From Oopsacas minuta (taxonomy: Eukaryota > Animalia > Porifera), in assembly GCA_024704765.1 (NCBI GenBank), contig JAKMXF010000310.1, positions 1,044,967-1,108,966 on the forward strand: 64,000 bases of DNA. Reading direction: 5' to 3'. The position numbers and the translations under genes are program-made. Positions 1-64,000 of this stretch are shown piece by piece; position 1 is the stretch's first letter; every line of letters starts with the position of its first letter. The notes below the pieces were generated by a model. That model was not told the origin of the DNA. It did not search any database and saw only the letters and a program-made list of their open reading frames with translations.

Positions 1-915
1 CGACTTGAACTCAGTGCCAAACACATTACTCAAATACAAAAAACTGAATTATATCAAAAGATCACAGAAATATTATCGCGAACCACGCTCGCGAAATTTT
101 ATGTACCAAAAGATTCACATAAAAAGTGGGGCGGCTCAGGCCGCCCCAGCTTCGCCGGCCCGAGTCCTAGTCCAGAATTTACCCTGGCATAATCTGTCCT
201 AGTCTAGATAACTATTAAGTGGTTGATTGATGCAAACTATTTTCATGCTAAATCTATTATGCTATTAATAAAATCAGGTGGAGCTCCAAACTCACGATTG
301 AAGCACTAAAGTTCTGATATATTCCCTAAAATTAAATCAGTGATAGTCCTCCTATATTACATTGATCCATACACTCGAAATTGTTCCCAACAGTGTATCT
401 TACTGTAGATAGAGGTTATTTTTGAAATAATGCTAGTTCTATGGGCATGAGTCAGCTTAGCCACCCCACTTTCCATGGGATTCCTCCTATCCTTTAATGG
501 ACAATGTCGTTACTTGTTAGAACAAGAATTTATTGTTATTTGGTATACTAGACTAAAGGCATGAAAATGTGGTTAATACTGAGATAACTATGTGAATTTT
601 AACTTTCAGGCTCTGAAAAACTCAAAATCAGACACTAAGCGTGTTTTAGATTAGAGAGAGAAAGGCTATTTAGATAATAAATAATCAATTTTGCATACTA
701 CTTAATTAGAAATTTAGATATGATGGCTAAGATATGAGATACAAGATAGTTAGATAGCAATTAATATACGTGATCAATTATCAATTCTGGAGTAACACTA
801 AACCGGATAGATCTCTAAGGTCCAACGGAATCCGGATTACACACTCTATACTGCATGTTAGTACAATTTTAATATTGATTATTAAGAAATTGGTTCCTAT
901 GTAGTATTAGCTTAC

Positions 916-1151
916 TTGTCATCCAATAGTTGCATAAATAGAATCTGATCAAATCTTGTTGGTGCATTGATAGAATCGAGTAACTGTAGTCTAATTGTTC
1001 GAGGAATAGAATTGTTTGGCTCAGAGGCAATGTTTCTGTATAAGAACGTTCCCAGAAAAGATTGATAATCATCTATTCCAGCCTCTCCGGTAATAGTCAC
1101 ATTGGTAGAATAATTCCCAGAAACAAGTAAAGGAGGAAAACTCGATTCAAA
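916..1151 (-). CDS. Host gene exon J (phase 0->2): FESSFPPLLVSGNYSTNVTITGEAGIDDYQSFLGTFLYRNIASEPNNSIPRTIRLQLLDSINAPTRFDQILFMQLLDD(aa)
   Basis: Acceptor atcttttccaacag and donor aa|gtaagc; 236 nt; overlaps ORF 912..1100. The gene probably continues beyond the left edge. Confidence 0.9.
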
Positions 1152-3431
1152 CTGTTGGAAAAGATATTCAATAACATGTGATACAATAAATATCTAATTT
1201 AGCCTGTGCTTAATTTTAATTAAACTAAAGCAAAAGGAATGTTGAAAAAATTAAATTCTACAAAATAATCCAGTTCAGCAAGAAATTGTTCAAATTGGTA
1301 TAATATGATCGTGTTATGATTAGATCAGGGCTCAATTCATTTCTTTTAAGGAAAGACCAAAAAGATATTCGAGGTAAGTTTCATGGACTAAATTGTATTT
1401 TTCTAAGCCTAGATTGAGTTTTGTGATGCAGGTTAGAGTTTTAGGTTGCAGCTGTTCTCAGGATTTATTCTCACTTATTTATTATATGATCGTAATATTC
1501 ATGATGAACACAAAGGAAGGGCCGAGTTCGCCAGAAATCGGCTCTCGATTGGTTCCAGGTTGAGAAAATTTGGTCCGGGTTGGTCTGGGTTGGTGCAAGT
1601 TGGGCTAAGATTCCCTACCTTGTTGAGAAATTCGGTTATGTGCCTGAACAACAAATTGACAACGAATTTGATCTTCGTGTTGTGATTAATACAGCATACC
1701 TGTATTAATATTTTGTTTCCGAATATGAAATTTCAACACATTGAGACCTCAAGGTTAAATAATTGCACCAAAGTTTGTGAATTGAACAAATTTAGGGAAC
1801 AAGTTAAAACTATTACCTAAAAAGTTCAAACGGCCATCATTGAATATTTAATCGAATATTTTTGTAAAATATGAATTAAATAAATTTAATGCTAACATTG
1901 TTTAAATTTGTTCTTGTACTTCACACTCAAGATAAATATTTTTAACGCTAGATCATTCGAAAATTCTCAATATATACAAAATGAACAGAAATGAATATAT
2001 TCATCAAAAATTTATGAATTTTCAAAGAAATGATTTGAAGATCTGTTCAGAAAGCGTTCTAAAGAAATGTGCATTTAAATTTATAATTAAAAATAAATTT
2101 CAACATGGAGTCAAAGTCCGAAGTGTTTAAGCCCGCCCTTTTCAAGCACTTGTCGACTGATTTATAATCAAAGTACGTAACTCTCTTGTATGTATACTTA
2201 TAGAAGTAACACAATAAGCTTTCTTAAATGTATTATTTTCAATATATCAGGGGTTTCCAAAGAATGGCGAATGAGATAAGCTGAACTTAACTCTTTGTCA
2301 AGGGCTTGACCTTGTACTTGGACTTAAGCCCGTTAGAAAGGGGTGACCCAATGCCTGACTGACTCAATATGAATGAATAGAGCTGGAGGACAATAATTCT
2401 ACGAAAACATGAGTGTTTGCACAAGTCAATATGACGTCAGGGGATTAATTGAATAGTCCTAACTCCATTAATATATAAGATAGAATAATACTAGCAATTG
2501 AGTAATGAGAGCAAGGTACGTTTTTCAAATTTTGAGAATTCGAAAAATACATCCAACAATAAAGTTTGGACGCACTTACAAATTATCCCAAATGTTTAGT
2601 TAAGTTGTCATGATGTCACGGCATAACTAGAATACTCCCTTACACCATTTTGTATAAGAGATAGAATAATACTAACAATTGTTGAAATATAGTAAAAAGG
2701 ACAGGGTTTTACACAACTTATTTGAATCGTCATAATTTTACTCACCTTTATTTTACTGTTCCGACTATACTTTAGTATAGTGGCCCAGTATTGAAATGGT
2801 TGCCTATATGGCGTAAGAAATATTGAAGATATTCGTAAGGTCTGAGCAGACACCAAGTGCCACTATTTCACACTGGTCAAACTTTTGTCTGGCCTCAAGC
2901 AAAAAATTATGAAAGGAAACCTGCCAAATTTTTCACACCATTCGAAAGAGAAAAAATCTACACCTTCGTACTCCTCTAGAATTTATATTGGTTCCAGTTT
3001 TTTGCTGAAAGTATTCATTATATAGCATTATGTCATCGGTAATAATTCTATTGTTCTTAGATGTTAAATATTTATTAGTTAAACAATATGGATTCATTGA
3101 ATATCTAAGTTTAACAGTTGCTTTAATTATTTTATAATGTTTACGAATAAAATATTTTTCAAATTAATAATGAATAATTTAAAAGATATATATTTCCCCG
3201 AATATATAACCTTTGAATAATCGTAGAAAATTGTTCCAAACAGCAAAAGGGGGTAATTCAATACGCTGATTCCGAATTTGTACCGATGAAATCTTCTCCA
3301 GTATTCCCTTTTACTAATATTATTTAGTCAACTGATAAATAACTTTTACAAACAAATTGAATATTATAATAACTGGATAATCATAGTAAATAGTAAATAT
3401 ATCGTTAATGTAGTCCTTCGCAGAGCGAGGA

Positions 3432-3626
3432 AAAAATATAAAATTACAACCTGTTTCCGACAGCTTAGTCTATTAATTAAATGTTTAAAAAGTGGCACTA
3501 TTAATTGGAGGCACTATATGTAATGAGATTAAAACCTACCTCCCTTGGTACTTACAATTAATAGCACTTTTTAAACATTTAATTAATAGACTAAGCTGTC
3601 GGCACAGGTTGTAATTTTATATTTTC
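3432..3626. mobile_element. Long-arm foldback element (family A)
   Basis: Inverted arms of about 62 bp (AAAATATAAAATTACAACCTGT...TTAGTCTATTAATTAAATGTTTAAAAAGTG). Other copies at about 4235-4385, 20535-20715 and 24950-25115. Confidence 0.75.
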
Positions 3627-4731
3627 ATATTTTTATATGTGTACACTCCCCTGGCCAGACCAATAGTGTTCAGAGCACAAAGTTATACTCAAAATTACAC
3701 ATAATCTCATAAGGGTAGATTTAAGTTAAATATTTCCTGCAAGACATTACGACACAATTATCCCACCATCTATACTACCAGCAAAAATTTATCCATAATT
3801 TCTTGACCAAAATACATTCTTAAGATTCACAAAGAAATTCTTCAGATATAAGCTCTTCAAAAATTTGAAATCACTCTCAGCTTTCCCACAAATTAAAGAA
3901 ATATACGCCACTATCCAACCATAATGGCATCAAAAATTGGTCCGAATAATTAATATAATGTGTTACGTATAAGACTCTGCCTTAACTATAATTATTTTAA
4001 GTAAATTATTTAGAAATGTATTAATAAAGTTGTTTTTCAATAGGCTTGAATAATACAGAAAAAATGTAATATGGATTCAGTTAGATAGATTGAATATCTA
4101 AGTATAATTAACGGTAGCTTGAGTAATATATATTATATTTATTATTAAAATATATTTCAAAATAACGATGGATAAATAATATATAGGCAACCATTTCAAT
4201 ACTGGGCCACTATACTAAAGTATAATCGTCACAGTAAAATATATAATTACAACTTGTGCCGACAGTTTAGTCTATTGCTTAAATTTGTTTAAAGTGGCAC
4301 TATGTGTATTTGGTTATATTTAATTTTATAGTGCCATTCAACAAATAGACTAAGCTGTCGGCACAAGTTGTAATTGTACATTTTTGCTCGCTACGCTTGC
4401 AATTTATTGTAAAATTAAATAAAACATTATAATATTGTCAAATTATCGAAATCTCACAAATGAAAAATGTTGCCATGTCATCATTACTCTACTATGGTGA
4501 CGTCATTATTATCCTAAGAAATGTATCCCATTTAGCATCTACTACATTTCATCAAATGCAAGTACAGTATGTCCAATAATTATTGCAACACATCATTATT
4601 TCTATTTCAACCACTGCTATAGTTCTAGTTGATAAGTAGTAGTTACTGTACTAATATAGAAAGTTAATTGGTATCTATTTGAAGATAAATCTGAGTAAAC
4701 ACAATGGGATTATATTTTTTGCTAATGAGGA

Positions 4732-4757
4732 TGACGTCATTATTTATGATGACGTCA
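4732..4757. promoter_or_regulatory. Two tandem CRE-like palindromes (TGACGTCA) about 80-100 bp upstream of the transposase ATG
   Basis: TGACGTCA at 4732-4739 and 4750-4757, within a GATGACGTCAT direct repeat. Function not shown. Confidence 0.4.
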
Positions 4758-4832
4758 TCATTTAGTACCTTTCATCATAAATTAGAAAATTCTCTTACCT
4801 TTTAGCTGAATAATTTAGCATTTAGCGTTGAT

Positions 4833-5816
4833 ATGGCTCAAGAGGTGATGAGAGAAAAGATCAAAACTCTATTGATTGGCGATAAACATACACCTACTGA
4901 AATCTCACGCATTTTAGATGTTGATCGAGGGACAGTTTACAGGGTTAAAAAAAGGCTCCAAACAAATATGACCCTTAAACACAAAAGAGGCGGTGGTAGA
5001 CCAAATTTACTCGGCAATTCAATAAAATATACAGCTACTCAGTTCATCAAATCGGATCCAGAGACTAGTGTACGTAAACTTACAACCAGGATAACTAAAA
5101 CAAAGAAACTGACTGTCAGTAAAAGTACAGTCCATCTTACTCTTCAGAAACTGAAATACTCTAAGCCATTTCCTGTCCAGATTCCATTGCTATCTGAAAA
5201 AAATCGTCTCTTCAGAATTGAATGGGCACAGAAAAACAAATTTAAACTGTGGTGTAGAGCTGTGTTTGCAGATGAAGCCTCTTTCTGGCTTAATCGTGGG
5301 AAGGTTCGAATGTGGACAAAATCTGGAAAAAAACGATCACAAAAAACTACCAAACACTCACCGAAAATACACATATGGGCTGCATTTTCGTCTTTCGGTA
5401 CCTTCCCATTGTGCATATTTCGTCAGAATTTGGATGCACAATTCTTTGTTAAGATCCTTGAATGGCATCTTCTTTCGCAGGCTGAGGCTTTCCACGGAAA
5501 TAGATGGTTTCTCGTTCAGGATAATGATCCAAAGCACCGTTCAAAATTAGCCCAACAATGGATCTCAGAAAAAATGCCAAATAATGTATTTCAATGGCCC
5601 AGTCAATCACCAGACCTTAATCCGATAGAAAATCTATTCGGCTGGTTGAAAAATCAAGTTGTAAAACAACATGCCAAATCACTAGCTGAGCTTGAAAAGT
5701 GTATCCAAACAATTTGGGATTCTCTCACACCCGAATTTTTGGAACACTATTGGAAGTCTATGAAGCGTAGATGTCAGATGGTCGCAGAAAACGATGGAAA
5801 TAAGATCAAATATTAA
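4833..5816 (+). CDS. Tc1-like transposase, 327 aa
   Basis: N-terminal HTH with GRP motif and second HTH. Catalytic motifs VFADE, QDNDPKH and WPSQSPDLNPIEN. 35 residues lie between the second D and the E (counted from the codons). Confidence 0.97.
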   Translation: MAQEVMREKIKTLLIGDKHTPTEISRILDVDRGTVYRVKKRLQTNMTLKHKRGGGRPNLLGNSIKYTATQFIKSDPETSVRKLTTRITKTKKLTVSKSTVHLTLQKLKYSKPFPVQIPLLSEKNRLFRIEWAQKNKFKLWCRAVFADEASFWLNRGKVRMWTKSGKKRSQKTTKHSPKIHIWAAFSSFGTFPLCIFRQNLDAQFFVKILEWHLLSQAEAFHGNRWFLVQDNDPKHRSKLAQQWISEKMPNNVFQWPSQSPDLNPIENLFGWLKNQVVKQHAKSLAELEKCIQTIWDSLTPEFLEHYWKSMKRRCQMVAENDGNKIKY

Positions 5817-6589
5817 TCTTTAGTGTATTCTCAACAAGTAGACATAAAATTAGATCATATACTTTCATATTTATTGTTTCTGGGTTACGCTAGGAAATCT
5901 CCCTAGTGTTGCAATAATTATTGGACATACTGTATTATTCTATCTCATATACAAACGGAGTTACAAGTTCTGTTTTCAGATAATAAGTTTCAGCTCAGAA
6001 AATGAGCGCTTTGCTGTTGCATTAGTTCTCATCAGTGACAAATATATACGCATTGATAATCTGGCCCTGCTCACCAGACCCTGACTACTTGGGGCTCCTG
6101 ACGAAATCTGAGAAATATGTGCACAGTGGTTTATTCGCTTCTATTAGGGGAAATTTTCATATTTAAATCTTGTTAATGTATATATTGAGAAAGATTAGAA
6201 ATATGTAGGAGGTGTATCCAAATCTACAATTGCTTTTTATCTGAATCAACTTACATGAGTGTTGTACTATCTCAAAGTCTCAACAAATTATGTTAATTTT
6301 CTATGCTTAAAATTTGTGATGATAAAGCATAATTAAAAGTAATATAATGTGAATAATGCGAACATATTTTGTTGTGAACAAAACTTTGTCGCAATTTCTC
6401 GTACTATTCAGGATACTACACACATGACTGACTACCTAATAAAACTACTCTATAAATATTTATTCAGCGAAGTTCAGGGAAACCAAAATAATACCAACAT
6501 TCCATTCTATACTTTTGGTTACTATGGTATGTCAAGCTAAATGTTACTATGTTGATGTAATGTTTAACTGAACTATTATTCACAAGTCC

Positions 6590-7330
6590 ACTTTCATTCT
6601 CGATGACACGAGTTTCGTCAATTTGTAGATTCAAGAAATTCATCAGAGTAGTGACACTTTCAATGTTCTCTTTTTGAGATAGCAATGCGATTGGCTGGTT
6701 GGAGAATCTAGAATTTGGGTATTGATTAGACCAGATAAAATTTCCTTGATAATCTTTCAATTCAAGAGGAGAAACCATAAACAAGAGAAAATGTGAACGA
6801 TCACGAGCTATTTGAGATCTAAGATTAGGCACACTGTGACTTTCCAACCCATCTACACCATGTTTAACCATAAAGTTGAGCGGGTACAATAGGGGTTCTT
6901 CAATAGATTGTATAGAGTGTGATGCTACGTCACAAGAGATTTACTATGTTGTCAATGTAGTTAACTATTACTCCAATTGGTTTTGATACTGATGGGTAAT
7001 TGGAATGGAGGTATTAGAGCTGTACGAAAATTACGAATTTTAGACCAACTGGCTGATTTTGGCTGGAGTTTCACTACTTGTAATATAGTCCTGACGCTTA
7101 AGAACTATTTGTTCAAGATTATTTTAGAACTGATCTTGGGCATTGCTTATCTAAGCCGAGTACACCTCAAATGGTGGTTTTTCACATCTTTTGAGAACGT
7201 TAGTATTGTTAGTCGATTTCAAGTTTTTCTCCAATTATTCTACTTGCCAAATTGACATCTACTTCAGCATTTCGATTGCCCTGTTTAGTATCCAGAAATA
7301 TTTCATTTACTTCATGAAGTGTAAATTACA
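6590..7330 (-). pseudogene. Transib/RAG1-like DDE transposase fragment
   Basis: The open stretch (about 6935 to 6590) encodes VKHGVDG...HS, F.VSPLEL and IWSNQYPNSRFSNQPIALLSQKE. These match the Transib/RAG1 core around the first catalytic Asp. A decayed upstream region extends to about 7330. Confidence 0.7.
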
Positions 7331-7599
7331 TTTTACAGCTTTGTATGCTATAATTTATGTGAAATAATTTATATACACTAATTTAGGTTGAAATATATAT
7401 TTATTTTTGTAGTTGACAAAATATATCACATTCCTATACAACATATCCGAATCACAATATTATGCTTCATGCAAGATTGGGATACGATTCTTCGATAACT
7501 AACACATTGCCTAGTTACAAGTATTCGTTATTGAAACAAGATACTTTTAAGAATATCCTATAAAGTCATGAATTATAAGAAACGAAATAAATTTGAATA

Positions 7600-8242
7600 T
7601 TTTGGAAATTAACTATGACGTCATAATTTTCAAATGCTAACTCATTCTCAAAATCTGACATGCCAAAATAAATTGTCTTTAGTTAAACCCCAGTAGCCAA
7701 AATTCAGCTGAAAATAATTAAAATTGTTGAAGTTATAGCCTACTGGAAATATTTCCCCAAAATAACCCACTGTGATATGTGAAAACTAAGTTGTCTTTCA
7801 GTGAAGACCTATAATACGTATTTTATATAATACCCATTATACGTTTAATCTACAATTTTTGGTGACTTAACTTCTATTTGATCGATTTCTGAAATAGACA
7901 TTTAGCATGAAAACAGTGGTTATCGAACTGTTAATGAAAATCTCAGCTTAGTTGACCAAATTTTAAAATACTTGATAATTCTGTGATGTATACAAGTCTA
8001 AAAATGTGAAGTCTGGTTTTTCGAGATTAATCTATACGTATAATACGTTTAATAGGTATTATACGGTATACTCGTATTAAACAACTTAGTATGAAATATG
8101 ATTAATCACTGACAGAGATTGAAAATGTTAAAATTGGTATCTACATATTCTATTACACCTCAGTAGAAGTAAAACGAAATATCAGGCACGTAGTGCCGAG
8201 TATATTCTGTCGCACAGCGACGTAGCAAGTGAAGCGTGCTAG
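7600..8242 (+). mobile_element. Helitron 3' portion (H1-related)
   Basis: GTCGCACAGCGAC hairpin 8209-8221, then CTAG|T 8239-8243. The left boundary is approximate. Confidence 0.6.
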
Positions 8243-8523
8243 TTATAATTAATTCATATAGATTTTAACATCATTGATCCATCTAATCATATTTATTAGG
8301 GTGAATCTTGATGAGTTTAGAAATTAACAGCCATAAGAGTGGTTGACATTCCTCTTTGGGGTTGCTGAAAATTTCCCTGCGGTTGTTAGCAACCCTTATA
8401 CTTCGGACTAGCATCTCCAGTAGTCCAGGGGTTGCTGACAGTAGCTATAGCCTTGGGGTTGCTAACAATCCCATAGCTACGCATATGCAAACAGCCCTGA
8501 CTAAAAATTAGTGCTATGGCATG

Positions 8524-8977
8524 CAGAGGCGCCAAAACTAGAGGTGGAGGCTGGGTTTTGACCCACCCTGATATTTTGAGGGTGGGTTTTACCAATTCTT
8601 AGTTTGTGAATTAATTAGGTCAATATGTATATAAATCGTAGTCAATACAGGAATCCTTCGTCGTTTGCGGTGGTTATGTTCTTGAAAATTTTTAACATAT
8701 ATATATACAGTTGAACCCGTTAATACGAATACGAACGGACGGTCAAAATTTGTTCGCCTTATCCGGAGTTCGTATTAACCGTAGTAATATCAAATGAATA
8801 CAAATGATAGGGTCCTGATTTTGTGGAATTTTTTTTGTTTTATTCGGAAATTCGTCCTAACCGTGTTCGTATTAACGAGAGTCTACTGTATGTAGAAATT
8901 ACTTACAATTTCATGATATCTATTTGAGGTTCAAATGTTTCCACCCACCCTGACACAAATTAATTCCGACGCCAACG
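8524..8977. mobile_element. hAT-like MITE containing a nested Tc1/pogo MITE
   Basis: Perfect 8-bp direct repeat ATGGCATG on both flanks; TIRs weak. A relative lies at about 35330-35790. Confidence 0.6.
8708..8888. mobile_element. Tc1/pogo-type MITE
   Basis: TA flanks; TIR CAGT(T/A)GA...CGTTAATACGAA. Confidence 0.75.
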
Positions 8978-9267
8978 ATGGCATGTATAGGGTAAGATTG
9001 TTTTTACTCCTCAATTTAATCTCATCAAAATCATAAGTCTAGAGGAGCGCCGGCGCTCCTAGATAATTCATTGTTGGCAACCACATAGAAGGAATGCTAG
9101 CTACTTTTCTGGTAGGAAGTTCAATACAAACTTACCCAATGGTGTGCTTTCGATTTAAAGTATGTTCGAATCAGGCGCTAGTTAATATAAATGTGACAGG
9201 AAATATTAGTTGCCCGTTGAAAATAGGATAAATATAAACACTATGAATAGTTTGATGAGAAACTTAC

Positions 9268-9499
9268 ATAAATAAATTCCTGATATAAATCAAGTGGTCC
9301 AATGAGTGTAATAATTGCGGAAGACATAATGTAATCCCCATCACAAGTAATGTCGTGGTCAAAGAGAATCAATCTTGGAAAAATAGAAACAAAATTGGCT
9401 CCTTCAGTATATTCAATTGTAGCAGGTGGAGAGATAACAACTGGAGCATTATCATTATTCCCAATCAAAATAACGGTATAGTTCAGCTGAGCAAGAAAT
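9268..9499 (-). CDS. Host gene exon I (phase 2->0): (I)FLAQLNYTVILIGNNDNAPVVISPPATIEYTEGANFVSIFPRLILFDHDITCDGDYIMSSAIITLIGPLDLYQEFIY
   Basis: Acceptor ...atcatgtctag after a long pyrimidine tract and donor tat|gtaagt; 232 nt. NDNAP linker; lies inside ORF 9241..9606. Confidence 0.9.
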
Positions 9500-9603
9500 C
9501 TAGACATGATTTGATAAGAAGGATAAAAGATTTCAAAGATATAGGAAGAATAAATAGACTTGTTTGAGCACGAGAAAGAATATAAATAAATATTGTAATG
9601 AAT

Positions 9604-9659
9604 CACCTAAATCTTAAGACATGCCAAGGGTTCCCCTGGCATGTCTTAAGATTTAGATG
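9604..9659. repeat. Near-perfect hairpin: 27-bp arms, 2-nt loop, 2 mismatches
   Basis: CACCTAAATCTTAAGACATGCCAAGGG-TT-CCCCTGGCATGTCTTAAGATTTAGATG. Confidence 0.9.
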
Positions 9660-9776
9660 GTTCATTTTTAAGTGCCATAATTATTTTGATGTGCCATGTA
9701 ATATTTGTTTGGATCCGACCTTGACTCACTGACTCAGTATATATTGCTCAACAAATTATGTTTTGTTAACCGAATA

Positions 9777-10386
9777 TCTATACTATTAAAACGCAATTAA
9801 TTTATGTGTATGTTCGTATGTCGAGAATTGATTGAAGAAACTGGAAGCCCCCAGCACTGATTTTGGCATACAGGGGTATTTTGGGGCTGGATCAGGCAAG
9901 TTTGGATCTTGGACGAAATTCGACCTATGACGAAATTATAACGTCATTGTCACCTTTTTGGATCTTCGAAAAATCACATTTTTCACCACTGCTTAGCCAA
10001 TAAACATGATAGAAGTTTGAAATTTGAATCACGGGTAGTCCTCAATGTGACAAATGTCTGACCAAAAGCTAGTTCATCATGGGATTATTACATCAACAAG
10101 ACTGTACAAAAAATCTAAATTGTCAAATTTCGAAAAAATTCAGAATTATTTAATACCTGAGGCGAGATTACTAACTAAAAGTGATATAGCATCTCCAGTA
10201 TCACCACAGAAGGCTATTGAATTGAATTTGGATTGACAATGGAAGATAAAATCTTTCTGCTATGTCATAAATCCGAGGCACGAAGTGTTGAATTTATCCC
10301 GTCGCGTAGCGACCAGACCACTAAGAAATGAATCTGTTTAATACTTAATCTAACCTGAGGAAATACGCAGTTGTGCAGCGCGCTAG
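9777..10386 (+). mobile_element. Non-autonomous Helitron family H1
   Basis: A|TCTATACTATT 5' end, GTCGCGTAGCGAC hairpin (about 10301-10313) and CTAG|T at 10383-10387. Body shared with other H1 copies. Confidence 0.75.
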
Positions 10387-10697
10387 TATTTGATAAACCG
10401 AATCTTATCGATTATCAAAATTCGTTACTCTGGTAATGTCTCTCTCTATAAGTACTACGTAATGCATAACTAGTTAGAAGATTTTCACTCATTCTAAATT
10501 TTTGATAATTTTCTACACTAGCTTTAGTTAGAGAAACTTCTTCCAAACCTGGCAACGCTATTGCTGTGGATAATTCCATAAGTTTATACGGGTTTTTTAA
10601 TGTAATTTATCATTTTAGGAAAAAAGAAAATAACACAAAAAGGATGAAATGGTACTTACAGTTCTTAGTCGAATTGGTCAGAAAGCGTATTGAATAG

Positions 10698-10991
10698 CAG
10701 GGTTTCCGTGGGAAAGAGGATTACTATAAAACCATGGATTCTCTGGATTAAGCCCTGTGCATTCTAACTCTTTTTCCCTTTCACTGTAATTCTGTCTCAG
10801 GTATATCCCTTCCCTTTAGTAATTAATACAACATTGATCCCCCTTAAACATCCGTAGGCAAGTAGCGTGGAAATTCAATAGGAAACGCCATAGGATTTAC
10901 CATATTGGCAAAACCAATGAGAATTCCCACAAAAATCCTATGGGAATGGAATGGGAATGGCAATTGTAATTCAGTTCCCAAAGCAACCCTG
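10698..10991. mobile_element. hAT-type MITE
   Basis: CAGGGTT termini with 8-bp TSD TTGA(A/C)TAG and GGGAAT-rich interior. Confidence 0.7.
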
Positions 10992-11344
10992 TTGACTAGT
11001 AAATTTGTACAATGTGTTTAAAGTATTAGCAAATATAAATCCTTGAAAATGTAAAGGTGTGAATTTAGTTTCTGTTCGAATGTTTTGCAATGGTATAATA
11101 ATATGGTAAATGCCACAAATAATTGATAGGTGTCAAGTTTTCTCCGCTGAAATCGGTTCAACTAGGAAAGGGATGATCCCAGCATAATGCAGCAGATTAA
11201 CTCAAAATATAAAGGTATTGTGCATTTTAGGTATATTATTTCATGGTTCCGGATTCCGAGGTTGCTCTGCCAGACACATATGTATATGAGGTAAAGAAAA
11301 TAACATTTCAAGTATAAATCACAAAAATAAACGCTCATCATTAC

Positions 11345-11503
11345 ATTCCATCAAAAACTTGGATATTGATAATCCTCCAATTCGGGCAAGAGAATTCAGA
11401 ATCGTTAAAAAGTAGAGTTAAAGAATCGATCAAAGTGTTGTATTCAGCCACAGTCCGAGATCCATTGAAGTAAACTGAAGAATTTTGGGATTCCATAGAT
11501 ATT
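11345..11503 (-). CDS. Host gene exon H (phase 2->2): (G)ISMESQNSSVYFNGSRTVAEYNTLIDSLTLLFNDSEFSCPNWRIINIQVFDG(at)
   Basis: Acceptor cccattactttttag and donor at|gtaatg; 159 nt. G..TVAEY..L and R.I.I.VFDG motifs. Confidence 0.88.
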
Positions 11504-11975
11504 CTAAAAAGTAATGGGAAATAAATATTTGTGAACTGTGTACTATAATATGCAATATATAAGATATCCCTGAAGAGAAATAGATAGAATATCCCTGACT
11601 TATTGAGGATAACACAAACTCATAAACTAAAGAATACAATATATAATGAGGGAAAAATAGAAATATAAAGAATTTAGATGTTACTTAAAAAAGATACTAG
11701 TGTGATTCGTTTGTTATGTCATTACTCAATGGCATTATAGTCAGCACTGCGTGCCTCTGATTTAACTTAAGTAAGAAACAGCCAGATTTCTTAATCGTTT
11801 TAGTTGCTAAGCGGAGGGATAAATCGATAATCCGTGCCTCGAATTTCAAAAAGAACAGAAAAGTTATGAATTGATTATTCTTGGTCCATCCAAATTAGCT
11901 TTAATAGCTTTCTGACAGTAGAACTACTAACTAACTTATGGTCGTATTATTGATCTAGGCACTTCATGTCTCGAG

Positions 11976-12762
11976 TAGGGATCGACCGGGGCCGGACCCC
12001 GGCCAAAAAGTTGAGAACCCGGCACTTGGCCAGCAGGGGTGCTTAATGAAATTTATGCTAAGAGTTATTTCAAAAGCAAAACATCATAGGTTTGGCACGA
12101 AAGAAATCTAAATGCGAGATACCTAATCAAAATATATACGTATCTCTATATTATATCTAAATCTTGCTTGTATCAAATCTTCACTATCATCATCAATTTT
12201 CTCGACGTGTTGATTAGGCAGAACTACGTCAGGAGTAAGGCATTAGTTGATCGTGTTAAACAAGATCGCGATCCCGATTTCGATCATTTTTCCGATCTTT
12301 TGTGTAATATTCAAGACATATTTTGATAGTTACATCATTTCTTATGCCAAAAGAAACATAGGTGGAGAATCAACGTATTCTATGAACGAATATTACTGAT
12401 TGTTGAACCCAAATTTGAAACAATTACCTAAGTATAAAAAACGCTAATGATAGTAGCATTCAAAGTATACAAAAATGATCGAAAATTTTTGTGCAAAAAA
12501 GGATCGCGATCTTACATCCGATCCTTAATAAAACAATGATCGCCGATCGTCGCCAGATCATAAAAAGGTATCGCGAACGTGATCGAGCGATCAATGATCG
12601 TACGATCCTAATGCCCTAGTCAGGAAGTGGTTGAAGTAATTTGAATGAGCCAAATCCAACAGCTCTTAGGTTGTACTTGAGGAACTAGGAATCGACCGCC
12701 GGGCCTCGGTCCCGGCTGAAAATTGGTACTTTTTCCCGGCCCCGGCCTCCGGCCGATCCCTA
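11976..12762. mobile_element. hAT-type MITE (outer)
   Basis: TIR TAGGGATCG(A/G)CCGG with perfect 8-bp TSD GTCTCGAG (11968-11975 and 12763-12770). Confidence 0.88.
12236..12618. mobile_element. hAT-type MITE nested in the 11976-12762 element
   Basis: TIR TA(A/G)GGCATTAG with TSD GTCAGGA(G/A) and GATC-rich subterminal repeats. Related copies at about 48655-48790 and 62280-62350. Confidence 0.85.
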
Positions 12763-12799
12763 GTCTCGAGTAACAGGGAACTAAAAAATGTTTGAATAT

Positions 12800-13142
12800 A
12801 ATGAAGACGTCATAATTCCGTGATGAGTATGAGTTGGGTGAAGATCATAACGTGAGGAGATGGAAATGAATCATATTGAGGTGTACCTGTGATTCAAATT
12901 CCAACCATCTACCCTATACGTATTGACTGAGCAGTGGATAATAATGTGATTTATCGAATTCCGAAAGGTAACAATTACGTCATAGTTCATCATATTTGTG
13001 ATTTCTACCAAAATTAGAACTTGTCAAGCAAGTTCCAAAATACCACTCACTGGACCGTATGCCAAAATCAGCCCTGAGGGTCTTCAAGATTTTTAATCAA
13101 TTCCGAAAATACAAATTAACAATGATTAAATAGTATTTTAGA
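12800..13142 (-). mobile_element. Helitron H1 copy
   Basis: Reverse-strand A|TC start at 13142; homologous to 9777-10100. Confidence 0.65.
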
Positions 13143-13399
13143 TTGAATATAAATCGAGACGACTAAATAATCGCTTCCCACCATAAGTCCATATACAATA
13201 CCGAATTGAAAGAAAGAATCTACGTAGCTCAAATTTAGGGAGTGGTTAAGCTGTTAAAGCGGTCTTCCTTTTCCAACCACAAAAATGAACAACTTCTACT
13301 TTAAGTTGATTAAATCGTCGTAGTATAACGACTCCAATTAATCCCTACTTCCTGAAGTATGAAGATGTCTAAACCGAGATTCTAATTCCTCTAAGAGTT

Positions 13400-13680
13400 T
13401 TCGAATTTTCCGGAGACGAAGCCTTCGAGCATGGATGAACTACTATTTCCATAACACCCTTCACTTTCAATGACTTTGAAAGGAGATTTCCAAGGTGGAA
13501 AATCTAGTGTACTTTAAACTAGGTCAATCTCCTATTTTCCCAAAAACTGCAAGGAATACCTATCACTTGGAATCATTGATGGTCTTCAACAACAGCTCAC
13601 CCACAAACATTATACGACTCAAGCCAATAGCATCAATTTCCTACCTAACAGCTTGATAAATATCAAGTTTTCAATTCCTG
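13400..13680 (-). mobile_element. Possible Gypsy integrase C-terminal remnant
   Basis: PWKSPFKVIE...IVVH resembles the GPY/F-type motif. Heavily decayed. Confidence 0.3.
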
Positions 13681-14149
13681 TTATAGAATTACGAAGGTCA
13701 ATTTTCTATTTTATCTCGAAAAAAGATGCATTTTTAGCTTATTAAACTTCTTTGAAATGGCATATTGGCTTTTCAATATAACCGATAATATTTAGGGATG
13801 AAGCCAGGCTCTACCGTTTGAGGGGGCAGTGGCAACTAGTAGAGAAGTAGCAAGCAATTTAAATTGGTCAGGTTGACTTATAGTTCTATACAAATATGTG
13901 GACCAAGGCCTTCATCTGGGCGGGTGATTCACTGTGGGCAAAATGGGTACTTTAGTGGAAAGGGGCATCCATATAATTTGCTACATATGCGAAAATATTC
14001 ACTTATAGTAATTTGATAGTGAAAGATCAATTTGAAATATCAAAATTGGTATACAAGTAAAAAATAATACATTTTGACTTGATTTGAGATAAAATGTAGG
14101 TATGATATTTATGCTATTAAATTTGTTAATATTGGCGACCAACGAACTA

Positions 14150-14329
14150 CAGTAGAACTCGGATAAGACTTACCCCTTCGGGAAACAAAAAGTAGCAGGT
14201 AGTACCCAAAGTACGTCTTATCCCAATATTCTTCCAATACAATTAGTCCCAAATTGATCATCCGTTGTTGAGATAAGTAAGTGCTAACCAAATGTATGTC
14301 TTAAGCAGAGTATTAACCAGGTTCTACTG
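14150..14329. mobile_element. Tc1/pogo-type MITE
   Basis: TA flanks; TIR CAGTAGAAC(TC/CT)GG. Confidence 0.75.
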
Positions 14330-17300
14330 TATTATGTACACCACAACAATAAAATATATGATAATTACATTAAGCTTGTTTAAGTTGAATCAAGACTTAT
14401 GGTTGAAAGATAACAACATATGTATATGCCAATGGGGACAAGGTACATAGTCAATCGAGAAACTTCTAAACAAATGACAATTGTGCAGTTAAGAGAAAAT
14501 GTTTCGAGATCCGAATTGATGTTACAGTAGAAACAGTAGAAAGGCAACTAATGTGAAATGAAATAGCGATTGTTGTCCAGGGGCAACACCCTGGACAGCT
14601 CTTGGGACTAACAACGCCCCCCTCAGACATCAGGTTGATGATTATCCTCCCTCCACCAGAAATTCCTGGACCCACTACTGTATACCCATTAACTCAGACA
14701 GCCATAAAGTACTCGCAACCAGTGAAGTAGCCATGGGGTTTCCCATTATCCAGGAACCCGTGCTACATCTAAGTCGGATGCACTTTTTGCAGTGTTTTCA
14801 TTTCAGCAAATTGGTAAGTAATTGATGATGTTATAAGGGTTGTGCACAACTGAAAATTGTTTTCTGAACTAGCAGAAGTGGCTTCATTGAGCAACCCCAT
14901 TAAGAAACCCCCTTTCAAATTGTTGGCTATGCCACTGCTCGCAAAGCTTATGTTCAGCCTGCTACTTCCTTTGAATAATGACGGTTCTGCCATTGGTGCC
15001 CCCACTATTATCCGATTTCGAAGTTTGCACGTTGGTTAATATAGCATTAGGAAATTCGTGGAACATATAAGTATGTAGATTTCTTTAAAGTTCTCAAATT
15101 CCCAAGATATTTTCTCCTCCCAAAACCTAAACATCCACTTATTCCACTATGTTCACATACTATTCAAAGATAACATATCAAAATGTATTATTTGGTAAGG
15201 GAGGTCGGGAATATCCTATATATTGGCTTTCCTGATTTTACGAAAATTGTAACGATCTTTTTGCGAATTAGGGCCATATTGGGTGAGCGGATGCCCATGG
15301 AATTTGTGCGCCAACTCATATTCAGTTCCGCCATAATACAAAAGGATAGGGATGGTGGGCCAGATGTCATCTTCGCTCGCCAATGGTAACGAAAATCGAG
15401 TTAAAGTATATTGACAAAATAAGTGGAACCCAGGGTCTGCGCGATAAATCGGAAACGTCAAACGTGCCAACTTTTTCATGACAATATTTTATATAGTGTC
15501 AAAAACGGTTATAGATCATTAGGTATCAAAATTTGAATATAGATTATTAGTTAACCTTCTATATTATCTCAAAGCACGGACTTCCAAAATATACGGACTT
15601 TCAACTTCATTTTACTGTAAAATTAGCATAGGCAGAAAACAGGCACAAAATGTATTACAAAGTTATGGGAAGTTGGATTTTACTATATATTGGCTATCCT
15701 GATTTGACCATAACTTCATGGTCAAATTGGTAAAAACGCAAAACTACAAATAAATATGACTTCCCATACGCTAATAATATATTTCATGTGTCTAAAGCTA
15801 ACTGATATGGACATTGTGACAAAATTATCGTATAAGCAAATGTGTGAATATCGCATAACTTAGATTCCACAACTATTTCCGGTAAACTAATATGACCTTT
15901 GGACCCCAAAATATTACTTCCTATAAGATAAAAATACATTTTCAGTGTCTGTCATTAGCGGATTTCGGGATATCAAGAAGTATACTATACTGTTTTCCGC
16001 GGTAATTTCACCGTAAATTGAAGTTGAAAGTCCTTGTATTTAAGAAGTCCGTGCTCAAAGATGGAGTGTTTGCAATATATATTTGACAATTACGCCAGCA
16101 GATTAAGTCATTTCGATCGGAAAATTTTTACTATGTAAATTTTTGACAAAAGGAATAAATGTATGCAGATGATTCAATAGGAGTAGAACCCACTGTGCAT
16201 TTACGCTAAATGCTTCTTATGTCAGTCAAGTAGAAAAGCTAAACCTGTGTACCAGTAAAGAAATCTGTTTTTCAATAAAGCACTGGAGACACAAGAAAGG
16301 CCAGACGAATAGAAGTATAGATATTTACATTAAAGAAGCATCCGAAGACCTAGCGAAGCAGAGGTCTATGGGGAATGAGAAGTATATTTCGAAATATATT
16401 GGCCAAGCTTATTTTCTATTCAAGGAGAAAATTCCACATCCAACTAAATTTGAAATTTAGCATCCTTGATCCCTGACTTGTCGAATGAGTGATGATATAG
16501 ATATCTGGGCACAGGATCGAGACCACAATGAACTTAAAGGAAAAATATTATTTTAAGTTATTTGAGTTGTTCGATAAAGAGAATTTCACAGCCACCAATG
16601 ATCAGTGTTTCCCATAAGATATGTGTAAAGCGCTCATTTTAGGGATTGAGTTTCATATAGCCCTCATTTTAACGCTGCTGGATATCCTAAGCGCGTTAAA
16701 TGACGCGGTAACGCGGGATAGGGGAAACACTGCAAATGCTGCCGCCGCTTTCACTAAAAGTTAAGTTCGAACTAGGAAATTTAAGTAGCCTACCTAGGTT
16801 GCTTATGATAATTTTCTAACAATGACCTAGTGTACTTATTTTAAAAATGGAGGGCAATGCCCCCAATTTCCATCCTTGCACCCCCTTCCCACCTCCATTC
16901 TGGAACATGAAACATTCTTACTTATAGGATCTATTGTGCCCAATATGCATAGGACAATTAAGGCTTTCTTCTAACTCAGTGTTTCTCAACTTCCGACATC
17001 GCATTCCTCCCTTAGCGACCCTCAGGTTCTTCCATGCCTCCATATCTTTGAATCATCATTATACCTTATTCTTGTAATAGTAATGATTGATTTCAGTTAG
17101 TCGACCAAACAAACAATTGTTGTCTAATAATTGAGTGATTATCTTACCAATATCCAAGATTAGAATCGATTTTCGATTCGTTTATGCAACTTCAATGAGA
17201 ACCTTGGGCCTGATGCTCAGAAATTTTTTCGTTTTGGCATTTTGAATAGAACTACGTATAACAATCCAAAATATATAACAAATAATGCATAAAATATGAT

Positions 17301-18271
17301 GTTGACATCAGCACTTATACATTAGCTAAACAGTGATAATGTTACCGAACAAGTATTATTATTCATAAATATTAAAGGCCTATCTATATTCGATGTATAG
17401 ATGTTTGGATGTGTTTAATCAATATTATTTGGTTTGATATTATAATATAAATATTTGTCCAGGTTCTGAACCCGGTGAAGTCGAAATTAATTGACTAGGT
17501 GAATCGATTTTGAGTAGTCAGTAACCCATTAGACCTGGTTGATAATCCTTAAACAAAATCCTCCCTAATTCCTCCCCAGGGGGCCAAGTGGACCCCGTTG
17601 AGAATCATTGTCCTAACTCAATTATTGTTAGGAAATCTCATTTGAATTTCTTGTTTTTTTGAATTCCCTACACTTGGAATATTACTTCTTAACATTTTCT
17701 AGAGGGGTTGAACCTTTTTTTCGCTTACTCGCTACGCTCGTTCGTAATACGTATTGAATTTGAGAGGTCATTATTTGAGAACGGATAGAAATGTGGAAAT
17801 AGTCCAGTTTAACCCAGGGGTCAGGAATAATACAATCAATGTTACATAATTTCATGTATTATTTGTATGTAATGGATGAATTTAGGATCATGAATGTGGG
17901 GTATAATAATTATGTTAGAAAAGGATCCATGGACGGCTAGTGGTATGATCACATTTAATGCACCATTACGACCCTGAATAATTGGGAACAATTAGATAAT
18001 AAGGGTATACTTTCCAACTCTTGACTGAAAATCCCTGGATATAGGGAAAATATGTTGTACAATTCCTCGAACTCCTGAACCTCCAATTTTCTGCTGGCTC
18101 TCTACGCTCACCCGTACTTTTAAAATTTAACTTTACAATACAAAAAAGGTACTTTAAAAGTTACAATTGCCCCATTTAATGCGATCTGCCCCCCCCCCAA
18201 TATTTTCATTTTGTTACGCCGCTGGTCTAAACCCTTGTACCAGGATATTTTCCAAGGCCATTAACAAATTA

Positions 18272-18737
18272 CAGTGGATCCCGATTATTATCATACCTCT
18301 CGTGTATGAGTGATTTATAACATTAGGGGACGTTCATGTGTTACGTAACGCTACCAAGGGAGGAAGGTGGCATGCAAAGTGTGATAGTCCATCTTTTTTG
18401 TATTACAAAACAGTAAAAAAGCGTGATACAGGGAGGACCGGAGGCAAAATTTAGGGAAATTGGAGTTACGTAACGTTTGAACGGCGCCTTATCCAGGTTA
18501 TTCTATATCCGGGAAATAAGTTCCCCGCTATATGTAATATTTCTCGTATGAATGTGATATTATCCGGGATATTTTGGGAATCCAATTCGTATACGTAATA
18601 TGTGTATTGCCATTAAAATACTGAACAGGAACCTAAGCAAGTTGTTCCTGTTCAATATTAAATGACAACACGCAAAGTAGATTTTTATGAAATAAGCAGG
18701 TAGTCTATTAAGCGGTATGATGACACGGGATCCACTG
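18272..18737. mobile_element. Tc1/pogo-type MITE with a nested PIF/Harbinger-type MITE
   Basis: Perfect 12-bp TIR CAGTGGATCCCG with TA flanks. Confidence 0.8.
18326..18488. mobile_element. PIF/Harbinger-type MITE
   Basis: TTA TSD; 24-bp TIR at 19/24 identity (GG.G.CGTTCA...GTTACGTAAC). Confidence 0.65.
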
Positions 18738-20709
18738 TAACAAAAATAGGTATCTCCATAGCCTACTAAAGATACGGTCTGATCATTACTTTGGACTAGG
18801 GATAAGAGGAAGTGGAAATATTTTGATGGCAAATTCTATAATCGCCGATAATAAGAAACTGGTACGTTTTCACCCGAATAAATGTATTATTGATATGTAG
18901 GAATTCACAAAAGCCACACACTCGTGAAAATTCTCAGATCGAAGTGACGTCATTTGTTAGCGTAATGGGCAAATATATGTGAAAAACTGCTTCATCTTTC
19001 AAACCATGTAGAACGTTAATTATTAACCTTTGTTCAAAATGCAGTAGTTTCTATTAAAACCCCAAACCACCTCTACCGATGATAGGTATAAAGCACCGGT
19101 CTCACCAAGCTTATACACAAATGTCTCTATACACAACTGCCATACTCCTGTTATTCATAGAATTGATATGATCCAATTTACATCACAGAGTTTAGAATTA
19201 CGCAATAGTTCATAAATATTCTGCGTACGTTCTTATCTTTAGATTCCTAGTTCAATACAATTAGAAAACATCTGATTACAAAATAAGTTACAGACTGAAA
19301 TTGTATTCGCGGAGTCTCAGTTACAGTTGTCAGATTTCCAAATGCCAAACCCGGACAATTTACTCTCTACAGTGTTAACCATAATTCTGCTTAATATTGG
19401 ATTAAAATTCGAATGCGATATACATCGAACTCTGAAACAGTCATCCAGCATACAGGCCCGAAATGAGAACTTTGGGCTCATGCAATTAAATTATCCGGAC
19501 CCCTTGACATAGATGAATTTTCAGTAAGTAATTATCCTAAAATATTTGAACGACCGAGCGTAGCGATCGAATAGAGTTTTACCTTCTGCAAGGTAGTTCA
19601 CTGGACAATCAGTATATGTAATACCAAGGGGTAGTGATGTATCTCGCAAATTTATGACGAGCGAGCGTAGCGAGCGAGAACATTTCTGTGTTTTCCAAGA
19701 ATCTAGTCAAACTTAGATAAGTATAGAAGATATTGACAGTCCTAAGTAGTCGGAAAGTAATCAAAATTCTCCATTCCCGGACTCCGGACACGAATCACTT
19801 GAAAGCCAGATTGTCCGGCTCAACACCGACGCGTGGCAACCCTAATTACACTACTAAGTTTACTTGTAGATAATGTTAGCTTGGCCTAATACAAAATTGT
19901 CACAAATTGTCCATAATATCATATCTACAAATTTGTCAGAAATCAAGCCAAAATCGGGTTAAATACTACTTGCACACAAATTTGTTGTTTTCAATCGATT
20001 TATTATAAGTAAATATTTTCTCATCAGTAGCTAGTATATACATACCAATTTTCAGTAAAACACCTAACTGTGCCTACTGTGCGACACCTATATAAACCGG
20101 AAGACCTCTATAATCCGACAGTCTTTCTGTCCTGAAATGGCCTCAGACAATACAAATTTGCATCATAATTCGACATTTGATAAACCGACAAAATTTTCAT
20201 ATCCAATGAGTGTCAGTCTATGCAGGTTCCACTGTATTTATAATAATATGGGCCAAAATGATCACATCAGACTAAATGCTCTTCCAGCTGTTCGGATAGG
20301 CTAGGTGTCAGATAATTGAGGGTATACTGTACTCAGATAATATGTCTCGTTGATTTACGTAATTGCCACTTAATTCATTATGTTGCATTAGTAGTGTAGG
20401 ACTCAAAATTATTGTAGATTGACTGAATTAAAGCTGGATTTTATATGTCAATGTTTCCTAACAATCAAAGTATTATTAATTGAATCCTAACTCAATTCGG
20501 AAAAGTTAATTAAGATACTAACTAAATAAAAATGTATAAAATTAGAACCTGTGCCGACAACTTAGTATATTGGTTAAATTTGTTTAAATTGGCACTAGTG
20601 ATGGGAGGTACTATGTGTATTTGGATAACTTTTCGTTTATAGTGTCTCCAATTACTTGTGCCACTTTAAACAAATTTAATCTATATACTAAGCTGTTGGC
20701 ATAGGTTGT

Positions 20710-21200
20710 AATGTATCCCATTTGGCATCTACTATTCGATCTCATATAAAAATGTGCTATAAGCACTCTACAATTACGTGACGTAATGTTGACTTGGCAA
20801 AAAATCCAAAATATATACAAATTGTGAATGTGATTTTTTTGAAATCTGAAAAATCCACATTTTTGCTTGATCATCATTACTCCACCATGGTTACGTCATC
20901 ATTATCATGCGCAATGTGCCTGTCGTAACATTTAGTACACTTCATCAGTTGGAAATACTCTTCTCTCTCTCTCTCATAAAAAATTGAGCTATTAGCATTC
21001 TATTCGTGACGTCATGTTGACTTAGCAAAAAATATAAAAAATTTTTGAGAATGTGCCTTAACACTCACGTTTTGTCCAATTTTTCGAAATCTCACTTGTT
21101 AAAAAATTTGCTTCGTCATCTCCACTATGGTGACTTCATAGTTATGGTAGCCAATGTGTCCATCCTAACCTATACTACACTTCATTCTTTGTAAGTATTA
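20710..21200. repeat. GACGTCA-rich dispersed/tandem repeat family R
   Basis: Repeated AATGT.TCCCATTT.GCATCTACTA / TGACGTCATG units. Other copies at 4440-4564 plus 5933-5970 (split by the Tc1) and at 28190-28520. Confidence 0.65.
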
Positions 21201-21734
21201 CTGTACTGTTATCATTATTGAGTTATTCGCGGTTCAAATTTTACCTGGTTTATGACAAGCAAATCGCGCAAATTGTGTCGATAATTCTTTTTCTATATTC
21301 TAGCGATTGTGGAATAAGTTGAATCATGTAAATGCCATCGTATACTGTTTATACCTTCCTATTAGGATTTTGCTCCTTGTATTCTATTATCCAAAACCTA
21401 ATACAATTCCTATGGAAAATTCAGTAAGTGGTACAAAAGTGGCAAATTGTGTCAGATCAAATCGTAACCTTCAGTGCACACCGTACAGTAAAGACCCTTA
21501 ATCTATTATGGATTTGGGAGTGCACCGTCTACGGTTAAAGAAAAATTAAGAAAAAATATAGGCAACCATTTCAATACTAGCCCACTATACTAGAGAAAGT
21601 CGCAATTAGCCAATTTATAGAGAAAAATCGCCCTTTGGCCAATTTCATTTAATTTCTTTGGAAAAACATAGCAATCCATATCGAATATTGGCGACGTATA
21701 ATGAAAAACAAAGAAGAAGTTAAGACAAACTCAC

Positions 21735-21879
21735 CCACTTGTACCAGTTTCACCAAAGATATACTCTCCCAAAAAAAGGGCAGGGTAAACAGTCAATCTT
21801 AGAGACTCAATAAAATGAACTTGATTATCATCAATATCAGTAAGCGTAAGGTTGGAACCAAAACGTAAGATGTTCATTC
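21735..21879 (-). CDS. Host gene exon G (phase 1->2): MNILRFGSNLTLTDIDDNQVHFIESLRLTVYPALFLGEYIFGETGTS(gg)
   Basis: Acceptor ttttgcattttattcag and donor gg|gtgagt; 145 nt. L.L.DxD motif. Confidence 0.88.
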
Positions 21880-22022
21880 CTGAATAAAATGCAAAATAAC
21901 CTCATGTTGAGATCGAGGAAAATACACATGAATAATTATGTGTCCAAAGTCAAAAGTAAGTGTACATAGTAGTGTTTCATACTATCCATTAATAAAACGA
22001 AATTAATCTGAATATATATAAA

Positions 22023-22617
22023 CAAGCCTTTGGCTCGTCGCTTCACAATAAACTCGGCACATTGCGGCTCGAGGTATTCAACGGACAAACAAACAGAAAA
22101 AGAACAATTGAGATTTGATAATATTGATGATGATGTTTACTATATTCAGACTCAGCAAACTCGATTATCCCAGTATAGCCGTTGAAAGTATGATTCTACC
22201 CTTAATGTTGAAATTTATTTACTTTATGCACCTAAAAGTAAACAAATATTCACAAGAAATTGTTTACAATACCATATTCAGACTCAGCATACTCGATTAC
22301 CCCAGGATAGTCGTTTAAAGTGTGATTCTACCTCAATTTTGGAATTTGTCTACTTTATATTAATAACAAGTCAACAACAATAAATTTACATATGCGAAAA
22401 TTGAAAATGCGAAATTCGGATTCAGCGTACTTAGTTACCCTGGGTAGCCGTTTAGAGCAAGCCTGTATATATATTTTGAAATTTGGCTAATTTGTTTACT
22501 ATAATTCATAAAACAACAATAAATTTACATATGATTAATCCAAAAGTGTGAAAATCAAATTCAGCATGTTCGATATATTCAAACAAACAGACAAGAATTC
22601 AGATTTAATAATATAGA
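22023..22617 (-). mobile_element. Helitron H2 copy with internal repeats of about 130 bp
   Basis: Minus-strand A|TCTATATTATTAA start and GGCTTG|T end. Internal unit repeated at about 22140, 22273 and 22415. Confidence 0.65.
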
Positions 22618-22633
22618 TACGCATATATATAAT

Positions 22634-23030
22634 ATGTTTCTATGTCCAGAATTGATTGAAGAAACTGGAGGACAACCAGAACAGATTTCGGAATACAGGG
22701 GTATTTCGGGCCTGGCTCGGACAAGTTGGAGTTTTGGACGAAATTATGACGTCATTGTCACCTATTTGGATTTTCGAAAATCACATTATTCACCACTGCT
22801 CAGCCAATATACATGATAAAAGTTTGAAATTTGAATCACAGGTACCCCCTCAATGTGACAAATGTCCTGACGTCATGATTATTACCAAAAGCTAACTCAT
22901 CATGGGATTATCACGACATCATGACTGTACCAAAAAATCAAATTTTTACTAGCCATAAGCCACGTAGAAGCTCCAGTATAACCACAAAAGACCACTAAAT
23001 ATAATACGATGGATGATGGATAACACAGCC
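22634..23030 (+). mobile_element. Helitron H1 copy
   Basis: Shares GAATTGATTGAAGAAACTGG...GAATCACAGGTACCCC...AGCTCCAGTAT with the 9777 copy. Confidence 0.7.
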
Positions 23031-23629
23031 CTGCGGAAAAAAAATTTTATTTGCTGATTGTTATTGCAAAACATTTTCTAATCCACATTTTAATACTGAT
23101 TTTGAATAATTTTGTAAAATATACGTATCATGTCTAGTTTTTTTGCAAAATTATTTTTAAATATTGGTATATTTATCGATGAATGCATGATACCTCTCAA
23201 GTAAAATAGTGAAAATCTGCCATTTATAAATTNAGTTAAGCGGAATTTAGGTGTTGACCAGATTAAGCGGAGTAAATTAATACTATTCTATGGTTTTGTT
23301 CTTGGCCAAGTGACCTGATTAACCGGTGGCCCAAGCTTAACCGGTGACCCGATTAAGCGGAGTCGATTGTAATTCAACTTCAATCTATGATATTTAGAAT
23401 TTGTTTGTCCACATTAACCGAATTATTGCCCATATTAACCGTAGTAATATAGTACACGTAATATAGAAATGAATCCGTCCCTGGTAAAATGTCCACATTA
23501 TGCGGCTGCCCACATTAACCGGTGCCCACATTAAGCGGAATCCACTGTAATAATTAGCAAGCTCATATACGCTTTTTCATCCTTTGTTACTCAGAAGTCT
23601 AGAAACTCCTTCAAACCATATAATAGCAG

Positions 23630-24400
23630 CAATCAGAAATACAAAGTTTTTTGCCAAAACTGGAGTAGTCGGACATCAACTTTCTTTCCTGAAGATGTCC
23701 CAATGAGCTGTAAGTGCCTGTCGTCTGCGTCGAAATTCAACGCTGTAGAAATAGCTCCAGAGTCTGTGCAAAGCTTGGTAGGATTTCCAATACCCTGCCA
23801 GTCGCCCCTGCATAAGAGAGCCATCTAGTCCCTTCGACATCCATTAACCCTTTAAAGCGACCGGTCTCGAACGGACTCTTTAATCGTTTCTTCCTTTTAG
23901 TTGGACATATTAAAATATGCATACAGAGACTGTACAAACTTCGAAAGCACTCACTCCTTCTTCATTAACCCATAGATCCCATTTTTGTCAGGAGACATAT
24001 TGGCCGCCCCATCGAAGATGACTCACACTAATATTTCGAACACGAAAACCTTCGTCAATAGCTTGGAATATACATGGCACTCCAGTGGAATCTATACTCG
24101 CGATGAATATAAATTCTTCTCTGGTTTCAGCCGTTTCGTAATCAAGAAACCAGGAATATACGCCAAGGAAACTTTGTTTGAAATGCTAGTTTCGTCTGAA
24201 AGCAGAGTCCAACTACCGTACTTTTTGATTGAGGAACGGAGCTTATTAGACATCCTCTCATCGAGTACCTCATGCTTTATGTATTAGTAGGATATTTTAT
24301 AACCTAGAGGTCGCATGATCGCAAGCAGGCCTATATTTTCGGCCAGAGCCTGGTCTGAATTGATTATAAGCACAATGACATACATGATCACAGAGAATAA
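23630..24400 (-). pseudogene. Decayed hAT transposase core (ZMYM1/DUF4371-type)
   Basis: Minus-strand frames give TLLSDETS (about 24190), FDGAANMS (about 24000) and GTRWLS (about 23825), with frameshifts and stops. Confidence 0.8.
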
Positions 24401-25639
24401 TGTATCAAGTCTAAAATGACTCATAATGGTGATGGACAAGCACAATGGAGGAGTTGAGACACAAATTTGAAATTGGTACATTAATAGATCAGTTGAATAT
24501 GCTTCGTGGATACAAGTTCAAATGCACAGATAATTGCCCACATGGTCATACATATATTCAAAGGTGGAGTATTTGTGTATTTTGCCAGAACACTCAAATT
24601 TGTATAGCAATTTCATCTGGTGCCTTTACCCAATATTGCTGAAAGTAATTGTGGTGATACATCAGAATATAGATAATAGATTTACGGCTACATAAATTAC
24701 AATAACCTTAAAGCTAGGGGGATATTAGAAAATTCAATTTGACGTAAAGTTGACCTTTGAGACACCATGGTTTTCAAATGAAGAATGTTTCACTGATTTT
24801 GAGGAGAAATTCGAAAAGCTATAGGGCAGTAAATACCCAGCATGCCAATTTATAATTTCCCATCATCCCGGAATGCAAAATATGTACCACAAAATGTTGA
24901 AGATTGGGAGATAGGGAAATATGATGGAATAATGGGAAATTTGGGAAATTCTTAGTCTATCAATTAAATTATTAGAAGTGGCTAGTGGTTGGAGGCACAA
25001 TGGTATTTGATTAAATTTAACATAGTATAATGCCTTCAATACTATTTCCTCTTTCAACAAATGAATTAATAGACTAAGCTGTAGGCACAGCACAGATTGT
25101 AACTTTAGATTATTTCCTTGTACTCGACATCTTCCTGTAGATGGAAAAATTGACTGCAAGATGGCCATGTAGGAGAGCGAGCAATCTTTGCAATACTAGG
25201 TGCAATAAAGGGAAAACTTGCAGGAATAAAGATCTAGTGGTCAAGAACGATTGCATTGAGTGAATATTCATAATTATTCAGTATGGTCTTTTATTTCTAA
25301 AGCTAATTATCAAAATAAAGGTCATTCGTCAACTTATTAATGAATAATGAGAAACAGTTCACTACGGTTAATTGGGAAACTTATCCATCAAGAATTAGGG
25401 AAAACAATAGAAATAATACAGAAAATTAAATGTTAATCGGGAACTCCGGCTGATTGGGACAAAGAATCTGGGATACACGTGTCCCGATTAAGCAAATTTG
25501 ACAAAATATATAAACTAGTAATTAATCCAATTCTTATATCTGGAGAAGCAAGGAGCAAGCCAATAGCTATGCCCTGGTCCCCTGCTGTACAATGTACATC
25601 ATGTATCTCTAGCCCAAAGGCAATGTCAAGCTAAAATAC

Positions 25640-25710
25640 TCCCTTCCGTATACTGAATTTCTTCATCATAGTAAACATTTGAATAGCCAGTGAACACTCT
25701 CACAGTATTA
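25640..25710 (-). CDS. Candidate host exon (phase 2->1): NTVRVFTGYSNVYYDEEIQYTEG(a)
   Basis: IQYTEG matches IEYTEG, and the phase-1 end fits exon G. The acceptor (aataaaacag) lacks a pyrimidine tract. Confidence 0.35.
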
Positions 25711-27168
25711 CTGTTTTATTATGTGGCCGGACCTACGCCAGTGTGTGGCCGCACACACTATCTACGAACTCACGCTGCAACAACAGTGTATAAAATGAAT
25801 ATTTTCATGTATTTGTCGCAAAAGAACTATTACCAATTAAATTCTTGAAGAAAAGAAGGTGAATAATTTTTATCTTTCGAAAGGTGTAAGCTTTTTAGAC
25901 CTTTGCTTTCAGAATTTTTGCCAGAGGTTCAACAGAAGTTTTACTGGTATGTAATTTTAGCACTTGGTCACAGATCGTTTAGCAAATGGAAGAAGCACAA
26001 CCACGGCCTTAGTTACATTGAGACTTCCTCTCATTTTAGCGATTCCACATATATTTATATTATAAACCCCACCTAATTGAGGCAAATTATCATCCTGCCT
26101 CCTCTCGCCAGGATCACTAGTTATGCCCCAGCCCCGATAAATATCAAACTCATGAAATTAATCATATAATACTATGATGATTGTTAGTTTTGGGTGGGAG
26201 GTGATATAGAGAAAAAAGGCAAATACTTCAATACTGGACCACTATACTAGAGTGGTTGGGACAGTAAAATCTCTGAGATACTGTATACAAATAGTGGGAT
26301 AAATACAAAAGTAAAATGTCGAATTAGTGATAACCCTAGTAAAAACCGAGTCGAATGAATGACAACCTTCAGAATTCAAACTAATATTTTGGGCCTGGCT
26401 CGGAGAAGTTCCAGTCTTAAATGAAAATTATACTTATGACGTCAGTGTCAATGGTCAGATATCAATATATAGCGCTTCTCACCTATCTTCTCATAATTTT
26501 AAATAAAAAATGCCCTAAATCCGTGGGAAAACTATCTCTATCAGTAGTCATCTCACAAACCAGCGTTATTTTCGTGAGGATGAGAGTAGTCCGACTCGAT
26601 TGAAATGCCCCTTCCCCCCTAATCCTCATAACCAGCAACACTCAAAATGGAACCGGTTACCACTTGCCTAAGTTTGGCTTCCATTAGTTAACTACCTGCA
26701 AACATTAAAAAGTCAGTCGACAAACTGTTAGAGCAGGTTTCGATGTATATTAAACGCATGTATGAAATACATTAATTATCTAAAATTATATTAAAATATA
26801 TAATTTATTGTAGATATTCAAATTTTACACATCATAATGCATCAGTCTAGCTATTAAAAGCTAATCTCCAGGAGTTCAGGAGTATTTCGAAAAATATCCA
26901 GAAAGGAAATATGATTAATCATATGATAATGAATTATGCAAGTATTTTATGCAATATAAAAATATTAGCATACTGTCTCCTACACAGTTCCTACATCAAT
27001 CGAATCTAGCTAAGAACTAAGAATTATACATCTGTAAAAGTCTCAAGGGGGGCCATGGTCCCCTGGCCTCCCCTTATATCCAACGATGCCTCTAAACAAC
27101 CCAATCTGGCGCATGCTCATATAAATGGCATGACAAAATGAATAAAGATAGTATGCTAAGAAACAAAC

Positions 27169-27314
27169 CTGATAGTGAGTAAAGCACGACGAAAATTATC
27201 AGTAGAAGATGGTCCGACTAAATTCAAACATCTTCCAGAATAGAATTTTACAATATTAGACTCAAATATGGTTGCATTGATGAAAGAGTAGATGAATCTA
27301 CTTTCGATACAAAC
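27169..27314 (-). CDS. Host gene exon F (phase 0->2): VCIESRFIYSFINATIFESNIVKFYSGRCLNLVGPSSTDNFRRALLTI(ag)
   Basis: Acceptor tatctttttatttag and donor ag|gtttgt; 146 nt. L.L.G.S...F..AL..I motif. Confidence 0.82.
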
Positions 27315-27749
27315 CTAAATAAAAAGATAATTAGTTGATAAAAATACAAGTATCCTGGAGGAATTCGTAATTGGGGTATATCCGAGGGATATGCCTGGAT
27401 AAACTACCCCATTGGAATTTACATATTATCTACTATATAATTATAAGGGGATAATCTATGGCAGTGTTCAACAACCTTTCGAACGCGGCACACGTATTCC
27501 TGGAAATTTAAGGAATGGGCGAAATTCTACTTTAATAACCGGCGGTCTCAAACTTACTATAACTAGCGCCCTTCGCTTGATAGGTCGCTGCGAGACAGTT
27601 TAGCGTCTCAGGTAAGCTAAAGTATTGATTAAATAGTAAATTTCTTGATGGTTTGGGGAGCAACGCGATCAGGTATCATAAACGGCACGAAGTGCATCGA
27701 TTTTTTACAGAAATTTGAATTTTATTATCCATTGTCAATCCATATTCAT

Positions 27750-28170
27750 CTAATGGCCTTCAGTGGTAATACTTGAGCTAATACGTCACTTTTGGATAGG
27801 AATCGTTGCAATTCGTGCACCGAGTATTTGAAAAATTATAACATTTTCGAAATTTGGAATGTCTTGTATTTGTACTCATGATAACGTAATAATTCCATGA
27901 TGAGGTTACATTTGATCAAATCATCAACTCAGGAAATTTATCACATTGAGGTGTACCTGTGATTCAAATTTCAAACTTTTATCATGTATATTGGCTGACC
28001 AGTAGCTAATGATGTGATTTTTCGAAAATCCAAAATGGTGACAATGACGTCATAATTCATCATAGGTGCGAATTTTTATCCAAGACTGAAATTTATCCGA
28101 GCCAGGCCAAAAATACTCCTGCAATGCCAAAATCAGCCCTGGGGGTCTTCCAGTTTCTTCAATCAATCTA
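27750..28170 (-). mobile_element. Helitron H1 copy
   Basis: Reverse complement of the H1 body (CCAGTTTCTTCAATCAAT at about 28150). Confidence 0.65.
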
Positions 28171-29861
28171 AGACACTCGCAATTTATTATAAAATTGAAA
28201 AATTTTACAGTATTATGAAATTTTCGAAATATCACAATTTGATAATTTTGCCATGTCATCATTATTATCATAAGAAATGTATCCCATTTAGCTTCTACTA
28301 CATTTCTTCAATTGCAAGTATTATTCTATCTCATATACAAATGGGGTTACAACTATTCTATTATTCCGTGACGTCATGGTGATATATCAAAAGTATACAA
28401 AATTTTTATGAATATGTCCAAACACTCGCCTTGTGTCTAAATCTCCCTTTTTTGAATGTTTGCATTGTCATTACCACTTACTATGGTGACGTCATAGTTA
28501 TGATGGCCAGTGTGCAAATCTACAAGTCACAATGAACCCATTGACAAATTTCAGCTATTAATCATAAACGTTGTCGGCTGTAGAGTGGACACGGATCAAA
28601 AAGAAAACAAAACTTTCCACTCAGATCAATACTGAAAAGTATAGTCGGCACAGTAAAAATTTACCTGAGGATAATCTATAATATTAGATCTGGAGGTTAA
28701 TTTATTTCGAGGGATAAAAAATTAAAAGACACGGGCACCTCCTGTCTAACCATGAAATACAGACAACATCCGATAAATCGAGCCCTTAGGCGAAATCAAA
28801 ATGTGTTCGAGATAGCTAATGTTGGGAAAACGGATTGCCTCCATTTAAGGCCCCAATTTCACTGCCACAGTTTTCAAATTATTATGAGTTGAAATTTACT
28901 GAATATTCAGTTTTCGTGATTTATATAAAAGCGAAATAAAAAACATTCATACCAAGATTATTTATTAATTATATTCTCAATAAATATGCTCTACAGTCTC
29001 CGGAGGCTCGAAACATCAGGGCCAATAAAAATCTGTTCGAAATGACGAATGTTCGAGTTAACGGATGCCAAAAGTACTAAAAGCACTACGAATTCGAGAT
29101 GATGAATGTTTGAGTTAACCGGCATTCGAGCTAGTAGATGTTGACTGTATAGCCAAAAACATGCATCTTCTACGTAAATTGGTTGCTTACGCGACGTGAC
29201 TCATTATAGCAATCCTAATGAGATTTTGTTGTCAAAATCGAATATAGTTTCCAAATATATTCACTTTTCCTAACCAAATCAATTTCAATATAGGGCTTGA
29301 ATACAATCTATAATTCACACTGTAATATAGACAATAATAAATGTACATTCAATTACAACAAAGGTTGATAAGTCAACCTTCTGATCCAGGTGCACATTTC
29401 CATGAGTATTGAAAAGGGTAAAAGTTCAAACGATGGCGTGTTGCGGAGCTGTTCGGGGGCGAATAATCAGCACACCTTATATCTACTACTGATTGAATTA
29501 CTTTATGGCTATAATTAGTTTTGAGCTAAGTGACTAATTCATGAAATATACTGAAAATTTAAACGCTTATATTTGAAATAAATTTAATCCTATCTTGTTT
29601 AAACTGAAACTTCCTGTAATGAAGATGTGAACATCTATTGTTCACATATTCATTACAGGAAAGGCCGCTACATCCAATCAATATTTTAGTATTTGAAATT
29701 TTGAGTAATTAATGTTGTGAATAATTCGTAATTCTTTGCCATTTTTCTATGAATTTGTCAAGTAAGATTTTAACCAAGAGAATTACTGTCTCAGTGTTAA
29801 GGGAACTAACGCATTGAAGTAATCTAAGTATGGGGATAGATAAAATGAAGATAAATATTAC

Positions 29862-29951
29862 CATAGCAGATGAAATATTCAGTCCCACGTCAATATCCGA
29901 AATAGAGACATCATTCAAAAGTATCTTTGAAACATTTCCTTCTACAAATAC
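29862..29951 (-). CDS. Host gene exon E (phase 0->0): VFVEGNVSKILLNDVSISDIDVGLNISSAM
   Basis: Acceptor ttttcctaatattgttag and donor atg|gtaata; 90 nt. F.EG and DxD...SSA motifs align with exon I. Confidence 0.88.
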
Positions 29952-31709
29952 CTAACAATATTAGGAAAAATAAAATAAAATAGAATAATACATCAAAATA
30001 AAGTAAGTTTGATATATTCCACATGCTGAATGTTATTAATACTAGCGCTTCACGACTTGAGGTGACTGCACAAATTTTTAGCAGTTGTGATATCGCCCAT
30101 TGGACTAGGTACCTCCGAATAGCTGCTTCGCAGCATTCATATAAGTAGGACAGAAGAACACGGCCAAGACTTACCAAAACACCATGTACTCATTTAAATA
30201 ATGACTGCAGACACTCGAACTCGGGTCCAGAAACTTGGTTCTATTAAATGAATTTAAGTGCGATATTTCAAAAGTGGCACGTTTGTGTCCGGATAAATGA
30301 ATTACATACTTATAGAAATATATTTCATCAATCCCAAAAATACAAAATTTTAGTAGAAAAGTGTGAAATTTGGTGCTAAGTAAGCATTGTTGGGCGTAAA
30401 TGTATCCATCTTTGGTACACCTAAAATGATAATACTACAGCTAAAATTTCTCACTATGACTTATTCTATATTACACCTATAGATATATGGTCATATCCAA
30501 ATTACATCATAGTGAGTAAAGATATTATCTCAAAATGTATTATTAGGGTATGGGAAGTCGGGTATAAATTAGGTGTTGGATTGATGTATTTGGCGAAAAC
30601 CTTTTGAATTATATTGAATTCTTATTAAATATACCCTCCATGGTACATCAGACTTGCCACTATAATGTCAAACTTAAATATTTTGATTAAAAATAGAATT
30701 AGAAGACTACAGGGTGTATAATTTTTCTTCTTTCGAAAAGGGGGGACATTTGTGGTTCCTTTCCTTTCATAATTTCTGCTAGAGGCCAGACAAAGTTTGA
30801 GCAGTGTGAAGCTGTGGCAATTGGTGTCCGTCGATTAGCAAAGGCGAGAAGCACACCTGACGAATATCTCAAATATTTTCACCATCATACAACACCTTAA
30901 TTCTATCCAGTTTTGGCTGCAGGGCTTTCACGGAGAAAAGGAAAATATAGGCACCCATTTCAATACTGGGCCACTGTACTAATACTTATGGCAATTTTCA
31001 TAAATAAACTACAGCAAATTAGATATATATTTATTTATTTGTCTCTGATGAGAAGTGATCGGTCTAAAGCACCTTTGTCCAGCAAATCTAAAGACAAAAC
31101 TTCGAGTTCTCCACTTACTTTGAAGATTCCGATTTCACGGGATTACTCTGTTGGTAAACTAGCGAAAGGGCTGAATTCTCCTGAAAATGTTACAGAGGAA
31201 GTGCTGGATTCTTTCACAAACTCAGAGCTGAAACTCATCATTCATTGTGCGAAAGACAGGGAATTTCCTTTCGTAAACCAAAATATGAGTGGAATGAATT
31301 CCATACATTTAATAATCTAAGAATTGTATATAAATTTTGCCGTTCTCTCCGTGAGTTGATTGAATTTGACACTTTACAATAGGGCAGTGGGCCGGACCGT
31401 GGACAGGGCGTATATCATTTGAGGGCCGCGGTTAGAAAATATCGACCCGCATGCAACCCTGGAACTTCCCATAGAGTTGTACAGGACAGGGATGTGCTCC
31501 GATAATAAATTTCCAGCTGCACCATTACTATGTTACCGTTATTCCGTTACTTGATTTTCACATTATGGAGAAAAACATTGGAATGTATTGTTAATCTTCA
31601 TGTATCCCCATTCCCACTCACTCTTAGAGGTTCGTTTCTATGGAAATCAGAGAAAGGCGAACAAAATTTCCCCAGCTTATAGAGGTTGCACTGTATTATA
31701 TTAAATAAA

Positions 31710-32030
31710 TCTATATTATTAAATCTCAATTGTTCTCTGTTTGTTTGTCCGTTGTCAAGGAATGGATTTACGGTATGAAACTTTGAAATTGTCACATAAC
31801 TATGTATTTATCGTGTTTATCAAGGAAGTAAATAGAATTCAATAAAACTTCAATAAATATATCAAACATGCTGAACCCGATTTTCAGACTTTTGGAATAA
31901 CCATATGTAAATTTATTGTTGTTTTTATGAATAAAAGTAAACAAACTAGCAAATCTCAAATTTACTTAGATACTTGCTCTCAACGGCTGCAAAGGGGGCT
32001 GATCTTACCATCTCAAAGAGTGGACAACCA
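31710..32030 (+). mobile_element. Helitron H2 copy (3' truncated)
   Basis: A|TCTATATTATTAAATCTCAATT start; collinear with 47542-47860. Confidence 0.7.
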
Positions 32031-35000
32031 TCCCAAAGAGCTAATTTATCAGATTTGACAAATTGGCTTCCAAATTCAACTAAGTATCTATAGTGGTGAT
32101 ATACAGGCAGGCGGCATCCGACGCTATTAGCGAATACGCCGTTAGCAGTTTAATCTATTAGCGGATAACATCTTGTGTCTTGTTTTGTTGTTTGCAACAC
32201 TTTCACTCTACCATTCGTGATTTCGTCATACACGTCAGCAGTTTGGATAGAGAATTTTTCACAAATCTCTTTTTGAATAATTAACATATTTTACATTGTC
32301 AAAAATATATTAAGTTTGTTTCTTCCCCAATAAATTATGACATATCATCCTTACGAATACCTCAATACATTTTCAGATTTGATACATGGTAAGACAAATA
32401 TGTTATTGGCTCATGGAGTAAGATTTGTTAATTTTTACTACAAAGTTAACCGAATACTGCCGAAAATGTGCTATTCATGAAGTCAAAAAGGAGCTGAAAT
32501 ATCGATATGGGTGAGGGAATTGGTTAAAACGAAGTGGTAAATTAGCGTGTTTCCTTTTCGTTACGAGGGCAACACTTCGGACTTAATCGGTTAAAGTCGT
32601 GATGTACAGCTCGATTAGTGAATCAACCATGTTGTGAACTCACAACTATTGTCCATTTTTTATATTGATGATATTTTAGTAGCACTGTTTGTGTGATAAG
32701 TATCTATAAATTAAGGAACCTAACCACACAATTCTCATTAATATATAGTCTTGCAGTCCGTAATCTTGTCGTTCTCGGTAATTTCCAGTGACGTAACCCC
32801 TGCAAACAGAGAGGGATTCCTGGATACATTTGTGTATTCTATGTAAATAATAGCATTGAAGGAAATGATAATAATAACATTGTAGTTATAGACTAGTTGC
32901 GTTTCCATAACTTTTTAATTATTTAAGAGAATATCAAATATAGGTGCAAAAAGGAACATTGTACAATGTAGTTTATATGATTATAAACCATTACTATAAG
33001 CAATTGCTTGATAAAATCATAAGATAGAAATATAGAAATATTCAAGCAACCTAGGTAGTTACAGTTGATTACTTAAGTTCGCGAACTTAAATCTTAGAAA
33101 ATTAGTTAGAACTAAACTTCTTAGTGAATACGGCGGCAGAAAGCATTAGTGCACTTAGCCATAGGACGTAAACGCTCCACCAGCCAATTTAAGTTAATTT
33201 TGTATGAATCGTTGTGGAAATAGCACAGGAACTCAATCCTTAGGGTATAGGACATTTTACCAACATTATTACAATTTTGAACATAATTGATGGGACAAAA
33301 AGTTCGAGACATGGCCATACAAACAGGGTTATTTGATTTTAAATCATTGATTTTATCATAATGTACAAATAATGTTAATTTTAGTAGGTAAACCGCCCGC
33401 CCGAAAGATATTTGAATTCCTCTGTAAAATCAGATTAAATAAATAAATGATGTAAATAAAGAAAATCGGATTGTACGTATTGATGTTTCAATATAAATAG
33501 AGATTTTTATCAACCCTGCAGTGATCCGATTTTCAGTCCCAAAGTGTAGATTTCGTTCTAAATAAGTTCCACTTTTACCAACTTTTGCATATTAGCAACT
33601 GTATGAGAAACAAACTCACTATAATTGAACAATTTAGATCGATTTCAAGGCTATAATTAGAGGATTTCAAAAGTAAAAATCTAGCTTGATTATCTAGTTG
33701 CGAATTTGTTTAAATAGATATGACAATACTATACTATAAATTTTAAGAATACGAATAAACTAGTAAAAATATAATTCAAGGGCGAAAGAAGGTGGTTAGG
33801 CCATAGCCTGACCATTTGCGCTGCCATAAATTTCACCATTAAATTCCAGCAATTAGTTGGGACACATGATCCGATTCGGGCACTTTTGAGAATGGAATGT
33901 GTCATATTCCTGTAATGTCAAAGAAAAATAATCCAAACATGGTTACGGTGGCCCCGATAATGAAAAGAAATTTCAAGCTGATATGAATATATGCATAGTT
34001 AATTGATTAGACTTAAGTGAAATATGAATGTAAATTGAATCTTAATCAATTTCTATCACATTTGGGCTCAAAATGAAGGAATAAAATCAACATATCTATT
34101 CCAAGGTTTGGCGAATATAAACATCTGCTAAAATATCCGACGACATAGGCGCAACTAAGGCCATTTGGGTGGCCATATGCCTACCCTGGAATTGAGTGCC
34201 CACCCAGATTTGACTCTACCGTAATACAAAAATTATAGGGAACGGGCATGACGTCATCTTTGTACCCCTTGACTCATAGCCTAGTTGCGTCATTATCCGA
34301 CGATATATCAGAAAATTCCCCGATACGATAAATATGGAAAATATCTGAAAAACAACGAAAAATATCGTATATATCAATTAAAAATCTGAAACCAAAATGT
34401 CCCTTTCTCCACTATCAGGGATTTTTAAAAATTGATTTACTTTCTCAAACGAAGTTGAATCATTTTGTATGCGATATTCGTAATTAGCATAAAAGGAAAT
34501 TAATGAATCAAATGACTCGAATTCGGGCACTTTTGAGTTTTCTCAAATAGATAATAAATATCCATGTATGTGACCATAAAATTGAAAGGAAATTTCATTC
34601 AGACTAAAATATCTGCATAGAAAAACGATTAGACAAGGTTTGGCACTGATATATCAGTTATGCAAAAGGTACATTCCAATATTATATCGAAAAATATCCA
34701 AATAGTCAATATTGATTTCCGCGAGATTTTTGAGAAACTTTCCAGATATATATCGATATTTCCCGATATTCAGAGTTATGGCCTAAGTACGGCATCCGAT
34801 GGCTTCAGTTTTTATCTACGTATTCAAAATTTAATGTCATAAAGACATAAACAGTAATGGGTTCAATTCATGAAAGGAATTGGGATTTATGTTTCAGGTT
34901 CCATTCCCATTCAGAATGGGAATGGGAATTAAGCCCTTGATTCCTGGAATTTAAGGGCTGAGAATGGGAATTAATTCCAATTCTAAAGGAAATTGATTGG

Positions 35001-37549
35001 ATAATTCAATAATTAAGAGAATCAAGGGATGCAAACGGGAATTCAGCAATTTTGAAACAATAAAGAAGTGGAATTTATCCCTAATTTTTGGAATTCAGGG
35101 CTGTAATAATAATAAATTCCCAAAGTTTGGGATGGGTGCAGTAGTGTTTACGTATCCAAGAGGCTAAGACACTAAGCGGTCGTTCATGTTCATAATATCC
35201 CCTAGGTTCACGAAAGACCATAATTTTATATTTGAGTCACATGGCGAAAGGCAATCCAATACTACATAAATCATACTAATGCATTACAAAGTGAATCAAA
35301 TTCGCTACACATTAATTACACTATACAGACTGACCCACCCTGATATTTTTTAGGGTGGGTTTTACCCACTCTGATTTGTTCATTGCGAGGTAAATATTGG
35401 TTGTCACTTGTCAATTACCCTACTTGCATTTATCCCCAGACATGTGTTTTCGAAATGTAAGTGTTATCTATTGAGGTCATGTGACAAGTGTTATCGAATA
35501 TAACTAGAGCACTTACATTGGTTTTTCTGAGCATTTATATTTATACTTGTAGATAATTATTGTTAGTTGTAATAAGTTTTGTCTCAGGTTCGAAATTCTA
35601 TTAGAAATTTAATTTAGCAGATGGAATTAACTTTCGCAATTCCAGAAATATAAATAACTTGCATATTAAGACTTGTTAGTATCATTTATATTATAGATTA
35701 TATTTGTTAGTAAACACAATAAATTGTATCCAAAATTCGCTAAATAAATATTTGGGGTTTACATGTGTTTAACCCACCCTGAACAAATTGAGTTCTGGCG
35801 CCTATGTACTTAAATGTAGAGTAATCGATTGCTGGAATATATCTTTAATTATAAGTGGAAGGAAACTGTAAACGTTACTCATATTTCGTAGTTGATGTGA
35901 TTTCATAGGATATATCTCGTTTCGGACAACAACAAATCCTTCAGAGAATAAATGTGTTTACAGGAATCTGTCTAGACATTTCACGATGTATGAGATTTAA
36001 CCACCCATGATTACTATATATTGTTTGAACTAGTTGGAACACGTTTCAACTAGAACATCAGTGAAACGGGATCTAACTGCAACATATCCATAGGCAATTA
36101 TTTCATTTCTGTCACATAAGAATCTTTACGATTTCAGGCTTAGGTGTATACCGTTTATACACTATGCAGTCAGAGTCGCTTATCGTAACCACCACGGAAC
36201 AAATAATGTTATTCATAATATAGAGACTTCATATTAGGGGAAATTATTTGGAAGAAATTATAGATTCAAAAACTGATTATAAATAATTTTATGAATTTCG
36301 TCGGTACATGAGCTGATCTGAGATCATTATCCAATTCTAGCTTCGAAAATTTACGCATGTGCATCGTTGGCCCGATCGAGGATTATGAATAGTTCCAGAC
36401 CAATGTATGATGCAAGGCCGATGGAAAGGTCAAGACTGATGTATCGGTCCAGACTATTATGCTCACTAATTTGACCGGTCCAGAGCGCACTTGAGAAAAC
36501 GCGGACCAAACAGGACAGTCCGGTCTAGACTGCTGCATCTCTGATTATACGTGAAAACTGAATGAAGATTCTATTTGTAGAATACAGTGGAGCCTCCCAA
36601 AATGAACACTCCGAGAGGCGGAGAGCCACCTACAACGGACAAACATCGTCGCAAGGATTGAATTTGCTAAGCAAGTAATTATCACTTAAGCAGTATCCTA
36701 TGGGGGGACAATTCTATACAACATATAGAGAATAAATTCAAGGGAATTGTTTCATGGAATGATCGCTGGAATTAACAAATGAAATCTATGTGAAAATTGA
36801 ATAAGATTCTTATGTAGCAAAATAATAAATTTGCCTATTTGTATATAACATAGAGAATTAATTCCTATTGTGATTGGGAATGGGAATTAATTTTAATTCA
36901 AAGATTAGAATGGGAATTAAGCCCTTGATTCCTGAAATTAAAGGGCTGAGAATGAGAATTAAGTTCGAAAATTTGACTTCGGAATGGGAATTGAAGGAAT
37001 TAATTTTGAATTGAATCCGTCCTTGGACTCATAAAGTACCCCTCTGTCAAATTTCAAAGGCAGCGATCAAATAAAGGTTGTATACAGGGATGTATGTATA
37101 TAAAATGTATTGGCCCATTAGTCCACCTAAAAATAAATATTTATACTGTGCTCTAGCTATCCAGGCATATTATACTTTTAGGTTCTGCTTCTAAGGAAAC
37201 CTTATATCCCATTGTTAAACCAACTATCTGTGCCAAAGAATTTTGTGTTTTGTTCATCGAAAGAGTGTATACTATAGATTTGTCCAAAGAAATTATGTTT
37301 GTGTCCATAGGCGGCAATTTCAAGTACATGGCGGTCCAGATTCCTGACTTCCCAGGTTTTGCGGCGCAGAATGTATTTATGTGAAATTTACATAGAAGTA
37401 GCAGCAATTTCGCATGATGGACGCCCCAATTTGTTTGTGTCTAAAATTTAGTTGATTCGAAACTGCAACTAAACATATTCACGAAAGAAATCCAGAAAAA
37501 ATATATTTTAGTATTGTGACTAGCACAGAATTATACTAAATATATAAAT

Positions 37550-37894
37550 TGACCTGCCATTGGCTCGTCGCTTCGCGATAAACTCGGCACATTGCGAATC
37601 GAGGTATCAAATATCCGTTTAGAGCAAGCCTGTATGTATATTTTGAGATTTGGATACTTTATATTCATATAAACAACAATAAACTTACATATGATTAATC
37701 CAAAAGTGTGAAATCGGATTAAGCAGGTTCGAAATATTTAGTGAAGTTTTATTGAATTATTTTTACTTCCTTGATACACACGATAAATGCATAGTTATGC
37801 GACAATTTCAAAATTGCATATCGTAAATCCTTTCCGTAACAACGGACAAACAAAGAGACAAACAGACAAACAACAATTGAGATTTAAATATAGA
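37550..37894 (-). mobile_element. Helitron H2 copy
   Basis: Reverse-strand A|TCTATATTTAAATCTCAATT start; H2 3' GC block at 37560-37610. Confidence 0.7.
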
Positions 37895-38312
37895 TTTCAG
37901 GGCTGGCGATTTGCAAGTACGACCTGTGCAACAATACAGGCTACTCGCTTTACAGTCCTCGCGGTTTACACAGTTTATCGTTGGCGAGCTTATAAGTGAG
38001 TGAGGGTAGACAAAAATTAGGTTCTTTAGCTAATCACTTTCTTATATCTACTATGCTATTCTCAGTGCCGCAGTAAGGGTGGTGGATAGTGCGGCACCCA
38101 CACCAGTAATGCGCCACTTGCTATGTAATTGAATGCATTATTATTTGTTACTGGAGACACATAAACTTCTTCGGATCCAGGCCCGCGGTACCTAACATCA
38201 AATGCTACCGGCGTAACTGGTTTTTCTTCAACAGGTCTTTCAGAAAGACCCATATAACGTATAATAAAGATTCATTTATACTATTATGCATATATGTTTT
38301 GTAAAGGTTTGG

Positions 38313-38333
38313 AATAATAATAATAATAATAAT
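38313..38333. repeat. (AAT)7 microsatellite at the 5' end of the intron after exon D
   Basis: Read directly from the sequence. Confidence 0.9.
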
Positions 38334-38336
38334 AAC

Positions 38337-38451
38337 CTCTGTTGAAGGAGAAATTGTTAATCTTGGAGGGTTATCATTCGCATCGGCAATTCCGACTATT
38401 AGATATATCGGATCACTGAAGAATGTACCATCAAATATTGATACTGATATC
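38337..38451 (-). CDS. Host gene exon D (phase 2->0): (R)ISVSIFDGTFFSDPIYLIVGIADANDNPPRLTISPSTE
   Basis: Acceptor tttttttcttatag and donor gag|gttatt; 115 nt. Contains the cadherin-type DxNDNPP linker. Confidence 0.88.
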
Positions 38452-39515
38452 CTATAAGAAAAAAAGATTATTAGCTCAGGAAGTTGTTAAATTTGATAAA
38501 TTTCATATACACTGCAAGTCAACTAACATGGTATCATGGGTTTATCAAGTATATTATCAAATACATACGAATATGCGCGCTCCATATTGCCTGTGGGGAA
38601 TTCCACGTCAAGTCAACTAGCCATTTCACCACCATCAAAAATTTGTTAGAAATTTGCTGTGTAGAGCAAGTTACTAACAAGAGTATACTTTTGTGAAAAT
38701 TTCAGAACAATTGCTATTGTGGTTTATGACTTGGATGTCACAAAATTTCTCGTAATTGACCAATGATTTCAAAATGTTGAAATAACTCGAATACAGAACT
38801 AGAAAAATATTTTGTAAACTGTTATACTTGTGTAGTTACAAATGGAGAATTAAAAACATTGGTTTGTCCTAACCCATCGTGTGACCACTCGTTCGAAGTC
38901 GCTACCCGAGCTGAGTCTAGTTATACACATATCCATCTTCTATATTGTCTTTAAACACTGTTTTGTAGGTGGACCTCTTTAGTCCCTCAATTTTGTTGAT
39001 ATTCTTTGATTATTTCACATGAATACAAAATGTTATCAAATGTATTGTTAACAATATATAGATATAAATTGATTCATTTTTCGCATGAGTAGATTTCGGA
39101 GTGGAGCAACCTCCAAATACGACAACCTCTGAAGATCCAGCACAAACGCTGCTACCATAGTGTCGCAGTTTAAGAGGTTTACCTACATGCAGTATATAAC
39201 CTAAATCTCATGATGAATCCTTAAAAATAACTCGTTTGCATGGGACAAACAATAATATATACAGTGGAAAGTGGGTAGTTGCCCAAAAATATCATAAGTA
39301 TCCGTTTAGGGTAGGGGTGTCTAACACACGGCCCATTAGGGCTGTGTGGCCCGCAGACAAACATACTCAAATGTACCTAGAACTATGTATATTAACACTC
39401 TAAAGAACTTGAAGTCTACAACTTTTTCCCACTCGCCACGTTCGCTCAAATCAATGTTACCAGTAACTCTCATATAGTAAGAAAGACAAATGTTTAAGGT
39501 TAGCCCATGGGGAAT

Positions 39516-39865
39516 CAGAGTTGGAATCGGGTCCACTTTTCAGAACCCGAACCGAACCGAACCCGAAGTGTAAATACATGTAAACATTAACCGAAACTCC
39601 TCTAAAATATATGATTTGTTGACATTTTATTAAATTAAGTATCTAGTAGCATGTTTTGGATTTTAAGGAAAATTTCTTCTTGCAATATTATTGGTTAATA
39701 ATATTTATCCCGTAAATGTCCTTTTGAGGCCATTTCATTAAAGTTCCATATGATCATTCTAATGTAATATAATCTTTCAAAAATAGAATAAAATCATTGA
39801 ATTTAAAAAATTACGCACAAAGCTCGAACTGATCAACTTCGAACCCGAACCCGATTCCAACTCGG
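39516..39865. mobile_element. hAT-type MITE
   Basis: TIR C(A/C)GAGTTGGAATCGGG with perfect TSD TGGGGAAT and CCGAA subterminal repeats. Confidence 0.88.
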
Positions 39866-41573
39866 TGGGGAATGCATAGGACGAAATACCAAACAAGGAA
39901 AAATGAAGATACTATCCTTGATCCAATATAGCCTTCCTAAAAATTCCAAAAATTTCTTTGTGAAGTTTATATAATAATGTACGAAAAAATCGCCTCTGAC
40001 AAATGATATGAAATTTCACAAACCCAGCGGTCGCAGTTCGTGAGGTTGCCGTTTGCGATTTCTTTTTTCGCGGATAATACTTTTGTCCTGTTTCGTTGTT
40101 CGCGACACATGCTTCGAATATTTCGAAATTTCTTCACATCAGCAGTTTGATGGAGAATTTTGACCAATCTTTTTGAAAATTATTATATTAAATATCTCTA
40201 TCACATATATTGATTATATATCTTCCCAATAGTAAATGTCTCATCCTCCAAATGATTACCTTAATATATTCTAGTTGACCAAATGTTATTGCGTGACAAT
40301 TATCTATAGATTAAGGAACATCTCCTTCAGTCACGTTCTTGTACTCATCATTTTCAAGCCAAGTGAATAATTTCCCAATTCATACAATATTTCCTCTAGC
40401 TTACTTAGTAAGCTCCCTATACATATATTTCGCTTTTTAGAAATACTGCAATCATAAATTGTGATTCATGATTGCAGTATTTTAAGGAGCATTAAATTCT
40501 AAATCTCGACTCCCAATCTCACACTCTGTACGCGACAAATGCTGCTTTTGGAGTATATCGAACAGAATGATTTGTTTTGCCAAGTCAAAACCAGGTGATA
40601 GTGCCCAGAAACATATGGCCAAATCATCTTACATAGACATAATTATGTATATACTATAGCAGGGGTTCCCAACCCGTGGTCGCGAGGTGTTCAAACTGGC
40701 CCCGTAATCTATTTTGTGCTGAATATACAATAGTAATATTCCCATATAGTTTTCACATATATAATCGTGGAATTTGTATCATTTAATTATGTGAATGATA
40801 AGAATTCCAATTTCATCATTCATATAATCAATAGAAGTGGCGAAGCCAACCTTACGCCACCATTGCTGCTAGCGTGGTGCTGTAAGATTGTGTATGGTGC
40901 TAATAAAATTTAATTATGAACATGATTAACTGATAAATACTACCAATAGAGTCTGATCGTTTAAAATGAACTGAAGGATGTATAGAATAGGCATGACTCT
41001 ATTATAGAGATAAAACATTATCATTAAGCATACAAATCTGTTCTTATAGTGCCCATCTGACACTTGAAAATATGAACCACTTCATGCAAATCTAGACCGG
41101 GGTGCTGCTATAATATTTTTCTACTGGTGCTCACTAATTGGATTATCACGTAATAAATTAAAATAATTCCGGAATTTGTGAAGAAAACTAATAAAGAATA
41201 ATGGCGTCACGTTTTACTCAAATTAAACTATAACATTAATGAAATTTTGTCCAAAGAGTCGAAATATCTCATGAATACCATGTGATCGTGATGCATTAGA
41301 AATTATTGGAGAATCTAATCTCAATTCAGTCCCGTGGAATTCAAAAATGGAATCAGAATTGCTCCATGTTAATCGACATTTGTGATAAAACATTTTGATA
41401 ATTATTGAGGTGGGATACAAATCATACAACTGTGCTAAACAACAGAATATTCGTCCAAATCACGTTTAAAGCTTAGATAAATGGTAAGAAAATTTCCTGA
41501 AAATATCAATTTAAAGAAATTAGAATTATTATAAGACGTGATACAGAGTCGAATACATCAGAATAAATATTAC

Positions 41574-41644
41574 CTCCGATCTAGTAGCACGGGTTCTTGT
41601 TCAGGGGATGAGAGATTGAGAGAAAATGTAATATTACGTAACAC
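41574..41644 (-). CDS. Host gene exon C (phase 0->2): VLRNITFSLNLSSPEQEPVLLDR(ag)
   Basis: Acceptor ctctttactttag and donor ag|gtaata; 71 nt. Continues YQT|VLRNITF...EP in frame. Confidence 0.85.
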
Positions 41645-42299
41645 CTAAAGTAAAGAGTTTTCATTTCAAAGGCAAAAGAAGGGTGAGTTATAGTACAATT
41701 AGGTTAGGTGGAATTAAATATGGAGTAAGACAAACATGATTTCATGATCATAATCAAGAAGTAAACATGGGCGTATATGGAAATTACGATAATAAGTTTG
41801 ATGTCTCGTGATGGGTTGAAGTTAGGTCTTGAATCCAAAAAGATATCATAGATTTCATGCTTGGAATTTTAAAGTGAATAAATAGGTATATACAATCAAT
41901 ATTGTTATACGGCCATCGAGGGACGACCAAAAGTGGCAGTGAAACAGTACAGATGTGGTAGTATCAACAGTTAATGACAGTTATATATACCAAAATGAAG
42001 TACTGAGTGATCTTTGCCAGTGATTTTGTTCCATTGGCGCCAAGTTTGGCGTACTTTTAGCAAAACATGCTTCATCCAAGACAACGTTGGCTTGATCGTA
42101 GGATATATAAATAAAGGGGGACCAGTCAACTCGTGCCAATGCGTAGAGGTATTCTCTACCTTCATTGTAGCGAATGTGTTGGGAGTCTTTCCCTTTACGA
42201 AGAAAAATGGATTCATGGATTCATATATACCAGTAGAGTGCTATGGCCCTACATTCTACTGGTATGTGGTTGCGTAATTTTCACAAAATATCAGGGCGA

Positions 42300-42560
42300 G
42301 TTGAACATTCCCTAGCGAGCTTAAGTCACCAGCACTGTCCTTTCACGATGTCAGGAAATACAGCCAGAGCTTGTCGGAGGCAGAGCGTTCCTCAATCAGT
42401 AAGGTTGTTACGCTATTGATGCTGGATTTGGTTCTGCCTTCAAACAATGCTGTTAGCGAAAGGTGATAATGCCAAAAGGAGTCTGAAGACGTATATTCGC
42501 ACTACTATGAAGCAGGAGCGACTAAACACTCCTTTGTATGTCCACAAGGAACACACTGAC
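42300..42560 (+). pseudogene. hAT transposase C-terminal dimerisation-domain remnant
   Basis: LVLPSNNAVSER...LKTYIRTTMKQERLN...VHKE. Confidence 0.75.
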
Positions 42561-45199
42561 TTGTCTTGTGTTTAAGTGGCTAGCTCCTTTATTGGTAATC
42601 CAAAGCACCATCTCTCTGTGTTTGGACACTCTCAATAATCAAAAGTTGTGTGTTTTGTTGTATGCGTGTATGTGTATATAAATTATCCTTCCGAAAGGGC
42701 AGTAGTATCATTAAAATAAATCAAACACGTTTTCAAGATTCAACGCTAGCAATTCAAATTCCTGTTTCAGTATGGACATTATAATATCAAATAGCTTAGG
42801 TTAGCACACCATGTGTTTGTAATACTATATAGCTATACTTCTTGGTGTCAGTGGTGACTCTGGATAATAGTCTAGCCATAGCAAGTCTTAGGGCCTGAAA
42901 ATATAACTGGCGACGTGTAGCGCCATGGTGTAGCCAGCTACCACGATAGTTAATTTTGGCCCGACCAACTAAACATTGCTTCCGCCGGGAATACTAGTTC
43001 AAATTATGCCGTTAGGATATTTGGCATATTGAGGGGTACCTCGACCTGTGATTAAATTTCAACCATGTAATATGTATATTCGGTGAGCAGTGTGGAATAA
43101 TGTGCTTTTTCGAAAGTCCATTAAGGTGGCAATTACGTCATTGGTGGGAGATCCAAAAATTGCCCCCTCCCAAGATAGAGACCGGTTCCTGAAAAGATCG
43201 GCACCTAAGGAGGTGGCATTGGGATGGACAGCTGACCCATAAATAATACAGTGGTAGCTGTTAAAGATGACCTGTAACGAATAATTTGGCCAGGACCAAC
43301 TATAGCTCACACAGAAATGGTCCTGCTAAGCCATTATAGATTGGGCTAGATTTTGTTATAGCAATAGAACTAATTATCAAATAACCTTTTCAACCACTTC
43401 AAAAATGTAAAGAGATACTGGTATAACATGTAGGGGTAGCTAGATTTGAAGCTAATCCAATAATAATCCCTCCAAAGATCTAAGGAAGTAAATTAGACTG
43501 GAGCAACATTTGGACAAGAAATAGAGCTAATAATAGTATAAAGAATGGCTCCACAACTCATTCCAAAACGCGAAAGTGACACTGGCCAGCATATAGAGCT
43601 AGATTTCCAAGCTAATGTTTATAATGTGTCTAGATATCTCTAAAATCTAGTTACAAGACACCTAAAGCCATGTAAAATAAATACTTGTTTCTCAACCGGA
43701 ATTTCTTCGTAAAGTGGGACAAACGGGTGGTATTTTATTTTATTTTATAAGCCAGTAAATGTGCAAAACATTTTGACCCTTGAATTATGTAATCACATTC
43801 TCTCAGCAAACATAAATACTGAATTTTTAAACTATACAAGTAGTAAAATGTGGTTGCACAATCTATGACCAAAGAAATGCCCACAAATTTGGAAAAAATA
43901 CAAATAAAATCTTTCCGGAGGGGAATAATTTGGGGCGGGCGGGGATGAGAAGTCACTATTGAGCCAGTTCCGAACCAAATGAAATTTGGCGTGATAGGCT
44001 ACCAAAGGAACTAGTCAGGGGTGGACTTTATGGGGATGACAATTATAAATTGTACACATGAGGTTTCCGTCAAGTTAAATCAGAGAATCCTCGACCACCA
44101 TGTATCTAAAATTCGGATTATTTAGATAACATGCCTGTCGAGCCCTGCAGAAATTGATAAAACAACTGACTTACTAGAAATAATGAAATTACATAAGCAT
44201 GATAGTAACGCTTACAGTAGATTTTGAACCGGCTTCACGAAACGCTTTAGAAACAATTTTCATTAAGTTCGATCGAATTCCTTGATACAATGGCACTAAC
44301 AATTGGTCAAGGGAGCTTTTATTCAAATATTACCAAGGTATTTGCAGATACAGTTGAAATCGGGATATTTTGTTCAATAGGTTTTTGTCATCAAGGCGGT
44401 GTAAATTAGGCTTGTCAAAGGTCCTACATAGTCAGGTCAGGTCTTTAATATAATATGTGAGGTCAGGTCAGTTCGGGTCTCAAGATTAATCAGGTCATTT
44501 TCGGTGAATTTCAGGTCAATATTAAGTCATCTAACAATAAATTGAACGCAGTTAATTATCCAAATTTCGAAAATTTTCAGAATTTCTAAATACCTGATGC
44601 ATAAAGGGCCCAGATTACTAACCTAAAGCCACCTAAGAGCTCCAGTATTACCACAGAAGGCCATTAAATGGAATTTGGATGGACCATGGATAATAAAAAT
44701 TATAATTCCCAACAAAATTAACAACGAGGAACGTAGTGCCAAGTATATCCCGAATTTTTGAACACCTATCCATAGAAAGGGGGGGGGCCAATCGTCCACT
44801 TAGCCCCCTAAGTCCGCCACTGAAAGAAATTATGCTAGATATATACGAGGCAGGGATGACATGCTCAAAGATTGATAAATATGGTGGGGAATAATAAATA
44901 CAACGACTATTAAGATTTCTTCTGGAGGGGAGTTTGCTCCAGGCACGTAGCTAGAGCAAGAAATTCAGGGGGGCAAGAAGTATTTCGAGATGGCAATTGC
45001 AGGGATAAATATTTTTGAAAAGTTACTTACTTGTGTATAACAAGTACGACCCAGTCTCCTTTTCTTACATGTATAACCTTGTTAATTCATCAAGTGCCAG
45101 ATTACTAAGCTAGGGAGCACTAGACTAGTCTACATTATATAGAATGCCATATAGTAAGAGCATTTATTAAGATACTAAACTCAATTCAGGGATACCATT

Positions 45200-45464
45200 T
45201 GACATTACAAAAGAAAGCGGTGGTGCTTCATCTACTTAAAATGTTCAATCACATCATTATAGCAAAGTGTTTCTGCAATATCTATTCAATAGATAACAGG
45301 GCAATATGGTTGAGACACACAGTGGTCATTTGTGAGCGCAAACTAGTTTTTATTCTCTTAACAGATGAGAACATTCGCTCAACCTTACAAGATGTCTGAG
45401 GGATAGTCACAAGAATTTGGTATAAAACAAGCTTTGAAAACTGAAACACTAAGAGCATCAACAA
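45200..45464 (-). pseudogene. hAT transposase C-terminal dimerisation-domain remnant
   Basis: ORF 45282..45464 ILVTIPQTSCKVERMFSSVKRIKTSLRSQMTTVCLNHIALLSIE, followed by a frameshifted DIAETLCYNDVIEHF tail. Confidence 0.85.
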
Positions 45465-47541
45465 TCAACAATGCATCAACAATCAACAATGCATCAACAA
45501 TGCTTCAATCACTTCTATGGATAGTCTAACTTCTGACAACAATTACTAGCGGTCTGTGATAATTCAATTAAAATTATAGTAGAAATTCAGTACCTATCAA
45601 AATAGAACGAGTTTACTATCAATGAGCGTTACTTCTTGTCTAGTATTAAAACCATCATCGAACGCGAGGTATTAATTTCATAGTTTTGACGATGCAGTTG
45701 AAGTGCATAGGTTATTAACTACAGTGGAGTTCGCTAATAAGCAACTCGGATTTGGATTTTGCAGAAATTTGGTTGCTAATAGGGCAACGAAATTAACATT
45801 ATAATCCCGTTTGGGACCCGAAAGCTGGTTGCTAATAGAGCAATATTGCTAATAAGCTAACTACACTGTATATAAAAACGATAACTTCCAAATGTTACTT
45901 GGGGAGGGGCGAGAAAAACTTTTGGGGGGCGATTACTCCCCTTGCACCCCCCTGTAGCTACGTCCTGGTCTGCTCCATAATGTGCACCTCCTCTCGCTAC
46001 GCCCAACCCAAGCGTAATCAAGCCCGGATAGAGGTATGTTCAGTGTGCAGCTGAACAGGGCCGCCACCTCCAGAGAGGGAGGATCATGGTTAACAAATTT
46101 GATCTCATTGCAATTCCTGTTGTGAGTTTATTAGTCAACATGATGGTAGTCTGACCATATTCTATGGTCTGACTCTCTCATGAGTATTCAGAAATTGTCA
46201 GTACTCGTATACCTGCAAAGTGCAAACCTTAGTGACTTCAATGCCTGGACGGAGCGCAATTTATCCATTGACTTTCACTAAATCCCTGGAAGGTTAGAAG
46301 CCCAAAAATTTGTAGGCTTGCTATGCTCGCTCGTCAAAAGTATCCCTAATCAAATTGTTGGTGGGGAATAATATTGAAATATTATGGACTAATTAAGTAT
46401 AAGAATTTGATGTAACGGGAGTTGATAAGTGTCTAGAAAATCTCTGGAAAAACGGACGTATTAGTAAATAATGGAAAACGACCAGGTTGATAATTATGTA
46501 AAAATGGCTATGAATTATGAATTCTCCAATTGAATTAATTAGAAAAAATTGTGGAAAAATTGTGGAAAAATTGCGGGTATCCAGGAAAATCTGAAAATTT
46601 TTGAATAATTCATTCGAAGCATCAAGAATTATGAATTAGTCCAATTAGATAAACAAATGATTCAATGACCAAGAGATGAGTTATATATTGTTCCAACAAA
46701 ATCTCTCAACGGTTGATAACAAATTCAAAATGTGTTGATTTCCAACCCAAGCCATCAAAATATGAATTTGGTGTCACTCTTTACTTAGGTTATAAATTGT
46801 ATCTAATCTCAATATATTTTGATCGCTTAACTTAGCCAACAAACTCACGATTTTGGTGGCGGTGGCCAATTTGTTGTTAAATTACAGTTTATAATAAATA
46901 TTTTGTACGTACCTATAGTACGTACAAAATAATTTTGCTTCGAAAGACAAAGTGTCAGGGGCCGCTAACCATCTTAATTCGGCCCTGCATATCACCACTC
47001 TAAATGTATATATTATAGACCATAGCATTCCTTACATAAGCCAATTCCGCTCATATACAGTAGGGATAAACTGGTTGATTTATATCGTGAACTACATAAT
47101 ATAGGGACTGGAAATTACAAATATTTCTGGAGAATGGGTAGAGAAGAAGCGAATTGTAGTTGATTGAAGCATATATAACTCATGATATTAGCAAATTAAA
47201 TAATGAACTGAAGTAGAACTGTTATCATATTGAACCAACAATAAGTAAAGTTTGAACTGGGGTAAATCAAAGAATTATGCCCTGTTATAACAGAACAATC
47301 CATTCAATTCAAAATTTCAAGACTTCCTATTACCCAGTCCTAAGAGTTTTACCCCCAGGTGGGAAGCACTGGATTAAATTAATTGATAAATAATTTCCAA
47401 CTATAGGGCAATTATTGTTCATAAGATAAACACGTTTAGTAAAAACTCTATAGTCCATAGTCTATACAGACATTGAAAAGAGATTTTGTAAATATTGCAG
47501 AAAATTTCATGAATTAACAAGTGAGAGCCAAGCTCAGCTAA

Positions 47542-48016
47542 ACTATATTATTAATCCTCAATTATCGTTTGTCTGTTTGTTTGTCTGTTTCTTTGTCCGT
47601 TGTCAGGGAAAGGATTCGCGATATGCAATTTTGAAATTGCCGCATAACTATGTATTTATCGTGTTTATCAAGGAAGTAAATAGAATTCAATAAACATTTA
47701 ATAAATATATCGAACACGCTGAATCCGATTTTTACACTTTTGGATTAATCATAGTAAATTTATAGTTGTTTTTATGAATATAAAGGAAACATATCGCAAA
47801 ATCTCAATATTTACGTAAATACTTGCTCTCAACGGCTACAAAGGGGGTTTATCTTACAAATAATTCAATAATATATATACCATATACGTATATTGTGAAT
47901 TACATTGTTCTATATATATATTTATTATAATGATCAAAGGCAGTCAATTCAAAGAATAAAGGATACCTCGAGGCGAATGCGCCGAGTTCATCGCGAAGCG
48001 ACGAGCTAAAGGCTCG
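47542..48016 (+). mobile_element. Non-autonomous Helitron family H2, near-complete copy
   Basis: 5' (A/T)CTATATTATTAA followed by a (TTTG/TCTG)n tract. GC-rich 3' end TCGCGAAGCGA...GGCTCG|T. Confidence 0.7.
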
Positions 48017-50497
48017 TACGTATAAATATCTGTACAACAATTAAAATTCTTGAAATTTATAGGTGTTAACACACTCGTTCCAGCCTACTTTCCAAGATTT
48101 GAAACCACTATTAGTCATATTGATGGCCAGCATCAAGAGTACAATATTTTGGGGTCTAGGACAAATCCTTGGATAAAAATCGATCAAAATATCACCAATT
48201 GGACCAACGCCGTAGAAAGCAGATTTTGGAATAATCAAGGGTGATCAAATCTCACATATATTTTGAACGATATACACCGTGAAGTTAGAAAATACAAGAT
48301 AGCAGTCGATCGATGGCAGCATTCGTTTGTTATCACCCACAAAGGCCAGCTGTCCAAACAAAGAGGAAAGTATTTCAAACGTATATATAACTTTCTTAAA
48401 TTAAGTTTTAAGCATTTTCATTATGATAGACATTTTCAGCATTAAATTTCCAAGAATTTGATGGCTCATTTTTATCATATTCCGACCACTTTTGAGAATG
48501 GAATGTAGTACATTCCTGCCATGTCAAGGAGAAAACATTTTTTCAAGCATGGGAATGTGGCCCCTATAATCAAGGGAAATTAAATGCTGACTACGAATAT
48601 CTGCATAAAAAACCGATTCAGCTTAAATATGAAGGTGAAGTCAATTACAATTAGGGCATTAGGATAATTCGATTAAAAATCGTACGATCATTATCGAGAA
48701 CATTTTTGAGAATCGGAAGGAGATCGTCGATCCATTTGAAAAAGTGGGATCGGATCGATAACATGCTCAAAAGATGCCGATCCTTCCAAATATCTACATG
48801 AAGTAATATCTCGTTAATACGTACACGAGCGGACCTTCGAAATTTGTACTTCTTAACCGGCGCAAAATCAATTGAAAAACATTGTAGGGACTTGGTTTTG
48901 AGTCACTATTTGTTCGTTTTATCCGGAGATCCGTATTAACCGTGTTCGTACTCAAAGAATGACGTATTTTACTAAATAAATGCTTACTAGACACATATTT
49001 TGACACATTCCTAAAAAATTTCATCATAAATGGTTGATAATTTGTTGCGCCACAAATATGCGATAGATTTATTCGGGGAAAAATGCACCTACTCTACAAT
49101 ATAGAACTCACATAAAATTTGCTCAGTCGGCTAACATATCACTATCCTAAAATGCACAAGTTACTGTTAGGCATTATGTATACTATGCTATGGTTTTGGA
49201 TATTCAAAAGTTATACATGGTAATTAATCTATGGGCTATGCGGGTGAGGGGACGTTAGGAACCTCTGAATAAGATCTTAATTAGAAACTGAAGTAACAAA
49301 GTTCAATTTACGAAAGTATTCTTTTAATTGGTACATCATAACAAATTAAAACAGCTCGTCTCAGTTGCCATGGCGGGGAGTCCAGTTTGAATCTTGCCTC
49401 CCGAAGCTCGCAAAGTATTTCCTTTTGCCCACACGGCCCAAGGGCCGATAAGAAAAGTCGGTCGCCTGTATCTCTTAACTATCAATAGGAGGTATTAGAA
49501 AATACCCTCAATCAGGAGCTATGGTCAGGCCTACACCTTAGCAATAACCTATCAAGGCCTACACATCAGCACACATGAGAGAATTATACAATAGAATATT
49601 GGGAATTCAGAATCTTAGTTTAGGAACGATTCAATGCAACAAATTTCTACTGGACAAATTCAGAATTTTATTCATGATAATATTCCGATTTCTCATACAA
49701 TAAGAGTTCGAAACTGAACTACAGAAGAACTCGTTAATCTGTACACTAAAGGATCGTCGAGAATTGTACCCATTTCGAGTAAGTATTTACCGAAGTACAG
49801 CCAAATTTGTTCAAATTAATTAATACACGCCAGGGTATTTCTACATGAATTAAGAGGGGGTATTTTGCTCCCCCTGAACTATGGTCATGTTATGCAATTA
49901 GCTCCAAATTATGCCTCCCTCTAATTCATGCAACATTGATTAGCCCACCTTGAAAAATTCTCATAAAAAGCCCCTACACGCAGTGATAACTGCGTAGTCG
50001 GAAATTGAGCTCCTTACTGTGTTGTGGATATCACTGAGGCTGAGCGGGAAAATGCTGGGGAATCAAAAATTGTACTCCTTATTCGTGTTCGTATTAAGGA
50101 TGGTATTTGATTAAGGATAGTAAGGATAGTATACGTACTCTAGGGTTTTACGCTTATTTTATTTCTTGGTGGTTATCCAAATTCAAATATAATGTTTTGA
50201 GAATCTAAAATATAATTACTTGTATTATTCGTGTTGGTGTTCGGTTGAGAGGTTAGTTCGTGTTTTAGTTTCTGTCCTTCGTGTTGTGTCGATGTGAAGT
50301 TTGAACACGACGCTCGGTCTACTATGTATGTATGTATCAATATTCCTGTTTAACTAAATTTCAGATGGCAGCTCGGACAGATGTATGGGCAGACTTACGG
50401 ATCGATGCACGTAAGTCGCAAATCATAAATGCTTGTACAAAATAGTAGGAATGTATGATGAAAATAAGATATAAGATAAAGTTGCTATCAAAATTAC

Positions 50498-50541
50498 CGT
50501 TTGATACACTCCAACCGTAGCTTCACCAGATATCTGTAATA
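50498..50541 (-). CDS. Host gene exon B (phase 1->0): (V)LQISGEATVGVYQT
   Basis: Acceptor tctctttatttag and donor acg|gtaatt; 44 nt. Carries the L.I.G.A....Y motif also seen in exon J (VTITGEAGIDDYQ). Confidence 0.85.
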
Positions 50542-51949
50542 CTAAATAAAGAGACAGGAATTAAATCCACATTGTTACACATATACATTAATCAGTTAAT
50601 AACCCTGTTTGGATTGGTTTTTCGGTCATATTCCATCACACGAGGGAAGATACTTGTAGATAATTTTAAAGCGATCACTCGAGGAAAGATAGATAACATA
50701 ATACACTCCCCGGTACTCAACAAGCAACATTCAACTTCACTTAATAGGGACACCGGATAATCGAGAAAACAGCTTAATTGGGACACGTCTCCAGGAACAG
50801 AATCATTTCCATAAAGTTAATACATTCGCAAAAGGTACGGAAAAGTGGAGCTATACAAAAATTCTGACTAACAAAGGCATAATAATAATATTGTAAAAAC
50901 ATGTCCTGCCGATAGACTGGTATTGCAGCTCAGGGTTAGGTATTTTGTTTTTTTCAGAGGAAGCACCCCCCCTACCCTCCGTGTAAATGGCGTAATGCAC
51001 CGGACCCGACTAATTTTAAACTCATGGATCCGATAAATATTTCAGGATATTCAATATTTTTGGTCCCCTAGTGTAATTCATGTTCTCTCCTCAAATCCTA
51101 TGGATGAAATCCGAATAATTGTCCTACAAATTCCCCAGATTAACTTTTGAAACGAAATCTTTAGCATCAATTTGAACCTTTATGATAATAAGGGGTTTAT
51201 TCTATTAAGTGGTCAAATATAAACGGGATCCATTTAAAATTGTTATATATGCATATTCAGCGTAATTTTCATTACGCTGCGATCGTTCTAAGAAAATGTA
51301 ATTTTGATAATTAGCGAAAAATTTGTGTAATATTTCTGTGATAGAATTTTTAGGCCAGCTAAAACCTTACTACAGCAGTACCCAACTATTTTTAACCTAT
51401 GGACTCCCTATACTAATTTACCACATTATGTGGTCCACTGGTGCTGTCCGTCCATGCGCCCCAGGTTGGGAACTGCTGCTACTATTACTATTTCAATAGT
51501 CCTAACCATTATCTATGGAATAATAAGAATAGTAAAAGAAAATCACGAATGTAATTTATATACTCTATGAACCACGGTGGGTCATGCCGTTGCGAATAAG
51601 TACAAAAATTTTCAGTTAATACAACAAAGTTGACTAAATTGAGAAAAATCCGCTGATCGGGTGGAAAACTCCATCAAAAAGAAATAGTGTTAATCTGGGC
51701 AGATTCTAATACACTAGATAGATGGATAAATTTCGACAAATGGCGACAAAATTGGCGCTCAAATGAATATTAAATTTGGTGATAAATTGCAGCATACGAT
51801 CCGCAAATTCAATCTATGTACTCTGGGTGGGAATGAATGCATCATAGAGTGTGAAATTGCTTTAGAGGGCTGCGACCGAAATATAGAGAAACACAGCCGT
51901 TGCTAATCAATGATACTAAAATATTACTTCTAAGGTGAATTTCGGACTA

Positions 51950-52560
51950 CGGTTTATCGGGCAAAAGCCTGGAACCAATGAAATGTACGAGACAGCACGA
52001 AATAATGTACTATGGGTAGGTGCAGTCACCAAGTAAAACCTGGATCGTATAGTGTCGTTTCCAGCAAAGTCCCTATGGTTTAGACGTACAAATGAGATCA
52101 TAGGCGTAACTATTTCTGAAAAATAAGATAAATCTTGCATCTAACCTAAACTGGAGGAAGAAACCTGTCCTTGCAACCTCGAACTCTGGCTTAGCTAACT
52201 CGTCTAACCGAATTCTGTGTTGACAGGTATACTCCGAAACTTTCAGGGCAAATTCAGGCATCAAATGAATTGAACTCTTCTGATGCGTAACAAACCCAGC
52301 CTTTCCTTTTTTGAATGTATTAAACCACATTGCTTGTTTGTCCATGGACCTTTAGAGAAACATATCATATCTACAGTTTTGAGACGATTTTCAAAGGCCA
52401 GATACGAAATTCCGTCTTCACATATTTTTAACCATGAATCTGCCAGAAACTACTCCTTTTTAACGGAGTGACCACTAACAGATTTGGGCATCTTACATGG
52501 TAGTTCCACTGGGAAATTCTGGATTGGACAGGTCGGGACCTGAAGTACCTATATCATAGG
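51950..52560 (-). pseudogene. Decayed hAT transposase N-terminal region (TTF-type Zn finger)
   Basis: GFVTHQKSSIH resembles F..HE.S..H, and MISFVRLNHRDFAGND resembles I.FL..Q.LAFRG.D. Multiple frameshifts. Confidence 0.5.
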
Positions 52561-53199
52561 AAGACTACTGTCTATATTTCATTGGTTCTAGGCCTTTTCG
52601 CGACAAAAATCATTATATAAGGCTGGTTAGTACCAGAATCTCTAGCTCTCTTTTCAGTCATTCAGTTTTACGTAATAAATACACTAAATATTATCAATAA
52701 ATATCAGAAATACTTATTTAATTATTCTTCCACCGGGAGCGTTTCAAGAATCAATTATAATCCAGCAGATTCCGTATAATCCTTAGTAATTTAGAAAATA
52801 GAAGCAAATTATTCAACAATTTGGGTGAATTAATTTCTAACATATCTGAAGAAGATAGTCTTAAATTATGACATGTTATAAATTCAATATTTTCTTCAAC
52901 TTTTTACAGCCAAAATATTTGCTATATTCAAACTTATCCCGGTTCTATTGCCTCAAACTGGAGTGGCGGCCACCCTTGCACCCCTAATAATACACCCATG
53001 AATGATATATATATATACAGAAATTCAACTATTTAGGTATTCGTGAGATGCTATATTTCATATTCATATTTTCAATTTTCAAACATTTTGTCATATACAA
53101 TCACAACAAGATTGCATATTTAGCTAGGGATTGAAATCATTGCTGCATTGGAGAAAAATAGCAGCGGTTAACCGCTTGTATTGATCCAAGTTTAACCAT

Positions 53200-55500
53200 C
53201 CCTATATTAGGTCAATCATCCACATCCCGCGCGGGGAATGGGGAATCCCATTCGGTTCAAGAGGGATAGGGATTTTGTAGCCAAAGAGAGACCAGCCCTA
53301 ATGGAAATAGGGATCCCAGCGGATCAATGCTAGAGGAAAACGGACGTTTTAGCAGTTCTACGAGCAAGAAGCAAAAAACATCAGCCACCCTAGTGATTCG
53401 AGTAGGGGAAATAAATTGGAAAAGGTGGTTAGGGTAAATTCAAGAGGACAGAGAAGGGGCCGATACCATTATGCGAGTGGCACAATAAGCAGACATTTGT
53501 ATGTTCAAATGCGCAAAGTCGGGGCATATCGAATGGCAATGTTCGTCAAGGAGATGCTAAGGTTGTGGAGAGGAGGACACTTGCAAACGATGTTGGAATG
53601 CGGAGACAGCACAAACTCGCATCGATAGGGGAGGTAGTTCAATGAAGGCGAGAGGAAGAAGGGTACTTCCTAAATGAGAGGAAGAAATTGAAAAAGAGTA
53701 GGCAGAGATGTTGAGAAATGAAGTATGCCGACAGTCTAATTCTTCATGGGGTTCTAATGTTGTGCTTGTAAGGAAAAAGGATAGTAGGTGGAGGATTGCA
53801 ATTAATTACAGGAGGTAAAAGGGATCAGGAAGAAAGATACCTATAGCCTCCAAAACATACAGTAAAATTTCCAGTGGAATAGGCTTGGTTCGTTGAATAT
53901 GAAGTATGTGTACAACAGTGCGACATTTGTGTACCTTGGATGGTTTCAGGGTATTTTAACGTACTATTCGAGTTGTTTTCGACAGTATTTTAGCTGGGAT
54001 TAGTGCAGCGGTTCCCAACCTTTTTCAAACCTGGACCCCTTTACCAATTTTGACACATTCTGTGGACTCCCTCTCATAAAAAGAAATAGATCCTGTGGAC
54101 CCCCTGCTGCCGTCCGTGGACCACTAAGGGGTACATGTTCCCAAGGTTGGAAACCGCTGGATTAGTAGATAAGAAGCCTTGGATGTTGTTTTAACGCATT
54201 ATTTGAGTTGTTGTCCACGGTATTTACCATTAATCAATGGATAAATAGCCTAGAGTGTTGTTCCGGTGAATTTGTACGCACTAATCGAGTTCCAGGAGGA
54301 AACTTCAACAATTGATCTCTGTACAGAGACGTCACGCTAGCTTTGTTCACATATGTCATACTTTCCCATTTTTAGCAGTCCGACAGATATTTGATGCTGA
54401 AACTTGCTGTGCTGTCGTGTCCTGAACTATCAATGGCTTTAAATTGTGAATATAAAAAGTTCAGACCCCAACTTTCCCAAAGTGAAATGAAAGAGCAGAA
54501 TATTATGTTAAGAATGTTGTGTGTCCTCCAGGTTCTTCGAACAGCAAGTGAGAATAACGTTTTACGGTAACGCCAATGTAAAATTGAGGATAGGCAAGTG
54601 TCATTTCGGCGTAATTAAGGCATCTTTCTGGGCTGCAAGTGACACAGAGAGAAGGCTTCTTGTTTAGTAAGCAGTCGAGAAGCCCAGTTATTGTCCTAAG
54701 CCTAAGATTGGGCACTAGAAGCGGCCACAAGCAAGTGGAGAATGTGCAGAGGGGAAAGTCATCCTCCTGACGGATCACAATCTTTCAAAATGGATAAGGA
54801 ATTAGAGGAGCCCAAAGCACACCTATGCAGGATGGCTAATGAAAGTAGAAGAAATTTTGTACGAGATCCGCTATCGGGCAGCGTCAATAAATGCATTGCC
54901 AGATTTTTCAGCAGCAAGAGTTTGCGACTGGATGAAGGATGAACACTATAGAAGAGTTTGGAAATAAGGCGTACAATTTAGCCGATCTGAAAAGGTGGCT
55001 AGGCACGTTAAAGAGAGGGAAAAGGAAAGATATGGTCATTCAGGGTACACTCAAACAATTGTTGGATTCGGGATTCGTGGTCAGTGGTAGGTTGGTTGAG
55101 GAAGGTCGCTCCAAGATTAAGAATCATAGACAATGTCTAGCCTATCAACAACAGGGTATTGGTAACAAAGGCTACAGTTGGAATTCGGATAACTCATTCG
55201 ATTCGGAGACGCACTTTGGCCAGCTCGAACTTACGAATGCTACGAAGACACTATTTTTGGATATGTCGAGAGACGCTTAGAGCATACTGTCGGACCTGTC
55301 TGGTTTGCCAAAGGTCCAAGCCAAGTAGAACCTAAACAACCGTTAAACCTTTAGAAACAGTTGACAGTCAGCATGGGGTAGCAGTATCGATGGTACGCTT
55401 TCAAGGGACAAGGATTGCCCGGCCCAATGACGAGACAGAAATGAATACGACAGATCAAGAAGTGCCCCTGGAGCGATGTTCCAAGGAGATGGTCACACCC
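53200..55500 (+). mobile_element. Decayed Ty3/Gypsy LTR retrotransposon internal region (no LTRs recognised)
   Basis: Two degenerate CCHC knuckles (about 53500-53600) and RT SSWGSNVVLVRKKDSRWRIAINYRR (about 53730-53820). RNase H ILLTDH...EIRYR...N..PD (about 54740-54910) and integrase Zn motif YCRTCLVCQR (about 55280-55320). Order is gag-RT-RH-IN. Confidence 0.85.
54006..54159. mobile_element. hAT (Charlie-like) MITE inserted in the Gypsy remnant
   Basis: TIR CAGCGGTT(C/T)CCAACCTT with TSD GATTAGT(G/A). Confidence 0.8.
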
Positions 55501-55920
55501 AAAGCCTCCTCAATAGGATAGTAAGAAAAACTCATGAAAATGTCTTGTAAATCCCACATAAATTCCCATCTGAGCGTCGTTGGAGGAACAAGAATTGTGT
55601 TAGGTATATCAGAACAAATTTAGGTTATAAGAACATATCGGAATAGGAACATTTTCTCAAGTTCCCACGATGCTCAAATATGCAATAAGGTTTATCACTT
55701 ATGGTTATTAAAGGCATTGTATTTCGAAGCAAAAATGCCTTGCAAGAAACATGGAATGTATGAATTCAAATGTTCTGATATATTGTAAATGCTTCTTGTT
55801 TCCCACATATTAGGGAAGAGTCAACTTCTAGAGATGTTGACAAATTTCCATGCATAAGTGAATTACAAGGAAAAATGAAAGATATAATATAATTATTTAT
55901 ATGATTTCTATATAGCCTAC

Positions 55921-56029
55921 CCCTTGAAGTAGAATTGTATATCTGAATGAGCCCGTCTACCAATTCCGTAGCTTGTAACTGTATTAGAGAAGAGTCAGAA
56001 GTATCTGTTTCAATAAAAATATTCGCGAA
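55921..56029 (-). CDS. Host gene exon A (phase 0->1): FANIFIETDTSDSSLIQLQATELVDGLIQIYNSTSR(g)
   Basis: Acceptor atatttttcttcag and donor g|gtaggc; 109 nt. The trailing g plus 'ta' of exon B gives V, yielding YNSTSR-V-LQISGEA, which fits the repeat motif. Confidence 0.8.
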
Positions 56030-56153
56030 CTGAAGAAAAATATTCATTAAGTTATGTACAATGTAAGCAATAGAACAATTATTAATGTAAGTATCTCCAG
56101 AAATAACTGAGCATTCCAACTAGGGTTCATTGTAGTCAATAAAGCAGTGGTTC

Positions 56154-56515
56154 CAGTGTTCCCCTTAAGCGTTTTGACCGGCCCACTGGCCGCCCAAAAC
56201 GCCAATTTGGCATTCCGACGGCCGGTCAATTCGGATCTGCAGCCGATCAAAATGAATATTTCAAATTTCCTATAGCCAATCATAATCTAAAGTTTGCGCA
56301 ATTTTCCCTGTGGAGTACTGGTTTATTATATTATTACGATATATGATATAAATTCAGCGATTTTCGGCAGATCCATGTTGGGTTTCATTTGTATGCTCTG
56401 AAAAGTGTCGCCATCTCCAGCAGGAACTTTGCCGCAATTAGATAGTTTTTGGCCGATAAAACAGACCATGAGGCCGACCAAATGTGACCCATAACTTGGC
56501 TTAGGGGGAACACTG
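56154..56515. mobile_element. hAT-type MITE
   Basis: TIR CAGTGTTCCCC(T/C)TAAGC with TSD AGTGGTT(C/T). Confidence 0.82.
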
Positions 56516-57404
56516 AGTGGTTTTCAACAGTTTTTCACCTGAGGGCCCACTTTCACATTAAAGGGGTCGCGGACAGAGATTGAGTAACAATATCATAAAG
56601 ATGTCTTTAACGTTATGGTAAGAGTCTGGGAAACATGTAGTATATAACTGATTCCCCATACCCTGATAACATAATTTGATAAGATATCTCCAAATAATAG
56701 ATATCATATTCGGACCCAGCATGCTCAATTACACCTGTATAGTCTTTGAAAGCATGTTTCTACCATAATTGTGAAATTTGTTTACTGTATGTACCTAAAA
56801 GTAAACAAATATTCACAATAGGTTGTTTACAATATCATATTGGGAATATACTCGATATACTAATTGGTTCTGTACTTTACATACTGGACTTTATGTCTTC
56901 AAAAATATTCGCTTCATCTGGATGGAGCACGTAATACAAATTGATGTAATAAGTGTTCTTGAAATTCAGAAATTGGTATTTACCGTGTAGTATTAGTGAG
57001 GTCTCATTGTACATATAATCAGAATAAAATGTAGAGTATTTCTTTTGTTTTATGTATTTAGTTATTTGGTGAGAAGTAGAACGGATAATCCTTCACCTGG
57101 ACCGGTACATTCATGAGCAGGGATTCCTCTGAGCCGGCCTTTTTCTAAAAAGAAAGATCCTCATCATATACCTATATGAGCTTGAATCACAGAGTAGGCA
57201 CTTAGGGTCCTCAATCAGTGCTAGATTGTACTTAAAGTCCACTGGCATCTAGATAAACTGTTGCTTCTACATCCAATAGACTGATTATGTATTGACTGGA
57301 AATATTAGTCAAATATGCATCATTTGTTGATTATAATGTAACTAAGGACCTATTTTACTACGATTTTAAAGTATTTCAATGAGAAAATAATTTTGGGATA
57401 CTAT

Positions 57405-57667
57405 GGTATTGGCCTGGCTCGGACAAAAATACACACCTATGACAAAATTATGACGTCATTGTCATCTTTTTTGGATATTTTAAAATTTACATTATTTACC
57501 ACTGCTCAACCAATATACATGATAGAAGTCGGAAAGTATAAAAACAGGTACCCCTCAAATTGACAATGTCCTGCCGTCATGATTCTGACCAAAAGCTAAC
57601 TCATCATGGGATTACTACGTCATCATGACTGTACAAAAATATCAAATTTTTCCTTTTCTTGGTCTAG
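57405..57667 (+). mobile_element. Helitron H1 copy (5' truncated)
   Basis: H1 body ending in CTAG|T at 57664-57668. Confidence 0.6.
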
Positions 57668-60600
57668 TATAGTAAAATATCAAATTTGACTACAATAATT
57701 TTCATATTTTTTAAGGATGAACCAATTTTCACGCTGATACGCCGCAAAATAATGAAATAATGATAATGAGCAGCCCGCCCGCATGCATCGTTAGTTGGAT
57801 CACATGTGGAGCTGAAACAAGTTTCTCGTTAACAGTTGCCTTAACGTCATCTATTCAGGAATAAATGTATAAAATCCAGATTCGAAATGAACCAGGAAGA
57901 TTGTCGATTAATAGGAGTGATGCTTACTTTGCTAATATACTAATTATGTATGATTCAGAAATCGGGAAGTATTTTAATTGTAAATTAGTTCTGTCCTCAC
58001 AGAAAGGCTGTTAAATGCAATAGGGATAAACCATGGATATATTCAAATGAAAATTTCTACAAAAATTTCACCTCGATGCAGGTAATTAAAAATTTAGGTA
58101 ACTCATCATATTGAAGTAATGACAGAATATTACGCCCAAACTTTGCAAAATTTCTTGTCCAACAATTTTGGTGAGCGCCCCCCTAATTACGGGTACCACA
58201 TATAATTTCCTAAAGTAGAATTGGAGATGACGCCTTTAATGGACCCCTACAATATTCTTTGTATTAGGTTTCAGTTTGTTGCAAATATTTTATTGGAATT
58301 GAATAGATCCTCAGAGATAATATAAAGATACATATGGGGGGGAGTAATTCCTATGACAGTAGAAAATCTGAATAAAGCGCAGGGAGAGATACTTTGAGAC
58401 CTATAACGAGTACAAGGAAATAATCTGGATTAAAAAGTATATTTTGGGTGTGTTGAGGGCCTTTTATCACTGGATTGATCTCTATATCGCTTGAGGTTTC
58501 GGTATTTAAGCTAACCTAAACCGCACGTGTTCTAGCAACTGGGATCCCTAAAGACTTGGTCCGCAGAACACTCTTACACCGATTCTCTTTCCTTTTTAAA
58601 CATGCTATAAGAATATAAGCACTACTTTAAACGATGATTTCATTATCGAGATTAACCTCCTCAATCAGGAACCCTGTCAAGAAGTATTGGAAAATACATA
58701 AATTATCCGAATATAATATTTTGACACTCATTAGATTTACTTGTGGAATATTCGAAAAATTTTCTACCTTCAGTATTGATGCTGCGAATATGAATACATA
58801 TTGAAGTAAGGCTTTTTCTCACTGAGGTGTATTTTGTGCCAAAACAGCTTTATCTATTTCTAAAAGATTTAAATAGATTGACCCTTCAGAAATTCTGGTG
58901 GTTATTCTAGGGTTGAATCAATTCAGCTGTAACCCGTAACCTACATTTTATGATTAATCAAATGTAGGTAACTAGTTTACATGGGGATAACCGATATTAT
59001 ATTCAGTGGGAAGTCAGTTTATTACCCCAAATGGATTAATGTGATAGTTTGGAAGGATCAACCACCTAAACTATCAAATGAATCCCACTGAATAGAAAAC
59101 GGATTGTCCCTTTCAAACGAGTTTATCTTTCAGGATTAAATCATTACAATTTTTCTCGACATTTTAGCGGAAATATTGGGGCCAGTTACTGAGATCTATA
59201 CTATACGGTAAAGAATCAATTTAAATACTAACATTCGCGAACACTCCCTGGCCTCAAAAATATTGGAACACCATACCACTAATGCCACATTGCGATAATA
59301 TACTTGTTGAATACTCTGTGGATATATCAGAAATTATTATAGAAGAATCGCCTTTTTTCATTGTTTTACATAATGAGAAAAGGCGATACTTTTGGCCAAG
59401 GACAGTGCAAGGAGTGTATAATTTATATAACAACCGATTCTAGCTTGTATTTATGCTAAATATATAAGAAATATTAGGAAAATTGAGGAAAATGGAGGAA
59501 CCGCTAAGCTCGGTCTATTAAATAGTATTAATAATAAAGTATTTAGGGGGTCGATATGCGCATTCCTAGGCTCAGCTAGCCTAGCGGCATCGAACAAGGA
59601 ATTCATTCGGTTAAGACTCGATGGAGTTAGGACAAAATATCAGAATGTAGTTACATTCCTGAGACATTGGTTGCTAGGTAAGAAATCTCTCCAAATATTG
59701 TCAAGTGATTCATCAATTTGCTGGATATTTGATGTTGATACGAATCTGTTTGTAAAGTTGACTCGATGAATTTTGGAAAGGTTAATTCATGGGGAATATA
59801 TAGAAGTCATTTGGGATCGAAAATGTATCAGTTTAACATTGAGCCGCGGAAAGATTTGATGCCAGTGTCCAAAATATTGCGAATACAAAATTGGTGCGTT
59901 TGTCCAGCGTGTCTCATTTCGGGTGAATCTCGACCCAAGGCCACCTGACTAATAGGGCGTGCATTTATGTATATATAAAAGATCCAAAAATAGTTAACCT
60001 TGAGGGTAACAGATAATAAATTCACTACGTATATGAATTCAACAATTAAAATTGGGGAGGGCTTCTCCAAATTTGGGGAGCCACACATATAATTTCCTAA
60101 AGTATAATTGGGACGTCATCTTTACCCACGAGGACTATTACGCCTAGTCGCGGCAATGTATACAAGCACATACCACATATGGCTGCGGTTAACCAGTTAA
60201 CCGAATGCAACCCTGGATATGTAATACACAGGTAATACTTGTGTATTGTGTCACGTATTTCAATTAGTTAGAATTCCATCCAGGAAAAGAAGGCGTTTTG
60301 AATTGTTTTTGCCAACGGTTTATTTGTTACCATAGGCGCCAGAACGAATTTTGCCCAGGATGGGTATAAAACATATGAACCAGGGGCGAAGCCTGTTATA
60401 CAAACTGACCTGCGTCAAGGGAACGCCAGCTGCTGTCTGCTGGTGCCCCACGACAATCAGAGACGTATTATGGGTATATTGGGCCCCGGGCGGACATCAA
60501 CCACGGGCCTTTAGGAGTTTATTTAGGGACACCCCGAATATACTCCTACAGACTCCTTTGGGATCATCATTGCATTATTATTCATTACCATTAATCTCTG

Positions 60601-60917
60601 TACTATAAAAATTATTGTACGTATATTCAAAATAAATTAACCTTATCATTGTTATTGCTTCACTACTCAAACAAGATAATGCAACAAATTTCTCAATATA
60701 CAAATATTACAGCTTTGTATAGGGCCCCTTTAGGCTCGGGCCCGGGCGACCGCCCCATCCCCCCCTCAATCCACCACTGACAACAATCAGTAATAGTTCC
60801 AACACCTGGTCTAAAGCAAAATCTGCCTATCAGCAACAATTTCCATGGGCATAGAGAGCAATTTTGTATGGTAATTGTATCAAAATTCGCGTATTAGTAA
60901 GGAAATTATTGCAAAGA

Positions 60918-62228
60918 CAAGGGCTGTTCATTAAATAATGAGACTAACTTGTAAAATATAGATCTCAACCAATACCTATATATATATATTTATAATCCAT
61001 GTCAAATCTTCCGACATATTCCACCTCTAACTCTATACATCGTTTCCATCATCCTCTTAGCTTTACTAGCCCAGTGGCATATAATTATTTAGGGGTACCT
61101 ATTTCCTAATGTTTCACTTCCTTCTCTAGCCGTTTGAAATAATCAAATCTCTTCGCTCGAAGAGGTCTCTCCATCTCTCGGAATGACCAGTAGTCGCTAG
61201 GAGCCAGGGCTGGACTATAAATAGGAGGGAGGCATTCGAAGCCCAAGTCGTGAATTGTATCCATTATTTTGGAGCTTACATGGGGCATTGCGTTATCATG
61301 TTGGAGTAGCACGCCATGTATCAACTTGCCTCGCCTCTCACGCTTAATGGCTTTGCGCAATTCAGTCAATTCTTCGATGTAGTTTTCACTGTTGATGGTA
61401 GTCTTCACTGGTAACCAATCAAGAAGTAGAATTTCTTCCATATCCCAGAATACCGTGGCTATTCTCTTTCCAGCTGATGCTGCGGCCTTCACCTAGATGG
61501 GCACAGGTTCACCGCGCCTTTTTCATTGTTTCGATTGACTTTTACTCTCTGGGCCAGAATAATGAAACCAAGACTCATCACTTGTCACGATACGATCCAA
61601 AAATTACTACGAATCTCAATTGTACATTGACAATATTCCTCGCTAACTTTAACCTCCAGCTTTTTGTTCATTGAAAGAAGTTTCGAGAGCCATTGTGCAC
61701 TAACCTTTGACATTTTAGATCTTCCAAAATAATCGAGTGTAATGTGGCTTCGATATACCTACCCTTTCTTCTAACTCCCGAATTGTTTTTCGTCTATCCT
61801 CATCCAATATCCTTTGAACTAAGTCAATATAATGGCGGTTGCTCGAAGAGGTCAGACGACCTGGACGGAGATCATCATGGAGGTCCTAATCGCCATATTC
61901 AAATCGTTCGATCCACTTGTATATGGTGGCATTTGAAGGACATTCATTGCCGAAAACATCCTGCATTCATTGAGAATTTGTGAGCCAGTTTTTCCTTTTC
62001 CACAGGTTCGACGTTATTTTTCCTTGCTAAAAACCATTACTTGAAAAGTACTCAACATAATTGTGGCTGGAATTTGAAAAAATAGAGCTACTATGAAATA
62101 TGCAGTATAACAGATTACATAAGATTACAATATATTTACGCTTGTAATGTAATAGTAGGCGTATAGCTGTCATAAATAGAAACTGAAATCGATATATTAG
62201 TCTCAGTACTTTATGAACCAACCCTTTG
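60918..62228 (-). mobile_element. Full-length decayed mariner element (about 1.3 kb)
   Basis: Imperfect TIRs of about 28-30 bp (CAAGGGCTGTTCATTAAATAATGAGACT versus CAAAGGGTTGGTTCATAAAGTACTGAGACT). Motifs DD.RPGR, RIVTSDESWFHY, LLQHDNA and YSPALAPSDY. Stops and frameshifts present. Confidence 0.88.
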
Positions 62229-62841
62229 TACAATATAATCTTCGGATACATTACCTAATATCCGTAGGAAAAAGACCGTGGATCCACTTGAAAAACTAGG
62301 ATCGGGATCGGGATCGGATCGATAATTTCTGAAAAGATCCTGTTCCTTCCAAATATTAACAAGCAATAGTGCGATATTCTTAATTAAGACTGACTAACCA
62401 GCACTAGTTACCAACTCTTTTCGATTGTCGGTTATTATTCTAATCTTCCTAAAAGGAGGAATAGAATAATAAGGGACAGTCGAAACCTGCTTCTCTTAAT
62501 TATCAGTTGTTTTAATTTTATGTATTACTGAGTGTAAATAATCAAGATTCAATGGTATATAATCTTATAGAATTAAGCGTGACCTACGTAATATAAGGCC
62601 TGACTATTGTGCATAGAATTACCTACCATGGATTACTTAAAGTGCATTTTGTAATTCGCCCATTATTGTAACATGCAAAATTGACATTATCTGAATTGTT
62701 GAAATTCTGTTTTAATCACTTCTCTTATATAGGTATATATATATATAATTAGCCCGAGATTATGTTCCCAAGCCTTTCGTTATTTAGGATTTTACATTTT
62801 TATCTTATTCTGCTATTCTGTTTCATCACTGATTAGCCTTG

Positions 62842-64000
62842 ATGCCTAACACTTGCTCTGCACCTGGATTCCGGAGTAATTATTGGGGGGAGCCATATAC
62901 ACCAGTATTCAGATTACCCTCAAACTCTGAACTTAGAGAAAAATGGCTACGCGCTCTGCACAGGCAGGATATTGAAGATCTAAACAACGTATTTGTTTGT
63001 TCTAATCACTTTCGTACTAAAAATGTCATCACTGAAATGGATATGCCCTCAACCTGATGGCTCATTACAAAAATTACTCGGCGACCAATTCTACATAAGA
63101 ACGCTATACCTTGTCTTCTTCCCAGTTGTCCCAAGTATCTTAGCTCACCATCCCCGAAGCCTGAACGTTTAGATCGTGGGAAGATCGAGAATAAATTGTT
63201 CTTTCAAGCCTTAGAACAGAGCCTTGATCTTCATAAAGCTGAGGATAGTAAGTTCGGTGTCAAATCATAAGGAGAGCTAAATTGTAAACTCGAAGAATTT
63301 GAACTACCTTCTTCTTGGGTTAAATGGTTTTCAGATGACACGTCTATTAACTTGCTAAAGCTGTCAAAAGACAAACATATATATATACCAGCATATGTTT
63401 CAATTAATGACTCCTTAACACCTACAATCCTCTCACAATACACAATCTCAGTGATATTCGAGAAATCGATACCATCATCAGCGAGGTTTCTGCATACACT
63501 AAGGACCCTTGAAAACTGTATTCGCCAAGCTACTTCTAACATTGAAAGTACGATTTCGAAGATAGGAACTTCGAACGATATGCTAGAGAAATATTCAGAA
63601 TTGTTACCCAGTTAAAATTTCTACTGTGCCAGCTTGAGAATACACTAATTCTCAAAAATCGAAGACGGTACAATGTTGTTACAATGGTGCTAGCTCTAAA
63701 ATCTCATTTTATATCTTCTACCTGCTACAGCTACTTACAGTTTTTGAGTTGTTTAATATTTCCCCACCCAACAACTCTACGTAGTCTTTATGGGACTATA
63801 GGCTTAGAGTGTGAGTTGCAAACATATTTGAAGGCTTCTACTGCTAATTTCAATAACCAAGAAAGGAATGTTACATTACATATGGATGAAATACATGTCA
63901 AATCAGAGTTTTTCTTACACAGATGGGAGAATACTTGGCTCTTCAACACAGAATGAAGCAACTAATACAGTTCTAGCATTTATGATATCAAGTTTATGCA
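62842..64000 (+). pseudogene. Decayed THAP-domain P-element-like (THAP9-type) transposase, truncated by the window end
   Basis: THAP motifs CSAPG(F)...W...VCSNHF and NAIP. P-element region S..Y..L...IFPHPTTLRS, LHMDEIHVK (first catalytic D) and TVLAFMISS. Several frameshifts. Confidence 0.85.

Follow-up and report, generated by a model that had tools for sequence, protein, structure and literature searches.

Small exons of a repeat shared with bacterial adhesins probably belong to the upstream region of a giant FAT-like cadherin gene in the glass sponge Oopsacas minuta

A chain of small exons on the minus strand of Oopsacas minuta contig C310 (JAKMXF010000310.1) probably makes up the upstream region of a single giant FAT-like cadherin gene. 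The exons lie at positions 916 to 56029 of the window, the whole 64,000-nucleotide stretch of this contig that was analysed (1,044,967 to 1,108,966). The initial annotation had described a 55-kb minus-strand gene of many small exons, encoding a probably extracellular tandem-repeat protein and candidate adhesion molecule in an early-branching animal. The kind of gene and protein, in a glass sponge, was borne out, while the boundaries have to be redrawn. What the window holds appears to be the 5′ portion of a longer gene, which measures 174 kb or more and reaches from at least C310:1,100,995 down to about 927,000, continuing into a 4177-codon cadherin exon, followed by EGF and laminin-G exons. 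From its open segments, the protein is estimated at 8–9 thousand residues.

Ten exons of 44–236 nt were rebuilt independently from window position 56029 to 916, reproducing the earlier figures exactly (Table 1). Their lengths sum to 1347 nt, or 449 codons, and 14 N-x-S/T sequons were counted within them. All ten are preceded by a pyrimidine-rich tract with an AG acceptor and followed by a GT donor. Eight junctions (A-B, B-X, X-C, C-D, D-G, H-I, I-E and E-F) have GT-AG sites and compatible phase. Exon X was located where profile continuity from B to C predicted it, both phases fitting, and the codon created at the X-C junction is R, the conserved arginine. The G-H junction fails to close, so at least one exon is missing between G and H; a search with the unit profile did not find it. 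Window exons were searched singly, and at the junctions only the codons were read. Self-comparison of the window pieces by tblastn was too weak for defining exons.

Table 1. Minus-strand exons modelled in the window, in transcript order (profile numbers are positions in the repeat-unit profile)
Exon	Length (nt)	Window position	Strand	Unit content	Acceptor	Donor	Phase
A	109	55921..56029	-	mid-unit, about profile 31-68	TTTTTCTTCAG	GTAGGC	fits B
B	44	50498..50541	-	'ISGEA...YQ' unit core, profile 81-95	CTCTTTATTTAG	GTAATT	fits A and X
X	71	41574..41644	-	profile 96-113, 'L..ITF..N...PE..P'	TCTTTACTTTAG	GTAATA	phase 0 from B; 2 leftover bases fit C
C	115	38337..38451	-	unit end, 'DG', ANDNPP linker, next unit's start	TTTTTCTTATAG	GTTATT	fits X and D
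D	90	29862..29951	-	'FVEG...SDID...SSA', profile 21-52	TAATATTGTTAG	GTAATA	phase 0 both sides
G	146	27169..27314	-	profile 53-103	CTTTTTATTTAG	GTTTGT	fits D
H	145	21735..21879	-	'TDIDD...', profile 30-64 and beyond	CATTTTATTCAG	GTGAGT	fits I
I	159	11345..11503	-	profile 74-123, 'VFDG' at end	ATTACTTTTTAG	GTAATG	fits H and E
E	232	9268..9499	-	unit end, NNDNAP linker, next unit's first half ('YTEG', 'DHD', 'SSAIITL')		GTAAGT	fits I and F
F	236	916..1151	-	unit's second half, 'ITGEAG..DYQSFL...YRN.ASEP...R.I'		GTAAGC at 916 (contig 1045882)	in phase with next exon at contig position 1038825

The exons encode about four copies of a unit of about 140 residues, each split into 3–4 small exons, and the introns within these units measure 1.8–10 kb. 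Conserved parts of the unit are a YxE near the start, a DxD, the core 'ISG.A....Y..LL..L.Y.N...EP...R.I...DG' and an NDxP linker to the next unit. E27, D44, D46, D131 and N149 are nearly invariant across 36 units, and the nearly invariant residues (E, DxD, Y, R, D, N) are retained in the window-exon translations. The NDNxP linkers reported earlier are indeed there, in exons C and E, and exon E adds two further putative calcium-binding motifs, YTEG and DHD.

A profile of the unit, built solely from sequence outside the window, was run on 11,360 six-frame pieces. It matched exons F (E 4e-10), E (1e-5) and I (8e-5). The eight top matches in the window all lie on the minus strand (8/8) and follow the unit's cyclic order; along the contig, matches are confined to this strand, from C310:931915 to 1056585. 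No significant single-exon score against the profile was obtained for A, B, X, C, D, G or H (E 0.1–20). Within the window, D ranks fourth of 4128 pieces (E 0.13), followed by G in fifth (0.29) and H in sixth place (0.62), and B gives E 1.9. BLASTP of single exons against the giant exon downstream gave E 1.5e-5 for exon E, and exon C matched many of its domain ends at E down to 2e-4.

From exon F to this giant exon, 12 of 12 junctions close with GT-AG sites and compatible phase. The giant exon is a single exon of 4177 codons (C310:957416-969946), 75 kb downstream of F. It parses into 21 classical cadherin domains, 12 copies of the ~140-residue unit and a laminin-G domain, the unit and the classical domains alternating along its length. 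Pfam Cadherin matches it at E 3e-138 and 1e-115 (451 and 379 bits), and Laminin_G_3 at 38.5 bits. Tandem cadherin domains (PF00028) are found in downstream exons too, at 144 and 50 bits. Downstream of the giant exon, the exon at C310:931915-934464 encodes nine EGF domains (153 bits), and weak Laminin_G_2 and EGF_2 matches occur further on. Membrane-proximal EGF and laminin-G modules, a FAT-like trait, are present in the gene. The window exons themselves have no PF00028 match and encode the non-classical repeat; neither Pfam nor NCBIfam matched any window piece, the exons being too short and the unit not being modelled there.

The EGF exon contains no hydrophobic 21-residue stretch, and the 5′ end, signal peptide, transmembrane segment and cytoplasmic tail were not found in a search in which pieces further downstream were listed only. 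Runs of N begin just past the window's end, in C310:1108967-1111005. Introns of the gene measure 2–16 kb, which is 10–50 times the published genome mean of 341 bp (PMC10280926).

Conservation was followed in a related sponge. Its contig (ENA ERZ25072730, ctg83225) carries eleven orthologous exons in the same order, namely exon F and ten downstream exons, at 45–72% identity. The exon F orthologue shares 54% identity across 80 residues (E 6e-24), and its two splice sites are conserved. This comparison walked through called ORFs and ended at record position 807,791, 6 kb upstream of the exon F orthologue, beyond which the record has no called ORF. A multi-copy transposon ORF was met on the walk.

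Exons A–H rest on weaker evidence than exon F, and we infer their use in the gene. An alternative that we consider unlikely is that only I, E and F belong to the working gene, with A–H as decaying duplicates or rarely used alternatives upstream of the true first exon. The low single-exon scores of A–H would fit this, as would the unclosed G-H junction and cross-species support that reaches no further upstream than exon F. Unit-like scraps lying out of order at window 32741-32914 and 31146-31241, in a transposon-rich region, suggest that some relics do exist. However, A, B, X, C, D, G and H are all open (7/7), their GT-AG sites are good and their phases agree at six junctions; E, DxD, Y, R, DG and NDNPP are retained at the conserved positions, and all seven exons lie on the gene's strand in the correct cyclic order. 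Moreover, downstream exons that score just as weakly against the profile, at contig positions 1027857 (E 0.54) and 1038576 (E 2.5), do have conserved counterparts in the related sponge.

It is extremely unlikely that the window exons form a separate gene, encoding a secreted protein made of units only, beside the giant cadherin gene. A 7-kb intron does lie between F and the next exon. Yet F ends at its donor with two leftover bases and no terminal stop, it is in phase with the next conserved exon, the chain closes all the way to the giant exon, and the related sponge has its exons in the same order. Chance open frames in AT-rich DNA, bacterial contamination or recent gene transfer, which the missing Pfam and NCBIfam matches and the likeness to bacterial repeats might suggest, are ruled out with near certainty by the profile E-values, the consistent strand and order, the second-sponge orthologue with its conserved splice sites, the spliceosomal introns splitting the exons within a 1.35-Mb sponge contig, and the presence of the unit in demosponges and amphioxus.

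The probable product of this single FAT-like gene was considered at the level of one unit. An AlphaFold model (pLDDT 93) predicts a β-sandwich with one helix. A specifically cadherin-type fold does not emerge from structure searches of the PDB: with Foldseek and VIA-align, all matches were generic ones to Ig-like, cohesin, cadherin and B4GALNT1 domains, with Z not above 9 and Foldseek cadherin matches at E about 1e-3. By analogy with cadherins, we would expect a membrane-anchored protein whose ectodomain is rod-like, its chain stiffened by calcium bound to acidic residues (E, DxD, D, NDxP) at the unit borders. Its role may be in cell–cell or cell–matrix adhesion or in polarity signalling, as with FAT cadherins. 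The N-x-S/T sequons suggest that it may be glycosylated.

The block A-B-X-C, 339 nt in length, both starts and ends in phase 0, so its omission would leave the reading frame intact. One could imagine, though we think it very unlikely, that a fast-evolving 5′ array of bacterial-type units, each broken into small exons by very long introns, supplies whole-unit cassettes with which the adhesive ectodomain is varied, for example in self/non-self or partner recognition. If this were true, a syncytial glass sponge could produce variable adhesive ectodomains from one gene.

These results give exon-level coordinates for the upstream part of what is possibly one of the largest genes in the most compact sponge genome known, occupying, at 174 kb or more, about 0.3% of 61 Mb. 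For the published gene set, RNA-seq was mapped allowing introns of at most 5 kb (PMC10280926). Those of 5–16 kb in this gene would therefore lack read support, and this part of the gene may well be missing from the models. Local Pfam models gave no match on 410 and 566 residues consisting solely of units, and the unit has no close solved structure, so that building a family model and solving a crystal structure would be reasonable aims.

The unit had also been likened to the cadherin-like repeat of giant bacterial adhesins, and here a word search and a bacterial-only profile agree. Four units searched by words against bacterial tandem-95/VCBS/RTX proteins gave E 1e-100 to 1e-205. With the sponge-derived profile, 19 bacterial proteins yielded 222 near-full units, and a profile made from those bacterial units alone recovers window exons F (1.2e-5), E (0.004) and I (0.0055), with B at 0.44. 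Profiles in both directions thus show whole-unit homology between the sponge unit and the bacterial repeats. NCBIfam NF012211 reached 24.6 and 42.8 bits on giant-exon units, below its curated cut-off of 90, and did not match window pieces. A word search with a 121-residue frame around exon E, which sees only proteins of similar length, returned no candidate sharing three words. The window sequence is direct evidence of a giant-bacterial-adhesin repeat beside classical cadherin domains in an early-branching animal, and this coexistence bears on the assembly of animal adhesion proteins.

The bacterial proteins that share the unit are giant tandem-95/VCBS/DUF4347/RTX proteins (Big_9 PF17963, Cadherin_5 PF17892, Cadherin_4 PF17803, NF012211). 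They contain 6–18 near-full copies each, scoring up to 129 bits against the sponge-derived profile, and their consensus '...LTLTG.AT.A.YQAALR.V.Y.N.S..P....R.V.F.V.DG' aligns with the sponge unit. Identity between sponge and bacterial repeats is just 25–32%. Introns, classical cadherin domains and EGF/laminin-G modules set the sponge gene apart from these adhesin-like proteins, and no RTX (HemolysinCabind) match occurs in its scanned parts.

Among animals, giant amphioxus 'P/Homo B domain-containing' proteins have the unit in tandem, but with P/Homo B domains. Other unit-bearing Oopsacas genes, on contigs C210, C22 and C319, also have tandem units; the C210 gene, with a 5780-codon exon of at least 14 units, is unlike the C310 gene in architecture. 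This distribution of tandem units shows that the unit is an old animal building block. To our knowledge, none of these amphioxus or other Oopsacas proteins has been studied, and a search of one literature library returned no paper on the ~140-residue unit in animal cadherins.

The closest systems are the FAT/FAT4 cadherins and the Dysidea avara and Amphimedon queenslandica models named 'protocadherin Fat 4-like', which share with the Oopsacas protein a giant cadherin-domain ectodomain followed by EGF and laminin-G. About half of the Oopsacas repeats are the ~140-residue unit rather than classical cadherin domains. The transmembrane and cytoplasmic parts of FAT were not found in the scanned parts of the Oopsacas gene. 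Its layout is unusual as well, a single exon of 12.5 kb being accompanied by dozens of small ones, and introns reaching 16 kb. The protein is, moreover, not of an uncharacterised kind, as first proposed: the two demosponge models carry the same unit, with 9–10 near-full copies each, and match a four-unit query at E 1e-64 (Dysidea) and 4e-46 (Amphimedon).

The window exons form the upstream end of a very large gene for a FAT-like cadherin. The initial annotation had proposed a stand-alone 55-kb gene on the minus strand (window 916-56029). This reading had the kind of protein right (adhesive, with repeats of bacterial type, from an early animal) and its scope wrong. The exon chain runs on to a 4177-codon exon (hereafter, the giant exon) and past it, over at least about 174 kb in all.

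The assembly comprises 61,460,524 bases in 365 contigs; the published Oopsacas minuta assembly has 61.46 Mb in 365 contigs (PMC5968619). The window covers positions 1044967-1108966 of contig JAKMXF010000310.1 (C310), and its G+C is 32-40%. As had been noted, a list of its long ORFs yields mere scraps of the gene, and the repeat motifs are already visible in three minus-strand open pieces. Exon borders were set by listing every AG and GT site around each piece matching the repeat profile, which resulted in ten exons totaling 1347 nt, or 449 codons, with 14 N-x-S/T sequons inside them. Searches used one exon at a time, and reading across splices was confined to the junction codons. Phase is compatible at eight junctions (A-B, B-X, X-C, C-D, D-G, H-I, I-E, and E-F). 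Exons G and H do not join in this way, so one or more exons must be missing between them. Exon X was located where B-to-C continuity demanded, with the right phase on both sides. The counts of exons, codons, sequons, and junctions are identical to those proposed initially, and that exon model is therefore reproduced. All three junctions it had named (55921^50541, 38337^29951, and 9268^1151) have a GT donor, a pyrimidine-rich AG acceptor, and compatible phases.

Window exons of the giant gene, 5' to 3' along the gene
Exon	Window position	Strand	Length (nt)
A	56029-55921	-	109
B	50541-50498	-	44
X	41644-41574	-	71
C	38451-38337	-	115
D	29951-29862	-	90
G	27314-27169	-	146
H	21879-21735	-	145
I	11503-11345	-	159
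E	9499-9268	-	232
F	1151-916	-	236

Pfam and NCBIfam gave zero matches on the window pieces. Two profiles of the repeat (the unit) were made, the first with units of the giant exon and the second, richer, with 213 units taken from paralogues and sponge relatives; neither contains window sequence. Run over a 214-kb region cut into 11,360 six-frame pieces, they pick out exons F, E, and I with E values of 4e-10, 1e-5, and 8e-5, and the minus strand holds 47 of the 50 matches with E below 20. The best eight of 4128 window pieces are all on the minus strand, in cyclic order of profile positions. Exons A, B, X, C, D, G, and H are individually not significant; they retain the unit's nearly invariant residues (E of YxE, DxD, Y, R, DG, and NDxP). 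The C-D intron holds two unit-like scraps on the minus strand that break the order of the chain, at window 32741-32914 (profile positions 96-122) and 31146-31241 (positions 73-88), with E values of 13-16. They may be remnants of unit exons that have decayed, or chance matches.

When exons E and F were searched against the sponge's own genome, weak matches fell within very long open frames, among them the giant exon on the same contig and strand, 75 kb downstream (C310:957416-969946). It carries Pfam Cadherin matches of 451 and 379 bits and a Laminin_G_3 domain. By home-made profiles, its order is 3 units, 12 classical cadherin domains, laminin G, about 5 units, 7 cadherin domains, 3 units, 2 cadherin domains, and 1 unit, the unit being the repeat of about 130-140 residues described in the initial annotation. 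Unit-profile matches form an unbroken minus-strand series from C310:931915 up to the window. From exon F through eleven intervening exons to the giant exon, each of twelve successive junctions has good GT-AG sites and a phase that fits, across introns of 0.25-16 kb. Downstream of the giant exon lie more unit and cadherin exons, one exon with nine EGF domains, and pieces weakly matching laminin-G and EGF. The series, the closed junctions, and the downstream exons together place the gene at C310:927,000-1,100,995 at least, about 174 kb. Summed from uncurated open segments, the protein is estimated at roughly 8-9 thousand residues. The gene's 5' end, a signal peptide, and a membrane anchor were not found; directly past the window end, across the search path for the 5' end, begins a run of N (C310:1108967-1111005), which stands for withheld sequence or a gap. 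Further N runs, likewise open in all six frames, are at 1113100-1114990, 1135000-1137960, and 981971-982790.

In the databases, the giant exon is closest to ORFs of 4100-4230 residues (53-64% identity) on large ENA contigs. Two newer Pfam families, PF28399 (Ig_CLSTN) and PF28393 (Ig_Cad99C_N), match the relatives' giant exon faintly. One related contig (ERZ25072730 ctg83225; 35% G+C) was compared over 84 kb upstream of its giant exon. Orthologues of eleven upstream exons occur there in the same order, with 45-72% identity. The farthest upstream of these corresponds to window exon F (E 6e-24; 54% identity over 80 residues), with its CAG acceptor and GACAA^GT donor at the same positions; the comparison reached 6 kb upstream of the relative's exon F, and the E-F intron is 8.1 kb in Oopsacas minuta. 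Profile scores of two conserved exons (E 0.54 and 2.5) are no better than those of the upstream window exons, which lends exons A-H some credit.

Mean intron length in the published annotation is 341 bp, and its RNA-seq was mapped with a maximum intron of 5000 (PMC10280926). Since introns exceed 5 kb at five of the eight closed window junctions, the annotation may have missed these exons. Transposon sequences lie in and around the gene. The E-F intron contains an intact 327-codon Tc1/mariner-type transposase ORF (window 4833-5816, plus strand; DDE_3 77 bits, HTH_Tnp_Tc3_2). Upstream of exon A are a mariner Transposase_1 fragment (61106-61492, minus) and a THAP-domain ORF (62839-63057, plus), and another THAP ORF lies beyond the 3' region (C310:925001-925909). 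In the related sponge, transposon-like ORFs (FLYWCH, MULE, and 855- and 495-residue products; L046:3267-10126, record 823266-830125) account for much of one 17-kb intron of the orthologous gene. A 41-residue ORF found on at least eight contigs flanks them in two inverted copies.

One unit (L018:7465-7926, minus strand) was modeled by AlphaFold with 36 aligned units as input. The model (mean pLDDT 93) shows a beta-sandwich whose one helix falls at the "Y..LL..L" motif. Foldseek and VIA-align found no close solved structure (best Z about 9) and generic Ig-like relatives only (cohesins, pilins, and cadherins among them). The top match, the human B4GALNT1 beta-sandwich domain (Foldseek E 2e-5, VIA Z 9.1, 16-19% identity), ranks ahead of cadherins (E about 1e-3 or Z about 6.6). 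These matches do not prove a topology specific to cadherins. In cadherins, acidic residues at domain borders and NDxP linkers go with calcium-stiffened junctions. By analogy, calcium at the border acidic residues and NDxP linkers might stiffen the unit-to-unit junctions, and the EGF and laminin-G modules would fit a FAT-like adhesion or polarity receptor. We infer calcium binding, glycosylation, membrane anchoring, and adhesion for the sponge protein.

A word search with four units retrieved giant bacterial proteins named tandem-95 repeat, VCBS, DUF4347, or cadherin domain-containing, from Magnetococcales, Blastopirellula, Paraburkholderia, Bradyrhizobium, and others (25-32% identity over most of the query, E 1e-100 to 1e-205). 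Several also carry RTX (HemolysinCabind) repeats. The NCBIfam tandem-95 model matches sponge units at a score under its cut-off. In 19 of these bacterial proteins, a sponge-derived profile marks 222 near-full units, and a profile from those units alone recovers exons F (1.2e-5), E (0.004), and I (0.0055). The likeness to giant bacterial adhesins that was initially proposed is thereby upheld on sequence from the window itself.

At least four loci of the Oopsacas minuta genome contain the unit. Giant open exons carrying it include a 5780-codon exon with at least 14 units (C210:26088-43427, plus) and others at C22:208954-237680 and C319:101546-103273. Open frames of 1596-2216 codons at C318:133001-150292, with a weak exon-E match alone, may be further cadherin genes. 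The initial annotation had proposed a candidate uncharacterised protein, but members of its family have already been named in other sponges: "protocadherin Fat 4-like" models of Dysidea and Amphimedon carry the unit, as the Oopsacas minuta gene does, and so do amphioxus proteins. Cut by spliceosomal introns, and present both at several genomic loci and in these other animals, the unit is not a recent import.
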